Shown here: positions 1 to 64,000 of the stretch, piece after piece
Numbering within the stretch: position 1 is the stretch's first letter
Layout: every line of letters starts with the position of its first letter
Virus record (IMG/VR): IMGVR_UViG_3300029288_005873
Coordinates: 128,001 to 192,000 of that record
From: a virus
Lineage: Duplodnaviria > Caudoviricetes
Length of the DNA stretch: 64,000 nucleotides
Strand: one strand, 5' to 3'
Position numbers and translations under genes: made by a program
Notes under the pieces: generated by a model
Database searches by the model: none
Told to the model about the DNA's origin: nothing
What the model saw: the letters and a program-made list of their open reading frames with translations, nothing else

Positions 1-1
1 T

Positions 2-511
2 AGTATCGCCACATTCGCAACCGTCCGACTCATGGAAACTATAAGCTTCGTCAACCATGTCGATCCTGGCCACCATATGGAAACCTTCATTGATATCAGG
101 AGGTTCAAGCTGGTTACACATTCTGGTAATTACATCATCTGGAACTTGACGATGCTCATTACGCGCAGCATTTCTACTAAGACAGACTGTTTTTTTCGCA
201 TAACAATATACGGCAACAGTCTGAAATCCAGCCTTAACAGCACGAACCAAATACTTACGTCGTCTCTTTGCCGCAACATTCGTAGCATCAAAAACTACAA
301 GATTATCATCTTGCTTGTCGGTAAGCGCAGCTTCGAACCTTTCGTCGGCATCCCGCCATGCGGCAGATGCTGCTCTCGGAGTCCAAGGATGGTCTTTTGT
401 GTAGCCAATCCTATCGTCAGGGCAAATAACCTTGGCATCATAGAATGCCTTTTGACGCAGCCAGGTTTTTCCTGCCCCAGGGAGCCCAACCATCATAATG
501 AAGATTCTCAT
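2..511 (-). CDS. P-loop kinase, AAA_33/polynucleotide-kinase-like (3' end runs off window)
   Basis: Not in ORF track. Manual translation from ATG 511: MRIFIMMVGLPGAGKTWLRQ...VVFDATNVAAKRRRKY...CLSRNAARNEHRQVPDDVITRM; Walker A GLPGAGKT, DATN and RNxxR lid motifs; open to the window edge. Confidence 0.88.
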   Translation of the reverse strand, partial: MRIFIMMVGLPGAGKTWLRQKAFYDAKVICPDDRIGYTKDHPWTPRAASAAWRDADERFEAALTDKQDDNLVVFDATNVAAKRRRKYLVRAVKAGFQTVAVYCYAKKTVCLSRNAARNEHRQVPDDVITRMCNQLEPPDINEGFHMVARIDMVDEAYSFHESDGCECGDT

Positions 512-532
512 CTTTTGTCCTTTTTTGCGTGG

Positions 533-573
533 AAAACATCCGCGGAATTTTTTCGCTGCATCAACGCGCGATC
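533..573. repeat. Dispersed intergenic element, copy 1 (AAAACATCCGCGGAATTTTTTCGCTGCATCAACGCGCGATC)
   Basis: 38/41 identical to 41622-41662; 28-bp core shared with 54210-54237; palindromic core TCCGCGGA. Confidence 0.9.
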
Positions 574-574
574 C

Positions 575-2047
575 TTACCATGACGAGAAGGCATCCAATA
601 TTTGTTTTTCCGCAACCTTGTTCCCCTGGGTTAGGTCTAGGTTAACCTTTTCTTCATTATTACAAAATGATGAAGGTCCAATCTGACGTTCTACTAGGTC
701 AACATACATGCTAAAAGCACCTTCTTTTTTCTCCAGGAGCCAATCTGGAATTCCAGATTTCTTTAGCTGTTTGGAGAATGTCTTAGCCAATGTCGTATCG
801 ATCGATATACGTGGACACTCATCAGCCTTCTGAAGTTCTGACAAAGTCTTAATCCAGTCATCACTCTTGATAGGATTTGCCATTCCTCCGCGACCAGCTA
901 ACTTGTGCCCAAGCAAAACAACATGGATACCATGGTTGAAGGCTGACCTGAGGAATCCTTTGAAATCCCCCATCCAATCACCAATCATAACGTGATGTAC
1001 AGTCGGCTGTGGAACAAGTTTCTCAAGCTCGTGCCTAAATCCGTTTGCGTTTAGCACAGCTGCAAATTCTTCAATAGATTGTCCAGGCTCGTCTACAGAA
1101 TATGCAAATGCACCAGTAGACTCAAGTATGGGGTGCCACTTCGTTGGATCCTTTAGCCACGACAGATCTCGTGTTGAAAAACTTGGCACGACCCCATGCC
1201 TACGAAACTCGCGCAAGATATCAGCAAAGTCAGGATGTGACGTCGGCTCACCTCCTCCAATTGCGACTTCAAATACGCGCAAACTACCAAGAATACTAGA
1301 AATATGATAACCATAATGCCGCCATTCAGCATGCTGTCCACCAGGTCCTGAATTTTGGTAACAGAAACTACATTTGCGCGGGCAGTAGTTTGTGATTTTG
1401 ATATCCACAAGTTCTGGAGCAAAAGTCTTCGTCGGCACAACTTTCCCATCTGGTGCTGATCCATATGTTGATTTGGACACCTCTTCACCACGTTTTGGGA
1501 ACCTGAAACGCATCTTAGCTCCCGTTTTTCGGCTAAAAATTGTCCAAAATCCAGACGGATCCTTTCGCGCAACAAGGTGATCGTATCCAGCATCCTGGTT
1601 CATAGCTAAGCTGAAACCTTCTGCTTTCGACAATAAAGGATGGCATTCTTCGGAGTTATCATTTCCTCCAAGAATAACCAGCCCATCCTGGAGAAGGAAA
1701 TCTCTAAATTCCTTGGCAAATTCTAGATCTAATCCATTGCCTTCCCAAGATACTGGAAGATCGTATGCAGATTGATGGTCTATATAGGAATTTTCACCAG
1801 GAGCTTTGTGACCAAGAAGATCGGACACAATCAACCTAGCAGTATGCTCATCGCACATCCTGCTCAAAGCCATCATAACAAGAACGCCGAAATATTCCCC
1901 CTTTGCCTCTTTCGAGGCAGCGGTAAACCTTTGCCATCCAAAATCACCATCTTCAATATCGCGATCGCGCTGACCATCCAGGAAGACCATGGAATGCTGC
2001 GAACTACTATTTGTGGCAAAGCCTAGGCGCACATTGTGAATCTGCAT
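575..2047 (-). CDS. Radical SAM protein with N-terminal NSSS-motif domain
   Basis: CPRKCSFC (CxxxCxxC), GGGEPT; N-terminus RLGFATNSSSQHS...YIDHQS...GGNDN. Confidence 0.88.
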   Translation of the reverse strand: MQIHNVRLGFATNSSSQHSMVFLDGQRDRDIEDGDFGWQRFTAASKEAKGEYFGVLVMMALSRMCDEHTARLIVSDLLGHKAPGENSYIDHQSAYDLPVSWEGNGLDLEFAKEFRDFLLQDGLVILGGNDNSEECHPLLSKAEGFSLAMNQDAGYDHLVARKDPSGFWTIFSRKTGAKMRFRFPKRGEEVSKSTYGSAPDGKVVPTKTFAPELVDIKITNYCPRKCSFCYQNSGPGGQHAEWRHYGYHISSILGSLRVFEVAIGGGEPTSHPDFADILREFRRHGVVPSFSTRDLSWLKDPTKWHPILESTGAFAYSVDEPGQSIEEFAAVLNANGFRHELEKLVPQPTVHHVMIGDWMGDFKGFLRSAFNHGIHVVLLGHKLAGRGGMANPIKSDDWIKTLSELQKADECPRISIDTTLAKTFSKQLKKSGIPDWLLEKKEGAFSMYVDLVERQIGPSSFCNNEEKVNLDLTQGNKVAEKQILDAFSSW

Positions 2048-2060
2048 AATATTCTCCTAT

Positions 2061-2504
2061 CTAACAAAACAGAAGCCATGCGATGTATCCAATAAATCCA
2101 CCAACCATTACAGGTACAACAATGATTGTAGCAAAAACCAAAGCAAGTATGCCAAACTTATGGATCCATCTCATATCCTGGACCACCTGACTGTCTGAAC
2201 CATATAGTTCAAGAATATATTTCTTATGTTCGCGTCTTTTCCTTATCTTTTCACCCAGTTCAGGAATTCCAATCAGGGCACGAATAAGGAGAATAGAAAT
2301 AAGTGATACCATTGATCCAACAGCAAGCGCCTTAATACCAAGCTCCGTATGTCCCCAAAAACCAACATGAGCAACACAGCCGTTTTCAGCAAGGAGCTTG
2401 TGTGCAAAAATCGCGACACAACATATGGCTAATGGGACAAACAACACAAGGCAAAACTTCCCTTTTGGTTTAAGATCGCTCCAAAGCTCTCCAATAACTC
2501 CCAT
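2061..2504 (-). CDS. Membrane protein (about 3 TM segments)
   Basis: Hydrophobic segments; AAGGAG RBS upstream. Confidence 0.7.
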   Translation of the reverse strand: MGVIGELWSDLKPKGKFCLVLFVPLAICCVAIFAHKLLAENGCVAHVGFWGHTELGIKALAVGSMVSLISILLIRALIGIPELGEKIRKRREHKKYILELYGSDSQVVQDMRWIHKFGILALVFATIIVVPVMVGGFIGYIAWLLFC

Positions 2505-2603
2505 ACCTATTCTCCTTCTTTGAAATCATATACCGTTATATCCAAACTGCCATCTTTTTCTTCACAAAATAGAATTAATCTATCAATTTTCTTGTATAAA
2601 AAT

Positions 2604-3440
2604 ATGTTAACTCTCACAGGAATTTTACAAATCTCTGGAGTTTATTGTATCGAATTTATACCCACTGGGCGAAAATATATTGGAAGCTCCCATAAGGTAT
2701 TAACACGATTGCGTTCACATAAAAGTCTATTAGCACGCGGCAATCATCCAAATCCTATTTTACAAGCCTATTACAACAAGTATGGAGCATCTTCATTTTC
2801 CGTAAGTGTAATTGAAGAGGTTTGCGATATTAATCAACTTCTAACAAGAGAACAATATTGGATCAATATATTGAATACTGTAGCAGCTGGTTTTAATATT
2901 TTGCCAGAAACAGGCAGTTCTCGCGGATGGAAGGCTACAGAAGAACAAAAAAAACGAAGAAGCGAACGGGTACGAGGTCCCAATAATCCATTTTATGGAC
3001 ATAGACATACTAAAGAATGTCGTAAACACTTCAGTACCATTCGTAAGGGAAAACGGACAGGATCAGATAATTCTTTCTATGGCAAAAAACATACAGCAGA
3101 AACGCGAGCAAAAATTAGTTCAGCCGCTTCGCAGAGGGAAACAAACCCATTCAAGGGGCGCAGTTGGACAGAACCCGAACTTGCTAATGGGTTGAAAGAA
3201 ATGAAACAGAAATTATCTGCCAAATTTTCTGGGGAAGGAAACCCCTTTTATGGTAAAACGCATGATAGAACAAAAATTGGAAAACTATTTCGTATAACGG
3301 ATCCAGAAGGTAATTCCACAATTGTCAGAAATCTACGCTTATGGTGCGAAACACACAATCGTAGATTTGAAGTTATGCGCAGCAGTCACTGCTTCAAAAG
3401 ACCAACTCCAGATGGTTGGACAGTAGAGCTAATCGATTAA
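2604..3440 (+). CDS. GIY-YIG homing endonuclease with NUMOD3-like repeats
   Basis: GVYCI...KYIGSS...R..H, E and N catalytic motifs; repeated NPFYG(K/H)xH units; AT-rich; ORF open from 2520. Confidence 0.92.
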   Translation: MLTLTGILQISGVYCIEFIPTGRKYIGSSHKVLTRLRSHKSLLARGNHPNPILQAYYNKYGASSFSVSVIEEVCDINQLLTREQYWINILNTVAAGFNILPETGSSRGWKATEEQKKRRSERVRGPNNPFYGHRHTKECRKHFSTIRKGKRTGSDNSFYGKKHTAETRAKISSAASQRETNPFKGRSWTEPELANGLKEMKQKLSAKFSGEGNPFYGKTHDRTKIGKLFRITDPEGNSTIVRNLRLWCETHNRRFEVMRSSHCFKRPTPDGWTVELID

Positions 3441-3917
3441 AACATCTGGTAAATCATAAACTATTACAGCAATTTCTCCTACAGTGTCTGTAATAATTGG
3501 TTCGATATTATCCCAAATCATTCCTCCAAGACCGCAACAAATTCTTGGCATATGAATACTTGCTTCCAACTCTTTAGCTTTTTTTGCCACTTTCGATAGA
3601 CACATACGTAGTGCAGGATATTGGACAGCTGGATGACCGGCATATGAATAGCCATGTTGTGCTATCATATTTGCGACAATTATATCATCGCATATCGTGA
3701 CAAATTGTACCATTCCAAGAGCAAAGTTTTCACCCCTTGAGTGCCAATCATGATAGGCAAGTTTCACTCCATACCACTTCTTGGCTATTGCTCCTGCTAC
3801 ACCACTTCCGAAACCGTTGACATCATTACAAACATGTGCTACGATTTTAAGACCTTCACCCTGAGGACTTGTTACATCACCAGTGATGAACTTTATTGTC
3901 CTTGCTTCTTCAGCCAT
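3429..3917 (-). CDS. Macrodomain ADP-ribose glycohydrolase (TARG1/DarG-like)
   Basis: GDVT...AHVCNDVNGFGSGVAGAIAKKW...MPRICCGLGGMIW. Confidence 0.88.
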   Translation of the reverse strand: MAEEARTIKFITGDVTSPQGEGLKIVAHVCNDVNGFGSGVAGAIAKKWYGVKLAYHDWHSRGENFALGMVQFVTICDDIIVANMIAQHGYSYAGHPAVQYPALRMCLSKVAKKAKELEASIHMPRICCGLGGMIWDNIEPIITDTVGEIAVIVYDLPDVLID

Positions 3918-4215
3918 TGTTCTTCTCTCTTTCCCTCTGTAGATCCCGAAGCGCATGTTTTAGATCTCGGCTGCGGTTTTCTTTATCATATTCCGCAAGC
4001 ATTCTACCAAGTGCAAACTGTCGACTTTTAGTCGGCTTCACAAGGATATTGTTTACAGATAACGTAAATCCTGTCTGAGTACGACAAACAACAAATGTAC
4101 TTGTGCCCATCTTAAGCACCCAGTCGCCACCTTTCGAATTCCAATTCCAAAAGTTAGTTCTTAGAAGCTCATCTGCTATTTTGTCGGCAACAGTCATTCC
4201 ATCTCCTTGCGGCAC
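3910..4215 (-). CDS. Hypothetical protein
   Basis: ORF filling the gap in the minus-strand gene run. Confidence 0.6.
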   Translation of the reverse strand: MPQGDGMTVADKIADELLRTNFWNWNSKGGDWVLKMGTSTFVVCRTQTGFTLSVNNILVKPTKSRQFALGRMLAEYDKENRSRDLKHALRDLQREREKNNG

Positions 4216-4871
4216 ACATATATATCCGTTCGCCCATCTGTGCGTCTTTCAACATCGAAATGAGGCTCCAATATGCTCATAAAACCTTCGGGAGAGATCC
4301 AAGAGAACGATGTCTGATGTGGGGCAAATCCTTCACGCATTTGTACGTGGTGTACCATATTGTTTGTTGAGTAGAATACTTCATATTCATTATGATCCCC
4401 CATATCTCTTGTGCGGAGAACGGGTATTGTAGGAGGTAAAGTATTGAATGTATTGAAAACAAACACACCACCTAGGGTCATGTTGTGTTTTACATCTATG
4501 GCATTATATTTTGTCAGCCAGTAGTTAATAGCTTGTTGACAAAATATTGCCGCAAAAAGAGGAGGATGCGCTTGCCAAAAACGTTCCTGTAACATATTCT
4601 CTACACGACCTATTCTAATATCTATTCCATATTTACCAAGCTCGTATATGTCTGACATATTACTATCAGCATCAACCATTCTTACCATAGCCCCACGTTT
4701 CCTAGCGGCTATAGACAGCCTACCATTACCACCACAAAGGTCTAGTACAGGAAGGTTAAGCCATGTGGAAGGTTCAATTCCAGCAGCATCCAGAAGTACA
4801 TTTGGATCGCTACGCAAATATGAACCATATAGAGCTTCATATACACTTTTGCTACAGTATTTCATTTCCAT
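4194..4871 (-). CDS. Class I SAM-dependent methyltransferase
   Basis: VLDLCGGNGRLS motif I, acidic VDAD, GGVFVFN. Confidence 0.85.
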   Translation of the reverse strand: MEMKYCSKSVYEALYGSYLRSDPNVLLDAAGIEPSTWLNLPVLDLCGGNGRLSIAARKRGAMVRMVDADSNMSDIYELGKYGIDIRIGRVENMLQERFWQAHPPLFAAIFCQQAINYWLTKYNAIDVKHNMTLGGVFVFNTFNTLPPTIPVLRTRDMGDHNEYEVFYSTNNMVHHVQMREGFAPHQTSFSWISPEGFMSILEPHFDVERRTDGRTDIYVCRKEME

Positions 4872-5965
4872 GGAATCTGTCCATTTTCTCCAAAAAGCAG
4901 AAATGCCCCATGTCCTTGGATCGAGAAACTACCACGAATATCCCTTTGTGAATCCCTCCTAGTGCCAGGAGGCGCATATGGAAGCACATGAAGTTCTGGA
5001 CATTCTATCTGATGATAGTGTACAATAGCTTTGGTTTCAGGCATATGTGCGAAAATCCAATGTAATAGCGGAGCATTCAAAGAAGATTTACCGGATGACT
5101 TCACAACCATGTCTTCATGCCATACCGCTGAGACAGTTTCCCACCCTCCACCAATTTCTGTTTTGCCACGACGCGTTGTAACAAATGAAAGCCCATGTCC
5201 CGGAATGCGACAAGCTACCGTTCCAAAAACAAGTCCGCTTGAACCAGCTGGCTGGAACTTATCGGAAAACTTGGCAATCATTTGTTCAGCATATGTAATA
5301 GCAGTATTAGTACCAGACAATACACTTCCAATCTCAGTGCGATAATATACATCATCAGTATATTTGATAATAAACTCTGAAAGTTCATCTGACCGTAGTG
5401 ACTGTACAACCATATCTTTTGTTACAGCATATTTTCTATCAAGATTCTTTGCATCATTTGCAAAGATTACAGTAGCGCGGCTGTCTAAAGCAACTTCGTA
5501 TGCTGCATTAATAAGTTCTGTATAGGGAGCACCAGATAGCAATTTAAATCCAAACAGCTTAGATTCCGGGAACTTGTTCCTTACATCGTTAATAATTCTA
5601 GGAGCCACCAGAAAAGGAATATCAACTTTATCACCAGGCTTATACTGATGCGATGGAAATTTACCTTTCCACGGACTAGCTGGAATAAGGTTGGCAACCG
5701 CTGCCCCTAGAACAAATGCATCCATTCCCAACTCGCCGGCTCTGAATATCTTTTCCCTATAGTCATTGAATCCATCATGTAACCATACAGTACAAAATTT
5801 TTGTTTTGGTGGTGTGTGTCGAGCTGTAAGATATATAACCTCATGACCTAGGCGAACTAGCTCTTCTGCTAATGCTTCCATACGACCGCCACGGAACTTA
5901 TTAGTGATAATCTTAACATCGTCTAAATGGGCATGAACAGGACCACCAGTAACCAAGAATTTCAT
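4862..5965 (-). CDS. CoaB-like (phosphopantothenate-cysteine ligase fold) fused to class II aldolase-like domain
   Basis: N-terminal VTGGP..HLDDVKIITN..G, AAVAN, GFKL, FAND; C-terminal GTVACR, AIVHYH, YAPPGT, GHG. Confidence 0.75.
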   Translation of the reverse strand: MKFLVTGGPVHAHLDDVKIITNKFRGGRMEALAEELVRLGHEVIYLTARHTPPKQKFCTVWLHDGFNDYREKIFRAGELGMDAFVLGAAVANLIPASPWKGKFPSHQYKPGDKVDIPFLVAPRIINDVRNKFPESKLFGFKLLSGAPYTELINAAYEVALDSRATVIFANDAKNLDRKYAVTKDMVVQSLRSDELSEFIIKYTDDVYYRTEIGSVLSGTNTAITYAEQMIAKFSDKFQPAGSSGLVFGTVACRIPGHGLSFVTTRRGKTEIGGGWETVSAVWHEDMVVKSSGKSSLNAPLLHWIFAHMPETKAIVHYHQIECPELHVLPYAPPGTRRDSQRDIRGSFSIQGHGAFLLFGENGQIPWK

Positions 5966-6738
5966 GGTTCCTCCTGAACTCCAATGACTTGATGTAACCT
6001 TCTGCGTACCTCATCAATATTGGTTCCATCATATCTAACTGTTTGAGGATGAGATTCACCATCGTTCCATGGATGCGCTGGAACAATTACAAGACCTCGT
6101 GGTCTATGTTCTAACCACGCTAGATAATATTCAGGCCAATCATCTACAAGAGTCTTACCATACATGAGACTTTTGTCTTCTGTTATAATAACGGGCATTT
6201 CAGGTAGATGGATTCGACACCACTCTACCTTTTCAGCCCAGCCGGCCGGCTCCTGGCGAGGACCTTTTGTTAGAACATGACACTTAAATCCCAAGGATTT
6301 TAGTTCCTTAATAATTTCAAACCCAGGCGGATACGTTGGAAGTGAACGCCAAAAACCCGGCTGACTTCTAATCAGTTTGCGACGCGCCCTAATGTATGGA
6401 GAGTCAATATATCGTCCATCCAACCCTAATACTGGAGGTTCACTTGGTGATGCAATCCGTTCTAACTCATGAAGCATGGCTCCATCAAAATCAGCAACGG
6501 TTCCATCCATGTCTACCAAAGCAACCAATTCTTGTTTTTTCTGTTCTGTCTGGTCGCTTTGGTATTCCCACAAACCATCTCCAATATCAGTTTGCCTGTA
6601 ACCCATGGCAATTAGTGTAGGAATACATCCTTCATCGCTCTTACCTGACTCAGTAATACGCCAAAGTCTATGCGCTCCATAGTCTACTGGTTCAATATGA
6701 CCTACAGAATATGGGTTGTATTTCTCAGAATATCCCAT
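5962..6738 (-). CDS. 5'(3')-deoxyribonucleotidase (HAD, NT5C-like) with N-terminal extension
   Basis: VDMDGTVADF, LT, EKVEW, DKS, LVDD, PWN motifs. Confidence 0.85.
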   Translation of the reverse strand: MGYSEKYNPYSVGHIEPVDYGAHRLWRITESGKSDEGCIPTLIAMGYRQTDIGDGLWEYQSDQTEQKKQELVALVDMDGTVADFDGAMLHELERIASPSEPPVLGLDGRYIDSPYIRARRKLIRSQPGFWRSLPTYPPGFEIIKELKSLGFKCHVLTKGPRQEPAGWAEKVEWCRIHLPEMPVIITEDKSLMYGKTLVDDWPEYYLAWLEHRPRGLVIVPAHPWNDGESHPQTVRYDGTNIDEVRRRLHQVIGVQEEP

Positions 6739-6743
6739 AGAAA

Positions 6744-7079
6744 TTACCTTTTGCCAGCAATCAATTCCTTAGCAAGGTCGATGCCAGGTTTGTATGGATT
6801 TCCATCCAACCACCGGTTAAAGCACTCTGCGGCGACCTCGAATGACTTTTCGACTCCGCGCATGCGTACAATTTGACCCATGGCAAAACTCATATCCTCG
6901 CCTTCCTTAATGGAACCACCTGAACGTTCAACTGCTTTACCAATCCATTCCCCAGCTTGGAAAAGAGGTAGAAGCCAACGCGGACAATTGTGTTCTTCAG
7001 CGAGCTTTAGGATCTTTTCCGACTCGGCATTAACTTCCCTCTCCACATCCTCGGCAGTGACATGATCTTTGTTTTCCAT
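6744..7079 (-). CDS. Hypothetical protein
   Basis: ORF with GGAGGG RBS. Confidence 0.65.
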   Translation of the reverse strand: MENKDHVTAEDVEREVNAESEKILKLAEEHNCPRWLLPLFQAGEWIGKAVERSGGSIKEGEDMSFAMGQIVRMRGVEKSFEVAAECFNRWLDGNPYKPGIDLAKELIAGKR

Positions 7080-7087
7080 TTTCCCTC

Positions 7088-7675
7088 CTAGGCGCTATTA
7101 CGTAAGAAGTCAACCATTTCGCGCAAAGCTTTACCGCGATGACTGATTCGGTTTTTGTCCTCTGCCGATGCCTCGGCTAACGTACAACCAAGTTCATCTG
7201 TATAGAAAACTGGATCGAAACCGAATCCATTTGATCCACGCGGTGCGTTAATTATCAGTCCTTCACATGTCCCTTGGAACAGTTTAGGTCTGATATCAAG
7301 AGGTTCCATGAATGCTACAACGCAACGAAAACGCGCCGTTCTTTCGCAGAGAGGAACGCCCGCAAGGTTCTTCAACAAAAGATCAATACCACTTAATCTA
7401 CATCCACCATAGCGAGCAGAATATACACCAGGATCTCCACCTAGTGCGTCAACTTCCAAACCGCTATCGTCAGCAAACGCAGGTAAGCCGCTCCATTCCA
7501 TGGCAGCACGTGCTTTCAAAGTAGCGTTTTCGGAGAAGGTTAAACCCGTCTCCTCAATTTCTGGTATCCCAGATAGGTCATCCAGACACATAAGTTCTAC
7601 GTCTGGTAGATCTACAATCTGGCGCATCTCACGAAGTTTTCCATGATTCCTTGTGGCAAATACCAGCTTTCTCAT
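7088..7675 (-). CDS. rdgB: Non-canonical purine NTP pyrophosphatase (ITPase, HAM1 family)
   Basis: ATRNHGKLRE, ENATLKA, ADDSGLEVDALGGDPGVYSAR, GFGFDPVF, KNRISHRGKA. Confidence 0.95.
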   Translation of the reverse strand: MRKLVFATRNHGKLREMRQIVDLPDVELMCLDDLSGIPEIEETGLTFSENATLKARAAMEWSGLPAFADDSGLEVDALGGDPGVYSARYGGCRLSGIDLLLKNLAGVPLCERTARFRCVVAFMEPLDIRPKLFQGTCEGLIINAPRGSNGFGFDPVFYTDELGCTLAEASAEDKNRISHRGKALREMVDFLRNSA

Positions 7676-7676
7676 A

Positions 7677-8009
7677 TTACCCTTTCTGTCTTGATAGTTC
7701 TGCAATCTGCTGCTCACGGTCAATCAATGCTTTAAGAACTACCTTATGTATACTTTTAGTTTCTGGTGTTTCATAGCCACGATATTGGATATATCCGCAA
7801 ATCTTATCGAGAACATATCCTTGTGTATAGCATTCATCCTCTAAAGCATTTAGCATTTTGCGTAACTCGGCATCAGATCGTGCCGCAAGTGTAGATTGTA
7901 ATTTGAGAACTTGTTTGATCAGCTGCTCATTTGTGAGTTCCTTTAACTCAAGTTCAACGTATCCGTATTCCATTGTCCTCACGATTTGTGTAGTTGTAGT
8001 CCGATACAA
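7677..8009 (-). CDS. Hypothetical protein
   Basis: ORF in gene run. Confidence 0.55.
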   Translation of the reverse strand: MYRTTTTQIVRTMEYGYVELELKELTNEQLIKQVLKLQSTLAARSDAELRKMLNALEDECYTQGYVLDKICGYIQYRGYETPETKSIHKVVLKALIDREQQIAELSRQKG

Positions 8010-8878
8010 ATATTCTGGATTTCCACAAGCGCCTTCCTGTATCGATCGGGCTCAACATATGCTCCATCCAAAGTTCCAAAGTGATGCTCTAATGCTTGGA
8101 GCAGAATCTTTTTGATTTTCGTTTCGTCCGGAGAATATGGAAGTTTCGATTCCTCATAGGCCTTATTGAGAGCAGACTCTTTCTGTTGGAAAAATTCTAT
8201 CACCCTCTGTTCTGTCCACTCACCACGACGAATGGCTTTCAAAGTCTCGCTATTGCTCTCGATGTTTAGATCTCCAGTTGTTAGGATCTGCTCAACCTCG
8301 TAGATTAACCTAACCACATGATAAGCAAATTTAACGTCGAAACCATATTTATCTACATACTCAGCGCGTTTGCTCCCCACGTCTGGCGTCTTAATCGACA
8401 TTTTGTGAAGTTGTGAGTATGCATAGCCGCGGAATTTGTGCCAACATCCCCTATGGAGAAACAATTTTCGGTTCTCACGAACAATATTTCCAACCGCACT
8501 ACAGTGTATAACACACCTCTCTGGAACGAACAATGCGTCTACCATGTTTGGATTATTTTCCATACATAACTGGAAGTACTTAATAATATTATAGATTTGT
8601 AAGTCGTACTCTTTTCCAGCTTCATGGTCATTAATATGATGCTCTTGCCATTGTTCGAACCGTTTTATCTGTCGACCAAATCCAGCAATCTCACCAGTTA
8701 GATGTGGGAAAATCATTTCTTTTGGTGGAATACAGAACCCATAGACATCGCAATCGCTGTCATCTCCAGCCACACCATAAGCAACACTGCCCATTGTACA
8801 CAAATAATGTGTTGTACTAGGAAGCCATGGAGGAGGGTGAATCAGACGCAATGTGTTTAACCTATTCAATAACATCAA
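7979..8878 (-). CDS. Pol-beta-family nucleotidyltransferase (RlaP-like)
   Basis: GSVAYG...SDCDVYG, NNPN, YAYSQ, KFAYHVVRL, LKAIRRG. Confidence 0.88.
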   Translation of the reverse strand: MMLLNRLNTLRLIHPPPWLPSTTHYLCTMGSVAYGVAGDDSDCDVYGFCIPPKEMIFPHLTGEIAGFGRQIKRFEQWQEHHINDHEAGKEYDLQIYNIIKYFQLCMENNPNMVDALFVPERCVIHCSAVGNIVRENRKLFLHRGCWHKFRGYAYSQLHKMSIKTPDVGSKRAEYVDKYGFDVKFAYHVVRLIYEVEQILTTGDLNIESNSETLKAIRRGEWTEQRVIEFFQQKESALNKAYEESKLPYSPDETKIKKILLQALEHHFGTLDGAYVEPDRYRKALVEIQNICIGLQLHKS

Positions 8879-8887
8879 ATTTTTCCT

Positions 8888-9097
8888 TTACGCAGATCCA
8901 AATCTAAATGAAATGAAGTGATCTGACCATTCTTCGCCTACAAAAAAGCCCAATTCGTCCAGTTTTTTCTTGTCCTCTTCCGACACTTTCTCTGGATAAA
9001 TTCCGCAGATGTGGAGCACATCATGTTCACAATGCGTGGGATATTCAGGATTACCATACTTCAAAAAAATCTGAAGTGCTTCAATAAGCTTGTCCAT
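8888..9097 (-). CDS. Small hypothetical protein (PTHCEHD motif)
   Basis: MDKLIEALQIFLKY...PTHCEHD...SFRFGSA. Confidence 0.7.
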   Translation of the reverse strand: MDKLIEALQIFLKYGNPEYPTHCEHDVLHICGIYPEKVSEEDKKKLDELGFFVGEEWSDHFISFRFGSA

Positions 9098-9609
9098 TAG
9101 CTCAACCCTTTCCCACAGTCGGCATGTCCCGACCACTCCAGGCATCGATGTCCAGGTCCAGCTACCTCAACGTGGTATCGACATTTACCTTCTATAAAGT
9201 TTCCGCACCGATCGCAATTCAGAAACGTCAAAGGTTCCACCAATTCGATTTCATCTTCGCGAACAATGGTGGCTGTACATGTACGGTCAAATGCTACTGT
9301 CGGGACAGTATCTCGCTCGATTATTTCACCCGTTTCGGGATCAGTAATTTCTTCAGGATAATCGGTCTCAACCACCGTACCCAACTCACCAACTTCAGCA
9401 TGGACATAGTTGTGATAAAACTCACCAGTCTCATTATTGTGGAAAGTTTTCAGAGATCTATCTGGAGTGTCGCCACCGCCTTCGGTTATTACCTTGCAAG
9501 CTCGTACACGTACACCACGAATATATGGAAACTTCATTGCGACCTCCTTATTGGTGAACTCAAACATTATTGAACTATCTTTTCCACTTGAGGTTTGACG
9601 CCATCGCAA
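9097..9609 (-). CDS. Hypothetical protein with Cys-rich C-terminus
   Basis: ORF; real start probably near 9537 after AGGAGG. Confidence 0.6.
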   Translation of the reverse strand: MRWRQTSSGKDSSIMFEFTNKEVAMKFPYIRGVRVRACKVITEGGGDTPDRSLKTFHNNETGEFYHNYVHAEVGELGTVVETDYPEEITDPETGEIIERDTVPTVAFDRTCTATIVREDEIELVEPLTFLNCDRCGNFIEGKCRYHVEVAGPGHRCLEWSGHADCGKGLS

Positions 9610-9860
9610 TCAAATTTTACCACCGTAACGCCCCCCTCACCGCTTCTGAAAACGACAAAGCATAAATTGCGTTTAGCATCGGCAACCACCCATACGTGTA
9701 GTCGTGGACTGGAAAATATTGGATCTGACACATCACTATATTCCACAATGCGCATAGACGTCGTCGCTATAGGGGGAACGGACGGAGTTGATAGATTGCT
9801 ACTATTTCCATTACATCCAAGAACAAAAACGACTAGCAAACAGAGCAAAAATTTCATCAC
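9567..9860 (-). CDS. Putative lipoprotein
   Basis: MMKFLLCLLVVFVLGC lipobox-like signal. Confidence 0.65.
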   Translation of the reverse strand: MMKFLLCLLVVFVLGCNGNSSNLSTPSVPPIATTSMRIVEYSDVSDPIFSSPRLHVWVVADAKRNLCFVVFRSGEGGVTVVKFDCDGVKPQVEKIVQ

Positions 9861-10381
9861 TCCCTCCCAATCTGATCAAGCAGACCTCTTAGTTTCCCTT
9901 GTTTTTCCAATAGGGTCATGGCAGATTTTACCGTATCTGATAGAGTTACATACCTATCCACTCCATGAATACGTCCATAGTAATCCAATGAATCCATTTT
10001 CCATGCGTCCTCAGGAGCTCCAAACACCACCTTGCGCGGATCTCGGCAAATCCACATACCAAACTCGAGGTTTGTCGTTAGCCCAGGCAACTTATCTTCA
10101 GAACGCGGAATCCAGAACAAGATAACGCTGGCTTGAGCCAAATAACACCGTTCCCAGTCCATTTGCGCTTTGCCGTTCCAATTCCAGGCGTCCAATCCAG
10201 CTGCTGGCTCTGGAACGAAAATCCATCCCTTGTGTCCCATGGATTCGAACAATCTGATCGCCTCTTGTCGCCAACTTAGCACGCTTGAGTCTCTTGGAGT
10301 TGGTCCGGCTAAGAATACTGACGGCCAAAGAGTATCATGTGTCATCGGAGTACGATAGTCGATCGAGTAGAGAACTTTCAT
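9857..10381 (-). CDS. Nucleoside 2-deoxyribosyltransferase-like protein
   Basis: VFLAGP, SWRQEA, WE, FWIPR, TTNLEFG. Confidence 0.85.
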   Translation of the reverse strand: MKVLYSIDYRTPMTHDTLWPSVFLAGPTPRDSSVLSWRQEAIRLFESMGHKGWIFVPEPAAGLDAWNWNGKAQMDWERCYLAQASVILFWIPRSEDKLPGLTTNLEFGMWICRDPRKVVFGAPEDAWKMDSLDYYGRIHGVDRYVTLSDTVKSAMTLLEKQGKLRGLLDQIGRE

Positions 10382-10608
10382 ATTACACCCTTTGGTTTTT
10401 CGGTCTCGTAGAATTTGGCACACTGTTTACATGCTGTGACATTTCGTTTAGCAAAATATCCTCTCCCCAGGAGGATACCAGGAGGCCGTTTTCTTCCACC
10501 AAGAATCCTGCTTCCATCCGTGTAGTTTCAGGATCATGCCAACCATAGTCAATCTTGGAGATTTACTATGCCTTACTGCCATTACAACTTTATGTAGGAA
10601 TTTATTCA

Positions 10609-12294
10609 TCATTTCCTCGTGGACAGTTTATACAACTTGCTGCCTTGGGCAAACAACACATTTGTGCCGCATCGGCAAAGCATTCTTCCGCTTGGTACGG
10701 CAGGATCATCTATTATCTTTGTTTGGGATCCACCAGGCTTATTCTGGAATAGTTCAAGTCGCTCCTCTTCATCAATATGGGCGCAAATTCCAGATTCAAG
10801 TACGGTGAAGTTAAGACCTGTGTAGGACGCAATGTCCTTTGCCTCGCGAACAACATAGCTTGAGAAATCCGTTTGTAGGACAAACACCCACCTGCGATAG
10901 GATCCCTTTTTTGTTCCAACGGTCATAAGAATGCCATTGTCATATTTGGCATCAACCAGTTTCCATCCATCAAGTTCTTTTAGATGGAACTGGTAGCTTC
11001 TCCCCGGCAATGGAAATACCGAAGCATACCATGCCCCAAGCATATCTTGGACAACCACTCCGTCCAATACCATAGTGGCACTAGGCATCACATTTGCCAC
11101 TGGTTTCGCTGAAGCTTTGGAGGATCCATCCGGCATTCCAAGAAAAGAGATTTCGTATACATGGTCGCCAGATTTGAAATAGATCCTTCCATCATGAGCC
11201 ATCATTGATTCGGCTTTCATATGTAGATCTATTGATTTGTTTAGCTGTAGATCTCGCAGTTCAACCTTTCCTCCAGTAACCTCTGCAACAATCACTTGCT
11301 GTCTGGGACCCAAGCCGACGTGTGCCGAAGGCTTGATCCCCTTAAATAGTGTCCTATCCATTTGTAAACCATCAGCAGTGAACGCTAATCTGTGAGGACC
11401 AAGAGCTAGGAAACGAATAACATCTCGTTCAAACGACAAAAATTCAGCTATAGAGATCTGTCCAGATCCAGCTAGAATCTGCGTCTTTGGTGCTATGGCT
11501 GCAGAAATCCCAACGGCATCAGGGGGCAGGATTCTTTTCCCATCCTCAAGAACCGCTTTGTACCAAGCGCGAAGGCGATCGGGTATAGAATCCAATGGTG
11601 GACACATCTTTGGAATTGTGACCCCGTTGTTGAACACCGAAAGCCCCGCCCTCATACGCTCAACCATTCCTTTTACATTAGGATGAGTCCCCTTATATGG
11701 ATGTATTCCCATCCATAGCTGGAAAGTAACGACAGCAAATGAAAACCAGTCTGTCAGATCTGAGAAAGACTTAGCGTTCCAATCGCGGACGCTGTCCATG
11801 ATTGCTGTTGCTGGAAAACTCGGAGTCTGCCAGCTATCTACATCAATCCATGATACTTTCCTGAAAGACTTATCCGCTAGGAGGTTCATCTCATTCAGAT
11901 CTACAACCAGAATGTCTTTCTCATGAACATGAACAAGAACTTCTTGCATATTCCGAACCATGTCGGTAATCATGTCGATCGAAACACCATTGCGTTGTTT
12001 GAATGCTAGCGTAAAAACTTGACATAGTGCCGTAGCATTATCTACAAATCGCATCGAACATCCAACTGGTACTCCGCGCTCATCGAGCAGCACATCTTCT
12101 GGTCGCATTACCTCGGGACGCGAAATCTTAGCAAGCTCCTCGACTTTAGCTAAGGGAATCATATGAAGCCGATCGGTATAGATCTTGTATGAGATGCCAT
12201 CCTTAACATATACAGAAGCCTCACCACCTTGTGCTAGAAAATGACGTTTAGACAGCTCAACTGTTGTACCTTTGTTTTTGAGCCTGACTTTCAT
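10609..12294 (-). CDS. Ser/Thr protein kinase, YegI/TerY-P type, with beta-rich C-terminal domain
   Basis: AQGGEASVY, YKIY, VVDLNEMNLL, IDVDS, DWFSFAVVTFQLWMGIHPYKG. Confidence 0.85.
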   Translation of the reverse strand: MKVRLKNKGTTVELSKRHFLAQGGEASVYVKDGISYKIYTDRLHMIPLAKVEELAKISRPEVMRPEDVLLDERGVPVGCSMRFVDNATALCQVFTLAFKQRNGVSIDMITDMVRNMQEVLVHVHEKDILVVDLNEMNLLADKSFRKVSWIDVDSWQTPSFPATAIMDSVRDWNAKSFSDLTDWFSFAVVTFQLWMGIHPYKGTHPNVKGMVERMRAGLSVFNNGVTIPKMCPPLDSIPDRLRAWYKAVLEDGKRILPPDAVGISAAIAPKTQILAGSGQISIAEFLSFERDVIRFLALGPHRLAFTADGLQMDRTLFKGIKPSAHVGLGPRQQVIVAEVTGGKVELRDLQLNKSIDLHMKAESMMAHDGRIYFKSGDHVYEISFLGMPDGSSKASAKPVANVMPSATMVLDGVVVQDMLGAWYASVFPLPGRSYQFHLKELDGWKLVDAKYDNGILMTVGTKKGSYRRWVFVLQTDFSSYVVREAKDIASYTGLNFTVLESGICAHIDEEERLELFQNKPGGSQTKIIDDPAVPSGRMLCRCGTNVLFAQGSKLYKLSTRK

Positions 12295-12617
12295 TTCTCT
12301 TCCTTAAACACAAGCTCAAGTCTTGGTTTTGTAAAGAAAGGACACCACTTCGGCGGCATTTTACGCAAAAGTATATGACGACCTTTAACAGCTGGATGAT
12401 TACAGTCAAAGCATCCATCATGGGCAAAGAGCAAAGGACAATTTTTACATGATGAAATTGTTTCTTTATATGTTTTTTTACTCAACTTGGCAACCTTAGC
12501 AGCTCTAGATCTCTTTTCCTCGTCTTTACCCTCCTGCTTCAATGCTTCATCGCGCCTTCGCACAGAGCATATCATACAGAAGTTTGGATCGGTACAATGT
12601 TCACATTCTCCAAACAT
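12291..12617 (-). CDS. Cys-rich hypothetical protein
   Basis: CxxC pairs, PPKWCP. Confidence 0.6.
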   Translation of the reverse strand: MFGECEHCTDPNFCMICSVRRRDEALKQEGKDEEKRSRAAKVAKLSKKTYKETISSCKNCPLLFAHDGCFDCNHPAVKGRHILLRKMPPKWCPFFTKPRLELVFKEEK

Positions 12618-12620
12618 AGT

Positions 12621-12917
12621 TCACCCCAAGTCAGAAATCTTGTATGTGTCAATTCCAAATACTGAGAAAAACTCAAGATTTGACAGATGACACCATGTAA
12701 AATAACCGTCCTCCAACCACATAACTGCTACCGTATTTTCCTTTGGACGGCATGGAAGCTTTTCACCCTCTAGCCACCCAACAGCATGTCTGCGCAATTC
12801 TTCTGAGCTGCGGACAATATCACCAGTGCGGCACGCCCTACCTAATGCGGCAAATAATCCAAAGCGTCGCCATCGACTCCATGAGAAACTATCCCTCGGA
12901 AGTCTTGGAAGGTCCAT
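12621..12917 (-). CDS. Hypothetical protein
   Basis: ORF (open to 13052); start chosen to minimise overlap. Confidence 0.55.
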   Translation of the reverse strand: MDLPRLPRDSFSWSRWRRFGLFAALGRACRTGDIVRSSEELRRHAVGWLEGEKLPCRPKENTVAVMWLEDGYFTWCHLSNLEFFSVFGIDTYKISDLG

Positions 12918-13875
12918 GTAGATCTTCCCATTTATTATTGTAGTCAACAACACAGTCGATACAGTTTCCTTTACAAATTGGATCGTTATAAGTATCATGC
13001 GCATTAAACCACTCCAGTCTAGCCCTGCGCATAGATTCATCCATAGAACCAATAGGTTTGCCCTGCTCTCGCAGGTATATGATACAAGGAAAATGAAAAC
13101 TTCCAGCTACAGCTACATCGTCCAAAGCAATAGGACACCGTCTAGAGTCTTCTGATCCTATTCCCCTTATGTTTCTTCCAGATAACATATTTCCTATCCT
13201 ATACTTTAGAATAGGATATTTGTCCATAATATTTTGTGGTAGTTTAACCAGGCTTCCAACTGCCTTGTTCCATTGCGCCGAAGGAATGACCCTTATATCA
13301 TCGGGTCCAAGGCTGTCAATAAATAGAACAGTCTCCATTGCTGTTCCGGCATTAGCTTCTGTGAATACTGTTCCCACACTTACATAGGTAAGTTTTGCCA
13401 ATTCTTTTATTGTCTTGGCAGCTTTCTTCCAGGCACCAGGAACACCAGACATCACGTCTCCGACAGAGCAACAGCCAGCATCAAGAGATATAGAGAAGTC
13501 ATTCACCCCTAGTTTTATAAGCTTCATGTACCTACTAATCGACATGGTTCCATTTGTTGAGATAGCCACATGCTCCGCTCCGAAGTCCTTGGCAATCTTT
13601 ACAAACTCGCCAATGTTCGGGTGGAGCATCGGCTCTCCGCCGCTAAACCTGACGTTTCTCATACCCTCGTTAGCCCATATGGCAAGAGTTTTTTCTGCCG
13701 ACTTCAGATCCATGTCTTTATCAAATCCGTTCGGCAAGCCTCGACAATACGGACACCTAAGATTACAGCGCCCTGTGATAACCATTTCGCATCGATAAAG
13801 AGGAGATTTCCACGATGCCTTCATTACACGGCTATCTGATAGTGTATAGAATCCAATGGATTCAAGCGGTTTCAT
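12889..13875 (-). CDS. Radical SAM protein (MoaA-like core, C-terminal Cys cluster)
   Basis: CNLRCPYC, SGGEP, STNGT, ISLD; CxxxCxxC near the C-terminus. Confidence 0.9.
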   Translation of the reverse strand: MKPLESIGFYTLSDSRVMKASWKSPLYRCEMVITGRCNLRCPYCRGLPNGFDKDMDLKSAEKTLAIWANEGMRNVRFSGGEPMLHPNIGEFVKIAKDFGAEHVAISTNGTMSISRYMKLIKLGVNDFSISLDAGCCSVGDVMSGVPGAWKKAAKTIKELAKLTYVSVGTVFTEANAGTAMETVLFIDSLGPDDIRVIPSAQWNKAVGSLVKLPQNIMDKYPILKYRIGNMLSGRNIRGIGSEDSRRCPIALDDVAVAGSFHFPCIIYLREQGKPIGSMDESMRRARLEWFNAHDTYNDPICKGNCIDCVVDYNNKWEDLHGPSKTSEG

Positions 13876-14551
13876 CCTTGCCCTCCAGTGGCAAAAGCTC
13901 AAACTGATCTGGGATAATCTTAATTTTATCAGGATAAAAAATCAGATTTTGGGCAAAGCAGTTAGGACATTCGCCGGCATAATATCCGCCAAGAACTCCT
14001 GGGAGTTTACCCAGCTGGTCTTCTCTTCCTTCCCACCCACACTCGGTACAATGGAATTTCTGAAACCACTTCCATAAGGGCGAATGACCAGTAATCTCTT
14101 CCGGGATCTCAGCCTTTACTCCCTCTAGACGAGCTGCGAGTTTTGAACGAACAGCATCCCAAAACTCTAAACAACATCCAAGGGTAGCGTATCCATTGAT
14201 TGTGATACATCTATGAGCAAGATCTACCCCAGTCATGGTCAGTGGTTTTTCAAAATTCAATTCCCCTTTGCGATGATATCTTCCACTTCTTTTGTGCTTG
14301 GCGTAGCCAGCAGATTTTCCAGAGTAGTCGCATCGGTGAATGGATATGTATTTGAATACAAGTCTGCCTTTTGTTTCTGCTTCCCGCACAACCTCGGCTA
14401 TAAATCGTGCTTCAGAGGCATTGTTAACAACCGTCTCCAACGACTTGGCTTCCTTTGCCTCATTCACCTCAGCCTGTACTTCAGGTCTTACTTTTCCATC
14501 CAGTTGGATAAGTTCGTCTGCCGTAAGCTTTACGGAATAATATTCCTTCAT
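13862..14551 (-). CDS. Zn-ribbon hypothetical protein
   Basis: CTECGW...CPNC. Confidence 0.65.
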   Translation of the reverse strand: MKEYYSVKLTADELIQLDGKVRPEVQAEVNEAKEAKSLETVVNNASEARFIAEVVREAETKGRLVFKYISIHRCDYSGKSAGYAKHKRSGRYHRKGELNFEKPLTMTGVDLAHRCITINGYATLGCCLEFWDAVRSKLAARLEGVKAEIPEEITGHSPLWKWFQKFHCTECGWEGREDQLGKLPGVLGGYYAGECPNCFAQNLIFYPDKIKIIPDQFELLPLEGKDETA

Positions 14552-14553
14552 TT

Positions 14554-15375
14554 CTATTCAACGCTCCCTGGAGGCGGAACGCCTCCTTCCTCAAGTATCT
14601 CAGACAGTATAAGCAAAGAACGGACACTTGCTGATGACAGAAAACGTAGAATCTCTTCATGCGAGGCTGCCCTACATTGGTTGAAATTATCCGAGATGCT
14701 TCCCAATGTACCATCTGATTTCATGACAGTATACTTGTCGAACACATTACTACCAAAACCATGGACGCCATCAACAACAAAGCATATATCGCCCTCTTCA
14801 ATTCTGTGTCCAGAAACAGCTGGGACAAGAAATGTACCAGCAGGAAAACTGGTTTCTTCTTTGTCATTTGCTAGTATACTACAAAGTTCGGCAACTTTCT
14901 CAGAAGAAATTTTCACACCATATGGTGCGAGGAACTTATCAACCTTGTCTACGATGACGGGTTCAACATATCTATGGGAAGAAAGTGATACTAGATAATT
15001 CAACCTCAAAGCTAACCATTCCCTAAGCTCATACTTTATGGCTGGGAGAACGCGATGATATCCTACCGCTCTCCTAACCTCATTCGCCAATTCAACAACG
15101 TCCTTATCCTCAAACAGAACAGGAGGACAATTAACGAATGCGGATTTATCTAGATCAAGCATCATGTGCCAACGCGGAGGATTCCATGAAGGACATGTCA
15201 TATGAAGTGTGGCAACAGGAGATCGAAGATATCTACATATCTTTGGAATCCTCCAAACAATCTTTCCTCCGCAGGGTGTCTTGCCAACTAGATATAAGTC
15301 CGTCAAGACTTCAAAATTGTTTACCATGACACTGTACCAATATGGAATGTCACAACTTTTCCACATCCTGGGCAA
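14554..15375 (-). CDS. Hypothetical protein
   Basis: Long ORF; start uncertain. Confidence 0.6.
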   Translation of the reverse strand: MPRMWKSCDIPYWYSVMVNNFEVLTDLYLVGKTPCGGKIVWRIPKICRYLRSPVATLHMTCPSWNPPRWHMMLDLDKSAFVNCPPVLFEDKDVVELANEVRRAVGYHRVLPAIKYELREWLALRLNYLVSLSSHRYVEPVIVDKVDKFLAPYGVKISSEKVAELCSILANDKEETSFPAGTFLVPAVSGHRIEEGDICFVVDGVHGFGSNVFDKYTVMKSDGTLGSISDNFNQCRAASHEEILRFLSSASVRSLLILSEILEEGGVPPPGSVE

Positions 15376-15485
15376 GTGTGTTTATACGTACCTGGCTGAA
15401 GGGCAATGTGACCTGGAGGGTTATGTTCTGGGTGAAAACACAAAGATCTAGTCCACTTGATCTCTCTGATTTTTTTGATCCTCAT
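15321..15485 (-). CDS. Small Zn-binding protein (CxHPEHNPP...CPGCG)
   Basis: ATG overlaps upstream stop; Cys/His motif. Confidence 0.6.
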   Translation of the reverse strand: MRIKKIREIKWTRSLCFHPEHNPPGHIALQPGTYKHTCPGCGKVVTFHIGTVSW

Positions 15486-16210
15486 TTTTCTTTCCTTTTG
15501 CCGGTAGGTTTGGTTGTATCTAAATATGATCCCATAATCGAAGAAATAGCTTCTAGGCACCCATCTCGTTCCACCAATAGTTCTTTGACCAACTCAGAAT
15601 TCTCAGCTTCCGCAAGTGCCATAAGCCTATCGGCGGCAATCATATGTATGATGGATTGTCGCTCATCATTAGGTCCATCACCAGGCTGCCAACCGTATCC
15701 TATGGCGCCCCTTACCAGAGTTTCAACAATGACCCGTTCCGCTTCCTGTTCCCAATGAGATAATGGTCTTTTGTTGATCTTTCTCCCACGACACGGCTCC
15801 TCTTTCAACAACCTTCCCGCAAGACGATTGGAGACTTTTTTATCATATGGATAAGGCGTCTGAACAAATAATTTGGTGGCAAGATTCATTTTCTCCTTGC
15901 GCTTAAATCCACCCATCCAATGTTGCGATTCAAGATGTACCTCGACAATCGGCCACAATCCAATATCCTCGAAGGCAACCGCATAGAGGGCATGCCCCAT
16001 AGCGAAACACGGATGAAGCTCAAAAACTGTTGGCTTTTTCTTCTTATCCACTCTTTTCTCTCCAAACAAAGTTTTGGACAGTTTGACTGCCTCGGCAGCT
16101 TCCGATATTAAACGCCTGTGGTAACGGCGCAAAGTGCGGTCAGCTTCCTTACATATTTGTAAGTCACTCTGGCGATTTGCCATTAGACTATTCCTCCAGA
16201 AACTTATCAA
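15482..16210 (-). CDS. Hypothetical protein
   Basis: ORF; GGAGG before the MANRQ start. Confidence 0.65.
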   Translation of the reverse strand: MISFWRNSLMANRQSDLQICKEADRTLRRYHRRLISEAAEAVKLSKTLFGEKRVDKKKKPTVFELHPCFAMGHALYAVAFEDIGLWPIVEVHLESQHWMGGFKRKEKMNLATKLFVQTPYPYDKKVSNRLAGRLLKEEPCRGRKINKRPLSHWEQEAERVIVETLVRGAIGYGWQPGDGPNDERQSIIHMIAADRLMALAEAENSELVKELLVERDGCLEAISSIMGSYLDTTKPTGKRKEK

Positions 16211-16586
16211 GCATAAGGGTGAGATTCAGATTTTTCAAATATCCACATTGGCAGCTTTTTGGCTTATCCAGGTCAATAAGGAACCAGCCGTCATCTTTGG
16301 GATCTTGCTCAATAGAAAAGCCAATTCTTCTGCGCTTTCCTAGTGACCATTCGATGATGACCGCACCAAAGTCATCTTGGCTTGCCATCATTGGACAAGC
16401 TTCAGTTGGCAGTTTTTTACACGACATCAGAGAAACCTGAAGTGCGTCAAGAAGTTTGGACAGTCTTTCTGGAACTGATGATAGCCTCTTAGATAACCTG
16501 TCCACATTTTCTAGGATAACACCTATTGACTGACCTATCTGCTGAATATCCATTCTAAACTCCAATGATATATCAATTACTACCAA
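16188..16586 (-). CDS. Hypothetical protein
   Basis: ORF in gene run. Confidence 0.55.
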   Translation of the reverse strand: MVVIDISLEFRMDIQQIGQSIGVILENVDRLSKRLSSVPERLSKLLDALQVSLMSCKKLPTEACPMMASQDDFGAVIIEWSLGKRRRIGFSIEQDPKDDGWFLIDLDKPKSCQCGYLKNLNLTLMLDKFLEE

Positions 16587-16603
16587 ATGGAAAATATTAA
16601 TTA

Positions 16604-16945
16604 CTAAAATTTATCCCCCGGAAAAACCGGTCTGTCTACAGACTCCTGACGCAAGTGTGTTGTTATTTCAACATAGCCACAAGTCTTACAGATGCGTTTC
16701 CATCTCTTCTCGGTATGCGGAGGAATATCGCATGGTAGACGACGGTCAACACCCATTGTTCCTGGTGGATCGCCGGGGTCGTGATATCCAGAATGGTGAA
16801 TTGGGTCATAAATAGGATCACTCCAATTGTGGCGACAATTCTTCTCTATTTTAGAGATTGCCGCACGGAGTCTGGCAACTTCCTTTTCCGCCTCGGCAAG
16901 CTCAGCCAGCATGTTTTGACGTTCAAGATAGACAAGAGATGGCAT
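16604..16945 (-). CDS. Hypothetical protein (coiled coil plus CxxC)
   Basis: GGAGG RBS; CRHNW...CKTCG. Confidence 0.7.
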   Translation of the reverse strand: MPSLVYLERQNMLAELAEAEKEVARLRAAISKIEKNCRHNWSDPIYDPIHHSGYHDPGDPPGTMGVDRRLPCDIPPHTEKRWKRICKTCGYVEITTHLRQESVDRPVFPGDKF

Positions 16946-16956
16946 TATTCCTCCAA

Positions 16957-17817
16957 TCAGGAAACTTCACTGAAGTGGATCGCTGCGATTGAAATATCGT
17001 CGTGGTGTTCCCACCCCTTGACTGCGGCATCCTTCAAGAAAGCATTAAGCCGCCTCTGTACAAATCGTCCACTGTGAAGTCTAAAATTCATAAGGCTTTC
17101 AAGTACTTCGCTCAATGGAACTACTTCGTTTGCTCCATTCTTGCTTCGCCTGTAGAACGACTTTACGCCATCAGACATTACGGCAGCAAGCTCAAGCTTT
17201 GCTACGCCTTGTTTAATTTGATGTATCTCGCCATATCCATTGTGTGGATCAAATCCGCGCTCTTGGTAATTTTCAAGTTTTCCATCAAGCCAACTCATAT
17301 CGCGCACAAGTTTATTTGCTTTGGTATCTACCCATACAGAATCATATTTATTTCGTCGCTCTTTGTCGAAACGATATGATAGGTAATCTGGATAACCATT
17401 CGTCAACTCGATGTCTAGGCACTTAGTGCTTCCATGTTCCCATTTCAGAAATAGAACGCCATCTCCAAATGCTGACAAACAAACATATTCTCCATCACAC
17501 ATAATGGAAAGTAGAGTGGCATCCAATACTTCTGGAGATAAACCAAGACCATTAGCTGAAGTTCTCGCGCTACACATGGTCATCATTCCGATTTCTTCTG
17601 GAGAGGATGTCTTCAGATTCCATCCAGTCTCAAGCATGGCGCGGAAAGATTGCCTTGCGGAAAGAACCATCAGCCTAGCTCCGATGTCTGAGTCTGGGCT
17701 AGATGAGCATCCATCCGATACCCAAGCCTTTCCCCATTCACCATCAACCTCCGCTTTTGCATAATCTTGGCATACTTCGTGACGTTTTCCTATAGCGAAT
17801 GCGCTGTCTGCGTTCAT
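16957..17817 (-). CDS. PP2C-family protein phosphatase (YegK/TerY-P type)
   Basis: GKRHEVCQDYA, VSDGCSSS, ATLL, FGDG, MSDG, HDDISI. Confidence 0.88.
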   Translation of the reverse strand: MNADSAFAIGKRHEVCQDYAKAEVDGEWGKAWVSDGCSSSPDSDIGARLMVLSARQSFRAMLETGWNLKTSSPEEIGMMTMCSARTSANGLGLSPEVLDATLLSIMCDGEYVCLSAFGDGVLFLKWEHGSTKCLDIELTNGYPDYLSYRFDKERRNKYDSVWVDTKANKLVRDMSWLDGKLENYQERGFDPHNGYGEIHQIKQGVAKLELAAVMSDGVKSFYRRSKNGANEVVPLSEVLESLMNFRLHSGRFVQRRLNAFLKDAAVKGWEHHDDISIAAIHFSEVS

Positions 17818-18185
17818 GGATTTAGCTCCATCTTTACCTGTTCGCCCATATTGTCTACCAGCATTTTCAACTGATCCATCTTCCAATTACCACTTAGATT
17901 AATGCGCACCTGTGCGTCTTCTAGCAAATTCTTAAGCATTCTTGGTAGTTTGTGAGCATCCATCCAAGCACACATGTTCGCTTTAATTAGGCTCTGTTCG
18001 CTTCCAGAACTTGCAAGAACCCATTCACCCCAACGTGGTAAGTAGACTCTTGCACACATGATAACCTCATATGTTCTATCAGCAGGTATTGTAGTTCCAC
18101 TGACTGCGGCAGCGCAAATACGACAAACAATGTCGAACAGGTTATCACATGTAAAAAATGGAACTGTCACATAATTTATATCCAT
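17814..18185 (-). CDS. Hypothetical protein
   Basis: ORF coupled to PP2C start (ATGA). Confidence 0.55.
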   Translation of the reverse strand: MDINYVTVPFFTCDNLFDIVCRICAAAVSGTTIPADRTYEVIMCARVYLPRWGEWVLASSGSEQSLIKANMCAWMDAHKLPRMLKNLLEDAQVRINLSGNWKMDQLKMLVDNMGEQVKMELNP

Positions 18186-18188
18186 TGA

Positions 18189-18371
18189 TCACCTGTAAGG
18201 ACCAGAAGACACTTCACGTTCCATGGTCCAGCACCAACTTCTTACTATTTGATTGCCAGCAGCAGCGCAAAAAACTACACGGAATCCTTCAGCAGCCCAT
18301 TGGGCTATCTGTTTTGCTGCTTCAGGAGAGTTCTCCGACCCCCATACGATTTTATATTCGTAATGATTCAT
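18189..18371 (-). CDS. Small hypothetical protein (YEYKIV...GFRVV)
   Basis: Short ORF, DUF4177-like pattern. Confidence 0.55.
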   Translation of the reverse strand: MNHYEYKIVWGSENSPEAAKQIAQWAAEGFRVVFCAAAGNQIVRSWCWTMEREVSSGPYR

Positions 18372-18379
18372 AGCCCACC

Positions 18380-18754
18380 CTAATTCAGAAAGTCTTTCGA
18401 TACATCGCGTCTCATGACGCGCTTCCTCTCCATCAAAATGCGTTCAAGCATCTCTCCATCCTCCTTGTTTAGGATGGGTAACCCGAAGCGTTCTACCAAC
18501 GCATCACTATATACAAGTAATAGTTCATTATCTGTAGACATGAAACTATCACTATTGAAGTCGTTTTCCTCCCAATGAGCAAGCGCAGAGGCATAAGCAT
18601 GCATTGCTGTCACATTCTCCATGTCAAAATGTAACGCGCCTCTTTCCTTCCAGTCTAGAATGCTATCAAGGAACTCCTCGATCTCGGACATCTTATCCAA
18701 AGATTTTCTATCCATTGTATTCTCCGTTAATCCAGTCCCTTGAGGATCATCCAA
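18380..18754 (-). CDS. Hypothetical protein
   Basis: ORF in gene run. Confidence 0.6.
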   Translation of the reverse strand: MDDPQGTGLTENTMDRKSLDKMSEIEEFLDSILDWKERGALHFDMENVTAMHAYASALAHWEENDFNSDSFMSTDNELLLVYSDALVERFGLPILNKEDGEMLERILMERKRVMRRDVSKDFLN

Positions 18755-18993
18755 TTTCTATAATTTTTGAGTGCCTTCCTAAACCTTGGGCAAAAAATAT
18801 ACACCCAGTCGACCGAATGAATGCGATCATAGTAAGTGGCACGAGTCCTGCCAAGCTCAACAGATCCCACTCTTATCCAGAAAAGTCCAGTCAGATAGAA
18901 CCCCAATGTTCTTTGACCATGTTTGAGAACCCATCCAGACCTTTCTTCTCTTTTGTTATAATAAACAACCATCCGATATTTGTTTTTATCCAA
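18727..18993 (-). CDS. Hypothetical protein
   Basis: ORF in gene run. Confidence 0.45.
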   Translation of the reverse strand: MDKNKYRMVVYYNKREERSGWVLKHGQRTLGFYLTGLFWIRVGSVELGRTRATYYDRIHSVDWVYIFCPRFRKALKNYRNWMILKGLD

Positions 18994-19157
18994 TCTTGTG
19001 GATTCGATATAATAGATGCCTTTAGGCGCTCAAACATATTCTTCTTTGATGGAAGGGAGGACTAGGAACATTTGTCGAAACCGGCTCCAGCGTCTCTAGA
19101 CGCTCTAAAGCGGCAGCAAGATTATCGCGGTATGCGTCTGGCTTTTGTATAATTGGT

Positions 19158-19586
19158 TTATAGGAGATTTTCATGATTATCTATTACCTCACAAGCTGCC
19201 TGAGGCGGATTGTTCTTAACAAGGATGTAGTGCTCTGAATCGGGAATTTGAAAATCCCTATCACCCGTTAGTGTTCCATCCTCGATTTCCGAGATACTCT
19301 TTAGAACTCTTGGTGTTCCAAGCCATGCAAATACCCAACCCGCTTCGTCGGATTTATTCCACATAAGATCTCCAATAGAATCGCGATTCCTCTTTACTTT
19401 CTGAAGGACCGCCAAGGCTTCTTTGGAGATCTCCAAATGCTTTTTTGAATGTAGAAGAACACATCCGATTTTCCCATTGCCAGCTGGTATCCAATCCTTA
19501 TGCTCTAGGTCTACTGGTCCGGTAATCACAAGATACCTTTTGTAGGTATGGACACTAACAAGTGGTTCTATGTTTTTTGACATCAC
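19158..19586 (-). CDS. Hypothetical protein
   Basis: ORF overlapping upstream stop. Confidence 0.65.
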   Translation of the reverse strand: MMSKNIEPLVSVHTYKRYLVITGPVDLEHKDWIPAGNGKIGCVLLHSKKHLEISKEALAVLQKVKRNRDSIGDLMWNKSDEAGWVFAWLGTPRVLKSISEIEDGTLTGDRDFQIPDSEHYILVKNNPPQAACEVIDNHENLL

Positions 19587-20134
19587 ATTTCTGCTTTCTG
19601 ACTGTGGATTTTTAGATATTGAATAGCCATCTCCAGCAATTCTATTGAGTCCTCAAACCAGCCAAGACCTAGATTACAGCGACCACAAAGAAGTCCACGA
19701 TTCTCGCCCGTTTTATGGTTGTGATCCACAGCAAGTTTCTTGGATCCTGGTTCCTTGTGACATACGGCACATTTGTAATCTTGCTTTCTTTCTAGTTCGC
19801 GATATTGTTCCAAACTTATGCCAAATTTCTTTCGCAGATCGGCATCTTTGTAGTAGTCTGGATTTCTGTAATATCGAGCCTTTGCTTTCTCTTTATGGCA
19901 TATCGCACAATAAATTGAAATTCCATATTTGGTATGTGTATCTTTTAGGAATTCTCCGATTGTTTTTATCTTATCGCATTTAGGGCAATATGATTTGCCT
20001 TCTTTGATTAGCCGTTCTCTACGTTTGAGCGGCTTTGCTGTTGAGCCGTGTCTTCTTTGTCTATTGTAATGTTTAGAACACAGTCCATTCTCAAATACCT
20101 TATTGTCACAACCTTCTACACTACAATTATCCAT
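19583..20134 (-). CDS. Endonuclease VII-like HNH (probable homing endonuclease)
   Basis: CSVEGC...LCSKHY zinc module; CAVC...LAVDHNHKTGENRGLLCGRCNLGLG. Confidence 0.88.
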   Translation of the reverse strand: MDNCSVEGCDNKVFENGLCSKHYNRQRRHGSTAKPLKRRERLIKEGKSYCPKCDKIKTIGEFLKDTHTKYGISIYCAICHKEKAKARYYRNPDYYKDADLRKKFGISLEQYRELERKQDYKCAVCHKEPGSKKLAVDHNHKTGENRGLLCGRCNLGLGWFEDSIELLEMAIQYLKIHSQKAEM

Positions 20135-20146
20135 ATGTCCACTAAT

Positions 20147-21010
20147 CTACATTCCTTTTTTTGTTTTGATGTACTGCTTCCACAACTGGGCAGATTTTCT
20201 ACCAATCACAGTATCGATATCACGACCTTCTGTAATCTCTCCCTTTGCTTCTTTTCTTATGTCCTTAATCATAGCTTTCACGATTTCACCAGTATGCTCT
20301 ATTCCATTAGCATAAGGCAGATCTTGAAGTATGTGCGCCAACCTCATTGGCACTACCCATTCATCGGCAATTTCCTGAGCCTTCGTCATTACTTCCAGTT
20401 TCGCAGGATCTGATACCTTTGGTACATGTGCGCGTTCTGAAAACTCTTCTCGCTTGTGCTTACATATAATACGCTCACCGTTATTCATTACCACTTCAAT
20501 AGGTGGTCGAAGAACAACGCCCTCACGTTTGTGACCGGGTCCCATGCCATTACGCACAGCTTGAACGGAATCGGAGTCGCGCTCGGCGTCTATGGCAGCG
20601 AGGTCCGTTGGGATCTCGACATAGTGAACAAACTCTAAACCAAGGTCGCTTGCGACCTTTTCTGCCTTGGGAACAGAGAGCCAGGATTCCTCAACCCGAA
20701 CATCGAACACAATAAACTTAAGGTTCGGACCGTAGGTATGGGACATTCCCTGCTGTTTACCGCCATAGGCCTCGCCGTGGATGCGGACCTTCATGTCACC
20801 AAAGTTGTCTGTGAAAATCGCAGTAAGCTTCTCCTGATCGAACAAGGATACGAACTTCTCGTGCTTCTCGCCGCCAGAGAAGAATCCCAACTGCCCGTTA
20901 TTCCAGGAGAGGTGTGCACTAGTTCCGTGACACTTCTCCATTGCGTAACACCTCTTGAACAAAAGAATTTCTTGAGCCTTGTACAGCAAAGGAATATCCA
21001 TGTATCCCAT
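20147..21010 (-). CDS. ATP-dependent RNA ligase (Rnl2-like) 1
   Basis: EKCHGTS (motif I), HGEAYG, VFDV, EGVVLRP, CKHK. Confidence 0.85.
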   Translation of the reverse strand: MGYMDIPLLYKAQEILLFKRCYAMEKCHGTSAHLSWNNGQLGFFSGGEKHEKFVSLFDQEKLTAIFTDNFGDMKVRIHGEAYGGKQQGMSHTYGPNLKFIVFDVRVEESWLSVPKAEKVASDLGLEFVHYVEIPTDLAAIDAERDSDSVQAVRNGMGPGHKREGVVLRPPIEVVMNNGERIICKHKREEFSERAHVPKVSDPAKLEVMTKAQEIADEWVVPMRLAHILQDLPYANGIEHTGEIVKAMIKDIRKEAKGEITEGRDIDTVIGRKSAQLWKQYIKTKKGM

Positions 21011-21071
21011 TTTTTATTCTCCGTCGGATATTTTCTATCAATATCCTAGCATTATAGCAATGGAGGTTGCC

Positions 21072-21812
21072 ATGCTAGGACACATCATGACCAAGGAAAC
21101 CCTGGACCAACTCTATGTGATCGAGAAACTTTCGGTTGCTGCGGTTGCTAGGAAACTTCACACCACAACGACTACGGTTAGGAAATATCTCAAATTCCAC
21201 AACATCCCATTCAGGGACAACCCGGCCCAGCCCAAAGATATTACAGGATATAGATTCGACCGCTTGGTGGCTCTACACCCAGCATCCCCCGACAGATTCG
21301 GCAAAAGTCGCTGGCATTGCGCCTGTGATTGTGGCAGGACGGTCGAGATCAACTATTCGTCTTTGGCATATGGTCTCACGACCTCCTGCGGGTGCCGCAA
21401 GATTGAACTATGTAGGCGAGGCGGATACAAAGATATATCTCGCGCTTGGTGGCGCAGGATGGTCAAGAATGCCGCTATGCGTGGATACGAGTTCAGTGTG
21501 ACACCGGAAGATGTCTGGGGCATCTATGAGCAGCAGGGAAAGCGATGCGCCCTCACCAATCTTCTTGTAGGATTCTTTCCCGATTCCAACCAAATGTACC
21601 GCCAGACCGCCTCGCTCGACCGTATCGATAGCAGCCTTGGCTATGTCAAGGGGAACATCCAAATCGTCCACAAGGTCGTCAACCAGATGAAAAGTTACCT
21701 TACGGATGAGGAGTTCGTAGCATTCTGTAACGAGGTAGCGCGCAGCCATCCAATGGATCACGACGCCTGCCTAGTTGCAACCTCGCGGACAATTATGCGC
21801 AAGGTTACTTAA
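21072..21812 (+). CDS. HNH-like homing endonuclease
   Basis: GGAGG RBS; WHCACDCG...TSCGC; CALT...SLDRIDSSLGYVKGNIQIVHKVVNQMK. Confidence 0.85.
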   Translation: MLGHIMTKETLDQLYVIEKLSVAAVARKLHTTTTTVRKYLKFHNIPFRDNPAQPKDITGYRFDRLVALHPASPDRFGKSRWHCACDCGRTVEINYSSLAYGLTTSCGCRKIELCRRGGYKDISRAWWRRMVKNAAMRGYEFSVTPEDVWGIYEQQGKRCALTNLLVGFFPDSNQMYRQTASLDRIDSSLGYVKGNIQIVHKVVNQMKSYLTDEEFVAFCNEVARSHPMDHDACLVATSRTIMRKVT

Positions 21813-22045
21813 TCTACTGGCGGATCAAGTTGGTCCGTATTCCCTACGCTTTCTCCAAGCCATTCAATCCAATAGTCGAACTCCTCCTGATTGATGTCTG
21901 GCGCCAACTTGCGCATCTCTCCGATTATCCACGCATTGCTGCTGCTTGGACACATTGCTTTTATACCACGGAACATTCCAGCAAATTCTCCCTCACGTAA
22001 CGCATCTAGTACGGCGTTTGCCTGGTTTTGCATTGGCGTTCCCAT
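21809..22045 (-). CDS. Hypothetical protein
   Basis: ORF in gene run. Confidence 0.55.
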   Translation of the reverse strand: MGTPMQNQANAVLDALREGEFAGMFRGIKAMCPSSSNAWIIGEMRKLAPDINQEEFDYWIEWLGESVGNTDQLDPPVD

Positions 22046-22638
22046 TATGATCGTCCCTTCCTCTCAGCAATTAGATTAGCCAGAGTTTCCTCATAGTATG
22101 AACGCAGATCTACTCCCAACGGAGGATCTTTAATATTGCCTTTCCTGAGTTCCATACGATAGGAATAATATGCCCCACACAATTCAGCAAGCTTAGTCTC
22201 GAAAAAGGAGAGCCAATCTCCGATAGGTTTCTGGACAAACTCAAAAGGGTCTTCCTTAAAATAAGACCCCGTGCCATATAAATCTTTTCGTTGTTTTAGA
22301 CATTCGTCCCAAGATTTTGGAGTACGAGTCGCTTTGGATCGTTCTACCGTATCGGAACATTTGTGCGCAGCATCAATGACCTCAACGGCAAACAAATCAG
22401 ATTCATCGCAATCCAAAGCAATGAATTCATCCACATATGTACTCCATACAGCCCATTTGCCGTTTGGCTGCCTTACAAAACAATGTCCCATGTTATTTTC
22501 CTTTGTGTTTGTATGGATCCAATCCAGTACGTTTACAAAGCCTTGTGTAAAGCCCTGCGACAATCCTATTTGCTTTGGCTTGATCGCCAACGACCCAGAA
22601 TCCTCTATCTGGAAAAATGCCACCAAATCCCTCGACAT
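22045..22638 (-). CDS. Hypothetical protein (VRQPNGKWAVWST)
   Basis: ORF; likely start MGHCF near 22491. Confidence 0.6.
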   Translation of the reverse strand: MSRDLVAFFQIEDSGSLAIKPKQIGLSQGFTQGFVNVLDWIHTNTKENNMGHCFVRQPNGKWAVWSTYVDEFIALDCDESDLFAVEVIDAAHKCSDTVERSKATRTPKSWDECLKQRKDLYGTGSYFKEDPFEFVQKPIGDWLSFFETKLAELCGAYYSYRMELRKGNIKDPPLGVDLRSYYEETLANLIAERKGRS

Positions 22639-22888
22639 GGCGAATTATATGCTCGATTTCGACGTCAGTCAGAATTGGTTCAATCTTTTCTTTGATTTCC
22701 AAACCCACATGTATGGGATTGTCGTCCTTAACTTCAATTTCTATTACACCTTTAGTCATGTTGAAGGAAACTTTAGCTTCGTGATTGCCAACACAATCTT
22801 CTGCCCTGATCAGCTCATCAATCAATCCACGCAAAGTTCCCATACTCAATCCTCGTCCAGGTGATCGCTTCCACATCTGGGACAACAT
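22493..22888 (-). CDS. Hypothetical protein
   Basis: ORF in gene run. Confidence 0.5.
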   Translation of the reverse strand: MLSQMWKRSPGRGLSMGTLRGLIDELIRAEDCVGNHEAKVSFNMTKGVIEIEVKDDNPIHVGLEIKEKIEPILTDVEIEHIIRHVEGFGGIFPDRGFWVVGDQAKANRIVAGLYTRLCKRTGLDPYKHKGK

Positions 22889-23271
22889 GCGCCCCTCACA
22901 TCTTCATGACGCATAAACTTCATCCCCCTAATTTCCTCAGCAGCATTCTCACAAGCTTGCGCAATGACTTCACGCCAAGAGATTTTGCCTTTATGAGATT
23001 CTACTTCTACAATATCTAGCTTAGCAAAATCCAACAAGACATGTTCCCAGTCTCTCAATGATTTTAATGGATTATAGTCCTTGCTCCAGTAATCATCTTG
23101 TTCCCAACCACAATTCCGACAAAACAAAAACATCGGCGCTCCTTTATTTTGGTGGCTCGGGCAACCCAAAAAGAAAACCTGGATTGTTGCCCTCTTCATC
23201 AGAAGACAATGCGCACTCGTACCGCCTACCATCCTTCTCAAAGACAATGGCAGTAAATCCTTCACCGTCAT
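22846..23271 (-). CDS. Zn-ribbon protein (CRNCGWEQDDYW...CPRCG)
   Basis: Likely start MFLFC near 23133 after AAGGAG. Confidence 0.6.
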   Translation of the reverse strand: MTVKDLLPLSLRRMVGGTSAHCLLMKRATIQVFFLGCPSHQNKGAPMFLFCRNCGWEQDDYWSKDYNPLKSLRDWEHVLLDFAKLDIVEVESHKGKISWREVIAQACENAAEEIRGMKFMRHEDVRGACCPRCGSDHLDED

Positions 23272-23347
23272 CCTTGATCTCTATGACCACACAACCAATT
23301 AGTGGCTTAAGATAATGCTTCATGAAATCATGATTTGGATGACTCAT
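23144..23347 (-). CDS. Small hypothetical protein (DEEGNNPGFL)
   Basis: Short ORF. Confidence 0.6.
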   Translation of the reverse strand: MSHPNHDFMKHYLKPLIGCVVIEIKDDGEGFTAIVFEKDGRRYECALSSDEEGNNPGFLFGLPEPPK

Positions 23348-23744
23348 TTTTCACCTGCTTTTCATATCTAAGTTCCATACAGCCAGGTTCCATTTTGCGT
23401 TTTCGCGAATGCCATTTTGGACCACGATTTCTACGTATAAGCTGCTGGATTTCACACCAAGTACTGTAGGCTTCTTTCTCATGTTCCATATCGGAACGCT
23501 TGTCTAGTATATATGCTTCAATGTGCCATGCTTCTTTAGCATGAGGACATGAAAACTTATCATATACTAGACCATCTATATCATGAATGCTGCGTTCTAC
23601 AACACATTCGGAATCGCACACCTCGCACAGGCGTATCTCGATTTCTCCTGGGCGACGAAAGAATGTATCGTAATCCAGTTCGGGCATTCTACTTCTCCTC
23701 TGTATCTCGAAGTTTTTTACAATATTCCAGGAACTGCTTGTCAT
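23328..23744 (-). CDS. Zn-binding protein, paralog of 23952-24443
   Basis: PG...CEVCDSECVVER...DKFSCPH....WH. Confidence 0.65.
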   Translation of the reverse strand: MTSSSWNIVKNFEIQRRSRMPELDYDTFFRRPGEIEIRLCEVCDSECVVERSIHDIDGLVYDKFSCPHAKEAWHIEAYILDKRSDMEHEKEAYSTWCEIQQLIRRNRGPKWHSRKRKMEPGCMELRYEKQVKNESSKS

Positions 23745-23970
23745 CCAGAACCTGGAATGAGAGTTCTTTTTCCATGTTCAGACCATCTACAAAAAAATCA
23801 TTTGACAAGTCGTGGCGATTGGGAGTACCTAGGGCTGACGCCAAACGTCGAATTAAACCCACAGCTTCATCACGAGTCATGGTTACAATGGTGCGTACAT
23901 TCTCGGCAAAGAATGCTCCGTAATCCTTTCTCATTGTTACTTTTTCTGTGATCATGATCTTTTCACCCAC
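23689..23970 (-). CDS. Hypothetical protein
   Basis: ORF in gene run. Confidence 0.5.
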   Translation of the reverse strand: MGEKIMITEKVTMRKDYGAFFAENVRTIVTMTRDEAVGLIRRLASALGTPNRHDLSNDFFVDGLNMEKELSFQVLDDKQFLEYCKKLRDTEEK

Positions 23971-24443
23971 TTACATGTTGACTTGTGAGAGCAAGGTTCT
24001 TTACTATTACATCCGCTTCTCCAAGGTTTATAAGACGCACATTCCTCCTTGCCACAATTAGGACATATCTGCTCATATACAATGTCAAATACAGTTCCAC
24101 AATTCGAACATGTATTTAAGCTATCATCTACAAGCTCGTCAAGATCTGCTTCAATTAGAGCTCGTAGTCGTTTGCTTTCAGTTCCACGCATCTCATTGAT
24201 TAACTTGGTAGCGCGTCTATGCCATTCCAACCCATAATATGGACAAGCAAAAGTATCATGAGGATGCCCTCGCCCAGCCACCGATTCAGCCCAACTGGTT
24301 GGACCATTATGTCCCCTAGTAACTAAACATATGGCACCACATACGCCACACATTTTCTGTTCGTCATCTGGTACAGAACCAGGATCGCCGAATGACATTC
24401 CACCACATCTTGATTTGCCGAGGTACCCGAATTCGTTCCTCAT
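23952..24443 (-). CDS. Zn-binding protein, paralog of 23328-23744
   Basis: PG...CGVCGAICLVTR...DTFACPY....WH plus extra CxxC. Confidence 0.7.
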   Translation of the reverse strand: MRNEFGYLGKSRCGGMSFGDPGSVPDDEQKMCGVCGAICLVTRGHNGPTSWAESVAGRGHPHDTFACPYYGLEWHRRATKLINEMRGTESKRLRALIEADLDELVDDSLNTCSNCGTVFDIVYEQICPNCGKEECASYKPWRSGCNSKEPCSHKSTCKWVKRS

Positions 24444-24844
24444 TTTCCCTCCAATCGTTTCTCACACCTCAGGAGAGCCTGTGCTAACGCCCTTTCATCA
24501 CAAGGCGGAATGTCGTTAAGATTCATATTCTCACGACATTTGATTCTGTCTTTCTTGAATAATTCATACAAATCTGCCATCTCTGGATTCTTTTTCAAAC
24601 CATTATCAGCAGGGTCCCAGAAACAAGGGAATCCCCCACTTCCCTCGCATGCATCGCGCCCATAGCAGAAACATTTTATCTGCCACAATGAACCCATGGC
24701 AAGACATTTCTTCATTGAATCCGATACCTCTACAGATGTATCTGCTGCTGTCACAATCGCATCACCACCACTACAGTATGTAAGAAATACTAAAACACTA
24801 GTGATAATAAGGAACTCTGCGCCGTTAACTATTTCATTTCTCAT
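24440..24844 (-). CDS. Secreted or membrane Cys-rich protein
   Basis: N-terminal hydrophobic segment, multiple Cys. Confidence 0.55.
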   Translation of the reverse strand: MRNEIVNGAEFLIITSVLVFLTYCSGGDAIVTAADTSVEVSDSMKKCLAMGSLWQIKCFCYGRDACEGSGGFPCFWDPADNGLKKNPEMADLYELFKKDRIKCRENMNLNDIPPCDERALAQALLRCEKRLEGK

Positions 24845-25325
24845 TGTTTTCCTGGTTGTCAGTGATCACCATTTCAACAGCCCTACTCCATGCTTCATCA
24901 AGATCGTTGTCCGTCCAGTTATCGCAAAAGCCAGATCGTCGCATAAAATTCCTGACCGACATTCCCTCCCTCCAATGAACAGGATGAGGAACACGTGTGT
25001 GAAACACAGGAGACACTGTACCATATTCTAATAGACATTTGGTGAAAAACGCAATTCCGTTATCACCCAACCAAGCCCGAAGGGATTCAACCAACGGTTT
25101 TGGAATATCCTTTCCCATGCCTTCCTCCACGTTCGTCATCCAAAATTCACACCAGCCCGTCTTCTTCGTCGGCTTTATAAGCTTGTGGCACCATTCGTCA
25201 CTGGAATGATAAACACATCCGTCGCAATGACCAAGACATCCGAACGGATAAGATGGATTCTGAACACTTTTTAAGCTAGGATTTTGGCGCCACCGTACTG
25301 ATAGTCTCGTCATTTGTGTCTCCAA
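24834..25325 (-). CDS. Hypothetical protein (PHPVHWREGMSVRN)
   Basis: ORF in gene run. Confidence 0.65.
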   Translation of the reverse strand: METQMTRLSVRWRQNPSLKSVQNPSYPFGCLGHCDGCVYHSSDEWCHKLIKPTKKTGWCEFWMTNVEEGMGKDIPKPLVESLRAWLGDNGIAFFTKCLLEYGTVSPVFHTRVPHPVHWREGMSVRNFMRRSGFCDNWTDNDLDEAWSRAVEMVITDNQENNEK

Positions 25326-25342
25326 AATTCCAATATCTGGTC

Positions 25343-25711
25343 TTAATCACCTGGTTTTTCATCTCCGCGCAACTCAATAATTGCGTCAATTAACTCTTTT
25401 GGTACCAAAGATTCATCAAGATGAATACGAAAACCGAAAGGTGGACCAATAGGGCGACCACCTGGACCTAGCAAATGACAATGAGCAATAGCATCAGTAC
25501 GATAATCTCCAAACCGATTTACTGGTCTAGCTACGAGAAGTTTAGCAAAAGGTTTGGGATTTTGGGCAGGTGGGTCGGTTTTAAGACGGAAAGGAGGTTG
25601 TCTAATCAACAGGAGTTCGAATGAGTCTGACCCAGAGAATGATTTGTATACCTGTACGCGCGCTTCACGAACGATGTATACAGACATTACCTCCTGAATA
25701 GTTGACATCAT
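25343..25711 (-). CDS. Hypothetical protein
   Basis: ORF in gene run. Confidence 0.55.
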   Translation of the reverse strand: MMSTIQEVMSVYIVREARVQVYKSFSGSDSFELLLIRQPPFRLKTDPPAQNPKPFAKLLVARPVNRFGDYRTDAIAHCHLLGPGGRPIGPPFGFRIHLDESLVPKELIDAIIELRGDEKPGD

Positions 25712-25715
25712 TATT

Positions 25716-26105
25716 CTATTCCTTATCGGTCAATATGACGTATTCCATCATTGGAGGAAGTTCATAGATTCCAGATCCTTCGAATGTCTGGAATTCAACA
25801 TCTCGTAGATGAAAACGCTCCCCATCAACTATAACAAATATGGTTCCTTGATCGAACTCGAAACGGATTCCACGCTCCTCCATAAGGGCAAACATCTCCT
25901 CGAGGCGTTTGCGGGCGGGATGGTTGGGTTTTAGCCTAAAGGTTTTCATTTTTTGTATATCCTCATACTCGTCCAAAAAAGAAAGGTCTATTCTCTGCGC
26001 TTCCCTATACCATTTGTTTGTGGACATGTACCACCAATGACGTGGACCATGTTGCCAAAGCCAACGCAACCACCCAAGGAAAGTTGTACCCTTCATAGGA
26101 GGCAT
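25716..26105 (-). CDS. Hypothetical protein
   Basis: ORF in gene run. Confidence 0.55.
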   Translation of the reverse strand: MPPMKGTTFLGWLRWLWQHGPRHWWYMSTNKWYREAQRIDLSFLDEYEDIQKMKTFRLKPNHPARKRLEEMFALMEERGIRFEFDQGTIFVIVDGERFHLRDVEFQTFEGSGIYELPPMMEYVILTDKE

Positions 26106-26108
26106 TGC

Positions 26109-26345
26109 TTAACTCCGTTTGTTTCTTTTTTTGCGAGTTTGCGGGGGCGGCGATTGGAGCAAGGTTACCTGCCGTATTTCAAATTTCCCAAGCACTATAA
26201 GCTGTAGAGATTTTGTGTCCGTAGGACACAGCATCCGACCAGTATGGATTGCCGACGTCTCCGATTCAAATGGTCCCATCCACCCACCTCGCCCATCTTC
26301 AATCCAGAAGCCTATAGGGGGAGCACTCGTGATTATGGGCTTCAT
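26109..26345 (-). CDS. Hypothetical protein
   Basis: ORF coupled to vWA stop. Confidence 0.55.
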   Translation of the reverse strand: MKPIITSAPPIGFWIEDGRGGWMGPFESETSAIHTGRMLCPTDTKSLQLIVLGKFEIRQVTLLQSPPPQTRKKRNKRS

Positions 26346-27100
26346 TAGATGTTTAGGGAAACTGGAGCAGAACCGCCGCCTGTTCCGAGCGACTGGCTCT
26401 GTGCGGAGATGGATTTGCTTACGAATTCCGCCAGCTTAGCAAGTGTCTTCGCATCGGTTTTCTCTACCTCAACAAACTGGGTTAGACCAGCACCGTTCTT
26501 GAACTTATCAAGATATGACGACACCTGAGGATCACCCTTAGTGCCCACACCAATCAGAACTGTAACCAAGCTCTCCAAAGACTCGGTCTTCAAGGCTGCT
26601 TTGAGCGCCTTACCAACATCCTTCTCAGTACCCTTGGATTGATTATCACATCCATCGGTCAGGAAAAAGCACACGGAGTTCACACCAAAGTCATTCTCTG
26701 ATAGCTTTTTGGCGTAGTCCGTTTGAGCAAGAATAGAATTCTCGGCAGCATCATATAGAGCTGTCATACCCCCAACTCTAAGAACACCGTTGTAATCTCC
26801 AATATTACAACTCTCCAGGAGCTTGTATCCATGGATTTCATCCAGACCATCAGCAAACGTCACAAGCCGAATCATCAGATTGTCAGCACGTGGCGACATC
26901 TTACAAGCCTGAACAATCTGCTGAATAGCCTTCTCCAGGTCATCTTTATACGTTGCCACCGAACCGCTGACGTCAACAACCAAATCAACAAGGGTGTATT
27001 CCGTCGCACCCAAGTCCTCTAGTTTCGCCGCCGAATATCCAAAGCTACCGGTTGGTAGCGCATGTTCCTCAAGATCATTCTTCAGTTTTGGCATTGCCAT
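26345..27100 (-). CDS. vWA-domain protein (TerY-like)
   Basis: MIDAS DVSGS, GGMTALYDA, FLTDG; AAGGAG RBS. Confidence 0.88.
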   Translation of the reverse strand: MAMPKLKNDLEEHALPTGSFGYSAAKLEDLGATEYTLVDLVVDVSGSVATYKDDLEKAIQQIVQACKMSPRADNLMIRLVTFADGLDEIHGYKLLESCNIGDYNGVLRVGGMTALYDAAENSILAQTDYAKKLSENDFGVNSVCFFLTDGCDNQSKGTEKDVGKALKAALKTESLESLVTVLIGVGTKGDPQVSSYLDKFKNGAGLTQFVEVEKTDAKTLAKLAEFVSKSISAQSQSLGTGGGSAPVSLNI

Positions 27101-27297
27101 TCTCCTTATTGAAATGAAGCACCATGAGTGAATCATCCATATACATTCCATCGATGTCCGGTATAAATCCAGCGGTTTTCAGCGCGATTTCAATAGCCTT
27201 CATCACACTGTCTGGTCCATCAATGATTACCCATCCAGCTTTTTTCTACTATAACAGATCCCCCGAATTTAGTGACAACACGTACTGTTATCATATT

Positions 27298-28113
27298 CTA
27301 AACTAGGAAATCTTTCGTTGTCGACAGCTGCATTCCGCGACTTGTCATCTCCTTGACGAAAGCATCCTGGAAATGCTCAAATCCAGTGACTGGACTGGTG
27401 GCATCCGTGAGCAGCACCATCTTTGCCACAAACTTATCGTCGCCGAACTCAGTAGCGATATCGCGAACAGTATTCGCAAGACAATGCGAACCAGCTTCAC
27501 CAGCGATAGCAAGGACGTCAGCTTCCATCAGCGTCTGAATTAGGCGCGTATTAACATGGGTCGATGGATCGTCGGGGTCTGGAACCTCAGCCTTGATTGC
27601 CGAATAATGCTCTGTGTAGATGTTAGAACCCTTAGACACAAAGTCCACAACGGCAAAATTCTTCCTCTTCCACTCACACAAGGCAGAAAAGAGTTCTGGA
27701 ACAACGGCATTTCCAGGACTACCAATTAGACAGTGGGGTGGCCAGATACATAGTGGATACTTGCCACTACTCTCCAGAGACTTGGTGTATACAATCATGC
27801 GTCTGGTTAAACTCGGCATCACGGGAGACCACCGACCGTTTTCAATTTCAGTACTAGTGATAATCGTAAAGGGCGCAGGATAATTACCTTTGGAATCTTT
27901 CCACATAACTGGATGTGCCACATCCACGAGATGATGACAATCCAAAGTAACATGGATATCATCAAGTTTGCTACCCAATCTCCGAATAAGAGCTGGTAGT
28001 CGAACATTCATATCCTCCCATGCTCCTTGTACAGGTAGTGCCCCTTTTGGATCGCAGAAATCGTGTTGTGGATCAATTACTAGCAAATGAACTTTTTTAA
28101 TGTTATTGCTCAT
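27298..28113 (-). CDS. pncA: Nicotinamidase/isochorismatase-family cysteine hydrolase
   Basis: IDPQHDF, GAL, TLDCH, WPPHC, KG, YSA, GEAGSHC (catalytic Cys). Confidence 0.85.
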   Translation of the reverse strand: MSNNIKKVHLLVIDPQHDFCDPKGALPVQGAWEDMNVRLPALIRRLGSKLDDIHVTLDCHHLVDVAHPVMWKDSKGNYPAPFTIITSTEIENGRWSPVMPSLTRRMIVYTKSLESSGKYPLCIWPPHCLIGSPGNAVVPELFSALCEWKRKNFAVVDFVSKGSNIYTEHYSAIKAEVPDPDDPSTHVNTRLIQTLMEADVLAIAGEAGSHCLANTVRDIATEFGDDKFVAKMVLLTDATSPVTGFEHFQDAFVKEMTSRGMQLSTTKDFLV

Positions 28114-28189
28114 TTTTGGTCTCCTTATCGAGAATTCTATTAATACTTTACCATCATAATAGAAGCAAATACTACAATGAAGGAGAAGT

Positions 28190-28807
28190 ATGATGAAAAA
28201 ATGTTCAAAATGTCAGGAAATTCTTTCCAACGAATGTTTTTGTAAACACAATAAATCCCCCGATGGTCTACAAGCCATGTGTAAGAAGTGTAAATTAGAG
28301 TATAACAGAAATAGACGATTCCCACCACAGGAGGATCCAGAACGCCGCAAAAGATGTCCGCGTTGCGGTCAAGAAAAACCAGCAACTCGAGAGTACTTCA
28401 ATGTCTGTAGAGGAAATTGCGATGGCATGACATATGAATGTAAAAAATGTCGGAATACAACGCTAACAATACAGCGACACCAACACCCAGAGTCATACCA
28501 AAAATCAGTCAAAAAATATCAGTCAAGTCCAAAAGGTAGATTTAATGCCTACAAATACAACACCAACAATCGACCGTTTCATTTAACATTTGAACAGTTT
28601 ATGACTTTCTGGCAGCAACCATGCTCATACTGTAATGACTCTATTGATACTATTGGTATCGATAGAGTAGATAGTAATAAAGATTACATCCTGGAAAATT
28701 GTATCCCATGTTGTTCCACCTGTAATATGATGAAAAGTACTCTTACAAAAGAACAGTGGTTTGCCCATATGCGCAAAGTGCTTATGAAAATGGATCAACT
28801 TTTGTAA
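28190..28807 (+). CDS. HNH-like homing endonuclease
   Basis: AAGGAG RBS; two CxxC...CKKC zinc modules; CSYC...GIDRVDSNKDYILENCIPCCSTCNMMK. Confidence 0.88.
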   Translation: MMKKCSKCQEILSNECFCKHNKSPDGLQAMCKKCKLEYNRNRRFPPQEDPERRKRCPRCGQEKPATREYFNVCRGNCDGMTYECKKCRNTTLTIQRHQHPESYQKSVKKYQSSPKGRFNAYKYNTNNRPFHLTFEQFMTFWQQPCSYCNDSIDTIGIDRVDSNKDYILENCIPCCSTCNMMKSTLTKEQWFAHMRKVLMKMDQLL

Positions 28808-28865
28808 TTCTATCAAATCAATCTGCGGACAGTTCCCAGTTTTTTTAGATTTCTATTTTCTATCA

Positions 28866-29474
28866 TTAGCTCTCCAATATCGCCTTCGCTATTTCAGGTG
28901 AATGAAGCGCTTTGACTTTCTCGATCCATGCGCGAGTTTTTGCTTTCTCCATTATAAGTTTGCGGTTAACAACTCCTTTAGCAACAACCCCCTCAAATGT
29001 TACGCCCTCAACTTCGCCGTTCCGTACCTTGTCCGCATACTCGCGGTTCCAGTTCTCAATCCCTAGGAACTTCGGGATCTCCAAGTTCTCGAATAGTTTC
29101 ATAAATTCCGCTGGAGGCAAGATCCCTTTCCGGAGCGGTGATACATCGAATAGCGTCAGGGATTTGGGATCCTCCGGCAGGTGGATGCCAGCGAAACTGT
29201 GTTGACCGTGGAACTCGGCGAACACCACGACCTTCTCCCACCGTTCCCGCTTGGCAACATCTGCAATGGGCGCCGCCAGCCCGTTATCAAACATAGCAAT
29301 AGCGCCACCAAATACTGGATCGGTCTCGTCGAATAGGCGCGTGCGGGTACCATATTTGAACCAGCCGCGTTTCTTTGTCCATTCGAACCGCAGATTGCTG
29401 CCATCGAGTTTATCGAATATGTGGGCGCGAAACCGTTGTACACAACCAGTTTGAATAGATGGGTACTCTTTCAT
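28866..29474 (-). CDS. RNA ligase-like nucleotidyltransferase 2 (minimal)
   Basis: DKLDGSN (motif I), FAEF, LFDV, EGVVAK, KAKT. Confidence 0.8.
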   Translation of the reverse strand: MKEYPSIQTGCVQRFRAHIFDKLDGSNLRFEWTKKRGWFKYGTRTRLFDETDPVFGGAIAMFDNGLAAPIADVAKRERWEKVVVFAEFHGQHSFAGIHLPEDPKSLTLFDVSPLRKGILPPAEFMKLFENLEIPKFLGIENWNREYADKVRNGEVEGVTFEGVVAKGVVNRKLIMEKAKTRAWIEKVKALHSPEIAKAILES

Positions 29475-29484
29475 GACTCACCCT

Positions 29485-29979
29485 CTAAGGTATGTCGCCC
29501 TTCTGTCTGAGACGGTGTAAACCTTCGCATTCTTGACAAGGAGTTTCATTCAGCATGCCGTGAATCGGACAAAAATCAAGTTCGGTATCTGGTACATCAG
29601 AATCATAATATGTCCGCTCAACGACTATCTCCTCGCCCTCTGGGCGAAGCTCCCAATCCTCATGTCCGTAATCATCACCCATAATACACCTAACCTTCTT
29701 ATGTACGAATGTACGCCCATCTTTTAGCGTAATGCGCATAAGAGGATCGGGAGGTCCAAACATGTCGTCAATTCTACCGCTCTCCTCTGCGTTGAGTACC
29801 TCAATCCCTCGTTCAGACATACGACGTGCGATTTCATCCGAGACGAGTTTCTCGATATCAATATCTACCAGGCGAGCTAGGAATTGTTGCTTAGACTCAA
29901 CGAAGTACGATTGGTCCCACGACATGTATGCTCTCCTATTCCACTGTTTCGCAATAGTCCTTTTCACAATCATGACCAC
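29485..29979 (-). CDS. Hypothetical protein
   Basis: ORF; likely start MSWDQ. Confidence 0.55.
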   Translation of the reverse strand: MVMIVKRTIAKQWNRRAYMSWDQSYFVESKQQFLARLVDIDIEKLVSDEIARRMSERGIEVLNAEESGRIDDMFGPPDPLMRITLKDGRTFVHKKVRCIMGDDYGHEDWELRPEGEEIVVERTYYDSDVPDTELDFCPIHGMLNETPCQECEGLHRLRQKGDIP

Positions 29980-30151
29980 AAGTTTTGATACATAGGTCCA
30001 TAGCAGCCTTTAAGGCAGCTGATTCACTTTTGTGCCAGCCATATGTGCCACATTCAGGCTTACTAATGCTTGTTGCCCAGCAAAGCCTATCACCTTTCTG
30101 AGGACCAAGATCACCAGTTCCAAGTGCCAAGAGAACCAATACGATTCTCAT
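29936..30151 (-). CDS. Small secreted Cys-rich protein
   Basis: Signal-like N-terminus, 6 Cys. Confidence 0.55.
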   Translation of the reverse strand: MRIVLVLLALGTGDLGPQKGDRLCWATSISKPECGTYGWHKSESAALKAAMDLCIKTCGHDCEKDYCETVE

Positions 30152-30621
30152 TTTTCTTCCTCCGGTTCACCATTCTTTTTTGCTATGTACCCTATACTGT
30201 CATCTAGCTCTTCGATCTGTTTGGCGATTGCTGGGGCTAACATTCTCTGCTTTACAAAGTTTCCAGTTGCCATTAGCCTATCCAGTTCTTTCTCAAGCTC
30301 CTTGCGCTCTCCGCGTAACACTGCCAGCCTGATTCTGTCTGGAAGTTTTCCAAACTCTACCATGTCAGAAACTGGTTTAACGTCTCGCCAATGAATATGA
30401 GGAAATTCACTGGCAAGTCTATCGCCATCTTCTCCCTTGGCAAGTAGGATAAGCAATCTATTTTCAGCCTTATCCCTCAACCAATATGCCCTTGCTTGTC
30501 TTTTTCCACCGCGTGCCTTGACTGTTTCGCCCCAGGTTTCACTTCCTGGAACATGTCGTGGTTCTTTATTCTCGTCAGCCATAGGTTCTCCTTCTCGAAA
30601 AGTCAACTGGCTTTGCGTCAA
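30148..30621 (-). CDS. Hypothetical protein
   Basis: AAGGAG before MADENK. Confidence 0.6.
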   Translation of the reverse strand: MTQSQLTFREGEPMADENKEPRHVPGSETWGETVKARGGKRQARAYWLRDKAENRLLILLAKGEDGDRLASEFPHIHWRDVKPVSDMVEFGKLPDRIRLAVLRGERKELEKELDRLMATGNFVKQRMLAPAIAKQIEELDDSIGYIAKKNGEPEEEK

Positions 30622-30651
30622 CTTATCAGCAAAGCCAGTTGACTTTTCTTA

Positions 30652-31638
30652 TTATTGCCCATAGTCCAGACGGAACTGGTCGAACGCATCCACTGCCGAC
30701 GAAAGGAGAGGCTCTTTCAGACAAAGTTCATCACATAGGAGGTACTTGCGATAGCCGATATCGTAAAGCCACGCCATCTCAAGAAAATCAGCACATGATG
30801 GCACTGGGCTGTGGACAACCGACAATAGAATGCGCGAACCAACAGAAGCCTCTGGATCTTTCCCTATAATCAACCTCAACGCTTCGGGAATTCTGTGAGG
30901 CTTGTCAATCTCCACATACAGGTCACCACGGGCAGCCATAAGAGATGTCCTAGGTGTTTTCTTGTACTCATCAGAAGCATATTGTAGACCGCGCCTATCC
31001 TCGATCTTCAGAATAACATCCGCATCCTTTCCAACCAAGGAACGGAACTCGTCAACATCACGTTGGTTCTGTACATATGACAAGAAAAACTTTGTGATTC
31101 CAGCCCTCTTTGATGCTTCGATCTTTGCCAGCTCAGCTTCGGAGAACTGGTTTCCCCCCACCTCTAGGCTTGGATGCCTAATGTGAAGAGATTCACCAGC
31201 CTTCACCATGAAGTCTGGACCTCCATCGAACACCAAACGATAACCATGGTCTACCACATCCTTCAACAGTGCCTGGTCTTCACCAGCTTTGAAGATAACG
31301 ATGGTGGGAGTCTGTACCTTGACGGGATGGTTAAGGATCAATTCCAGATGGTCTTTATATGGTCTGCTCTCAACAACCCGCAACTGTCTACCCTTGACAT
31401 CCACCCATAGAGGAACTCCACCAACATGACTGGCTTTCAGTAGTTCACCTGCCATTTCCCCAACATCCACCATGGCCGTATTTAGCCTAACACCAGAAAG
31501 TCGCTTGTCTAGAGCAAACTTGTCAAAGTGTGGAAAAGATGGCCACATGGTAACCATCAACTCCATCTTATCCGGTATTGGCAGACATTTCCTGTCCATA
31601 TCTTTTTTTCCGAAAAACCTATCAAGGAGACTTCCCAT
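30652..31638 (-). CDS. Pyruvate-kinase-like barrel protein (no C-terminal domain)
   Basis: VRLN, DVKGRQLR, LSYV, LKIE, MAARGDLYVE; AGGAGG RBS. Confidence 0.82.
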   Translation of the reverse strand: MGSLLDRFFGKKDMDRKCLPIPDKMELMVTMWPSFPHFDKFALDKRLSGVRLNTAMVDVGEMAGELLKASHVGGVPLWVDVKGRQLRVVESRPYKDHLELILNHPVKVQTPTIVIFKAGEDQALLKDVVDHGYRLVFDGGPDFMVKAGESLHIRHPSLEVGGNQFSEAELAKIEASKRAGITKFFLSYVQNQRDVDEFRSLVGKDADVILKIEDRRGLQYASDEYKKTPRTSLMAARGDLYVEIDKPHRIPEALRLIIGKDPEASVGSRILLSVVHSPVPSCADFLEMAWLYDIGYRKYLLCDELCLKEPLLSSAVDAFDQFRLDYGQ

Positions 31639-31647
31639 CGCTTCCTC

Positions 31648-32640
31648 CTAAAGCAGCGACTTGGTTTTCTTTCCCCCAGAACTCTTCATAACGGAGCGCC
31701 CCGACTTCAGGAGCTTGCGGTCTGGGTCGACCGCCTCGATCTTGTGGATCGTCTCCAGAGCCTTCAGGGCGACTTCGACCTTCTTGTCGCCGCCCTTGTC
31801 CTTGAGCTGCCTATCTTTCAGCTCATCACGGAAGTACTCGATTCGGTCGGTTTCCTTAGCTAGGATACCGAAGATGATATCCAGCACGCGCTCCTCATTC
31901 GGAAGCGTGACGATGTGCTCCTCATCGACGTACTGTAGCCACTCATTTACGATACCCTTGTCCGTGGAACTGATGCCATCAGTTCCCGTCGGACTGTAGG
32001 GCTTTCGCACAAGATACACAGCATATCGTCGCTTAAGCTCGTCGAACACGTCCTTGGTCTTGATCCTCGCCTCGATGTCCACCTTGGCATGAATCTTGGC
32101 ATCTTCCTGATTGATCGTCTCATAGAGAGACTCATCAGTGATGATGATACAAATAGGCTTGGAAGCCACCGGCATATCAACATTTCTGGCATAGTAGAGT
32201 GCCGCGACTTCAGGGCTCTCCTTGACCTGACCACCACCACCACCCTCGATCACCAGAGCCTCCAACTGAATCTTTAGGTCGGTGCTCTTGGAAAACTGCC
32301 GAACCTGTAGGGGGTACTTGTCAGAATACACATCCCCAAATGCGCAGAAAGAAATCTCCATGTCATCGCCGAGGTATTCCTTACCTTCGATCTCCAGGTA
32401 TGGAAGCTTCGAGAAGATGGCCGCTGGCCACTTCCCCATAGAACCCGTCACGTCGCACAGAATTGCGAGCGGCGATTTACTTTTCGTCTTGATTCTGTCT
32501 GGCGACATATCTGCCGCCTTCTTTCCAGAAGCCTTGGCATCTCCATAACTACGACCAACGTGAACGTCATACTTCTTGCGCGCCGCACCAAAGTCATGTC
32601 CCTTCCACACTCCAGGATCATAATCGCTTGTCTCTGACAT
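31648..32640 (-). CDS. vWA-domain protein
   Basis: CDVTGSMG, FGD, EGGGGGQ..ES, IITDE; AAGGAG RBS. Confidence 0.85.
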   Translation of the reverse strand: MSETSDYDPGVWKGHDFGAARKKYDVHVGRSYGDAKASGKKAADMSPDRIKTKSKSPLAILCDVTGSMGKWPAAIFSKLPYLEIEGKEYLGDDMEISFCAFGDVYSDKYPLQVRQFSKSTDLKIQLEALVIEGGGGGQVKESPEVAALYYARNVDMPVASKPICIIITDESLYETINQEDAKIHAKVDIEARIKTKDVFDELKRRYAVYLVRKPYSPTGTDGISSTDKGIVNEWLQYVDEEHIVTLPNEERVLDIIFGILAKETDRIEYFRDELKDRQLKDKGGDKKVEVALKALETIHKIEAVDPDRKLLKSGRSVMKSSGGKKTKSLL

Positions 32641-33403
32641 TGTTTATCTCCTTTGTTTGTGAAATCCAATATTCAATATTGAACCTTTGATGTTCAAATG
32701 AAAGATCCCTATATTTGAAATCAATTTTATGGTACATTGATGGAACTTCCAGGACAAATGGGCGCACCAAATCTATAAACTTTTTGGCATTTGTTGTATT
32801 TATATGTATAAAAAACAACCCCTTCGAAGGCTTAGTCTGTGCCAAAATTCCCCACCGAAAACGCAGCCAAGTACAAATTATCTCATTCTCTGCTAATGAG
32901 AATGAATGTGTACTTAATCGAATGTTCCTACCACCAATACTACGTTCTCGGCGTTCCCTATAAAAATCTGGTTTGAAACGCACCTTGTTATAGTGGAGTT
33001 CCAAATTCCCATCATCCATATACCATAGCGCCAATCCCATTGGTGTAAGTCTCTCTAATAGTTCTAATGTTACTCGCTTATGTGGATTATATATCTCTTT
33101 TCTAATCTCTGTTAGAAAAGAATGTGTATTTGTTCTGATTCTTATCTGTGGATACAACTTACCAAGTTTCCTATTATTATGAACTATATCCCTAACAGAA
33201 AATATAATACCTGGAATCTGACTAAGTATAATACCCTTTATAGCAACATAATCACGTACGGCAGGAGTATGAGCAGCCTGTATTCGCGCATTGATTCCAT
33301 GGATTTGGAGATTAAAATCCCCAAGCACCATACCAATAATGGCGGAGTAAAGTTCTTGGTGACTCAGGTTCTCATATATGCTTACCAATTTAGTGCTCCT
33401 CAT
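32618..33403 (-). CDS. Double-motif LAGLIDADG homing endonuclease
   Basis: AIIGMVLGD and GLALWYMDDG motifs, LSTHSFS; AT-rich. Confidence 0.88.
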   Translation of the reverse strand: MRSTKLVSIYENLSHQELYSAIIGMVLGDFNLQIHGINARIQAAHTPAVRDYVAIKGIILSQIPGIIFSVRDIVHNNRKLGKLYPQIRIRTNTHSFLTEIRKEIYNPHKRVTLELLERLTPMGLALWYMDDGNLELHYNKVRFKPDFYRERRERSIGGRNIRLSTHSFSLAENEIICTWLRFRWGILAQTKPSKGLFFIHINTTNAKKFIDLVRPFVLEVPSMYHKIDFKYRDLSFEHQRFNIEYWISQTKEINNVRDKRL

Positions 33404-34131
33404 TCTCCTTTAATTTTTGCGTGACCATTTGCCAAGGCAACATCCAAAGCATATGCCTGATCTTCACTAGGAACATAAAGTAGCGGTCCTATTGTCTCAA
33501 CATCCTGCGGAATCCGCATGGCATTTTTCTGATCTACCAGATAGACCAAACGATTGTCAACTGACACCTCCACATCAACCTCACAGCTTCCTATCCATGG
33601 ATGCCATGCTTTGCCGCTTGTTCCAACAAATCCTGGCTCAATCCTGGTCCTTTTTGGAAATTCAGAATTGAGCAACAGGTCAAGTCTTCTGACGGCACAC
33701 CAGGCATATACAACACGTGGACTCGGAAGTTTGCTGCGCCCTTCCTTGGTCAATTTGCCATTATCAGTCAAGCCGATGGAGGCTTTTTTACAGGCGTAGT
33801 CAAGACTGGAACTTGCGATCCATTTTACTTTTTCCCGTGGGTCTACTGTATCCGCATAGGCAAAGACACAATCATCTATATCCCCGCCAACGAACAAGCG
33901 ACCACCCGATAAGGATACTACTTCTGTAAAGTATGTTCCTTGAACATGACCATTCTTTACTTCTGCCAGACACCATCTGTCAACTTTTTTTGACACAATT
34001 TGATGATGATCGAAAGCTTCGGATGCCATCCGAACCAGACCAACAAGCCTATCCTTTTCGTTCATCATTTGTGCGCTCCAGTTCGGCAATCTCGTCTTGT
34101 AGTTTGCGTATGTAGCTGCGGTCCAATTCAC
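33400..34131 (-). CDS. Hypothetical protein
   Basis: Long ORF; likely start near 34065. Confidence 0.6.
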   Translation of the reverse strand: MNWTAATYANYKTRLPNWSAQMMNEKDRLVGLVRMASEAFDHHQIVSKKVDRWCLAEVKNGHVQGTYFTEVVSLSGGRLFVGGDIDDCVFAYADTVDPREKVKWIASSSLDYACKKASIGLTDNGKLTKEGRSKLPSPRVVYAWCAVRRLDLLLNSEFPKRTRIEPGFVGTSGKAWHPWIGSCEVDVEVSVDNRLVYLVDQKNAMRIPQDVETIGPLLYVPSEDQAYALDVALANGHAKIKGE

Positions 34132-34534
34132 GAACTGTATCGGAATCTCTAGCGGTTCGCCTTAATTTATTAATAAGCATGTCGTGGCTAGGACCTCCTG
34201 ATCTTTCCCTTAACGGCAGAAGGAACCACCACATACATCCTGCCGATGGAACAGATGTATATCCCCAATATGTATTACCATCTTCCTTTGGCACAGCTGG
34301 AACAAGCCAGCCTATTTGGTCGCTTTCACCAAAAGCATCAGTATACCTGCCATCTTCTCCCACGTTTCCAATCTTGCCTTGGTCTTTACACGCACAATCG
34401 GCGCAAAGCAGATCGATAGAATCGGCAATTGTTTGGTATTGCCGCCAAAGTTTGACGCCATGAGCAAGGCATTTGGAGCAACGGTAGCCCGTAGGTGGAT
34501 CTTTTGATCCATAATCTATCTTACCAATTTTCAT
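34049..34534 (-). CDS. Zn-binding hypothetical protein (GVKLWRQY...YWGYTSVP)
   Basis: CSKC/CADC; coupled to kinase stop. Confidence 0.7.
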   Translation of the reverse strand: MKIGKIDYGSKDPPTGYRCSKCLAHGVKLWRQYQTIADSIDLLCADCACKDQGKIGNVGEDGRYTDAFGESDQIGWLVPAVPKEDGNTYWGYTSVPSAGCMWWFLLPLRERSGGPSHDMLINKLRRTARDSDTVRELDRSYIRKLQDEIAELERTNDERKG

Positions 34535-35535
34535 CGCAACCCCTCTATTTTCTTGCCAAAAGAGCTGGTTCGACCAAAAGCCTTCTTCCTTACTGTTCTA
34601 AGCTCCTCGACCAGATCCTCATTATCCCATCGCGGTCTATCCAAAATATCGTGAGCTACCAGTCTACGGATGAACTTACAGACATGATCTGGTAGGTCTT
34701 CTGGAACCCGCTTGCGACCAAGATCTCCTCCTAGCGAAGCTATCATTGTCATACCGAGAGAATAGAAGTCTGACTCAGGCAATAGGGTCATACCAGCCAC
34801 CTGCTCAGGTGGAGCATAGTGAGGGGTATATCCCTTTGCCATAGAGTCTGCAGATGGTCGGATAAGGGAAAGACCATAGTCTACCAAAACAACCATATGC
34901 TTCTCTGGCTGGACAATGATATTTTGAGGTTTCACATCACCATGGACGACTCCATGAAAATGGAGATATCGCAAAGCATTCAGGACACGTTCCGTAATCC
35001 AGCAAACAGTCTCGGCATCAAGTGTCCCATTTTTCTCGACTATCTGATCCAAGGTGGGTCCAGGAATGAAACTCATAACCAAGGCAAGGCTTCCGTCATC
35101 GAGTTTGATTATCTCTCTGACGGACGGAATAGCATAATGACGGAGATCCCAGATAGCTTTCGCTTCCTCGATCAGGATCATCTCATCCTGAGGAGACACA
35201 TGCGAAGCATGCTTGATACAGACAGGAGTACCAAGCATGACATGTTCGCCGCGATAGGTCTTTCCAAATCCTCCTTCAGCAATTTCCTCAAGGATGCGAT
35301 AGCTCCCGAGGACTTTACCTACCCCCTTACCACGTTCGCGATCATATTTCTTGCGAGCCTTATCATCTACAAGTGTTTGGTGGGCTTCGCCAAGAGATTT
35401 GGCTACACGGTCATCACCAATTTTATCAGGGTGATACACTAGCATGAGAGCCTTATGCGCAGCGTCAATGACCTCTCGCCTAGCGCGCGGGGATACTTCC
35501 AATACCTCATAGAAATCAACACCTTTGCTTGCCAT
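34531..35535 (-). CDS. DnaJ-domain / Ser-Thr kinase fusion
   Basis: DFYEVL...YHPDK J-domain; EGGFGKTY, HGDVKPQNI, VDYG, YAPPE, SDFYSLG; GGAGG RBS. Confidence 0.92.
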   Translation of the reverse strand: MASKGVDFYEVLEVSPRARREVIDAAHKALMLVYHPDKIGDDRVAKSLGEAHQTLVDDKARKKYDRERGKGVGKVLGSYRILEEIAEGGFGKTYRGEHVMLGTPVCIKHASHVSPQDEMILIEEAKAIWDLRHYAIPSVREIIKLDDGSLALVMSFIPGPTLDQIVEKNGTLDAETVCWITERVLNALRYLHFHGVVHGDVKPQNIIVQPEKHMVVLVDYGLSLIRPSADSMAKGYTPHYAPPEQVAGMTLLPESDFYSLGMTMIASLGGDLGRKRVPEDLPDHVCKFIRRLVAHDILDRPRWDNEDLVEELRTVRKKAFGRTSSFGKKIEGLR

Positions 35536-35545
35536 CGGATTCCTC

Positions 35546-35866
35546 CTAGCCGATTTCTTTTGCCACTAGCAGCAATTGAAAAAGCGCCTTAACCCTACGC
35601 TTGTCGAAACTTGTAGAACCGTAATCCTCCGAGTTTGCATGTTTCCGAAACGCAGCGGCGGTTTCAGCATCAACAGCATGTCCGAGAAGATACCTTATCA
35701 TCCAGGAACAAAATCCGAAATTATAAAACGTCATATTAGATCCAGCAAAACGCCGAACATTTGACAATGTAATCCTAGCTTTATTCCCGAACAACTTTTT
35801 GAATCTGTCTCTGGAGAAATGGCAAGCTTGTATATTGACAAGCGCATTAAGAGTGAGGTATTTCAT
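35546..35866 (-). CDS. Hypothetical protein
   Basis: ORF in gene run. Confidence 0.55.
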   Translation of the reverse strand: MKYLTLNALVNIQACHFSRDRFKKLFGNKARITLSNVRRFAGSNMTFYNFGFCSWMIRYLLGHAVDAETAAAFRKHANSEDYGSTSFDKRRVKALFQLLLVAKEIG

Positions 35867-35876
35867 TATTTTTTTC

Positions 35877-36275
35877 TCATAGCCACTTCAAGGCTAAAGC
35901 ATTTATGATAATATGAAAAGTATTATCCACAATTATCATTATCCACATGGTAAGCCACACTTGTCTATCTGGTGACATTCCAGTGAACGAACACGACTCC
36001 CATGTCTTCCGTTCACTTGGGGGAGACAGAAGCCAATTCTTCGCCCATATGGCTCGTTGTGGCAAGTCCCAATGGTCTATCACAAAATGTGATCCAATGA
36101 TCACCAGCATAGCAAGCAAAGAAGGTGCCAGAAAAATAAATGGCACAGCATAGGAAAGAACATGAGCGAGACAAGGCAGAATTCTTTCCTTCTTATTGAC
36201 AGCCATGAAGTCGGACTGAAGAAAGAAATCACCGACCAGATGGGCCACTATTTGATCTCCCGTTACGAAGCTCAT
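35877..36275 (-). CDS. DUF3307-like membrane protein
   Basis: HLVGDFFLQ, HVLSY, HFVID, DNTFH. Confidence 0.8.
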   Translation of the reverse strand: MSFVTGDQIVAHLVGDFFLQSDFMAVNKKERILPCLAHVLSYAVPFIFLAPSLLAMLVIIGSHFVIDHWDLPQRAIWAKNWLLSPPSERKTWESCSFTGMSPDRQVWLTMWIMIIVDNTFHIIINALALKWL

Positions 36276-36598
36276 TTTGACTCCACTGGAGCATTACATG
36301 AACCTACGAACGCAACGGTTTGAGCCACTCTGTCAACTTTGTCCTTTGGAATTTTGATCTCGACAGGTTCACCAAAACCGCTTTTGGGATAGCATATACA
36401 ACTATAGCTTAACACAATATTACCAAACATATTTGTCTCTGTTGTGTATGAGAATGAGCTGCTTCCTCCATATTTGGTACACAGTTCAGTACAAATCACT
36501 GTGATAGCACAACTCTCACTTTTAGAGGATTTATGGGGATAACACCCAAAAAGCATGGTTATAAATAAAACTGCTACAATTGACAATGTCCATTTCAT
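36272..36598 (-). CDS. Putative lipoprotein
   Basis: MKW...MLFGC lipobox; GGAGG RBS. Confidence 0.65.
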   Translation of the reverse strand: MKWTLSIVAVLFITMLFGCYPHKSSKSESCAITVICTELCTKYGGSSSFSYTTETNMFGNIVLSYSCICYPKSGFGEPVEIKIPKDKVDRVAQTVAFVGSCNAPVESK

Positions 36599-36606
36599 AT
36601 CGCCTC

Positions 36607-36951
36607 CTATTCAAACCATGTCGTAGCAAGCTGCCGCAATGATTCAAAAAATGATGCTTTATATTCCATATATCCTAAGGTAATACTGCCTATGATATCG
36701 GCAACCATATCTGACTTAGATTCATCCATGTGGAGATCAGCAAGCCAATGTCCAAAAACATGAGCAACATGCCATTCTGGATCACAATTAGCAGCAGCGG
36801 TAAGATTAAAACGAACCTCCATCATACCAATATCTGTTGTATCGCAAGGCTCTCCAAGTAGAGATGGTCTGATTGTAATTGGGCATGGAGCGCCAACTTT
36901 ATCGCACAATGAAAGGAAAAGTCTTTTCCTGTATTCAAAACCTTTATACAT
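36607..36951 (-). CDS. Hypothetical protein (HVAHVFGH)
   Basis: ORF; His-rich motif. Confidence 0.55.
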   Translation of the reverse strand: MYKGFEYRKRLFLSLCDKVGAPCPITIRPSLLGEPCDTTDIGMMEVRFNLTAAANCDPEWHVAHVFGHWLADLHMDESKSDMVADIIGSITLGYMEYKASFFESLRQLATTWFE

Positions 36952-36996
36952 TTATCACCTTGGTGAAACGGAGGTGCGCAAACACCTCCGTCCCTG

Positions 36997-37314
36997 TTAT
37001 TCGGATTTTGTCTCTTCTGTTTCAGGAGCAACTTCCTGCCCAGGCTCCAAAGCGGCATGAAGCTGGCTGATTAGCTTACCCAGCTCGTCCTCGAACTTCT
37101 TCTTATTCCTGTTGAAGTCCTGCTCAGCTTTGAAAGCTTGCTGGCGCAACTCTACTGCCTTCTTGAGAATATCGCGAGCCCTGTCCAAAGCCTCGTTCTC
37201 GCGTGCCGCCTCCAACTCCGCCATTGCCTTCTTGAGGATGTTGTTTGTGATCGAGGGCTTCTTTGCGGGGTCAAAACCCGTGATCTGCAAAAGCTTTTCG
37301 GTATTATTTGACAT
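36997..37314 (-). CDS. Coiled-coil protein
   Basis: AAGGAG RBS; heptad-rich. Confidence 0.7.
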   Translation of the reverse strand: MSNNTEKLLQITGFDPAKKPSITNNILKKAMAELEAARENEALDRARDILKKAVELRQQAFKAEQDFNRNKKKFEDELGKLISQLHAALEPGQEVAPETEETKSE

Positions 37315-37326
37315 GCATTCTCCTTT

Positions 37327-37782
37327 CTATCTCCCCTCGAGCATCTCCTCGAGTTCGTCAATTCTGTCACGCACCGCCTCGGATTCGACGGCAACCTTTC
37401 TCATCTGTTCTGTGCTAGCAGCCATGCCTGCTAGAAGTGTCTCCAGCTCGCGCAGGCGGGTGCCCTCATCCTTCTCCATTTCAAGGTGCTGTTTTCTGAG
37501 CTCCATATACATAGTTGCGATCATCTCCTTGTCCCCTTGCCTGAGGTGGTCGAGTCGAAGACGTAGATTTCTTCTCCTGCCTTGGAATAAAGTCCTCAAT
37601 GGACTATCCGCAGGTAGCGTTCCAAGGTCTGCTCTGATCCGTGTATACACCTCACCATCAAGCGACTCTGGTGAACACGCTTCGCGAATCGGCAGATTTT
37701 TTACAGCTGCGAAAGCAGACTGGATGGATCCATAGATCATTGACCGCTCTACAGCATTCAACTCCCTTATTCCAGTATTCAT
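37327..37782 (-). CDS. Coiled-coil protein
   Basis: ORF, ATGA coupling. Confidence 0.65.
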   Translation of the reverse strand: MNTGIRELNAVERSMIYGSIQSAFAAVKNLPIREACSPESLDGEVYTRIRADLGTLPADSPLRTLFQGRRRNLRLRLDHLRQGDKEMIATMYMELRKQHLEMEKDEGTRLRELETLLAGMAASTEQMRKVAVESEAVRDRIDELEEMLEGR

Positions 37783-38579
37783 GTGCTTTCCTTTGCCACG
37801 ATATTCGATATGTCTGACACCAGCTTTTTGATGTCTGACGCATATGGACCTGCGCTATTTACGCACCCAAGTTCCAAAACATAAAGATTCCCTGCCGACT
37901 CACAGATATCAAGCACGAAAATTCTGTGTGGACTAAAGACCTTAGCCATACGTTCACCAAAGTCCAGGACCTCGCGCGGAACGTTTGCGTCCTCAGCCAA
38001 TACGCCTCTAACTTTGTACTGACTAGCAGTGGATACATGTCCATCCACCATAAACAATCGCCATTCCTTGGATATACCCCAAGGCTCTCCCACGATTATC
38101 TTTGTCGTAGATAGTTGCTCATCTCCAAGATCTGTCTGTATGAGTCCAGCATTCCACCGTTGAAGTTGACCGAAAGACCACACTCCTCCGGTAAACTCCT
38201 TGGCATCTTTAACTGGACGGACAAAAAACATCCTATCTGGGTCATGGGGTTCCCATACAAACTCCGACAAAGTTGTAACTTTCGAGCCGTGATTGATCCA
38301 GTTTTCTCCGTAGGCTGTTCCCCACGTCGTAGTCATGAACATTTCGGGATCAAAGAAAGCACAAGGTGACCATTTGCCAGACTTCAAAACCAGGTCAACC
38401 ATACGCACAGATCCATAGAAAACCGTTGGCATATCCGTCGGAATGTCTGGAAGTTCTTTGGAAAAAGGAATCCTCTGAAAAAGAATACATGAAATTCCTA
38501 AGGATTCACATGCGCTGCGGATTGCCTCATGGGCACCATCGACCTTTAGTTTATCCTGAACAGCCCAGCGTATGTTCAT
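37779..38579 (-). CDS. ATP-grasp protein (R2K/DUF4343-like) 1
   Basis: YGS, FVRP...KEFTG, EWRLFMVDG, FVLDI, VLELG..NSAG. Confidence 0.82.
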   Translation of the reverse strand: MNIRWAVQDKLKVDGAHEAIRSACESLGISCILFQRIPFSKELPDIPTDMPTVFYGSVRMVDLVLKSGKWSPCAFFDPEMFMTTTWGTAYGENWINHGSKVTTLSEFVWEPHDPDRMFFVRPVKDAKEFTGGVWSFGQLQRWNAGLIQTDLGDEQLSTTKIIVGEPWGISKEWRLFMVDGHVSTASQYKVRGVLAEDANVPREVLDFGERMAKVFSPHRIFVLDICESAGNLYVLELGCVNSAGPYASDIKKLVSDISNIVAKEST

Positions 38580-39004
38580 CGTTTCCTCGGTATTGTGCGT
38601 AGCACAATCAGCTTCTTACATCTAACTTTACCCTCGTTCCTCATAATCAGCGAGGCACTTGGTACGCATACGACATCCCTTGGATAAACAAGTACCTCAA
38701 CAATGCGCATGCGATTAACTGGGTCGCAAAAAGCACGCCTAAAACTGTTGGCAAAACGCAACGACCCAACATGTAGACCCTCACCGCAATCCATGTGTGT
38801 TGACCTATCATACTTGTTACATTTTACAACAGTTCCCGGCTTATATGCCCCCATATCATATTCGGGTCTATCACGGTAATACCAGCTTCCAAAATCCCAT
38901 CTAACCGCCTTATACATAACGAGACATTCATTCCCGTTGACAATGCGCGTTTCGATATGATACTTTTCAATGAATTTTTTCAGTCTTGTGTTTGTGTTGT
39001 CCAT
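38576..39004 (-). CDS. Hypothetical protein, tandem paralog A
   Basis: MYKAVRWDFGSW..YKPGT..C..YD....CGEGLH..IVEVLV.PRD.VCVP..GKVRC. Confidence 0.75.
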   Translation of the reverse strand: MDNTNTRLKKFIEKYHIETRIVNGNECLVMYKAVRWDFGSWYYRDRPEYDMGAYKPGTVVKCNKYDRSTHMDCGEGLHVGSLRFANSFRRAFCDPVNRMRIVEVLVYPRDVVCVPSASLIMRNEGKVRCKKLIVLRTIPRKR

Positions 39005-39507
39005 ACATTATCCAGAAGTTGGGAAGAGTCGGTAATCTCTTTACGAAGCCATGACTTACCACTCCATTTGTAAAAAGACGTACCACCATTCCAGCTAATT
39101 GCTTTTCTACCAATCAGTCTGCTAACAATCAACCTGCGACACCTTACTTTTCCTCCAGCAAAAGGAACGCACACAATATCTCTAGGTCTAACCAATATCT
39201 CCACAATCAAAGGTGCTCGTTTCCCTGCAAATTGTGAGGCAAAACGCAAGGTAGACACATGAAGTCCTTTGCCACAATCTTTGTATCGACTGGTATCAAA
39301 CACGCTACATTCTACTAGTGTTCCCGGACGATATGCTCCTTTTGACGACGATCCAACATGCCACGATCCAAAATCTTTTCTAACAGCTTTATACATGACA
39401 AAATAATCTTCGTCATCATACCGCACTGTTTTTATACTATTGTTATGTACAAAATCGCGTAAACCGTTAATCCATCTCATATCAAACCTTATCTTCCACT
39501 GGTTCAA
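38980..39507 (-). CDS. Hypothetical protein, tandem paralog B
   Basis: MYKAVRKDFGSW..YRPGT..C..FD....CGKGLH..IVEILV.PRD.VCVP..GKVRC. Confidence 0.75.
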   Translation of the reverse strand: MNQWKIRFDMRWINGLRDFVHNNSIKTVRYDDEDYFVMYKAVRKDFGSWHVGSSSKGAYRPGTLVECSVFDTSRYKDCGKGLHVSTLRFASQFAGKRAPLIVEILVRPRDIVCVPFAGGKVRCRRLIVSRLIGRKAISWNGGTSFYKWSGKSWLRKEITDSSQLLDNVWTTQTQD

Positions 39508-39676
39508 TTAGGATGGCTGGACACTCTTCTGGTCCATCCCAATTGTATCCAGGGGTCATCAGTGCGCCAGTTGGCTTAGCTGCCAAAGCAAACAGTTTCC
39601 TTCTCCCGAAAACAACAACGATTTGTTCCTTATCCTCAATGGTATCAAGATGCTCCATAAGTTCACGCACCGTCAT
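39482..39676 (-). CDS. Small hypothetical protein (MTVRELMEHL)
   Basis: N-terminus typical of small phage ORFs. Confidence 0.6.
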   Translation of the reverse strand: MTVRELMEHLDTIEDKEQIVVVFGRRKLFALAAKPTGALMTPGYNWDGPEECPAILIEPVEDKV

Positions 39677-40424
39677 TTTGTTTCCTTTTCATAGTCGGAT
39701 GTTCTGAATACTGGAGCAATGCCTTAACCTCGACAGTTTCCATTTCAGGCCATCGTAGAGCTGTAAGTTTTCCACCAAACACACAGGATGTATCGATGCC
39801 AACTGTGCGATGTTCAATACGAACTTCTTTGATGGGTTGATGACCATAGACGATCCATGGGGAATTACTGGAAGGTTTCCGCTGTACTGCCCAGTCAATC
39901 CTGTCTGGAAGACCATTCGGCAAAATTTTCCCAGTTGTAGGTCCGTATAGACACCATGACCTCAAAAGACCGCTGCCCGATTTCTCAGTCTCCAAACCAT
40001 CTTTCCAAGCGGCATGGACACAAATTAGTTTACCTTCATCTAGGATAAGGTATTGGGGCAGCGAATTGAGAAATTCGGCAACCTGCTTTTTGTTGATACC
40101 TGACTGCTCAAATTCTCGAACAGTTTTAGAGAGACCGTGACTTTGCCGTACGTCACGACCCATTGCCCAACGGCGCAATTTATCACAATGATTCCCAAGC
40201 ACCCAGAATGCATAGCCTTTTTCCACCATCAACTTAGTATAAGCATAGCATGCTAGAGAATACGGACCACGGTCAGTAATATCTCCAAGAAATACTATTT
40301 TACGTCCATCACTCGGCTTATGAACTGCTCCAGAATCATCCCATTTATGACCGAGGAGATCCATCAAAGTAGATAGCTCTTGCCAACATCCGTGGAGATC
40401 TCCAATAATATCAAGTAGTTCCAT
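39663..40424 (-). CDS. Metallophosphoesterase (Pnkp-phosphatase/PrpE-like)
   Basis: IGDLHGC, FLGDITDRGP, LGNH, VHA, LYG.TTG, YGH, IDTSCVFGGKLTALRWPE. Confidence 0.9.
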   Translation of the reverse strand: MELLDIIGDLHGCWQELSTLMDLLGHKWDDSGAVHKPSDGRKIVFLGDITDRGPYSLACYAYTKLMVEKGYAFWVLGNHCDKLRRWAMGRDVRQSHGLSKTVREFEQSGINKKQVAEFLNSLPQYLILDEGKLICVHAAWKDGLETEKSGSGLLRSWCLYGPTTGKILPNGLPDRIDWAVQRKPSSNSPWIVYGHQPIKEVRIEHRTVGIDTSCVFGGKLTALRWPEMETVEVKALLQYSEHPTMKRKQNDGA

Positions 40425-40434
40425 CGTTCTTCTT

Positions 40435-41052
40435 TCAGGGCTCGCACTTTGGACAGTGCTTATACACTGGTCCCATCCCAGGATCTTTTAATGGACAGCC
40501 ACAAGCTGCGCAAATCATTGCATCTGGACGCGTATTTGCGACTTTGAGGTTCACTTGTCCAACCTCCTGTCCAATATTCCTGTACAATGTACCATCGAAT
40601 ATCCAGCCCTCATTGTTTTTGAAACAGATTCTATTTGTTCCAGAAAGATGAGCGCCACAAGAGGATTCAAACGGCCAACCTTCTTTGTTATTATAACATT
40701 TACACTGTTCTATTGTATGTAATCCTTTTGGCATTTTAAGATCAATTGTTTCATATTCGTTTCCAATTTCGGGCAATGGGAACTTATCTCCCCGTTTAAC
40801 TTCTATAGTTTTTGGACCTCGAACAAGAACAAATAGTGGGGGATTGCCTTCAGGTTGACCATAGGCTCTTCCGTCCGACAAAAGGATTACGAATTGGTAG
40901 TCATATGTATTTAATTTTACATAACATATACACTCTTTTTCCGATAGTATAACATCCTCAACCAATGATTCTCTCAAACTTGTGTACGGATCACTTTCTG
41001 AAAGAACGTTTTTAGGATTAGGTTTTACTATGTCGCCCTTCCATGGGATCAT
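40435..41052 (-). CDS. Modular protein with C-terminal Zn ribbon (CPKCEP family)
   Basis: IPWKGDIVKPNP...CAACGCPL...HCPKCEP. Confidence 0.65.
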   Translation of the reverse strand: MIPWKGDIVKPNPKNVLSESDPYTSLRESLVEDVILSEKECICYVKLNTYDYQFVILLSDGRAYGQPEGNPPLFVLVRGPKTIEVKRGDKFPLPEIGNEYETIDLKMPKGLHTIEQCKCYNNKEGWPFESSCGAHLSGTNRICFKNNEGWIFDGTLYRNIGQEVGQVNLKVANTRPDAMICAACGCPLKDPGMGPVYKHCPKCEP

Positions 41053-41597
41053 GTGTCTTTCTCCAAAACCTGTAGAACCTTGTTTGACTGCCAAAAATCT
41101 TCCACACTTCCCTCGTTTGCCCACCATGGTCGCATCGATGGCTGGATAATTACCGAAGGTTCATGGAATAGGATATTTCCAGGACCAAACCTATATCCGT
41201 TGTCGTCTTTAGTCCTGATGACAAGGATGTTGTCCTCCGTTCCCTCGAACCGTCTCCCTAGACGTCTCAGAACGTTTCGTACAGCAATATCCTGGATGTG
41301 GGTCGAAAAAGCTTCCTGGATAGAATAGTCGCATCCGCATGTCACATTTGTCGGAGCATTATCGATACATTCTCCGAAGGAACATATGAAGTCAACGTCA
41401 TCTGGATGTACCGATAGGTACCTGAAGTACGCCTCTTCATAGAACTCACGGCATGCGTCCACAAACTCCAGCTCCCTCAAACCATCCGTCCAAGCAAGGC
41501 GCCAATTCTCCTTGCCAAACTTCTCATTTAGTTCGCGGACTTTCTCATCCCGTCTTCGTCCGAAAAATCCAGGGCGCCCGCAGGGGTTCCATTTCAT
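41049..41597 (-). CDS. Hypothetical protein
   Basis: AGGAG RBS; RPG.FG, HIQDIAVR, SVEDFWQSNK. Confidence 0.75.
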   Translation of the reverse strand: MKWNPCGRPGFFGRRRDEKVRELNEKFGKENWRLAWTDGLRELEFVDACREFYEEAYFRYLSVHPDDVDFICSFGECIDNAPTNVTCGCDYSIQEAFSTHIQDIAVRNVLRRLGRRFEGTEDNILVIRTKDDNGYRFGPGNILFHEPSVIIQPSMRPWWANEGSVEDFWQSNKVLQVLEKDT

Positions 41598-41621
41598 AGC
41601 TTTCTCCTACCGCGAACGAAA

Positions 41622-41662
41622 AAAACGTCCGCGGAAATTTTTCGCTGCATTAACGCGCGATC
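41622..41662. repeat. Dispersed intergenic element, copy 2
   Basis: AAAACGTCCGCGGAAATTTTTCGCTGCATTAACGCGCGATC; 38/41 identical to copy 1. Confidence 0.9.
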
Positions 41663-41678
41663 TATAATTAGATATAAA

Positions 41679-42119
41679 TCAACATCCAGGAAGTGGTGTT
41701 ATAGGTCCACCACCAAGAAACTCGATAGTTATCCTATTCTCTGGATGACCATCTCCAAGTAATTTATATATTGTATCTGCCAATTCCTTAACACTACCTA
41801 CGATTGATAGTATTCCACCTGGAAAATGGACAGCAGCCCACGGATGTCTGCTATGAAAAATCTGACATTCACATCTATAATCAGATGGTGGATTTGACAG
41901 AATCTTGACGTGAAAATCCTCTTCGAATTTGGGCAAATTATCTGGCCAGATCCCGATGCGGATCGGTAGAGCGTTAATCATGCCCAAAACTTCCTTGACC
42001 CCTGGATGAAAAGATTTTCCGTAGGTCTCATCATCCTCGGCTGCCCAAAAGTCTAGCGTCCGAAGGGCTCTCATAGCTTTGATACGGTCGCTGCGGATCC
42101 TTTCAAGCATAATGATCAT
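41679..42119 (-). CDS. Hypothetical protein
   Basis: ORF, ATGA coupling. Confidence 0.6.
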   Translation of the reverse strand: MIIMLERIRSDRIKAMRALRTLDFWAAEDDETYGKSFHPGVKEVLGMINALPIRIGIWPDNLPKFEEDFHVKILSNPPSDYRCECQIFHSRHPWAAVHFPGGILSIVGSVKELADTIYKLLGDGHPENRITIEFLGGGPITPLPGC

Positions 42120-42556
42120 TGATCAATTTCCTTATTGAGGAGATCTAGGACCCTATCATATGCATTACGCACATTCTCAGCGGCAGCCTCTAGCTCTTTA
42201 ATGTCCTCAGGTCGCCCATGGAAACTCCCCATATGAGGAATAGTACAAGTGGAAACAGGGGATGGCATTTTTGCGCCGACCACAATACTGTGCCTCCCCC
42301 CCGGGGCGCCCCACGCTTCTACGGTCCAGTAACAAGATTCATCCGAGAAATGGAGTTTAGGTTCGCATTTGTATGATGCACATCTATCCTCATCATACTT
42401 AACACGAATGTCTCCATTCTTTATTGTGATTGGAGCGTTCGGAAAATCATTACTCCAGGCATCCTCAATCGCCTTTGCTATCTCAGATAGTTTGGGAGGA
42501 CACATTTGAAGGACATCTTCCTGCTTTCGTACAAACCTTTTCATCTCATTCTCCAA
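42116..42556 (-). CDS. Hypothetical protein, paralog of 43213-43668
   Basis: MKRFVRKQEDV..PPK.SE..AIEDAW...DIKELEAAAE. Confidence 0.72.
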   Translation of the reverse strand: MENEMKRFVRKQEDVLQMCPPKLSEIAKAIEDAWSNDFPNAPITIKNGDIRVKYDEDRCASYKCEPKLHFSDESCYWTVEAWGAPGGRHSIVVGAKMPSPVSTCTIPHMGSFHGRPEDIKELEAAAENVRNAYDRVLDLLNKEIDQ

Positions 42557-42849
42557 TCCGCCAATGCGTATGCCCTATTGCCATCCTGGTCTAGAAACTC
42601 TTCTTCAAGGCGGTCAAAAGGTGTATCAATAGTAGCGACCATGACATGAACAACTTGACCAGAAAGCGGCAATTTACAAGCAAGATCGAATGTCTTCCAA
42701 AAATCACTAGCCGATTTCGCTTCCTGGATTTTGCGTTCATACCATGTGGAACCTATTGACATACGCCAAGCGTAACGGTAACGGTAACCAATCCATAAGC
42801 GCCTGAGCGCCTTGAAGGCAGTTTTTTCGGTTTCAGTTAGTTCTTTCAT
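42541..42849 (-). CDS. Hypothetical protein
   Basis: ORF in gene run. Confidence 0.6.
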   Translation of the reverse strand: MKELTETEKTAFKALRRLWIGYRYRYAWRMSIGSTWYERKIQEAKSASDFWKTFDLACKLPLSGQVVHVMVATIDTPFDRLEEEFLDQDGNRAYALADWRMR

Positions 42850-43253
42850 AGATGGTAGTTCCTACACGCCTTGTTAACACAATAGAACTTGAAGACCAGG
42901 TCCTCACCAGATGATCCGCAGATTGGACATTTGGAATTTTGTTTTACCATATGTATTGGTACTCTCCACCAATCTTTGCTATGAGGACAAGATCTTTCTG
43001 TCCCACCTGATATATCATTCACAATTCTTGTTGAACAGCAAGGATCATCATAATCAAATGAGGTCAAAGTATGAATATCAAAAGCACCATCATGATCAAT
43101 TATGCGCGTTACATAATGGTGCTGAAGTGGGTTGTCAACAACCTCTTGGACCGACTCAACATCTATTTTGGGCGATACTTCTTTAATTTCATTCCTTATT
43201 TTTTTCAACAAATCAGACATTGTCCACATTGCTTGGTGCCTCGCATGCTTCAC
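42846..43253 (-). CDS. Protein with C-terminal Zn ribbon
   Basis: CPICGSSG....FYCVNKACRNY. Confidence 0.6.
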   Translation of the reverse strand: MKHARHQAMWTMSDLLKKIRNEIKEVSPKIDVESVQEVVDNPLQHHYVTRIIDHDGAFDIHTLTSFDYDDPCCSTRIVNDISGGTERSCPHSKDWWRVPIHMVKQNSKCPICGSSGEDLVFKFYCVNKACRNYHL

Positions 43254-43668
43254 TTTTAAGCAACTCTTGGACTTTTGTATAAGCCCTCTTTAACTCCTCT
43301 GCCGCAGCCTCGAGTTCCTTGATGTCATCCACATGCCCAAGGAATTCTCCCATATCTAAAATATAGCATTTTGCTAGTGGATAAGAAATCTTTGGTCCAA
43401 TTACAATTGGATTTTCCACTGTCACCGGAATACTATCGCAACTATATGCGAAGACAGTCCAGAAACATTTTCCATCTGCGAACCTCAGACTCGGCTTGTC
43501 CTTATATGTCACATATCTGTTACCACATTGTACTAGAATACCATCCTTCATCCTGATATCGACGCCTTTAATATCCTTCCAGGCATCTTCGATAGCCTTA
43601 ACAACCTCTGATGGTTTGGGCGGCTTGACATATGGGACATCCTCTTGCCTTCGCACGAATCTCTTCAT
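43213..43668 (-). CDS. Hypothetical protein, paralog of 42116-42556
   Basis: MKRFVRRQEDV..PPK.SE..AIEDAW...DIKELEAAAE. Confidence 0.72.
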   Translation of the reverse strand: MKRFVRRQEDVPYVKPPKPSEVVKAIEDAWKDIKGVDIRMKDGILVQCGNRYVTYKDKPSLRFADGKCFWTVFAYSCDSIPVTVENPIVIGPKISYPLAKCYILDMGEFLGHVDDIKELEAAAEELKRAYTKVQELLKSEACEAPSNVDNV

Positions 43669-45047
43669 TTCCCCTCCAATTTGTCAAGCATCGAATCGAT
43701 GTTGTCATCATGGTTAATCTCACCCTCAACTAGCATTTTATCCAGCTTTTGGCGCAATTCGCCAACCTCTGGTCCTGGCTTGAGACCAAACCGAACGATG
43801 ATTGCGTTTCCAATTCCTGCTGGCAGTTTGGGTCTTAGGTCTTCTTCACGCATTTGACCAAGAGCCTCAACAAGCGCAGTATGTTGTGCTGCTACAAGAC
43901 CGCGCCTAGTCTCCTTTGCGGATGAACAGTCGGCGCCGAATAGGTCAATTAGATCTTCGATACGGCAATCACGCTCCTCGCATTCGCGAGCAAGGCGACG
44001 TAGAACACGCATACTCACTGTCCTGTTATCCTCCATTGCAGCTGACACACGCTGGTGTAGGAATACCAGACCTCGTATTGAACGCCGACGTTCATTAGAC
44101 ATCTTAAATCTTCGGGCAATTTCATTGGCGACCTCGGAACCAATCGAATCATGTCCAAGGAAATGGAGTTTGCCGTCTCGCACTCCCTCTGTTTGTGGCT
44201 TCGCGATATCGTGTAGGAGTGCAGCCCATCTGGCATTAGGTCGCGGTGGAATCCTATCCACAACCACTTTTGTATGATACCAAAGATCCTTATGTGCTTT
44301 AGTGCGCAGCTGGCTTACCTGCCATACAGCAAGCATCTCTGGGATCATCAACCACATAAGACCAGTTTTCGCAAGTAGTTCTATTCCATTCTGAACATGA
44401 TTGCCAACTAGTAGCTTATCCATCTCATCCAGCCATCTTTCTCGGCTAACAGATAGGATGTTATTCCTAAGCTCCACTATTGTATCACCCGTGTCCCTGT
44501 CAAGTTCAAATCCAAATTTGGACGCAAATCTGACAGCCCTTAGCATACGAAGAGGGTCTTCCGACAACCTGGCATGTGGATTACCAGTACAAGCAATACG
44601 CTTTGCTTTTAGATCTCCTTGACCGTCGAATGGATCGATTAGCTGTCCATCTGCCGACAATGCCATTGAATTGAATCTAAAGTCGCGCCTCTGCAGATCA
44701 GTGACAAGATCATCTGTGAATACCACATCAGGATGTCTGCCATCAGTAAGATCTCTGCGGAACGTAGTGATTTCTACCTGCTGCCCGTCAACTAACTTGG
44801 CTGCAATAGTTCCAAACTTCTCCCCAAGAGGCCAAACTACAGTGACCAAATCACTTACACTATTGAGTATTTCAGTTGTTTCCTGTGGTCTTGCGTTCGT
44901 TGTAAAATCAAAATCCTTGGGTTCTAGCCCCATAACCTGGTCACGAACACAGCCTCCTACTAGATATAGTTTACAACCATGTACGGCGAAAGCATCAGAA
45001 AGCCGTGTAAAAATCGACTCTTGCCATTTCATAGCTTCATTCTCCAT
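43665..45047 (-). CDS. cca: CCA-adding tRNA nucleotidyltransferase (class II) with HD domain
   Basis: LVGGCVRD..DFDF, EITTFR, DLQRRDFRFN, EDPLRMLRAVRF, LLHDIAKP. Confidence 0.92.
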   Translation of the reverse strand: MENEAMKWQESIFTRLSDAFAVHGCKLYLVGGCVRDQVMGLEPKDFDFTTNARPQETTEILNSVSDLVTVVWPLGEKFGTIAAKLVDGQQVEITTFRRDLTDGRHPDVVFTDDLVTDLQRRDFRFNSMALSADGQLIDPFDGQGDLKAKRIACTGNPHARLSEDPLRMLRAVRFASKFGFELDRDTGDTIVELRNNILSVSRERWLDEMDKLLVGNHVQNGIELLAKTGLMWLMIPEMLAVWQVSQLRTKAHKDLWYHTKVVVDRIPPRPNARWAALLHDIAKPQTEGVRDGKLHFLGHDSIGSEVANEIARRFKMSNERRRSIRGLVFLHQRVSAAMEDNRTVSMRVLRRLARECEERDCRIEDLIDLFGADCSSAKETRRGLVAAQHTALVEALGQMREEDLRPKLPAGIGNAIIVRFGLKPGPEVGELRQKLDKMLVEGEINHDDNIDSMLDKLEGK

Positions 45048-45170
45048 GTTTCTCTATAAACTGTCACCAGTCACCAGAAAAAATTCTAAAAACCCTTGAC
45101 ACTATATCAATAATCAGATATTTGTACATAGCATCATTGATACAATCTGTGGTTTACGGAGTGTGAACTA

Positions 45171-45968
45171 ATGAACCTAGTTGGACATAGATACGGATCA
45201 TTAATTATTATCGAGGAGATTCCAGGAGGTAAAGGAAAAGCTCGAATGGTCAAGTGTCAATGCGACTGCGGCAACATCATAACCATTAGGAAATACAGTC
45301 TATCTTCTGGAAAGAAAATCCCTTCGTGTGGTTGCTGCCGCCTACACAAATACGATGATCTGATTGGTCGCAAATTTGGAAAATTGGTTGTCCTAGAACT
45401 TTCCTCAAGGCAAGATTGTAATGGACATATTCATCGAATAGCAAAATGTCAATGCGATTGCGGCAAAACGACAATGTCATATCTATCTAGTCTACTACAT
45501 AGAAATGTACATTCGTGCGGATGCGACCACAATTATGGGCTGACCTCTGGAGCAAACAGTAACTTCTTTACTGGATCTGGAAAAATCAGTGGCACTTTGA
45601 TAGGTCTTTCTAAACAAAATGCAAAAAAGCACAACTTGGAATTTACTATTGATCTCCAATATTTATGTAATCTATTTGAAAAGCAGAAAGGTCGGTGTGC
45701 CTTTACTGGAGTCCAACTTGTCACTTGCGGTTCTAGACGTAAGATTACAGCATCTCTAGACAGGATTGATCCTACTAAAGGCTATATTCCTGACAATGTA
45801 CAATGGGTTCACAAAATTGTGAACGCAATGCGAAATGCTTTCAGTATCAACTGTTTCAAACAAGTGTGTCTGCTTGTGGCACAGCAACAGGGCTGGTATC
45901 CCCATGATGTTAGCAGTTTGCCAAATCCTGAACTACCGCCAGAATCTCGTCTATACAAAAACAAGTGA
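45171..45968 (+). CDS. HNH-like homing endonuclease
   Basis: Two CQCDCG...SCGC modules; CAFTG...SLDRIDPTKGYIPDNVQWVHKIVN. Confidence 0.88.
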   Translation: MNLVGHRYGSLIIIEEIPGGKGKARMVKCQCDCGNIITIRKYSLSSGKKIPSCGCCRLHKYDDLIGRKFGKLVVLELSSRQDCNGHIHRIAKCQCDCGKTTMSYLSSLLHRNVHSCGCDHNYGLTSGANSNFFTGSGKISGTLIGLSKQNAKKHNLEFTIDLQYLCNLFEKQKGRCAFTGVQLVTCGSRRKITASLDRIDPTKGYIPDNVQWVHKIVNAMRNAFSINCFKQVCLLVAQQQGWYPHDVSSLPNPELPPESRLYKNK

Positions 45969-45980
45969 TATACTCTATTT

Positions 45981-46535
45981 CTATTTTGCCAAGTTCTCTC
46001 TAAGCATCGCACAGAATAATTCGCCTTGTTCGATAGCATCATCGAGAGCTATATGTGTGTGGCGCGACTGACCAAACCATCGTTTCGGCATACGTCGTTT
46101 GGTAGAATCCCGATAAGGGATTTTCAACATAGCCATGGCATATGTCTTCACATCAATTGCCGAAAACGAAAACGGACTTTGTCCTGTAAACTTAATTAAG
46201 TACCAATAAAGAAACATGAAATCATATCCAACTGGATAACAAACACACACAACCCTACCAGATAAACCTCTAATCCATTTAGAATAAAGTTCCATTGCGA
46301 GTGATGGTGGCAAAATATTCTCACGACAAGCTTCCCAAGCTTTACCTTGAGTAGCCCACCACTTCATAGTATCAGGATCGCCTACCGCTCCTTCAAGTGT
46401 CTCTAGGTTGGCGGAAAATGTCGATACTAGTTTTCCATCTTCAGAGAAGGCAGCTGACCCAATACTTAGCATAGAATTGGGTCCTGGGATCGGCCCATCT
46501 GACTCTATGTCTGTACTAACGTAGATCTCGCTCAT
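45981..46535 (-). CDS. DEDDh 3'-5' exonuclease (RNase AS-like)
   Basis: [26 protein letters not shown]. Confidence 0.88.
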
Positions 46536-46569
46536 TTGAATCTATACTCCAATTTTATACGCATCAACT

Positions 46570-46815
46570 CTAGGAGTTTCGATCGCTCCGTTCCAGTATA
46601 GTTATCAGCTTTGTCACAATTCTCGATCTTATTTCGCACGCTATATTGTCAAGTTTTGTCATCTTGTCCAATATATTATTGTACAACTTTGTACCAGGAT
46701 TACAGCGACGCAGACGTTTAAATAGCCTGATGTATTGTATGCTGGGCAATTCATCAAGACCGTCCCAAAGCTCCAGCTCCTTGGTGAGCCAATCTGTAAT
46801 GCTTGCTTTACTCAT
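46570..46815 (-). CDS. Hypothetical protein
   Basis: ORF in gene run. Confidence 0.55.
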   Translation of the reverse strand: MSKASITDWLTKELELWDGLDELPSIQYIRLFKRLRRCNPGTKLYNNILDKMTKLDNIACEIRSRIVTKLITILERSDRNS

Positions 46816-46816
46816 C

Positions 46817-47422
46817 CTAGATCCCTCTCTGCGCCAAAATTGAATTCATGACCTTGCCCTCAGATTCGCATACCATTTCAAGGCAATCAAAAATCTCATT
46901 TTCGGACCAACGTTCATGTACAAATGACAACACAAGTCTTTCGTTGGATCCAGCGTCGCTGAAAAACTTTGTCCACACCGGCAGTAGGTCCGCATTTTCA
47001 GCGGTTCTATGATTCATTAGAAGTCTGTACCTATCTTTTCCACGCGCATAGGATACAGCCTGTACACACAGGATCTTTAGAAGATCTTCCTTTTTCATAT
47101 TGCCAACAAGGACAAGACTTATCCCAGCCGAATTATACATAGAGTCGAAATAGAACGATCTCCTGTTTGTTTCTGGCACATCTACTACAGAAGCAAGGTC
47201 ATTGTACTGTCTATTATGTACATTTAGTAGCGGTACAAAGATTGGATCAAGATTATATAGATGTAAAGCCTCCATCTTGATCTCAGAAAAAAGTTGGCGC
47301 AAATATCTACACGACTGGGCTTGGCGTACTGCATATGCTCTTACGTCTGTCATCCTTACCCATTCGTCTGGGGTCTTTGATATTTTACACAGATAATCTT
47401 TACGCCCACTCATCTTTTTCAT
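46817..47422 (-). CDS. Hypothetical protein
   Basis: ORF, GAGG RBS. Confidence 0.65.
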   Translation of the reverse strand: MKKMSGRKDYLCKISKTPDEWVRMTDVRAYAVRQAQSCRYLRQLFSEIKMEALHLYNLDPIFVPLLNVHNRQYNDLASVVDVPETNRRSFYFDSMYNSAGISLVLVGNMKKEDLLKILCVQAVSYARGKDRYRLLMNHRTAENADLLPVWTKFFSDAGSNERLVLSFVHERWSENEIFDCLEMVCESEGKVMNSILAQRGI

Positions 47423-47456
47423 AGTTTTCCTCGAAGTTTAGTCGAATGGTGCTTGT

Positions 47457-48347
47457 CTACCTAACTTTCTTTATTATGGCATAATGGTCAGTGATATTTG
47501 AACGGTTGTCAACTTTATGGTATCTATGTGTTACACGATAGATACCAGGTTCGACATTAATTACACAATCAAACCTTGTGACCGCTTCTCCATTGCGTCG
47601 CCTTGCCAGATCATCGTGATCGGCAAGTGAATACCACCAAAGATCAGTTCCAATTCCGCCAACACGCTCTCCAGGAGGATCTTTATTTTCATAGGTCTTT
47701 TTGTCGTAACGACATTGCGAAATCGTCAACCTGCCATCAGCAAGCCTGAATACACCTGGACATGTATTGCCCACAAAACCATGTGCCATTCCACGTTTTG
47801 CGTAAAACATGAATACTTGGCGCTGCCCCCATTCTGTATTCACGTTGAATTTGAATGATTCAAGTTTCTTTCCGAATGAAAAACCATCAGAAATACTATC
47901 TGGAGCTTCTGGCTCATATTCATCACGAAAGTCATTACCAGCAACAATCTTTCCAGACGGAACAGCAAACCGCATAGAATATTCTGGCAATCCATCAGGA
48001 TAAGGACATACAGTTTCGGATCCGAAAACCTTGCCATCAAAGGTAATGCCGATTTTTCTGCCACATATGTAGCATATATCTAAACAAGTTTTGCCAAAGC
48101 GAAGAGGTTTCTCTGCGCGCTCTGCGTTTCTTGTCGCCTCAGTCACTAGACGGATGTCCTCTACAGAGTTATTACGATCAGCCATCCATAAATCGGCAAC
48201 TTTATCTTTACGGTAGTAGTCAGAAACGCTACCTCGTAGATTGTGTCCTCCTAGTTCGAAGATAAAATGCTCTAGGCGCCCACGCGCTAATCTCTCTAAC
48301 TCATACGAGAGATCCATTTTCTCCCGGTCTATTTTTCTTGGCATCAA
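47457..48347 (-). CDS. Hypothetical protein (HGFVGNTCP, TDLWWYS)
   Basis: Long ORF coupled to upstream stop. Confidence 0.7.
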   Translation of the reverse strand: MMPRKIDREKMDLSYELERLARGRLEHFIFELGGHNLRGSVSDYYRKDKVADLWMADRNNSVEDIRLVTEATRNAERAEKPLRFGKTCLDICYICGRKIGITFDGKVFGSETVCPYPDGLPEYSMRFAVPSGKIVAGNDFRDEYEPEAPDSISDGFSFGKKLESFKFNVNTEWGQRQVFMFYAKRGMAHGFVGNTCPGVFRLADGRLTISQCRYDKKTYENKDPPGERVGGIGTDLWWYSLADHDDLARRRNGEAVTRFDCVINVEPGIYRVTHRYHKVDNRSNITDHYAIIKKVR

Positions 48348-49147
48348 ACCTCCAACACCCCCTCCAAATGCGGATAACCATATTCAGCTCCAGCTACAAA
48401 AACCTTTAGATTCGGCAGTATCTGTACATCACATTTGTCATGAGTGTGTCCACACAAAACAATGAGTTCCTTGTCAGGATGAGCTTTCATGTGCTTAACC
48501 ATGACTTCACCAGCTGACACTGAGCAGAAATACGGGAGGTAGTATTCGCTTGATTCTCTACCCTCGTGTTTAGATGCTCGTCTAAATGGAGGAACATGTG
48601 TGACAAGAACAACTCGGTTACCATGGATAAGAGCTTCAGGCAAAGTGTCGTCAATATACTGTACAGCTTTTTCCGCAATTTCTGCGATCTTTTCATGGAG
48701 CATTACTGGTGAGGTGAAATATGGAATCTTCATCTCCTCTATGTACCTGAAGTCGTTCATGATTACTCTGCCGCGCAACCCAGCTTTGGCATCATACCAT
48801 CCCTCATGACCCATAAGAGCGGTAGTTCCACCAGACAAACATTGGATTATCTTATCAGAAAGCCATATCATCTTGTCATTTCCATCTACAGCATTCCTGA
48901 CGTCTTCTGTTGTCTTGACAAAAGAACTACTATAGTAGTCATGGTTGCCAAGCACAAAGCTTACTGGAAAGGGGATCTCGACCTCCAACCTTTCAAGCCA
49001 CTTTAGTAGAGTGCGCCCACCAGAGATATCTCCACACAGAACCAACATGTCAGCTCCCGATTCGCGCACCTCTGAAAAAAAGCGCTCAAGATCTTCGGGT
49101 TCGGCATGATCTAGATGGATATCACTTGCCCATGCGATTTTTGTCAT
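48344..49147 (-). CDS. Calcineurin-like metallophosphoesterase (CpdA/Icc-like)
   Basis: SDIH, GDIS, GNHDYY, THVPP, CGHTH. Confidence 0.9.
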   Translation of the reverse strand: MTKIAWASDIHLDHAEPEDLERFFSEVRESGADMLVLCGDISGGRTLLKWLERLEVEIPFPVSFVLGNHDYYSSSFVKTTEDVRNAVDGNDKMIWLSDKIIQCLSGGTTALMGHEGWYDAKAGLRGRVIMNDFRYIEEMKIPYFTSPVMLHEKIAEIAEKAVQYIDDTLPEALIHGNRVVLVTHVPPFRRASKHEGRESSEYYLPYFCSVSAGEVMVKHMKAHPDKELIVLCGHTHDKCDVQILPNLKVFVAGAEYGYPHLEGVLEV

Positions 49148-49514
49148 TGTTTTTCTCCATATAATCGCTGCCTCGAACCACAACTGGGTTCATTATCCCC
49201 GAGGCAACAGCGCGGTTATAAGCATCTGTCGCAGTACTGCCAACTACTACAACGGACGGTTCTCCGCCAAGAGCGACATAATCTGTTGGGAGAATTTTTG
49301 TCCCATTTGAGGTTTCGTTCTTCCTTGTTTCCACCCACATCACACCACATCTGGGACAGATATTTGCGTCGCGTCTGGCATAGTATGTGCCACATGTTGG
49401 ACACTTAGCCAAACTAGATCCCATAGGCTCGTCGCCCGGAAAACTGTTCGGAAAACTCTTGCGATAGTCATTGTTCGTAGGCTGGCTCGAGAAAGATTTG
49501 TTAAGATATTTCAT
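49122..49514 (-). CDS. Zn-ribbon hypothetical protein
   Basis: CPTCG...CPRCG. Confidence 0.5.
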   Translation of the reverse strand: MKYLNKSFSSQPTNNDYRKSFPNSFPGDEPMGSSLAKCPTCGTYYARRDANICPRCGVMWVETRKNETSNGTKILPTDYVALGGEPSVVVVGSTATDAYNRAVASGIMNPVVVRGSDYMEKNNDKNRMGK

Positions 49515-49930
49515 GACTTTGTCTCCCTAACTTTTCTAATGATGGCTGTTGTGCTCGTCAACCCCTCGACATCTGGCACAATAACAAGCTTTGCCCCAGA
49601 CTCCAATCCAAAGATCCTATCCGCATTTCCAACTAGCCTATAACCCTGATGCTTGAACAGTTTTGTCACCTTAAAATCTCTCGCAGCGCGTGTCAAATCG
49701 ACAAGGTTGCGCATTATGAAAGCTGCCCCTACGCATTCTAAACTGTTCACAAGGTCCAATCTTTCCCCTTCAGGAATGACGGGTCGATCGTGCCCTTTTG
49801 CCGTTCTGATCATTTCATCCGAATCAATAGCGACAATTAGACGCTCGCAGAGCTTACGACATCGCTGGAGATAATGGACGTGTCCGAAATGGATGAGATC
49901 AAAACATCCGCTTGTCAGACCAATCACCAT
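49511..49930 (-). CDS. HIGH-family cytidylyl/adenylyltransferase (RfaE/TagD-like)
   Basis: GCFDLIHFGHVHYL, KG..RP, ER, STT. Confidence 0.88.
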   Translation of the reverse strand: MVIGLTSGCFDLIHFGHVHYLQRCRKLCERLIVAIDSDEMIRTAKGHDRPVIPEGERLDLVNSLECVGAAFIMRNLVDLTRAARDFKVTKLFKHQGYRLVGNADRIFGLESGAKLVIVPDVEGLTSTTAIIRKVRETKS

Positions 49931-49944
49931 AGAATCACCTCCCC

Positions 49945-50346
49945 CTAGGGCTCACATTTCGGACAATACTGCATCGAATACCAGCCAACATTATGTAGTG
50001 GAGTACCACACTGTACGCACTCGGTCCTTCCTGGCTCGGTATTCCTGCGCTTAAGATCGTCTTTGTCAAACAAAGATGCTGTGGTTGATGCGGGAAAAAA
50101 TAAAGAAGGAGCATTTTCCATATGTTCTGCGGCATACCAATATGCCCCAGAATTACGGTCAATTGCTACAGAATGTAAACTACTTAATTCTACCATAAGA
50201 TTCCCTGGATACTGGAAGTGATCATGTACCCTAACAACAAATATCCTTCCATTCCATGTAATGAAGTAAGGATGAAAATCTGGAGGCAGCTTCATAGCCT
50301 CCGGATTTACAATAACTTGATCACCATCCTTTGGAACGAACCCCAT
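49945..50346 (-). CDS. Modular protein with C-terminal Zn ribbon (CPKCEP family)
   Basis: VPKDGDQVIVNP...CVQCGTPL...YCPKCEP. Confidence 0.65.
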   Translation of the reverse strand: MGFVPKDGDQVIVNPEAMKLPPDFHPYFITWNGRIFVVRVHDHFQYPGNLMVELSSLHSVAIDRNSGAYWYAAEHMENAPSLFFPASTTASLFDKDDLKRRNTEPGRTECVQCGTPLHNVGWYSMQYCPKCEP

Positions 50347-50548
50347 AGTTTCCCTTCCCTTTTTCGAATGGCCACCTACCATCGGCACAACGGTCAAGGA
50401 GCCAAAAAGCCGAAGCTGCTAAAAGAATAAGCAGGATAATCCTTCCCCAGGTGTTTTGGTTCTGGTCAAGGCAGTTTGGACAACGACTAGCAAGCGATGG
50501 AATCTTCGACATACATCTGATACAGATCTTCATCAGTAGTGACTCCAT
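50321..50548 (-). CDS. Small Zn-ribbon plus TM protein
   Basis: CIRC...CPNC then hydrophobic helix. Confidence 0.55.
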   Translation of the reverse strand: MESLLMKICIRCMSKIPSLASRCPNCLDQNQNTWGRIILLILLAASAFWLLDRCADGRWPFEKGKGNYGVRSKGW

Positions 50549-50715
50549 AAACGTTCCACTACTTGTTGTCCCATATCTACTACATCATATGGAAATTTAC
50601 ACAGCATTCCCATATACCTATTGTCAATAGCAAACTCTAAATGTGCCCAGGTGACTTCTACTATGACCTTAGCTATCCACATAGGCATCATTACAATTTT
50701 AGCTATAGCTAACAT
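50533..50715 (-). CDS. Small hypothetical protein
   Basis: AAGGAG RBS. Confidence 0.5.
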   Translation of the reverse strand: MLAIAKIVMMPMWIAKVIVEVTWAHLEFAIDNRYMGMLCKFPYDVVDMGQQVVERLWSHY

Positions 50716-50742
50716 TCCAGGCTCCTTTGGGGATCGCTCAAA

Positions 50743-50934
50743 TTATTTCAGAACCAGTACGGCAGAAAGATCATCGCATGAAATGTACAATGGGCGTGGA
50801 CGCATATTAGTCCAGGTTATTTCCGAAAGGCGACCACCATTGGTTTTTACCTTCAGCGTCTCGACCCACACATCTTGAACATGACCAGACTTGAACACTA
50901 GTCGAATCTTAACCTTCTTCATCTTCCACTCCAA
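50743..50934 (-). CDS. Small hypothetical protein
   Basis: ORF in gene run. Confidence 0.55.
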   Translation of the reverse strand: MEWKMKKVKIRLVFKSGHVQDVWVETLKVKTNGGRLSEITWTNMRPRPLYISCDDLSAVLVLK

Positions 50935-51241
50935 TCCTATTGCGAGACTCCATAAGAAAGCTCACGATGCTATCAACCCGCGATGCGTTGTTGATATTTA
51001 ATCCGCTTTGCTTTTTCCAGATGCCATTGATCTTTTTGAACCTGGCAATGGTCACCCTTGGCGGTTTCCATCCGTCTGTGATGAGATCGCGATCCTGATG
51101 TAGGAATGCCACATCTGCCCAGACTCCCGTGTTCGATAGAACTTTGCGATTAAGTTCCCTACGGAGCTGTTGTCCATTTTTGAAGTAGTTGTATGTAAGG
51201 TCATCGATACGAGGAGCGCTGACGGGAAGTTCTGTCTCCAT
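50909..51241 (-). CDS. Bacterial-type conserved hypothetical protein (possible PC4-like fold)
   Basis: IDDLT.NY...EL.RKVLS..GVW...F..QD...R.KK.NG.WKKQS..NI. Confidence 0.65.
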   Translation of the reverse strand: METELPVSAPRIDDLTYNYFKNGQQLRRELNRKVLSNTGVWADVAFLHQDRDLITDGWKPPRVTIARFKKINGIWKKQSGLNINNASRVDSIVSFLMESRNRIGVEDEEG

Positions 51242-51660
51242 TATTCTCCCTCATATATGTAACACAAACCACTACATTCTGGACACTGACCAGAGGGCAT
51301 AGGTTCTCCTGGAGATACGCGCTCATACAGATTTTTGATCGGATCGCAATCAGCGGTTTCACCCTCCCATTGACAACTTCCACATCGACTGAGTCCGTCA
51401 TCATATGGTCCAGGATCCTTGCCAAAATTCACGAATTCGCTGGCGATCTCATCAAGAGATACTCCCCTGGAAATCAAATAGTCGAGCTGGGCGGCAACAC
51501 CTTGCGCTATGATCTCATCAGCCTCTTTGATGGATTTATTCCTAACCTCAGCTTCTTTCTCCGTTATTACCCAATCCGATGGTTGATGCTCATCAGGATC
51601 AAACTTCTTCTTTAGGAGAGCAGCAAGTAATTTGTCCCTTGTCCAGATTTTAGGCATCAC
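51241..51660 (-). CDS. Zn-ribbon protein
   Basis: CGSCQW...ERVSPGEPMPSGQCPEC. Confidence 0.7.
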   Translation of the reverse strand: MMPKIWTRDKLLAALLKKKFDPDEHQPSDWVITEKEAEVRNKSIKEADEIIAQGVAAQLDYLISRGVSLDEIASEFVNFGKDPGPYDDGLSRCGSCQWEGETADCDPIKNLYERVSPGEPMPSGQCPECSGLCYIYEGE

Positions 51661-52562
51661 TGACTCCAGGCGCCAGTTAGGGCGCGGTAGAAATCTCTAG
51701 CCATTGACTTTGGAAGTCCAGATACTTGACCATCGCCAAGTTCGACAATGACCCATTGTCCAGTCCGCGTTCGTGCTAAGTCGGCTGCGAAAAACCGGCT
51801 TTTTATTGCGCGAAAGATCTCTGAAAACTCACCAAGCGGAAGCTCGATTCCAGGTGGATAGTCTCCTTCTTCCCAGTAAGGACATGTAAAAAAGGGTTTC
51901 CCATCTAGGACGAAGACGCGAAATTCCAATGACATAGGCATACCGCTTGCCTGATGGATTCCCACCGGCTCAAGATCCAAAAACTCCCTGAAGACAAGTC
52001 CTCCTTGGATATCACCTTGAAGTTCCAAGAACTTTGCCACAACACGGCGTACGGATTCGCTATCCGCAGAATCTGGAATAAAGCAAGCCTCATTCCAATA
52101 ATGCTTTTGCGACTTCACGTAATCCTTTAGTATGATTGGTGCTCCCTTAAACACAGACAATGCCGTCATAATGTTATCGTGGTCATGTTCCCTAGGCATC
52201 CAAATTGTTTTTGGAGTCCGCTCTGCCATCAGAGGCCAACTCTCAGGAAGATGATGGCAGTGGATATATTGGTCTGGAGAGTTTATGAGTACAAGTCCTC
52301 GCTTCTCCAAAGCGCTATATAGCGAAGTATATTCCGTTGCCTTAAGCATCCATCCGCGGTATACTCCTATTCTTGCCACATGAGTTCTTTCAACTATCCT
52401 TACAGCGCGATCTACTCTGTTATCATCCACCAATGCCTCGAAATCCATAATAGATCGTGGCAAGCATGCCTCAAGAGCAGCTGAAGATTCACACCCCCAG
52501 TCACAGTCTACAGTATCAGGATCGTCGGAATCAAGACATAGAAGTATTTCTGGTCGTTTCAT
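51657..52562 (-). CDS. ATP-grasp protein (R2K-like) 2
   Basis: YRGWML, LINSP, KDYVKSQKHYW.EACFI, EFRVF, FFAAD, IVELGDGQVSG. Confidence 0.85.
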   Translation of the reverse strand: MKRPEILLCLDSDDPDTVDCDWGCESSAALEACLPRSIMDFEALVDDNRVDRAVRIVERTHVARIGVYRGWMLKATEYTSLYSALEKRGLVLINSPDQYIHCHHLPESWPLMAERTPKTIWMPREHDHDNIMTALSVFKGAPIILKDYVKSQKHYWNEACFIPDSADSESVRRVVAKFLELQGDIQGGLVFREFLDLEPVGIHQASGMPMSLEFRVFVLDGKPFFTCPYWEEGDYPPGIELPLGEFSEIFRAIKSRFFAADLARTRTGQWVIVELGDGQVSGLPKSMARDFYRALTGAWSQ

Positions 52563-52957
52563 GGTCGTACTCCGCGCATCGGCTCACTTTTACCATTTGA
52601 ATTGAACAGATGCTTGATGTTACTCCTAATCTGATCGCCTTGACCACAGGTCAGACAGTCAGCTCCGACAATAGCTGCCAAGACCATGATTGCCAATATG
52701 CCAATAATCCAACGGATCATTTCTTTACCCTCCACTACAATGAGCTTTCCGAACTGGTCGCAGACGACTTCACACTTACAATTGTTACCATAAAAAGAAG
52801 AGTAGACATCTGTCTCCCCTTCCCATCTTATCCATGCTGAGGCATCGTCGACATAATCGATATCGACAATAGTTCCGATTCTCATCGGATCGACCAGCGA
52901 TCGAATTTGTAGACCCACAACAACCTGGTCTTCTTGGAGATCGCATATACGCATCAT
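52559..52957 (-). CDS. Hypothetical protein (SH3-like N-terminus plus TM)
   Basis: ORF coupled at both ends. Confidence 0.55.
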   Translation of the reverse strand: MMRICDLQEDQVVVGLQIRSLVDPMRIGTIVDIDYVDDASAWIRWEGETDVYSSFYGNNCKCEVVCDQFGKLIVVEGKEMIRWIIGILAIMVLAAIVGADCLTCGQGDQIRSNIKHLFNSNGKSEPMRGVRP

Positions 52958-53415
52958 GGATCTCCAACCAACATAAACACAGGCTGGTCAACGAGAATCG
53001 TAATGGTTTCTCTTTTCTTTCCGCGCCTTACTTCAACATCCAAACCTGCGCCTACGGCGTCAAAACCGTCATCGCGGATCATTTTTAGATGACACGACAA
53101 TGGCATTTCTGGATTTCGACATCTTGGACATCCTGAATCTTCGCATCTATATAGTACAACGACATTCTTTCCAAGCATATTGGATCGCCATACTTCAATG
53201 ATTTCCAGATGATCCTTATCCGGCCAAGCCGACCTCGTGTATCCAGGATGCCAAGTCAACTTACAATTTGGAGAGATTGCGTCTGGCTTGAGACAGGCTG
53301 GTAGATGGGAAAGTTCAACGGTAACAAAAGCGCGAATGGCTTCGGTTACGGAGGCGATATCGCCCCCGCCCTTTACAATAAGGTTGCCGTTCTCCCTTGA
53401 GATCTCAATGGGCAT
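52954..53415 (-). CDS. Hypothetical protein
   Basis: ORF in gene run. Confidence 0.6.
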   Translation of the reverse strand: MPIEISRENGNLIVKGGGDIASVTEAIRAFVTVELSHLPACLKPDAISPNCKLTWHPGYTRSAWPDKDHLEIIEVWRSNMLGKNVVVLYRCEDSGCPRCRNPEMPLSCHLKMIRDDGFDAVGAGLDVEVRRGKKRETITILVDQPVFMLVGDP

Positions 53416-53417
53416 GA

Positions 53418-53654
53418 CTATCCCTCTTCATCTTCTTCCGTGTCCGTTTTGTGAGATTCATTGGCGACCTTCTCGATTTCCTCAGAAATCGCGATGTCCT
53501 CTTCAGCTTCCTCTATCCAATCTCTTGTGCCCATGTGTTGGATTCGACGTTCACTTTTGTCGACATGAGTTCCAGCCCTTCCACCAATGCCGCCCATTTC
53601 GATCCTGCTAGCCCGCTTGATCGACTTTATCCTCTCAAGATGCTTGTCTTTCAT
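53418..53654 (-). CDS. Small basic/acidic protein
   Basis: GGAG RBS before MKDKH (ORF open to 53813). Confidence 0.55.
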   Translation of the reverse strand: MKDKHLERIKSIKRASRIEMGGIGGRAGTHVDKSERRIQHMGTRDWIEEAEEDIAISEEIEKVANESHKTDTEEDEEG

Positions 53655-53670
53655 TTCTCCATATCCATTG

Positions 53671-53991
53671 TTAGTTGGAGCCACTCTTTGGCTTGTTTTG
53701 TAGAACGTTGGCAAAGCGTGCTCTGAGAGCAGCTGCTTTACCACTATCTTCAAGTTCTTTGGACAATTTTGAGACGTATTCGGTGACTCTAGATTTAATT
53801 GCGGAGATTTCATCTACGTTCATAAAACCCAATGTTATCTGCGCACTAGTCAAGATCTCCGCTGCTATCAGAATACCTTCAACCATATCTAATGGCGATG
53901 CTGCAAGAGATGTTGCCTCAATCTCTAGACTCTTCCCAGCTACGACAGACAATATATAAGCTTTGAGACCGATTACATTTGGATCAAACAT
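53671..53991 (-). CDS. Hypothetical protein
   Basis: ORF in gene run. Confidence 0.55.
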   Translation of the reverse strand: MFDPNVIGLKAYILSVVAGKSLEIEATSLAASPLDMVEGILIAAEILTSAQITLGFMNVDEISAIKSRVTEYVSKLSKELEDSGKAAALRARFANVLQNKPKSGSN

Positions 53992-54002
53992 GTTTATTCT
54001 TT

Positions 54003-54176
54003 CTATTTTTTTCTCATTGCCGCCTGGAATGCCTTTACTACACGAGAAAGGCGCTCATCTACACCACCAATACGTACCCCCGCCCTAACAATCTTATCAC
54101 GCAAGATTCTTAGCTGGTTCTCGGTCAATCCTTCCAGCTGTTCTGGCACTTCCACATCGGTGATGATGGTTTTCAT
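54003..54176 (-). CDS. Small hypothetical protein (57 aa, MKTIITDVEVPEQ...)
   Basis: Manual translation, below ORF-track cutoff; AAGGAG RBS; directly downstream of repeat copy 3. Confidence 0.7.
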   Translation of the reverse strand: MKTIITDVEVPEQLEGLTENQLRILRDKIVRAGVRIGGVDERLSRVVKAFQAAMRKK

Positions 54177-54209
54177 TTAGCTCCTTTTGCGGCATTAGCT
54201 GCCGATGAA

Positions 54210-54237
54210 AAAACGTCCGCGGAATTTTTCCGCTGCA
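54210..54237. repeat. Dispersed intergenic element, copy 3 (28-bp core)
   Basis: AAAACGTCCGCGGAATTTTTCCGCTGCA; 26/28 identical to each of the other copies. Confidence 0.85.
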
Positions 54238-54254
54238 AAACAATTTTTCGCACC

Positions 54255-54875
54255 TTAACTTAGATCCCCCCATACCTTGTCGGCCACTTTCTGGAAAATC
54301 CTGGACAAGGCTTCGTAAATCAATCTCCAAGGCTCTTCAAGAAGAGTCCAGACCATGGAGAACGGCCAGTATACCATCCAGGTGATTATTTTTCCTTTAT
54401 TCTTGTGCGCAAGGGGTTTTACAGGAACTGTTCCAAATGATTCCACCATTTCTTTTGGCATGGGCGTATCGAGAGTTGCCCCAACAACACCACGCCTTTC
54501 GAGGTACTTCATCCTTCTCTGGCGGAACTCTAACGCTTTCCGCTTGACAAAGAACCACCATTTAGCCAGTGCCCAAAAAGCACCTGCCAAAAAGAATCCT
54601 GGAACCCCGGCATACACCAGAGCTGGATGCTTTCCAATGGTAGAGAACAGAGACGCGTCCCCAAACAAATGAATCACCATTAGATACATGACGATCGTAA
54701 AACCCGTTAGAAAAGCCCGTTCCTTAGCCACCTCTAGGACAATGAGAAGGATAATCGCTACCGTCAAGATCCAGAACCACACGCCAGTGAAAAGTAGGAA
54801 CCACATGTTTTCTTTCTCCTTTGATCGGAAAAACAAACAATTACATTGTGTATATCTTTTCGGATCGGATGACAT
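54255..54875 (-). CDS. Membrane protein
   Basis: Multiple TM segments; WMVYWPFS; likely start MWFLL after AAGGAG. Confidence 0.75.
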   Translation of the reverse strand: MSSDPKRYTQCNCLFFRSKEKENMWFLLFTGVWFWILTVAIILLIVLEVAKERAFLTGFTIVMYLMVIHLFGDASLFSTIGKHPALVYAGVPGFFLAGAFWALAKWWFFVKRKALEFRQRRMKYLERRGVVGATLDTPMPKEMVESFGTVPVKPLAHKNKGKIITWMVYWPFSMVWTLLEEPWRLIYEALSRIFQKVADKVWGDLS

Positions 54876-55197
54876 TGCTTGACTTCAGGTTATAGAAGAA
54901 AGCTATCTCGACCGAACCCATTGGACCAATGTAACCGATCGCTGGAGTTGGTTTCCAGAATGGCCATCCATCCCACATGCCAACGTGAACGATCTCACGT
55001 TCCGTTAGGCATGGGACGTACACCCATCTTGCGGAACAAAATTTACGGTCGAGTTCCAATATTGTCCTGGTACCCTCCTTAACGACGCTGGGGTTTACCG
55101 AACCGCCGCAGTCCCAACCATGCGAACGGAAATCGTACAACCTGTCTACGGGCTCGAACCATTCGCCTTCCCTGACTGTTATCGTGCGCGTCCTCAT
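54841..55197 (-). CDS. Hypothetical protein
   Basis: AGGAGG RBS, ATGA coupling. Confidence 0.6.
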   Translation of the reverse strand: MRTRTITVREGEWFEPVDRLYDFRSHGWDCGGSVNPSVVKEGTRTILELDRKFCSARWVYVPCLTEREIVHVGMWDGWPFWKPTPAIGYIGPMGSVEIAFFYNLKSSNVIRSEKIYTM

Positions 55198-56279
55198 CGA
55201 AACCTCCTACCAAATGGATTTCTAGACCAAAACCATGCCTGTAGTCCACCAGATACAAGAAGACCGAGAGTAGCTAGTAGTAGAAATGCCCACATTGGTG
55301 GTTCTATCTCTTTAAGGAGATAGCGGAAATCCCCCATGTGCCTTCGTTGAAACTTCGATCCAGCTTCATCTCTAACGATTGACAGAAGTCTGTCACCGTT
55401 AAAGTCTCCCATTCTAGCAACACGTTGTTCAATGCCGTCTCTAACTTCACGCACATCAGTCCAACTAATTACCTTGACCCATTCAATATTGGGGAAGGTT
55501 GGGACACCAACCACCACAATGAGGTCGTTCTTTTTGCCACCAAGCCAAGCCTCTGCCAATGCGTCGACATATTCTGAAGACTTCTCCCCAGTTACAACAA
55601 CGATAATGTTTACCTGGCGGACTCTACCAAGATCGGCATTCAGTTCCGCAAGCCTTTTCTCCAAATTTGTTACATCGGGAATAGATTCACCAAGTACCGT
55701 CATCAGAAAACGATTTACAGAATGACCATGTACACGTGGATAAGCAGGAAGCTTAGAGCGATATTTGTCTACCAACCAAGGTCGTCGGAAGAACTTTCCA
55801 GGCAGACCTTTGATGTAGTTGATATACATATGCTCAATAGCTGTTGGATCACCTATGGAGATCCGCTTCCATTCTTCTGGTGGAAAAGAAGAAGGGGGAT
55901 TACATGTATCATTGACTACAACTTCTCCATTAGTTGTTTTTGCAGACCAGTACAAATCATGACTGTGTCTATAGCATGTCGAACAAACATCATGACATGA
56001 CGTATTCCCTTTCCCGTCACTAGAACAAACCGGAATACAATTACAACTATAACTGTGGCAACAGCCCTGCTCCCCAAAGTCCTTTGAGGCTATCCTGCCA
56101 TTCCATATCTCGACGTCTGTAGTTTTGACATATCGGGCTGCCATGTATCCGCCGCCCATTAAAAGCATGCCTGCCGCCGCCTGAACTAATGCTTCCAGCC
56201 AGTTAAGTTTCCCTTTTGAGAGGAAAAATCCAACCGCTGCTACCAAGAGCGGAATAGCCAACAGAATGAGGAGCATCAT
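55194..56279 (-). CDS. Membrane protein with Cys-rich loop and TPM-like domain
   Basis: N- and C-terminal TM; CCHSYSCNC...C..C; WLGGKKND. Confidence 0.78.
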   Translation of the reverse strand: MMLLILLAIPLLVAAVGFFLSKGKLNWLEALVQAAAGMLLMGGGYMAARYVKTTDVEIWNGRIASKDFGEQGCCHSYSCNCIPVCSSDGKGNTSCHDVCSTCYRHSHDLYWSAKTTNGEVVVNDTCNPPSSFPPEEWKRISIGDPTAIEHMYINYIKGLPGKFFRRPWLVDKYRSKLPAYPRVHGHSVNRFLMTVLGESIPDVTNLEKRLAELNADLGRVRQVNIIVVVTGEKSSEYVDALAEAWLGGKKNDLIVVVGVPTFPNIEWVKVISWTDVREVRDGIEQRVARMGDFNGDRLLSIVRDEAGSKFQRRHMGDFRYLLKEIEPPMWAFLLLATLGLLVSGGLQAWFWSRNPFGRRFR

Positions 56280-56292
56280 TTTCTATATCCTT

Positions 56293-56664
56293 TTAGGGGT
56301 TTCCACAGCCACCGCTGCCACCACAACCTCCACATCCACCGCCACTGCCTCCACCACATCCGTCACCACATCCCCCTCCACCACACTTAGAGAATCCACC
56401 CATACCCCTGTCAGCAATTGAGTAGCCACGATCTTCTATTTTTGTAGGGCGCAACTTTGAAACCGCATCAGACGCCGAATCCAAGAGGTGTTTGACAGTC
56501 TCGATAACAGCTGTTAGCTCGGCACGCAGATTATCATCAAGGGCATCACCATGCTCCAACGCTGTTCCAAGAAGTGCGACAGAACCCTTTGCCGCCTCTT
56601 TGACCTCAAGACTTGATCCATACATCCTGAACTGCTTATCGGTTTCTGGTGTAGTGATAGGCAT
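56293..56664 (-). CDS. Protein with Gly/Cys-rich C-terminal tail
   Basis: KCGGGGCGDGCGGGSGGGCGGCGGSGGCGNP; AAGGAG RBS. Confidence 0.7.
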   Translation of the reverse strand: MPITTPETDKQFRMYGSSLEVKEAAKGSVALLGTALEHGDALDDNLRAELTAVIETVKHLLDSASDAVSKLRPTKIEDRGYSIADRGMGGFSKCGGGGCGDGCGGGSGGGCGGCGGSGGCGNP

Positions 56665-56667
56665 CTT

Positions 56668-57519
56668 TTATCTCCTTTTGTAGCCATAAAGACCATGTTT
56701 TATTATGGTGTCCGCTACACATTTTGGTGCCATATTAGATATGTCCTCGCAAGCCTTAATCTTTTTCCTAATTGCTGTAGATCTAATCACAGGGATCGGC
56801 GCATTTTCTTCTACAACAATTATCCCACATTCTTTCTCAAGCTGTTCGAACCCTTCCCATTTGTCGCGTACTAGCCAATTATCATATCCGATGACTAAGC
56901 TAATGTCAAAATCAGGATAGGTCTTTTTCAGCGTCTGAATTGTGCGCAATGTGAGACTAGGACCGCCTAACTTTTTCTCAGTATCAAGCACTGAACAGTT
57001 GTTAAAAACACTAAATGCCATTTGGCACATAGAAAACCTATGTTTAAATGGCGCAAGACGTTTGCCAAACATATGTCTCCAACAAGGAATGATCCATACG
57101 TAATCAGCAAGTCTTGCGCCAAGAAGCCAGAAGACAACAGCCATGTGCGCAAAGTGGGGAGGATTAAAACTACCACCAAATACAGCCACCCGAGGCTTTG
57201 GCATCCTGTAAACAAACCTCTCCTCTTCTGGAAAACCAATGTCTTCTGGTACCTCTATACACAAACTGTCTAATAGATTTAGAACTTCATCTTCAAAATC
57301 TTCTGGCGGTCCGCTAAAAAAATCTGGCGTAAAATCGCACAAGGTTAGGCTACAAAGCCTATCACCACAGATTGATTTTGTTGCCCAAAAAGCACCACGG
57401 AATTTCAACCACAACTGTGCCAAATTTTTTCCAACGGTTACAAGAGCACCATCCACGTCAGCTCCGTCTTGGGCAAACACATACAACATGAACCTTTTCA
57501 TCCTTACTTCTCCCGCCAA
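56668..57519 (-). CDS. nadD: Nicotinate-nucleotide adenylyltransferase (core from 57204) with in-frame N-terminal extension
   Basis: VAVFGGSFNPPHFAH, IP..H.FGK, HR..M, T..T, IG.DN...W, RSTAIR. Confidence 0.88.
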   Translation of the reverse strand: MAGEVRMKRFMLYVFAQDGADVDGALVTVGKNLAQLWLKFRGAFWATKSICGDRLCSLTLCDFTPDFFSGPPEDFEDEVLNLLDSLCIEVPEDIGFPEEERFVYRMPKPRVAVFGGSFNPPHFAHMAVVFWLLGARLADYVWIIPCWRHMFGKRLAPFKHRFSMCQMAFSVFNNCSVLDTEKKLGGPSLTLRTIQTLKKTYPDFDISLVIGYDNWLVRDKWEGFEQLEKECGIIVVEENAPIPVIRSTAIRKKIKACEDISNMAPKCVADTIIKHGLYGYKRR

Positions 57520-57630
57520 CTGTAATCCAGGATTACTACATATTGTGTTTTGCCGCGCAGACTTTTTGTTGGCTGTTGTCCACTTGACGCTTGGGTATTT
57601 ACCTTTTTCTTGTGCTTTTTTCCAGACATT

Positions 57631-57966
57631 TCACCACCCCATTATGTCGTTGTACCCATCGCATCCAAAAGCCATCCCTGCCTGTATGGCTTGCTCCATT
57701 CGCCATTCATCACCATGGACTTGCCTATGGTAGTTTGGATTGCGACGTTCACGAAGGATTGTTAATTCCACCTCTCCCGTCCGCTCCGATAGAATAATCC
57801 ATTGTGTAGAACTCAAATCACCGAACGAACACCACGATTCTATATCTTCGAATGCCGCTAGAGCTTCCTTCATAGTATCACAATCGTGACCTGTCCAGCA
57901 GTCGTCATTACCCTCATCTGGGTGCGATCCCCACAGATCAACCGCATATCTTTTTTGGTTTTCCAC
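57631..57966 (-). CDS. Hypothetical protein (LWGSHPDEGNDDCWTG)
   Basis: AGGAG RBS. Confidence 0.65.
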   Translation of the reverse strand: MENQKRYAVDLWGSHPDEGNDDCWTGHDCDTMKEALAAFEDIESWCSFGDLSSTQWIILSERTGEVELTILRERRNPNYHRQVHGDEWRMEQAIQAGMAFGCDGYNDIMGW

Positions 57967-58000
57967 ATTCGCTCCTAGTTTTAGGTATCGGACAAACGCT

Positions 58001-58369
58001 CTACCTCGAATTTATACACGACGGATTTTGGCAGTGGAACATATTGAACCCTTCCCATCCATTACTTCCACACATTGGACAATGGGATGTTGCCACAGAC
58101 TTTTCCATGTCAGTTGTGACAAAGAAAGATATCCCATCATTTGACCGTCCCATATAAGTCCCATCCTGATTAAGAAAGACCCTGAAATCTCCCTTCACTA
58201 CAACCTCTCCTTCGCCGTTACTTACATCCTTTACAACAAGTTCCTCCCCAACAAGTCCGGCGGATTTCATCAGTCCAAAAGAAGATGTCGAACTGATGTC
58301 TCCGTTATCATACCGACGAACCCATTCAGGATTTATTTTTACATGGTCTCCGACTTTGGGGAACATCAA
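58001..58369 (-). CDS. Modular protein with C-terminal Zn ribbon
   Basis: FPKVGDHVKINP...CPMCGSNG....FHCQNPSC.N. Confidence 0.65.
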   Translation of the reverse strand: MMFPKVGDHVKINPEWVRRYDNGDISSTSSFGLMKSAGLVGEELVVKDVSNGEGEVVVKGDFRVFLNQDGTYMGRSNDGISFFVTTDMEKSVATSHCPMCGSNGWEGFNMFHCQNPSCINSR

Positions 58370-58977
58370 GCAACCTCATCTGCCATTCCGAGTTTTAGGC
58401 ACTTTTTGGCATTGAATACCAGATCATGCCTCAGGATCCTGTCGAGTTTCTTTTTCGGAATAGATGTGCGTTTCAAGTAAACCTTTCTGATGAGTCGCAT
58501 AAGCTCCTTGCTATTAACCAAGCAATCCTTCAACTGTTCATACGTTCCGAAATAGATGGAGGAAAGCTGGTGAATCAGCATGTACGACCCAGCACCCATG
58601 ATTCGTTTCGATGCCACCATAAATGGAAGTGTGGCAGCCGAAGCACAGATCCCATCCACGATCGCGTGAACTGGAACTGGACTTCTCCGTACCGCATCCA
58701 TAGCGGCAATCCCCGCAATGACGCTTCCCCCTCCACTGTTGATGTGTAGGACGATTGGGGACACATCACAACCATTCTCGATAGCTTGTGCGCGAATCTT
58801 ATTCGACAGGGAGTGCAGATTGTCAACCAGCGTTGCAATATGCTTGTTGATGATCGGAGCATAATAGTAGATATGGTTTCCTACCAAACGGACCTCACCA
58901 TTCTCATCGTGCCCTGCAACTCCCCATCTCGGCGTTCCGCTATCCGTGCTTTTGTTTTCCTTGTTTTCTTCAGGCAT
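58366..58977 (-). CDS. clpP: ClpP-like serine protease
   Basis: INSGGGSV.AG, CASAAT (Ser), MLIHQ (His), A..CL.LG..D; AGGAGG RBS. Confidence 0.85.
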   Translation of the reverse strand: MPEENKENKSTDSGTPRWGVAGHDENGEVRLVGNHIYYYAPIINKHIATLVDNLHSLSNKIRAQAIENGCDVSPIVLHINSGGGSVIAGIAAMDAVRRSPVPVHAIVDGICASAATLPFMVASKRIMGAGSYMLIHQLSSIYFGTYEQLKDCLVNSKELMRLIRKVYLKRTSIPKKKLDRILRHDLVFNAKKCLKLGMADEVA

Positions 58978-59257
58978 CGGTGTCCTCCTTGAACAGGTTA
59001 TCGATGTCGATTTCCCTGATTGATGTAATCCTGTCGACTTCTTCCCGTGAGATTCTAAGTCCGCCGACAAGATACAGCATAGGAGGTTCGCCTGGAATAA
59101 GATGATCAACTGCCTCTCCTGGAACCTCTATACAGACCAAGTCGCCAGATTGGCACATCCCTATTCCCAGATTGCGTGCCATGATAATTTTGGCATCATC
59201 GCTCTCCATTATAAGGACTGCCCCATTGCGGCGATATGCCGCTGTTACATTGTTCAT
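58970..59257 (-). CDS. Hypothetical protein
   Basis: ORF in gene run. Confidence 0.6.
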   Translation of the reverse strand: MNNVTAAYRRNGAVLIMESDDAKIIMARNLGIGMCQSGDLVCIEVPGEAVDHLIPGEPPMLYLVGGLRISREEVDRITSIREIDIDNLFKEDTDA

Positions 59258-59259
59258 AT

Positions 59260-60576
59260 TCAGCCCCTTATTGAATCAAAGATGGCTGCCCATACCCTCT
59301 CTATGTGGTTTACATGTGACTTATCCCCATCTCCTTTTTCGCTTAGATGGTGCGCATATTCATGAATTAGGACGGTGAGGGTTTTCGTCCTATCAGTAAG
59401 AATTGCTTTGGACAATACAATCCTACCCTTAGCCCAAAGACCAAGAACGTTCTCCGAACGAATTGTTGCAATCTCCAAGTTTGCCATCGGAATCTTTTCG
59501 CCCGCTTTTTCCAGAATGGAAATGGCATCTTCGAGATTTTGGCGCTCTGTATCAGACAGATCACACCAGGAATGCTGCGTAATTATCTCCTCACTAAGCT
59601 GTATCCTTAGAGTCTCTAGACCATCTTCAAGACCCATGATCTGCTGTAATACGACAGCAAGTTTTGATGGAAGAACAACGCCTTTCCTTCCCATGTGTTC
59701 TAGGTCTCTGGACTCCATGATGTTTGCTACAGGTATGGCATCCCCAAATGTCCGTTTGAAGATCCTAAGTATGCGATCTTTCAGATCATCTGTCATGCTA
59801 TTGACATCGTACTTACTGATATTATCTACGTCCTCTTTCCCTGATGATAGCATCTCATACAGTTTTTCAGCAAGTTCTGGATGATCGCTAGCTCCACGTG
59901 TCCACATGACTGAAAGCCGCCAACCAAGCTCATAACTGGATATTACCCTCCTATCGCGATCAGTTGGAGCGTTCAAAAGGTTGTATCCAGCCATGAGCTT
60001 TGGAGAGTGCTGAACAAAAATTCCCTTGACATAGATTCGACCAGTCATCGACGGGTCAAGAAGTATGTCTCCATAACCAGGAATCCCTATCGATTCGACC
60101 TTATCCATAAGGAAAAGGAAATTCTTTTTCATGCCAAGCCATTCATCGTAGGTGATTCCTTCCACCTCCACGACGACCCCGCCACAATCCTTACCTTTTG
60201 AGATGTCGAATGCAAGAACATCTGCTTGAAAGTTCACGGATTTAACGAGGATTGGTTTCCAGATCTCGCTGCCAGAGAAAATGCGAACCTTATGACCAAG
60301 GCGCGTCAGAACCAAGGCTGAGATTTTGGCCCCCTCTCCCCATTGACCCGCCAAGCTCGGGTTATCAGCCTTTGTCGTATAACCTAACAGCAGCATTTCG
60401 TGAGGAAGAATAGCGCCCTTATTCTCTATCCTCAGCACGTGATTATTATGCCATACCTTCATAGGAGTGTTGAACTCGGTTTCAGCATCCTTGGCATTCT
60501 GGATGAATTCCCGAATTCCATCCTGTGCGCGCCAATCTGGCAGATATGTAGTTTTAATTGATAACTCAATCCTCAT
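59260..60576 (-). CDS. GHKL-type ATPase fused to C-terminal zincin (HExxH)
   Basis: IREFIQNAKD, LLGYTTK, GQWGEGAK; LIHEYAHH....D..H. Confidence 0.8.
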   Translation of the reverse strand: MRIELSIKTTYLPDWRAQDGIREFIQNAKDAETEFNTPMKVWHNNHVLRIENKGAILPHEMLLLGYTTKADNPSLAGQWGEGAKISALVLTRLGHKVRIFSGSEIWKPILVKSVNFQADVLAFDISKGKDCGGVVVEVEGITYDEWLGMKKNFLFLMDKVESIGIPGYGDILLDPSMTGRIYVKGIFVQHSPKLMAGYNLLNAPTDRDRRVISSYELGWRLSVMWTRGASDHPELAEKLYEMLSSGKEDVDNISKYDVNSMTDDLKDRILRIFKRTFGDAIPVANIMESRDLEHMGRKGVVLPSKLAVVLQQIMGLEDGLETLRIQLSEEIITQHSWCDLSDTERQNLEDAISILEKAGEKIPMANLEIATIRSENVLGLWAKGRIVLSKAILTDRTKTLTVLIHEYAHHLSEKGDGDKSHVNHIERVWAAIFDSIRG

Positions 60577-60618
60577 GAGGGCCTCACTTCCTAGGTTGCT
60601 ACGATACACCAGAAGCTA

Positions 60619-61083
60619 CTATTCTCCAACAGGCTTTGGGCGCGATCCCTTGATCACCAAAACCTCCATGCCCTCGAATTCCTCTGGCAAGCTGGCTTTT
60701 TTGGGATTTGGCACATAGGCGAGAATCGCCTGCCCTTTGATTCCTGCTCCAAGCCCAGCAAACTGGACAATCTTCCCATCCACATGATTCTTGGAAAACC
60801 GTTCGACTTTTGCGGTTAGATCGGCAGGCGGCATCGCCCCCATTCCATGTGCGGGCTTCGGCACTTGCTCGCCAGCCTCACGCATTTTGGTCAAAACCTC
60901 TGGTGCGGGGGAAACTTTTGGCGCCAACATGTAGACAGCGAGCCTGGCTCGTTCCTTGGCGGCTCCTTTACCTTCCCCAAACATATCGTCAAGTCGCTTC
61001 AACTGCTCTTGCGGCGTCCGTTTTGCGCGTTCATCCTGTCTCTCGATTGCTCGCCTGCGCTTGTCTTCCTTCTTGGTTGACAT
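60619..61083 (-). CDS. Basic hypothetical protein
   Basis: AGGAGG RBS; RTPQEQLKRLD...GAAKERARL. Confidence 0.7.
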   Translation of the reverse strand: MSTKKEDKRRRAIERQDERAKRTPQEQLKRLDDMFGEGKGAAKERARLAVYMLAPKVSPAPEVLTKMREAGEQVPKPAHGMGAMPPADLTAKVERFSKNHVDGKIVQFAGLGAGIKGQAILAYVPNPKKASLPEEFEGMEVLVIKGSRPKPVGE

Positions 61084-61114
61084 TTCCGTCCTCCTTTGCT
61101 TCAGGTTTTTTGGG

Positions 61115-61357
61115 TTACCCCGTAACCACAGTCTTCCTTACAATGGTTACGGGAAGATCCTCAATTCCCTTCTCTAGCTTGATGACGATTCCATCAGCTC
61201 CGATTATGATCGTGCCTATGGGATTTGTTTCCCACTCGTCATATAGAATGGTTACTCTATCGCCAACTTCTTCAAACCTTATTTGAGATGTTGTCTCTGG
61301 AACAGTCTTGATGGGCGCAATTTTTTTGGCAAAGTAACATTTACTTCCAATGTTCAT
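61115..61357 (-). CDS. Hypothetical protein
   Basis: GGAGG RBS. Confidence 0.6.
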   Translation of the reverse strand: MNIGSKCYFAKKIAPIKTVPETTSQIRFEEVGDRVTILYDEWETNPIGTIIIGADGIVIKLEKGIEDLPVTIVRKTVVTG

Positions 61358-61358
61358 A

Positions 61359-61562
61359 TTACCCCTCCCCCTTATTCAAAGAAGAACCTTCCTTCGCCAA
61401 CAAGACCTTTTCGCGTTCTTCTAGCTTTCTTCTACGCTCTTCTAGATACATCGCGCACACTCTAGGGTCGATGTGAGACACATACCACGATGTATCATAA
61501 GCTGGCGCCAATGCCGGTCCTCCACAAACACAGCATTTACATTCTTGCGTAAAGATCTTCAT
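61359..61562 (-). CDS. Small Zn-binding protein
   Basis: CCVCG...H.DP.VC. Confidence 0.55.
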   Translation of the reverse strand: MKIFTQECKCCVCGGPALAPAYDTSWYVSHIDPRVCAMYLEERRRKLEEREKVLLAKEGSSLNKGEG

Positions 61563-62125
61563 GCATCACCTTTCACCCATGACAAGGACAAGGCTGCTGC
61601 TGTTCCCTTAATTGTCGATTTTGTTAGTCTAGGTAACCCGTCTGCGGCATGTATGGCGGTTAGAAACTTCATCCACCGTCGAGCATGCTCTTTTGGCGAA
61701 AGGTTCTCTCGACCAATAATGGAAGTTTTACAATTGAAGTCGAAGTCGTTCTCACCCCACGCATTATAACCACCCTCATAGCGTGGGATAAGCTTTACAA
61801 CAAACCATTGACCTGGACAGATCCCATGTTGTAGTGCCCAATCGGCAACGGGCATTTCCGAACGCCAATTCCATTTGCCGAAGGCTATCTCCCACAACAT
61901 GTATTCATCATACATTTCGACAGCCAACCATGTTCCTGATGGAATTTGAGACAGCATCTGAAACTCCAGATCGTCACCGTTATCTCTCAAAACCATATAG
62001 ACAAATGCTGTATTCAGTTCAACATGAGTCTTTAGATTTTGGAGAGATTTACCATCAAGAGACAAAAGAGTTAGGTCTTCCACGACTTTGTCACGCAAGA
62101 ATACCGATGGCCATTTCTTCCCCAT
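61559..62125 (-). CDS. Hypothetical protein
   Basis: ORF in gene run. Confidence 0.6.
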   Translation of the reverse strand: MGKKWPSVFLRDKVVEDLTLLSLDGKSLQNLKTHVELNTAFVYMVLRDNGDDLEFQMLSQIPSGTWLAVEMYDEYMLWEIAFGKWNWRSEMPVADWALQHGICPGQWFVVKLIPRYEGGYNAWGENDFDFNCKTSIIGRENLSPKEHARRWMKFLTAIHAADGLPRLTKSTIKGTAAALSLSWVKGDA

Positions 62126-62128
62126 ATG

Positions 62129-62953
62129 TCACCCCCAATACACATAGAGAACTGGTCTGAGCGCATCACGAATAACGCCAAAGTCTGGAAAACAATCACG
62201 CATCCACCACATTACCGCAAGAAGTTCGGTCGGCAATTGGGGACGCCAGTCGTTAACGAGATGCTCAAGTAGGTCCCCTTCCACTGTTGGTGGCATATTT
62301 GGGCTCCACCTTCCAACCAACATGTTGTAATCTGCGGAGCCAATCTTGATTGGCGCACCATCAGTATCAACTTTACAGTTGATTAGCCTTTGTTTCACGT
62401 TGTCATCTGACCACAGACCAGGCTTTGGATCTTTGAATCTTACCATGTTCTGATCATATGGCCATATGCCACAACTATTTGGTTCGACAACTCTATATGA
62501 CTGACCATATGACCATGTCTCTTCTACCCAATCTATGGTATCATCATATCTTTTCCATCCACATTCGCCAAAATAGGCGTGTAGGGGAGGAATAAGTACC
62601 ATCACATTGGGAAGACCGAATTCCGAATCGTGGACAAGACAGTTGCTAAGATCCCAATGTTTATGGCGACCGAAGAATTCCTTTAGTAGATATGGACAGA
62701 ATTGTGGGAACTCTTTGACCTTTTCCAGTGAGATCTTGTGCTCGTGAGCCTCCAGCTGTAGGATAGCACTCCAGTTCCTTTTAACCCACGTCAGGAAAGA
62801 CTTTGCGCCCATCTCATACATCTTCTCCTGCCTCTTTTGGAGCTTTTTCCAATTGATGCGCGGGTCCACCATTGTTTGATGATACTCTTTTTTCTCGAAG
62901 GCTAGATCGGTTAAACCATAACCGATACATTTTACGACCCTGATGCCCATCAC
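62129..62953 (-). CDS. Hypothetical protein
   Basis: MGIRV.K.IGYGLTD...WKRYDDTIDW...RPVLYVYWG. Confidence 0.7.
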   Translation of the reverse strand: MMGIRVVKCIGYGLTDLAFEKKEYHQTMVDPRINWKKLQKRQEKMYEMGAKSFLTWVKRNWSAILQLEAHEHKISLEKVKEFPQFCPYLLKEFFGRHKHWDLSNCLVHDSEFGLPNVMVLIPPLHAYFGECGWKRYDDTIDWVEETWSYGQSYRVVEPNSCGIWPYDQNMVRFKDPKPGLWSDDNVKQRLINCKVDTDGAPIKIGSADYNMLVGRWSPNMPPTVEGDLLEHLVNDWRPQLPTELLAVMWWMRDCFPDFGVIRDALRPVLYVYWG

Positions 62954-63219
62954 TTCACCTTTTCTGGGAGCTTTTCCACGTCGCAGTGCGGTAAGACAGT
63001 AAGATTGCCTGTGTTCTTGTTACAACTTACATGTCCAGCCATGAAAATCAGGAACATGACGATTGTAAAAGCTGCGACAAGCGTCTTTATTACACCAAAA
63101 ACAGCCCATCCGCGATATGTGGAATCATCAGAGCGGTACACGAACGTCGACTCTCTGTAGATTCCTAGGAAGAACATGAAGAAGCATGCCACGGTCAGGA
63201 AAACAATTGTTCCAAGCAT
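62950..63219 (-). CDS. Small membrane protein
   Basis: Two TM segments. Confidence 0.6.
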   Translation of the reverse strand: MLGTIVFLTVACFFMFFLGIYRESTFVYRSDDSTYRGWAVFGVIKTLVAAFTIVMFLIFMAGHVSCNKNTGNLTVLPHCDVEKLPEKVK

Positions 63220-63221
63220 GA

Positions 63222-63650
63222 TTACCCCTCTCTTTTCGACCAGATAAGGTGTCCGTTTCTTCTTGTTTCCGTCAAGAAAAGTCCTCGATCTGTGTAATGC
63301 GCTAGCCTAAGGAACTGTGTACCAAATGTGCTGGAAAGATATTTGCTTAGCGGAACTGGGTCTCCGAACCACGCATCATGAACCAGTCTATTAGATACGA
63401 TCACGACATGATAGAACCATTCAAATGTCTCAGTTCCATATTTGGCAAGCATTATGGAGCTGCCGGAAACAGGTTCGATATGAAGTGTGGTATGTTTTTT
63501 TCCAGTCTTGGATAGCCATCGACTTACATGTTCTGCCAATGAATCGCACATCCCATTATATTCGGATAGGGACGCATGCTCCTTATGTAACCATTTTAGC
63601 TCGAGGTTTTCCATGTTTGTCATCCTACGGTGTTTTTCTCGACGCCCCAC
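63222..63650 (-). CDS. Hypothetical protein (possible papain/transglutaminase-like C-H-D)
   Basis: GMCD...WFYHVV...VHDAW. Confidence 0.5.
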   Translation of the reverse strand: MGRREKHRRMTNMENLELKWLHKEHASLSEYNGMCDSLAEHVSRWLSKTGKKHTTLHIEPVSGSSIMLAKYGTETFEWFYHVVIVSNRLVHDAWFGDPVPLSKYLSSTFGTQFLRLAHYTDRGLFLTETRRNGHLIWSKREG

Positions 63651-63991
63651 GCCTCCATTGCTAACTTATCGCAGAACTTCTCTGTCATACCCAGCTGTAC
63701 AAAAGCAGAAGACCAATGTTTATCCCTGACCTGGACATAGTTGTACGATCCAGCAATATGGACCATATTACCATTGTCCGTATCTTTCCAGCGAATTCCA
63801 TCGGAATTCTCTTCACTGACAACCGAAGCATTATTGAGTTTCCAGCATCTCAGAGGCTTGCCATCCATAGCTGATATCTGAACAACCACCCAGTCAGAAC
63901 CGAACTCTGTTGCCATACAGCTTGTACATCCCCTATCCAAGCTGGCACAACCACAAAGCAGAAACGCAAGGATCCACGCATTCTTTGTCAT
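63620..63991 (-). CDS. Putative lipoprotein
   Basis: LLCGC lipobox-like signal. Confidence 0.6.
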   Translation of the reverse strand: MTKNAWILAFLLCGCASLDRGCTSCMATEFGSDWVVVQISAMDGKPLRCWKLNNASVVSEENSDGIRWKDTDNGNMVHIAGSYNYVQVRDKHWSSAFVQLGMTEKFCDKLAMEAWGVEKNTVG

Positions 63992-64000
63992 TTCTTTTCC

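Follow-up and report, generated by a model that had tools for sequence, protein, structure and literature searches.

What joins a nicotinamidase to a vWA protein, a PP2C-family phosphatase, and a Ser/Thr kinase in a huge-phage genome, and do the four form a unit when about 30 genes are inserted among them? These four minus-strand genes, here N, V, P, and K, extend over 17.5 kb of the window (the whole 64,000-nucleotide stretch analyzed, positions 128,001 to 192,000 of record IMGVR_UViG_3300029288_005873) and belong to a 442-kb phage with a CheckV completeness of 100%; cassette genes and inserted genes are all co-oriented, within a long minus-strand gene array (Table 1). An initial annotation, made from the sequence alone, had placed the four genes at these positions, and both its coordinates and its gene identities hold, including the YegI-type kinase motifs IDxDS and HPY (by hhalign to YegI). 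All four proteins have intact catalytic residues, which family alignments show to be invariant, window copy included. We consider it rather probable that N-V-P-K is one co-inherited module of bacterial origin, acquired by huge phages, in which a nicotinamidase is combined with a reversible Ser/Thr phosphorylation switch of Preiss-Handler salvage.

TABLE 1 Cassette members, inserted genes, and other features of the phage, in window coordinates
Feature	Coordinates	Strand	Evidence
N, PncA-type nicotinamidase (271 aa), at the head of the cassette	27298..28113	-	Invariant catalytic and metal residues; PDB profile matches
V, vWA protein with complete MIDAS, 251 aa	26345..27100	-	Model pLDDT 87; invariant residues
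Insertion block 1, ~22 co-oriented ORFs (orphans except for the three listed next)	17818..26344	-	Pfam
Zinc-ribbon protein, block 1	23952-24443	-	Pfam
RNA ligase, block 1	20147-21010	-	Pfam
Endonuclease VII, block 1	19583-20134	-	Pfam
P, PP2C-family Ser/Thr phosphatase, 286 aa	16957..17817	-	Pfam PP2C_2, E 1.8e-14; invariant motifs
Insertion block 2, 7-8 co-oriented ORFs	12295..16956	-	Pfam
Radical SAM enzyme, block 2 (other block 2 ORFs without assignment)	12889-13902	-	Pfam
K, YegI-type Ser/Thr kinase with beta-propeller, 561 aa	10609..12294	-	hhalign to YegI; model pLDDT 89
NadD-like nicotinate-nucleotide adenylyltransferase, N-terminal extension	56668..57519	-	TIGR00482, 7e-29; PF01467 match
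DnaJ-kinase fusion, further phage kinase	34531-35535		

N scored below the cut-offs of both Pfam Isochorismatase PF00857 (E 6e-4, 20.3 bits; cut-off 27) and the NCBIfam pncA equivalog NF008623 (E 4e-6, 26.8 bits; cut-off 174), and its relative in locus L003 lies just above the PF00857 cut-off (28.7 bits). The PDB matches of a profile of 21 relatives were nicotinamidases only, with yeast Pnc1 best (2h0r, 4.7e-12), and the Pnc1 alignment spans both metal-site blocks. Throughout these relatives the catalytic triad D14/K161/C211 (window copy included) and the metal ligands D58/H60/H127 (WPPHC motif) are invariant; the WPxHC, KG, and xYSA motifs are kept, and about 55 residues are inserted relative to solved nicotinamidases (profile positions 70-119 unmatched). 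Judged by its sequence, the family is a divergent, distinct PncA subfamily, for which motifs and profile matches suggest nicotinamide as the substrate. Immediately ahead of the catalytic Lys, 92% of triad-linked copies carry the consensus Thr; the window copy has Ser, and the position varies among the 11 copies without the triad.

V matched Pfam VWA_2 weakly (E 5e-3), and the top matches of its AlphaFold model were throughout vWA and integrin I domains, including ArnB and BatB. The MIDAS residues show no variation at D43, S47, T113, and D149 and very little at S45, and the Ser-rich C-terminal tail is conserved, with S228, S230, and S235 invariant. Relatives of V are ~247 aa long; the start used here is the ATG at 27100, in an ORF that is open back to 27151 (268 aa). 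For P we used the ATG at 17817, although a start at the TTG at 17886 would lengthen the protein to 309 aa; its metal-binding Asp motifs (D18, D35-G36, G118-D119-G120, D216-G217, and D273-D274) are invariant. K reached only 1e-3 against Pfam Pkinase, and hhalign aligned it over ~300 columns to the kinase domain of E. coli YegI (probability 98%, E 2.4e-13), with GGEG, IDxDS, and HPY motifs in both. Its residues G23, G24, K37, E53, D132, N137, and D151 are invariant, and the kinase (residues 1-260) is followed by a C-terminal beta-propeller of ~7 blades (289 residues, 273-561) whose model matches LRRK2 kinase plus WD40 and other propellers. More than 1,600 members of this kinase family were found in metagenomes; the closest characterized kinase is YegI, a Ser/Thr kinase with experimentally shown activity (bioRxiv 10.1101/819920).

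In bacteria the same four genes occur in the same order on the same strand in dozens of loci from several phyla, tightly packed into ~4.4 kb (median span of complete cassettes 4.39 kb, n = 52). V-P-K order is found in the window and ~100 related loci, with most of the bacterial loci examined conforming, and since it is conserved in phage loci as well, chance does not account for it. Of the 53 kinase-seeded bacterial loci that extend 3.2 kb or more upstream, 49 have N ahead of K, and among the 57 nicotinamidase-seeded loci that reach 4.5 kb or more downstream, 41 include V, P, or K. The neighborhood is one of NAD salvage: NAPRTase/PncB is a neighbor in 22 of 91 phage and kinase-seeded bacterial loci, NrtR or a Nudix protein in 19 loci, and NadE also recurs. 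Many bacterial relatives have NrtR on the upstream side of N and PncB (or NadE) on the downstream side; two Armatimonadota genomes have a single PncB, and it lies next to the cassette, and in phage loci L006 and L008 pncB lies between V and P, in L006 together with nadE. A link to NAD and nicotinamide, proposed in the initial annotation, is thus stronger than the sequence alone had indicated. Additional isochorismatase-family genes were present in the bacterial genomes checked, and the housekeeping nicotinamidase there need not be N. In the kinase tree, clades mostly follow bacterial taxonomy for Armatimonadota, Acidobacteriota, Desulfobacterales, and Thiotrichales, which suggests a largely vertical signal; the phage copies do not form one clade, L002 being nested among bacterial copies.

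Among phages, order and strand are kept in 12 of 12 other huge-phage loci (L001-L010 and L174-L175; L005 and L007 are near-identical, and L174 shows P and K only, as the locus ends before the positions of N and V), and all four genes, with catalytic residues intact, in the 11 of 11 that cover the whole region. Their spans are 4.1-12.5 kb, which makes the window copy the widest, with gaps of 8.46 kb between V and P and 4.66 kb between P and K. The four genes are contiguous in phage LR756500 (L003), IMG/VR phages L004 and L010, and ~50 bacterial loci. Together with the fixed order, these contiguous copies strongly support the earlier proposal of an ancestral four-gene operon split by insertions, and the synteny check that came with it found pncA-vWA-PP2C-kinase contiguous in several bacterial phyla and some phages. 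The 17.5-kb spread is best explained by repeated insertion of unrelated phage genes at two junctions of a once-contiguous operon. Most inserted genes are common to the window and its two close relatives, L174 and L175; block 1 is partly shared with gains and losses, and the radical SAM gene of block 2 is in L174 but not in L175. Nine small block 1 ORFs were tested and had no PHROG match. In L175, N and V are the best conserved (85% and 89% identity), ahead of P (67%) and K (74%). Change by insertion only would leave the order conserved, so order alone is no proof of continued co-regulation in the phage genome.

The phage itself appears to code for each step of one NAD+ route: PncA, PncB, a NadD-like enzyme, and NadE. 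PncB is at genome positions 108970-110316, ~45 kb from the cassette (TIGR01513, 406 bits; cut-off 297), NadE matched TIGR00552 (74 bits; cut-off 64), and the NadD-like protein was slightly below the TIGR00482 cut-off (101 bits; cut-off 112), making it probable on sequence grounds that the NadD step is encoded. The NadD-like gene belongs to this dispersed Preiss-Handler route, outside the cassette. A WGR-PARP, an NAD+ consumer, is also encoded. In the window neither an NrtR gene nor pncB is next to N, and the only Nudix gene found in the phage had no NrtR winged-helix match. Given the bacterial NrtR/PncB/NadE context and the phage PncB, NadE, NadD-like enzyme, and PARP, the cassette has the look of a phage-acquired module for controlling NAD salvage and not of a repurposed anti-phage TerY-P system.

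The initial annotation had read V-P-K as a stress or anti-phage TerY-P module, perhaps repurposed by the phage. The TerY-P triad combines a TerY-like vWA protein, a PP2C phosphatase, and a Ser/Thr kinase (Anantharaman, Iyer and Aravind 2012, as summarized in PMC11090510), and the kinase ends in a zinc ribbon (classic form) or an OB fold (defense version) (PMC11090510). The cassette resembles it in the co-oriented vWA, PP2C, and kinase genes in the same order, in the MIDAS of the vWA protein, and in enzymes that appear active by sequence. It differs from TerY-P in that its kinase carries the beta-propeller and neither of those C termini, it includes a nicotinamidase gene as a fixed fourth component, and the context is NAD salvage rather than Ter, restriction, or CoCoNuT loci. 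The repurposing proposal fits poorly with the presence of the cassette in NAD-salvage operons already in bacteria, with a kinase tree that mostly follows bacterial taxonomy, with the propeller, and with the PADLOC models (including TerY and PP2C), none of which matched the four window proteins at E ≤ 0.01; bacterial copies reached only E 0.017 against the PADLOC PP2C model. E. coli YegL, PphC, and YegI were missed as well, so these models are narrow and the PADLOC negative is weak evidence. The order vWA-PP2C-kinase is, as the annotation had it, that of E. coli yegL-pphC-yegI. The kinase domain is clearly homologous to that of this locus, whereas similarity is weak for V to YegL (hhalign probability 21%, E 1e-3) and for P to PphC, also called YegK (70%, E 4e-5), the C terminus of K differs, and the E. 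coli locus has no nicotinamidase.

The bacterial setting recalls the NrtR-regulated pncA-pncB (salvage I) operons (Rodionov et al. 2008, PMC2330246), with NrtR and PncB or NadE flanking N in the same way; the described regulons, however, contain no vWA, PP2C, or kinase genes (PMC2330246), N is of the subfamily with the insertion, and the window copy has neither neighbor. What is new is this context, N-V-P-K inside bacterial Preiss-Handler NAD-salvage operons, between NrtR and PncB or NadE; in the literature we found no paper describing such a cassette or a phosphorylation switch tied to NAD recycling in this way. A full NAD+ route in a huge phage is known from NAD-jumbo phages (Microbiome 2024, PMC11662467), which likewise combine a complete route with enzymes that consume NAD+, such as PARP. 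Their route genes are clustered, whereas here they are scattered over ~100 kb, and PMC11662467 mentions no kinase, phosphatase, or von Willebrand protein. In archaea, the vWA protein ArnB of ArnA/ArnB is regulated by kinases and a phosphatase (PMC7472852). Ser/Thr phosphorylation controls vWA interactions there, and ArnB (8s05_B) is among the structural matches of V; the FHA protein partner, the output to a motility regulon, and the lack of an NAD link limit the comparison to analogy.

Gene identities, intact active sites, co-inheritance, and NAD-salvage context are established by these data. For how the module might work, we propose that its native setting was the bacterial NrtR-linked pncA...pncB operon, with later uptake by huge phages. 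N would deamidate nicotinamide released when NAD+ is cleaved by NADase defenses of the host or by the phage PARP, and its product would pass to phage PncB, the NadD-like enzyme, and NadE, leading from nicotinamide through nicotinate to NAD+. K would write a phospho-mark, its beta-propeller probably serving in sensing or docking, and P would remove it; V, with its MIDAS, may be a phospho-regulated adaptor or substrate whose Ser-rich tail is a candidate acceptor. The triad would set the timing or strength of the nicotinamidase step. Any action of the switch on the nicotinamidase, or more widely on salvage, is inferred, as are the direction in which control runs, the phospho-acceptor, and the sensed signal. 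A bolder and doubtful version makes the triad a checkpoint that registers cleavage of NAD+ during infection and, through phosphorylation, turns the nicotinamidase on or off. The signal would be a breakdown product or an activated NADase read by the propeller, and candidate acceptors would be the tail of V and the Ser/Thr that immediately precedes the catalytic Lys in N.

The cassette could instead be a conflict system, in which the triad detects infection or a competing element and the effector is the nicotinamidase. Removal of nicotinamide would then starve competitors that rebuild NAD+ from nicotinamide by Nampt- or NARP-type routes, or relieve the feedback of nicotinamide on NAD-cleaving enzymes, as anti-phage defense in bacteria and as counter-defense or exclusion of other phages on a phage. 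The architecture and kinase domain resemble TerY-P and YegL-PphC-YegI, and TerY-P-like modules have been reported as stand-alone defense systems (Gao et al. 2020, as summarized in PMC11090510). One bacterial copy (L011) adjoins AAA_21, PcfJ, RlaP, and RtcB genes, in what looks like a mobile or defense island, and the scattered phage branches of the kinase tree indicate movement between bacteria and phages. Salvage genes rather than defense genes dominate the neighborhood, however, the kinase phylogeny tracks bacterial taxonomy, the PADLOC result counts slightly against defense, and recycling fits better than destruction for a phage that gains NAD+ from the product through its PncB, NadD-like enzyme, and NadE. 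We hold a conflict system to be unlikely, although a counter-defense or inter-phage role is possible.

Less likely again is that the four genes are uncoupled in this phage, their order a passive operon remnant, with kinase and phosphatase directed at other proteins of host or phage in general takeover signaling and the nicotinamidase acting alone. The 13 kb of unrelated genes between members would agree with this, as would an order that survives insertions without any selection and the DnaJ-kinase fusion, through which the phage has at least one other kinase and phosphorylation is in wider use. Retention of four intact genes in every fully covered phage locus, despite heavy turnover between them, argues against this reading, as does the conservation of N and V as the best-conserved pair. 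Very improbable, finally, is a triad-controlled amidase for some other pyridine or nucleobase amide, such as an NAD-derived signal or a modified base: the low family scores and the insertion in N would suit it, but every PDB match of the profile is a nicotinamidase, the motifs, D-K-C triad, and D-H-H metal site are all kept, and in certain loci without the triad N is followed directly by pncB.

TerY-P-like vWA-phosphatase-kinase triads are widespread, and to our knowledge no output has been assigned to them so far. With a triad locked to a nicotinamidase in a defined pathway, the NAD-salvage module gives such triads a testable biochemical read-out, and the large kinase family and a cultured carrier, Bradyrhizobium embrapense SEMIA 6208 (L168), make experiments feasible. 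The split layout shows how far insertions can stretch a phage operon while every member stays. Rebuilding of NAD+ by huge phages matters against NAD-depleting bacterial immunity, and the module would add a regulated Preiss-Handler route to their strategies. If the checkpoint version were true, bacteria and huge phages would have in common a regulated, deamidating pathway of NAD+ reconstitution, and a TerY-P-like switch would have its first assigned metabolic output.

The phage is represented by a single record of 441,904 bp, estimated by CheckV to be 100% complete; the window covers its bases 128001-192000, where nearly every gene lies on the minus strand (GC content ~44%). In GenBank, the closest relatives are three uncultured huge phages (462-595 kb, unannotated), seen at the protein level only; a nucleotide search of the 17.5-kb cassette region against GenBank phages gave no match. 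ORFs for the nicotinamidase (N), vWA protein (V), PP2C phosphatase (P) and kinase (K) were found where the initial annotation had placed them. The sole strong single-sequence Pfam match among the four was PP2C (1.8e-14); because those to isochorismatase (6e-4, N), VWA_2 (6e-3, V) and Pkinase (1e-3, K) were weak, N, V and K were each examined further. Across 10-29 kb of the window, predicted promoters were no more numerous than at shuffle level, and no convincing terminator was found between N, V, P and K.

Profile and structure comparisons supported all four assignments. The N profile (21 relatives) matched only nicotinamidases among solved structures, including yeast Pnc1 (4.7e-12), M. tuberculosis PncA, Pyrococcus PncA and two more. 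Its Asp-Lys-Cys triad (D14, K161, C211) and Asp-His-His metal site (D58, H60, H127) were invariant in these relatives, and N carries an insertion of ~55 residues relative to the solved enzymes. A sequence-based search with the V profile found no solved structure, and the fold was instead obtained by structure search: the AlphaFold model is a vWA fold (pLDDT 87, pTM 0.86) whose top PDB matches, bacterial BatB and archaeal ArnB among them, were all vWA or integrin I domains. Both the MIDAS residues of V and a Ser-rich tail at its C-terminus (S228, S230, S235) are conserved. For P, the metal-binding Asp motifs of PP2C were invariant, and a sequence-based search with its profile found no solved structure.

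The glycine loop of K, together with K37, E53, D132, N137 and D151, was invariant in 28 relatives. Profile comparison with E. coli YegI (probability 98%, E 2.4e-13), with the unusual IDxDS and HPY motifs present in both proteins, bore out the YegI-type motifs read from the sequence in the initial annotation. In the K model (pLDDT 89), residues 1-260 form the kinase domain and residues 273-561 an all-beta propeller of ~7 blades; the best structural matches were LRRK2, which joins a kinase to WD40, and various propellers. A stand-alone propeller of this type was also seen in an atlas cluster of 365-aa, mostly viral proteins (TM 0.92 over 285 residues), and the putative sensing domain of K may circulate without the kinase as well.

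The initial annotation had proposed an ancestral four-gene operon, and contiguous pncA-vWA-PP2C-kinase genes do occur elsewhere. In the huge phage LR756500, N-V-P-K is contiguous, with Pfam confirming isochorismatase, PP2C and kinase. Order and strand are unchanged in eleven further phage loci, namely LR756511, LR745208, seven IMG/VR contigs and two close relatives detected via K, with spans of 4.5-12.5 kb; one of the close relatives (L174) stops short of the N and V positions. To survey bacteria, one genome per prokaryotic species was scanned with an alignment as the seed, giving 80 kinase loci and 80 nicotinamidase loci; a scan of genome contigs with the single K sequence had found nothing, whereas the alignment-based version succeeded. 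N lay upstream of K in 49 of the 53 kinase-seeded loci with sufficient upstream DNA, and V, P or K was present in 41 of the 57 nicotinamidase-seeded loci with sufficient downstream DNA. Complete cassettes were compact, with a median span of 4.39 kb (n = 52). Variants comprised N-V-K, without P, and N-V alone; owing to ORF overlaps, the stop-to-stop ORF and HMM census under-counted PP2C, for which tblastn maps are more reliable. Carriers included Armatimonadota and Acidobacteriota (some complete chromosomes, 3.8-6.2 Mb), Myxococcota, Desulfobacterales, Thiotrichales, Spirochaetota, CPR lineages and the cultured Bradyrhizobium embrapense.

In the kinase tree, bacterial copies grouped mostly by taxonomy, while phage copies did not form one clade but a few lineages, one of the copies nesting among bacterial ones. 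This distribution points to long residence of the cassette in bacteria with a few transfers between bacteria and phages. Two cassette loci in bacterial bins, a 320,667-bp contig assigned to Armatimonadota (JAWLHY010000011.1) and a 546,147-bp contig assigned to Bacteriovoracaceae (CALFYV010000090.1) with a phage-like V-B-E-P-K layout (B, PncB; E, NadE), may be misplaced huge-phage genomes; the kinase of the latter branches with phage copies.

At 17.5 kb, the cassette in the window is the most widely spread among the loci seen. Most of its intervening genes are common to the two close relatives, whose K proteins are 78% and 74% identical to the window copy, but gains and losses set them apart (e.g., a radical SAM gene is absent in L175, one of the two), which argues that the ancestor of this phage subgroup already had the stretched layout and that the layout continues to change. 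Across phages the V-P junction is the chief insertion site, and the N-V junction is almost always unbroken. We rejected the inserted genes as members of the module, as they are missing from every distant relative and variable even among close ones. Because insertions alone keep gene order, conserved order in phages is not proof of co-regulation; a stronger argument is that N, V, P and K have all been kept, with active sites intact, amid heavy turnover around them. Genes with endonuclease VII or LAGLIDADG domains occur within or beside the insertion blocks, at positions that differ in close relatives, and such mobile nuclease genes may drive gene turnover between cassette members.

Table. Coordinates of the cassette surroundings and of related features (window positions unless labeled; L-numbers denote related DNA loci)
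Feature	Coordinates	Strand	Remarks
RlaP	7979-8878	-	RNA-repair nucleotidyltransferase
Nucleoside 2-deoxyribosyltransferase-like protein	9857-10423	-	
Endonuclease VII-domain gene	19583-20134	-	Inside insertion block; in L175, nuclease gene at 1716-2345 (reverse strand)
RNA-ligase-family gene	20147-21010	-	
RNA-ligase-family gene	28866-29474	-	
Short protein matching pyruvate-kinase barrel	30652-31638	-	
330-aa protein	31648-32640	-	No Pfam match
LAGLIDADG endonuclease	32618-33403	-	Just upstream of cassette
DnaJ-domain/Hanks-kinase fusion	34531-35535	-	Pkinase 2.6e-31, DnaJ 3e-12
NadD-like adenylyltransferase	56668-57519		Phage's own; just below cut-off
NadE	genome 81666-82568		Phage's own; above cut-off
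PncB	genome 108970-110316		Phage's own; NCBIfam 406 bits vs cut-off 297
PARP (WGR, PARP regulatory, catalytic domains)	G000:C1:101955-103430 = L092 5956-7431	-	Outside window
Nudix hydrolase	L092 2755-3477		
Contiguous N-V-P-K	L003 17670-21686		LR756500
Methyltransferase-domain protein	L012 1588-3957		Acidobacteriota

The four genes at 30652-35535, all just upstream of the cassette, may form a second, unrelated phosphorylation module. RlaP, deoxyribosyltransferase-like and RNA-ligase genes surround the cassette in the window, and in one bacterial copy (L011) PcfJ, RlaP and RtcB come after the kinase; this repeated proximity of RlaP and kinase may not be due to chance.

We clustered the ORFs that flank the first 91 loci, comprising phage loci and kinase-seeded bacterial loci, and scanned the recurrent ones. 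Recurrent neighbors were nicotinate phosphoribosyltransferase PncB (22/91), an NrtR or Nudix protein upstream of N (19/91) and glutamine-dependent NAD synthase, in keeping with the link to NAD and nicotinamide suggested by the initial annotation. Typical layouts were R-N-V-P-K-M (R, NrtR; M, methyltransferase-domain protein), N-V-P-K-B, and N-V-B-(E)-P-K in two phages (L006, L008) and in CALFYV010000090.1. The M protein is a recurrent fifth gene product, typically ~740 residues long (range about 660-790), with a SAM-methyltransferase domain at its N-terminus and an unassigned remainder; its gene directly follows K in L012 and 18 other Acidobacteriota loci and is absent from the window. In some loci (L112, L122, L170) N is followed directly by pncB without the triad (V-P-K), which argues that pncA-pncB operons carry the triad as an optional insertion. 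The sole PncB gene of two Armatimonadota genomes adjoins the cassette. A check on whether N is the sole nicotinamidase of carrier bacteria showed 2-15 further isochorismatase-family genes in the genomes examined, with no clear second PncA in the three Armatimonadota. Immediately before the catalytic Lys of N, 92% of triad-linked copies have the consensus Thr (the window copy has Ser), whereas triad-less copies vary; as one of only two discriminating positions, in a comparison with 11 triad-less sequences, this residue is a weak lead on the mechanism of the proposed switch.

The phage genome also encodes a WGR-PARP, a Nudix hydrolase and a macrodomain protein. Judged by gene content, N, PncB, the NadD-like protein and NadE, which with the NAD+ consumers are scattered across about 100 kb, would amount to a full route from nicotinamide to NAD+ plus enzymes consuming it. 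The Nudix hydrolase, an ATP-dependent DNA ligase and PncB lie near the WGR-PARP gene, a neighborhood of NAD consumption and recycling.

Of the interpretation in the initial annotation, the operon history and the NAD link hold, but its suggestion that a TerY-P stress/anti-phage module may have been repurposed was not supported. The likeness to TerY-P and YegL-PphC-YegI lies in architecture and the kinase domain. TerY-P kinases, however, end in a zinc ribbon or OB fold (PMC11090510) and YegI in membrane helices (10.1101/819920), whereas K ends in a propeller, and the similarities of V to YegL and of P to PphC are weak. PADLOC models matched none of the four proteins, although the same models also miss E. 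coli YegL, PphC and YegI. For these reasons, the cassette is described as TerY-P-like in construction and probably not a member of the defense family. NrtR-pncA-pncB regulons are well described, without vWA, PP2C or kinase genes (PMC2330246). The NAD-jumbo phage concept fits the NAD+ route and consumers of this phage; that paper makes no mention of a kinase, phosphatase or vWA partner (PMC11662467), all three of which the cassette has.

At the sequence level, N, V, P and K look catalytically competent; they are co-inherited and lie in NAD-salvage contexts. In the switch that we propose, K would be the phosphorylating enzyme, with its propeller as the likely input domain, and P would reverse the mark. 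V would act as phospho-regulated adaptor or substrate, its Ser-rich tail being the candidate acceptor, and the output would be control over the nicotinamidase step. A complex prediction for N and V, run without controls, scored 0.00 and counts neither for nor against binding. The M protein could be a target or an extra output of the switch. What the window newly contributes is the most dispersed copy of the cassette, in a phage that appears to carry the whole Preiss-Handler route, yet in scattered form.

What the first reader, a model, noticed from the sequence alone, without database searches (positions are those of the whole stretch)
30652..35535. Second phosphorylation module: DnaJ-kinase fusion, vWA and pyruvate-kinase-like enzyme
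Seen: a J-domain (intact HPD) fused to a complete Hanks kinase, followed downstream (past two ORFs and a LAGLIDADG gene) by a vWA gene 9 nt from a pyruvate-kinase-like gene. Established: J-domains recruit DnaK, and vWA proteins are common kinase partners in bacterial conflict systems. Inference: a chaperone-sensing signalling system in which a PEP-dependent enzyme supplies ATP or acts as effector. I know of no characterised system with this composition.
Basis: partly seen in the sequence, partly recalled or inferred. Interest (0 to 1): 0.7.

Follow-up and report, generated by a model that had tools for sequence, protein, structure and literature searches.

The report
Conserved kinase–vWA–mini-pyruvate-kinase gene cassette
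Three genes of this giant phage (a chaperone-hooked protein kinase, a metal-dependent adaptor protein and a stripped-down pyruvate kinase) form one conserved, undescribed cassette shared with tiny symbiotic archaea and bacteria, and its relatives sit among genes that make NAD and adenine nucleotides.

Summary
On the minus strand lie a J-domain (HPD intact) plus Hanks kinase (K, 34531-35535), a vWA/MIDAS protein (V, 31648-32640) and, 9 nt on, a pyruvate-kinase A+B-domain protein without the C domain (P, 30652-31638). The window is part of a 442-kb phage. In 66 non-redundant loci fetched through V, 55 carry K-V-P colinear and 3 more with K inverted. No other neighbour family occurs in more than 11 loci. 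All 16 full P-centred viral loci have K and V. The two ORFs and the LAGLIDADG gene between K and V are a local insertion. The cassette also lies in true cellular chromosomes of DPANN archaea and CPR bacteria, next to housekeeping genes. A diverged paralogue without a J domain is embedded in NAD salvage operons (7 of 7 loci). A third form has a PurA-like enzyme in place of P. I read K-V as a regulatory pair controlling a nucleotide-charging enzyme, serving ATP/NAD upkeep, not as a classic conflict system. The mechanism is inferred; the complex predictor was unavailable. No description was found in the papers searched.

The parts
34531..35535 (-). K: J-domain (res 7-65, HPD 35-37) fused to a non-RD (HGD) Hanks-type Ser/Thr kinase (res 79-~300), 334 aa
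   Evidence: Pfam DnaJ and Pkinase; catalytic residues conserved in 54-58 of 58 homologues; orthologue directly upstream of V in 58 of 66 non-redundant loci with all three genes, 62 with K
34049..34534 (-). 161-aa Cys-rich ORF, part of a lineage-specific insertion between K and V
   Evidence: ORF list; only a DUF7573 match far below its Pfam cut-off (16.7 against 30.2 bits), no PHROG hit; no homologue in any of the 72 related loci
33400..34131 (-). 243-aa ORF of unknown function, part of the same insertion (its listed start overlaps the previous ORF by 83 nt, so the true start is probably internal)
32618..33403 (-). free-standing LAGLIDADG homing endonuclease, 261 aa; its 3' end overlaps the V start by 23 nt
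   Evidence: Pfam LAGLIDADG_2 E 3.9e-23, phrog_11023; absent between K and V in the related loci
31648..32640 (-). V: vWA/MIDAS protein, 330 aa: conserved N-terminal motif, vWA fold about 55-295, disordered basic C-tail 301-330 with SG(K/R)SV and K(S/P)L(L/I) motifs
   Evidence: phrog_2971; fold; invariant D63, T65, G66, S67, D169, E170; tail motifs; the hub present in every variant of the cassette
30652..31638 (-). P: mini pyruvate kinase (A-domain TIM barrel plus small B domain, no C domain), 328 aa, 9 nt after V
   Evidence: Pfam PK; fold; K211-I-E213 and R237-G-D239 align to the catalytic KIE and ARGD of solved pyruvate kinases; motifs invariant in 31 homologues
27298..28113 (-). context only: isochorismatase/nicotinamidase-like gene 2.5 kb downstream of P; not shown to belong to the cassette
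   Evidence: Pfam Isochorismatase E 6.2e-4, below cut-off; weak colinear match (E 0.004) to the PncA-like gene of a type-2 NAD operon

Best explanation
K, V and P are the three subunits or steps of one conserved cassette. SHOWN: the genes are colinear and tightly spaced in megaphages, DPANN archaea and CPR bacteria. K has all the residues of an active Hanks kinase. V is a vWA protein with a MIDAS site. P is a pyruvate-kinase catalytic core that keeps the PEP/Mg2+ catalytic residues but lacks the allosteric C domain. V is the invariant hub: K-V occurs without P, and V-P occurs without K. INFERRED: P transfers phosphate from PEP to a nucleoside diphosphate, giving ATP or GTP independently of respiration and of NAD-dependent glycolysis. 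K and V replace the missing allosteric domain as a phospho-switch. K phosphorylates V (conserved Ser-rich tail) or P, and the MIDAS metal of V clamps an acidic or phosphorylated segment of its partner. In type-1 cassettes such as this one, the J domain also brings in host DnaK. The paralogous cassettes lie inside NAD salvage operons or carry a PurA-like enzyme. The module's job is therefore most likely upkeep of the adenine-nucleotide and NAD pool. For the phage it is an auxiliary metabolic module that keeps ATP-costly salvage and replication running in an energy-poor or depleted host. The two ORFs and the LAGLIDADG gene between K and V are a later insertion.
For: Linkage. Of 66 non-redundant loci fetched through V, 55 are K-V-P colinear, 3 have K inverted, 4 are K-V only and 4 are V-P only. 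Dropped before the count: own locus L001, duplicates L008, L010, L019, L020, and Bixzunavirus L003 and L004. The three families occur in 64-68 loci and the next neighbour family in 11. All 16 full P-centred viral loci have K and V, and 22 of 24 strong K-centred loci have V and P. The median V-to-P gap is about 12 nt, with eight 4-nt overlaps. In LR745208.1 the three genes are directly adjacent.

Enzymology. P motifs RLN, D-x-KG-x-QLR, KIE and ARGDL are invariant and align to the catalytic KIE and ARGD of solved pyruvate kinases; the fold agrees. Kinase residues. MIDAS.

Cellular, housekeeping contexts. Sequence conservation of 50-60% across domains.

Functional context. Type-2 K'-V'-(X)-P' lies inside NAD salvage operons (NAPRTase, nicotinamidase-like, NadE, NUDIX, NMNAT-like, NAD kinase, PnuC, NrtR, PRPP synthetase) in 7 of 7 loci examined. 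K-V-PurA-like occurs in Bixzunavirus, L076 and L132; mixed forms are L069, L072 and L075. This phage itself encodes NAPRTase, NAD synthase, ADP-ribosylglycohydrolase and a PurA-like gene. Phosphatase genes abut P in L054 (PP2C) and L016 (DSPc). The role of vWA as a Mg-dependent peptide-binding co-chaperone or adaptor comes from passages of PMC7159879 and PMC9503650.
Against: No interaction, phosphorylation or enzyme activity was tested, and the complex predictor was unavailable. Immediate neighbours of type-1 cassettes are heterogeneous and mostly not NAD or purine genes. In this phage the NAD genes are 45-135 kb away from the cassette. The NAD link therefore rests mainly on the paralogous type-2 cassette. 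P scores far below NCBIfam's pyruvate-kinase equivalog cut-off (36 against 306 bits), so its substrate may differ from ADP and PEP. Two genomes with the cassette also have a canonical pyruvate kinase, so P is not simply the glycolytic enzyme. No K-V, V-P or K-P fusion proteins were found (weak evidence; top 150 rows). The V tail motif does not track the state of the HPD motif. The cassette is rare: V was found in 7 of 200 and 1 of 200 sampled genomes of the two phyla.
Confidence: 0.45

Rival explanations
1. Chaperone-type 'activase'. V is a MIDAS adaptor that docks a target enzyme (P, or the PurA-like enzyme) and hands it to an ATP-driven remodeller. That remodeller is Hsp70, recruited by the J domain of K, or an AAA+ ATPase in variants. 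The purpose is assembly, metal loading or release of an inhibited state, as in MoxR-vWA pairs. The kinase domain only gates this step.
For: vWA proteins are co-chaperones of MoxR AAA+ ATPases (passages of PMC7159879; PMC7824862). In L075 a 651-aa AAA ATPase stands where K normally is, before V'-P'. The J domain with HPD is kept in 44 of 58 K proteins. All 5 cellular carrier genomes tested have Hsp70.
Against: HPD is lost in 14 of 58, and type-2 kinases have no J domain at all, yet V and P stay conserved. The kinase catalytic residues are nearly invariant, so phosphorylation, not remodelling, is the constant. The AAA swap was seen once only. The phage has no Hsp70 of its own.
Confidence: 0.2
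2. Conflict module. It would be a kinase-vWA sensor akin to TerY-P, with the PK-like protein as effector or energy source. Cells would use it as defence, or phages as counter-defence, for example to restore ATP or NAD after depletion by host immunity.
For: Kinase-vWA(-PP2C) TerY-P modules act in defence (passages of PMC10542128). The distribution is patchy and apparently mobile, across phages and two domains. ADP-ribosylglycohydrolase is the commonest neighbour family (11 loci). Jumbo phages carry NAD synthesis genes in a conflict setting (passages of PMC7824862).
Against: V and P hit no PADLOC model and K hits only generic kinase models. Sequences evolve slowly. Cellular copies lie among ribosomal-protein, tRNA-synthetase and NAD salvage genes, not in defence islands. 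No nuclease, pore or other toxic effector is linked.
Confidence: 0.15
3. P is just an acquired glycolytic pyruvate kinase (an ordinary auxiliary metabolic gene). K and V are an unrelated host-takeover kinase pair that merely happen to be co-inherited with it.
For: Sources name P homologues 'pyruvate kinase'. K-V exists without P in Bixzunavirus, L076 and L132.
Against: 16 of 16 full P-centred viral loci carry K and V, several V stops overlap the P start, and the flanks are otherwise unrelated. P lacks the C domain and coexists with a canonical pyruvate kinase in 2 of 5 genomes.
Confidence: 0.08

Closest known systems
TerY-P triad (TerY-like vWA + PP2C phosphatase + Ser/Thr kinase with zinc ribbon or OB fold)
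   Same: A Hanks-type kinase encoded next to a vWA/MIDAS protein as a three-gene unit, predicted to be a metal- and phosphorylation-dependent switch (passages of PMC10542128).
   Different: The third gene here is a pyruvate-kinase-like enzyme, not PP2C. The kinase carries an N-terminal J domain, not a C-terminal zinc ribbon or OB fold. V hits no PADLOC model at E 0.01. The context is housekeeping or salvage genes rather than restriction systems.
vWA-STPK-FHA-PP2C operon of Deinococcus radiodurans (DRA0331-0334)
   Same: An operon that joins a vWA protein and a Ser/Thr kinase (abstract of bioRxiv 10.64898/2026.01.23.701218).
   Different: That operon has FHA and PP2C partners and is tied to the DNA-damage response. 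It has no metabolic enzyme and no J domain.
MoxR AAA+ / vWA chaperone-co-chaperone pairs and ternary systems
   Same: vWA acts as a Mg-dependent adaptor that couples an ATP-driven chaperone to a third component (passages of PMC7159879). Here the J domain (Hsp70) or, in L075, an AAA ATPase fills the chaperone slot.
   Different: There is no MoxR gene. A protein kinase is fused to the co-chaperone element. The third component is a conserved enzyme, not a variable effector.
Canonical pyruvate kinase (PF00224 + PF02887)
   Same: The A-domain TIM barrel and B-domain fold, and the catalytic Lys, Glu and Asp.
   Different: No C-terminal allosteric or tetramerisation domain and a shortened B domain. 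The score is far below the equivalog cut-off. It is always encoded after a vWA gene.
Jumbo-phage NAD+ synthesis genes (NAPRTase plus NMN adenylyltransferases)
   Same: Large phages carry NAD salvage genes (passages of PMC7824862). This phage has NAPRTase and NadE. The type-2 cassette sits inside such operons in DPANN archaea.
   Different: The text searches in those two papers found no 'pyruvate kinase' or 'protein kinase', and their vWA and DnaJ passages concern other systems.
GAK/auxilin-2 of animals (kinase + J domain) - recalled, not checked in any call
   Same: One polypeptide with a Ser/Thr kinase and a J domain that recruits Hsp70.
   Different: A eukaryotic clathrin-uncoating factor with the J domain at the C terminus. 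No vWA or pyruvate-kinase partner, and no evidence of common descent.

Membership tests
Pyruvate kinase | (beta/alpha)8 A domain with inserted B domain | tested here: met
   Model pLDDT 91. Every listed PDB match is a pyruvate kinase, TMq 0.66-0.76, Foldseek probability 1.0. Pfam PK 37.7 bits, cut-off 30.
Pyruvate kinase | Catalytic Lys and Mg-binding Glu and Asp (KIE ... ARGDL), with the PEP-site Thr | tested here: met
   K211, E213 and D239 align to the KIE and ARGD of solved pyruvate kinases and are invariant in 31 sequences. The Thr position is Ser (P-S-C-A-D). Equivalences for the N-terminal RLN and D-x-KG motifs are by eye and from recall.
Pyruvate kinase | C-terminal alpha/beta domain (PK_C) and full-length equivalog score | tested here: not met
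   The protein ends after the A domain (328 aa against 460-530 aa for the solved chains). TIGR01064 gives 36.3 bits against a cut-off of 306.4.
Pyruvate kinase | PEP + ADP -> pyruvate + ATP activity | not testable with these tools
   No assay possible; the substrate is inferred.
Hanks-type Ser/Thr protein kinase | Pkinase domain with the VAIK Lys, alphaC Glu, HxD...N catalytic loop, DFG and APE | tested here: met
   Pfam E 2.6e-31. Among 58 homologues: K 56, E 58, HGD 56, N 58, D(F/Y)G 55. It is a non-RD kinase (HGD).
J-domain protein (Hsp70 co-chaperone) | J-domain fold with an HPD tripeptide | tested here: met
   Pfam DnaJ 46.9 bits, cut-off 27.8. HPD is present in the window protein and in 44 of 58 homologues and is substituted in 14. 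Stimulation of DnaK was not tested.
vWA / MIDAS domain | Rossmann-like vWA fold | tested here: met
   Foldseek probability 1.0 to NorD vWA, integrin I and I-like domains and the RGLG1 vWA, TMq 0.35-0.46. There is no Pfam vWA hit.
vWA / MIDAS domain | MIDAS motif D-x-S-x-S plus a downstream Thr and Asp | tested here: inconclusive
   The variant D63-V-T65-G-S67 and D169-E170 are invariant. The first Ser is replaced by Thr. Metal binding was not tested.
TerY-P triad | TerY-like vWA, PP2C phosphatase and a kinase with a C-terminal zinc ribbon or OB fold, in one operon | tested here: not met
   No PP2C in the cassette (one locus of about 36 scanned has PP2C beside P). V has no PADLOC hit. The kinase has an N-terminal J domain instead.
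MoxR-vWA chaperone system | A MoxR-class AAA+ ATPase gene adjacent to the vWA gene | tested here: not met
   None in the window and none among the conserved neighbour families. One variant (L075) has a classical AAA (PF00004) gene upstream of V'.
LAGLIDADG homing endonuclease | LAGLIDADG_2 domain, free-standing ORF, sporadic presence | tested here: met
   Pfam E 3.9e-23. It is absent from the K-V spacer of the related loci.

The most novel reading that the evidence does not exclude
The kinase-vWA pair is a previously unrecognised, portable regulator of purine-nucleotide charging enzymes: a mini pyruvate kinase, a PurA-like synthetase, or both. It is shared by ultra-small symbionts of both prokaryotic domains and by their giant phages. 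In phages it would work with phage NAD salvage genes to rebuild ATP and NAD from PEP when the host's pools collapse, including after NAD- or ATP-depleting immunity. This would also mean that many 'pyruvate kinase' calls in DPANN and CPR metabolic reconstructions are this regulated salvage enzyme, not a glycolytic step.
Probability: 0.25. Interest if true: 0.85.

Novelty: new variant of a known kind. Interest (0 to 1): 0.72.

Why it matters
It defines a compact three-gene module that is very well conserved: 324 representatives of 50%-identity clusters for the hub protein at E 1e-30 or better. The module links protein phosphorylation, a MIDAS adaptor, an Hsp70 hook and a minimal pyruvate kinase. 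It occurs in organisms and phages whose energy and cofactor economy is poorly understood.

It gives a concrete, testable hypothesis for how megaphages, DPANN archaea and CPR bacteria keep ATP, GTP and NAD supplied. It flags a likely mis-annotation: an 'orphan' pyruvate kinase in genomes that lack glycolysis, as noted for Pacearchaeales in passages of bioRxiv 10.64898/2026.05.13.725050. Whether those calls are this protein was not tested.

It also offers a tractable model. The K-V-PurA form is present in the Bixzunavirus mycobacteriophages that grow on Mycobacterium smegmatis.

Tried and rejected
1. Single-protein scans of viral contigs with P and with V found no usable loci. Alignments were needed.

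2. A nucleotide search of phage records with the region found nothing.

3. Complex prediction with K, V and P (V as partner) was not available, so no statement on binding can be made.

4. Search for fused forms: no longer proteins related to V at E 1e-10 (the tool calls this weak evidence), and no fusion among the best 150 representatives.

5. Idea that the basic C-tail of V, K(S/P)L(L/I), is a DnaK site tied to the J domain. The motif is present whether or not HPD is intact, so there is no support.

6. Idea that P is the genome's only pyruvate kinase. A canonical pyruvate kinase is also present in 2 of 5 carrier genomes.

7. Promoter and terminator scan of 30000-36000: counts are like those of shuffles.

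8. BLAST and home-made HMMs of NAD genes against type-1 loci found few hits: NadE in 2 loci, NAD kinase in 1, NrtR/Nudix in 4, ARH in 11. The NAD link is therefore not general for type 1.

9. Protein X, found between V' and P' in some loci, has no PDB sequence match. There is only a weak Atlas lead to glutamine-amidotransferase-like families.

10. Chance adjacency was rejected.

11. Earlier notes of this scan: nothing for this place.

Full report
**What is in the window**

The window is bases 128001-192000 of a 441,904-bp virus record rated complete. Almost all genes are on the minus strand. They are dominated by nucleotide, RNA-repair and cofactor functions: radical SAM, Ham1, NT5C, deoxyribosyltransferase, two RNA ligases, a CCA-adding enzyme, two R2K ATP-grasp proteins, PP2C, Metallophos and ClpP.

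At the finding's coordinates lie the following genes.

- **K** (34531-35535, 334 aa) has a DnaJ domain with HPD at 35-37 and a Pkinase domain.
- A 161-aa ORF and a 243-aa ORF pass no Pfam cut-off and hit no PHROG family.
- A LAGLIDADG_2 homing endonuclease lies at 32618-33403.
- **V** (31648-32640, 330 aa) has no Pfam hit and matches phrog_2971, of unknown function.
- **P** (30652-31638, 328 aa) starts 9 nt after V. It gives a partial Pfam match to the PK barrel, just above the gathering score.

Folding with alignments gave confident models.

- V has pLDDT 82. It has a vWA fold, with Foldseek probability 1.0 to NorD, integrin I-like and RGLG1 vWA domains. It also has a disordered tail at 301-330.
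- P has pLDDT 91. Every listed PDB match is a pyruvate kinase, with TMq up to 0.76 but covering only about half of the target. P therefore has the A and B domains and lacks the C domain.

**Are the three genes linked?**

tblastn against phage records gave the first answer. In the 485-kb uncultured phage LR745208.1 the homologues (45%, 41% and 47% identity) are directly adjacent, with nothing inserted. In about 200 Bixzunavirus mycobacteriophage records both a kinase and a V homologue are found. In the two records I inspected they are neighbouring genes, followed by a small ORF and a PurA-like gene.

Protein searches showed two large families, each 50-60% identical to the window's proteins.

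- P: 1228 proteins at E 0.001 or better among 4005 candidates.
- V: 702 proteins among 2527 candidates.

Many contig lengths recur in both lists, and one pair has consecutive locus tags.

With the V alignment I fetched 22 viral and 47 genome-collection loci. I then compared all window ORFs with all ORFs of the 72 loci L002-L073. V is present in 72, partly by construction. K is in 68 and P in 66. No other real window gene is found in more than 4 loci; the higher counts (36, 18, 14, 9) belong to antisense shadow ORFs of K, V and P.

Seven loci were removed before the next count: my own locus, four duplicates and the two Bixzunavirus loci. The remaining 66 loci break down as follows.

| Arrangement | Loci | Comment |
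|---|---|---|
| K-V-P colinear | 55 | |
| K inverted, V-P | 3 | |
| K-V only | 4 | three at a contig end or with a truncated V |
| V-P only | 4 | two at contig ends |

An all-against-all clustering of 1664 neighbourhood ORFs gave 68, 64 and 64 loci for the three families. The next family reached only 11 loci.

The reciprocal tests hold.

- All 16 full-length P-centred viral loci carry K and V.
- Of 24 strong K-centred loci, 22 carry V and P. The other two have a truncated V.

Spacing is tight. The median V-to-P gap is about 12 nt, and eight loci have a 4-nt stop/start overlap.

The window is therefore an exception: its K-V spacer has been invaded by 1.9 kb with three ORFs, one of them a homing endonuclease. 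Other loci show insertions of their own.

- L012 and L014 have extra ORFs between K and V.
- L036 has a tandem second V.
- L055 carries a gene of family X between V and P.
- In Basquiat the V homologue is 593 aa, with a weak Hint match. This suggests an intein.

**Who carries it?**

The carriers are not only phages. In the closed chromosome of Archaeon GW2011_AR15 the cassette lies between Spt5/NusG, NusA-KH, ribosomal proteins S12 and S7 and a Na/H exchanger on one side. On the other side are PhoU, diphthamide synthase and ribonucleotide reductase.

In a 1.24-Mb Patescibacteria contig it lies between EngB, Maf and RuvA, FemAB and IleRS.

The cassette is nevertheless rare. V was found in 7 of 200 other sampled genomes of AR15's phylum and in 1 of 200 of the Patescibacteria genome's phylum.

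A V tree of 66 rows was built with a quick search, rooted on long-branch outgroups. It shows:

- a DPANN-labelled clade of 24 rows (SH-aLRT 95);
- a mostly viral clade of 14 rows that holds the window (SH-aLRT 92);
- a second viral clade of 5 rows with LR745208 (SH-aLRT 100);
- CPR-labelled rows as a basal grade.

MAG labels may be wrong for some rows. Spirochaetales, Gammaproteobacteria and Methanosarcinales labels sit inside the DPANN and viral clades.

The hub family has 1521, 1102 and 324 representatives at E 1e-3, 1e-10 and 1e-30 in the 1.84-billion-protein library. Nearly all are 300-350 aa, so V is a stand-alone protein.

**What the proteins can do**

K keeps the Hanks catalytic set. 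Among 58 homologues: Lys 56, Glu 58, HGD 56, Asn 58, D(F/Y)G 55. It is a non-RD kinase.

Its HPD is intact in 44 of 58. It is substituted in 14, mostly CPR- and DPANN-labelled copies.

V has invariant D63-x-T65-G66-S67 and D169-E170, a MIDAS-like site. It also has a conserved N-terminal acidic and aromatic motif, and a tail with SG(K/R)SV and K(S/P)L(L/I) motifs.

In P the profile alignment to solved pyruvate kinases places K211-I-E213 on the catalytic KIE. It places R237-G-D239 on ARGD, and P-S-C-A-D on P-T-R-A-E. RLN and D-x-KG-x-QLR are invariant in the N-terminal half; their equivalence to the pyruvate kinase phosphate and cation-site motifs is my reading by eye and from recall.

P scores far below the pyruvate kinase equivalog cut-off. 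It coexists with a canonical pyruvate kinase in 2 of 5 carrier genomes. All 5 have Hsp70; the phage has none.

**Variants that point to function**

AR15 has a second, diverged cassette. Sampling its phylum gave more of these. This 'type 2' has three or four genes:

- K', 256-299 aa, a kinase domain only, with no J domain;
- V';
- sometimes a 290-aa protein X;
- P'.

It keeps the MIDAS and pyruvate kinase catalytic motifs.

In 7 of 7 such loci (L074, L126-L131; K' is missing in L129) the cassette is embedded in an NAD salvage operon. The genes recognised by Pfam are:

- NAPRTase;
- isochorismatase/nicotinamidase-like;
- NAD synthase;
- NUDIX;
- NMN-adenylyltransferase-like cytidylyltransferase;
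- PnuC and a NadR-like gene;
- inosine-uridine nucleoside hydrolase;
- ADP-ribosylglycohydrolase;
- NAD kinase;
- NrtR;
- PRPP synthetase.

A 'type 3' has a PurA-like adenylosuccinate synthetase where P would be:

- Bixzunavirus, as K-V-x-PurA;
- L076, as K-V-PurA;
- L132, as uridine kinase-K-V-x-PurA.

Mixed forms exist:

- PurA-V-P in L069;
- V-like-PurA-K-V-P in L072;
- AAA ATPase-V'-P'-PurA in L075.

Around type-1 cassettes the immediate neighbours are heterogeneous. Recurrent items are:

- a PhoU-domain protein in 8 DPANN loci;
- ADP-ribosylglycohydrolase a few kb away in 11 loci, duplicates included;
- a PP2C (L054) or a dual-specificity phosphatase (L016) right after P;
- NAD kinase (L052);
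- NadE (L005, L062).

The window's own phage encodes NAPRTase, NAD synthase, ADP-ribosylglycohydrolase and a PurA-like gene elsewhere in its genome. It also has an isochorismatase-like gene 2.5 kb from P.

**Interpretation**

V is the constant. It pairs on one side with a kinase (rarely an AAA ATPase) and on the other with a nucleotide-handling enzyme: mini-PK, PurA-like, or both.

The sequences evolve slowly. The cellular copies sit among housekeeping or salvage genes. V and P match no defence model. I therefore prefer a metabolic-regulatory reading over a conflict reading.

- P regenerates NTP from PEP.
- K and V form the switch that replaces the lost allosteric domain.
- The J domain of type-1 kinases adds Hsp70 recruitment.
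- The module serves ATP, GTP and NAD upkeep.

The steps from 'conserved cassette with competent active sites' to 'what phosphorylates what' are inference. A chaperone-activase reading, in which vWA is an adaptor to Hsp70 or AAA, is the strongest rival and overlaps with mine. A counter-defence role for the phage copy, restoring ATP or NAD after depletion, is not excluded.

**Literature**

Seven full-text searches found no description of this cassette. I read passages of six papers and preprints and the abstract of a seventh.

- PMC7159879, PMC9503650, PMC7824862 and PMC10542128 describe MoxR-vWA, TerY-P, jumbo-phage NAD synthesis and J-domain proteins. None links a vWA gene to a pyruvate-kinase-like gene in the passages searched.
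- In PMC12619734 the DnaJ passages say nothing of a kinase or a vWA gene.
- For bioRxiv 10.64898/2026.01.23.701218 I read the abstract and outline.
- bioRxiv 10.64898/2026.05.13.725050 (passages) reports 'pyruvate kinase' in Pacearchaeales genomes that lack the rest of glycolysis. This might be the same protein. I did not test that.

Supplementary files were not consulted.

**Limits**

- ORFs were called mechanically (longest ORF, first start), so gaps and lengths are approximate.
- Many viral loci are the same contigs.
- The taxon labels of MAG contigs are as deposited.
- The tree is a quick search.
- No binding, activity or expression data were obtained.

Noticed in passing
window 32618-34534: The K-V spacer holds a 1.9-kb insertion: a Cys-rich 161-aa ORF, a 243-aa ORF and a LAGLIDADG homing endonuclease. 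The endonuclease's end overlaps the V start by 23 nt. None of the three has a homologue in the 72 related loci.
   Followed up: partly
L003 4779-6560 (Mycobacterium phage Basquiat gene 259) against L004 4779-5798 (ArcherS7 gene 263): The V homologue is 593 aa in some Bixzunavirus phages and 339 aa in others. The long form matches in two pieces and has a weak Hint-module hit, so it probably carries an intein.
   Followed up: partly
L074, L126-L131 (DPANN genomes): A J-domain-less paralogous cassette K'-V'-(X)-P' is embedded in NAD salvage operons: NAPRTase, nicotinamidase-like, NadE, NUDIX, NMNAT-like, NAD kinase, and in single loci PnuC, NrtR or PRPP synthetase.
   Followed up: yes
L126 7228-8106, L130 5238-6113, L131 7428-8318, L055 6374-7237, L042 2266-3135: Protein family X is about 290 aa, with invariant N-C, GGR..TDW and GEV.HF.SH motifs, and lies between V and P in some cassettes. 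It has no Pfam or PDB sequence match. There is only a weak Atlas lead to glutamine-amidotransferase-like families.
   Followed up: partly
L075 3744-9278 (565-kb contig labelled Falkowbacteria): The gene order is AAA ATPase (651 aa), V', P', PurA-like synthetase. The same contig also holds a type-1 cassette and an Hsp70 gene interrupted by in-frame stops. The contig may be a megaphage binned into a MAG.
   Followed up: partly
L076 3969-7497, L132 4013-9153, L003/L004: A third cassette form, K-V-PurA-like without P, occurs in two CPR genomes and in the Bixzunavirus phages.
   Followed up: partly
window 16957-17886 and 26345-27151: A PP2C phosphatase gene and a second, unrelated small vWA gene (phrog_7371; VWA_2 below cut-off) lie 14 kb and 4 kb downstream of P on the same strand. 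Neither matches a PADLOC model.
   Followed up: no
L027, L037, L038, L039, L040, L055, L059, L125: A PhoU-domain protein of about 315 aa (in L027 with a MazE/AbrB-like N-terminus) is encoded right beside type-1 cassettes in 8 DPANN loci, often divergently. It is a candidate local regulator.
   Followed up: no
L036 8405-10351; L024 8823-9795: L036 has two tandem V genes between K and P. In L024 the J domain and the kinase are separate ORFs and V is split, which suggests frameshifts or decay.
   Followed up: no
window 37779-38579 and 51657-52562; L006 14466-15224; L013 11967-12746: R2K-clade ATP-grasp genes recur within a few kb of the cassette in this phage and in two other viral loci.
   Followed up: no
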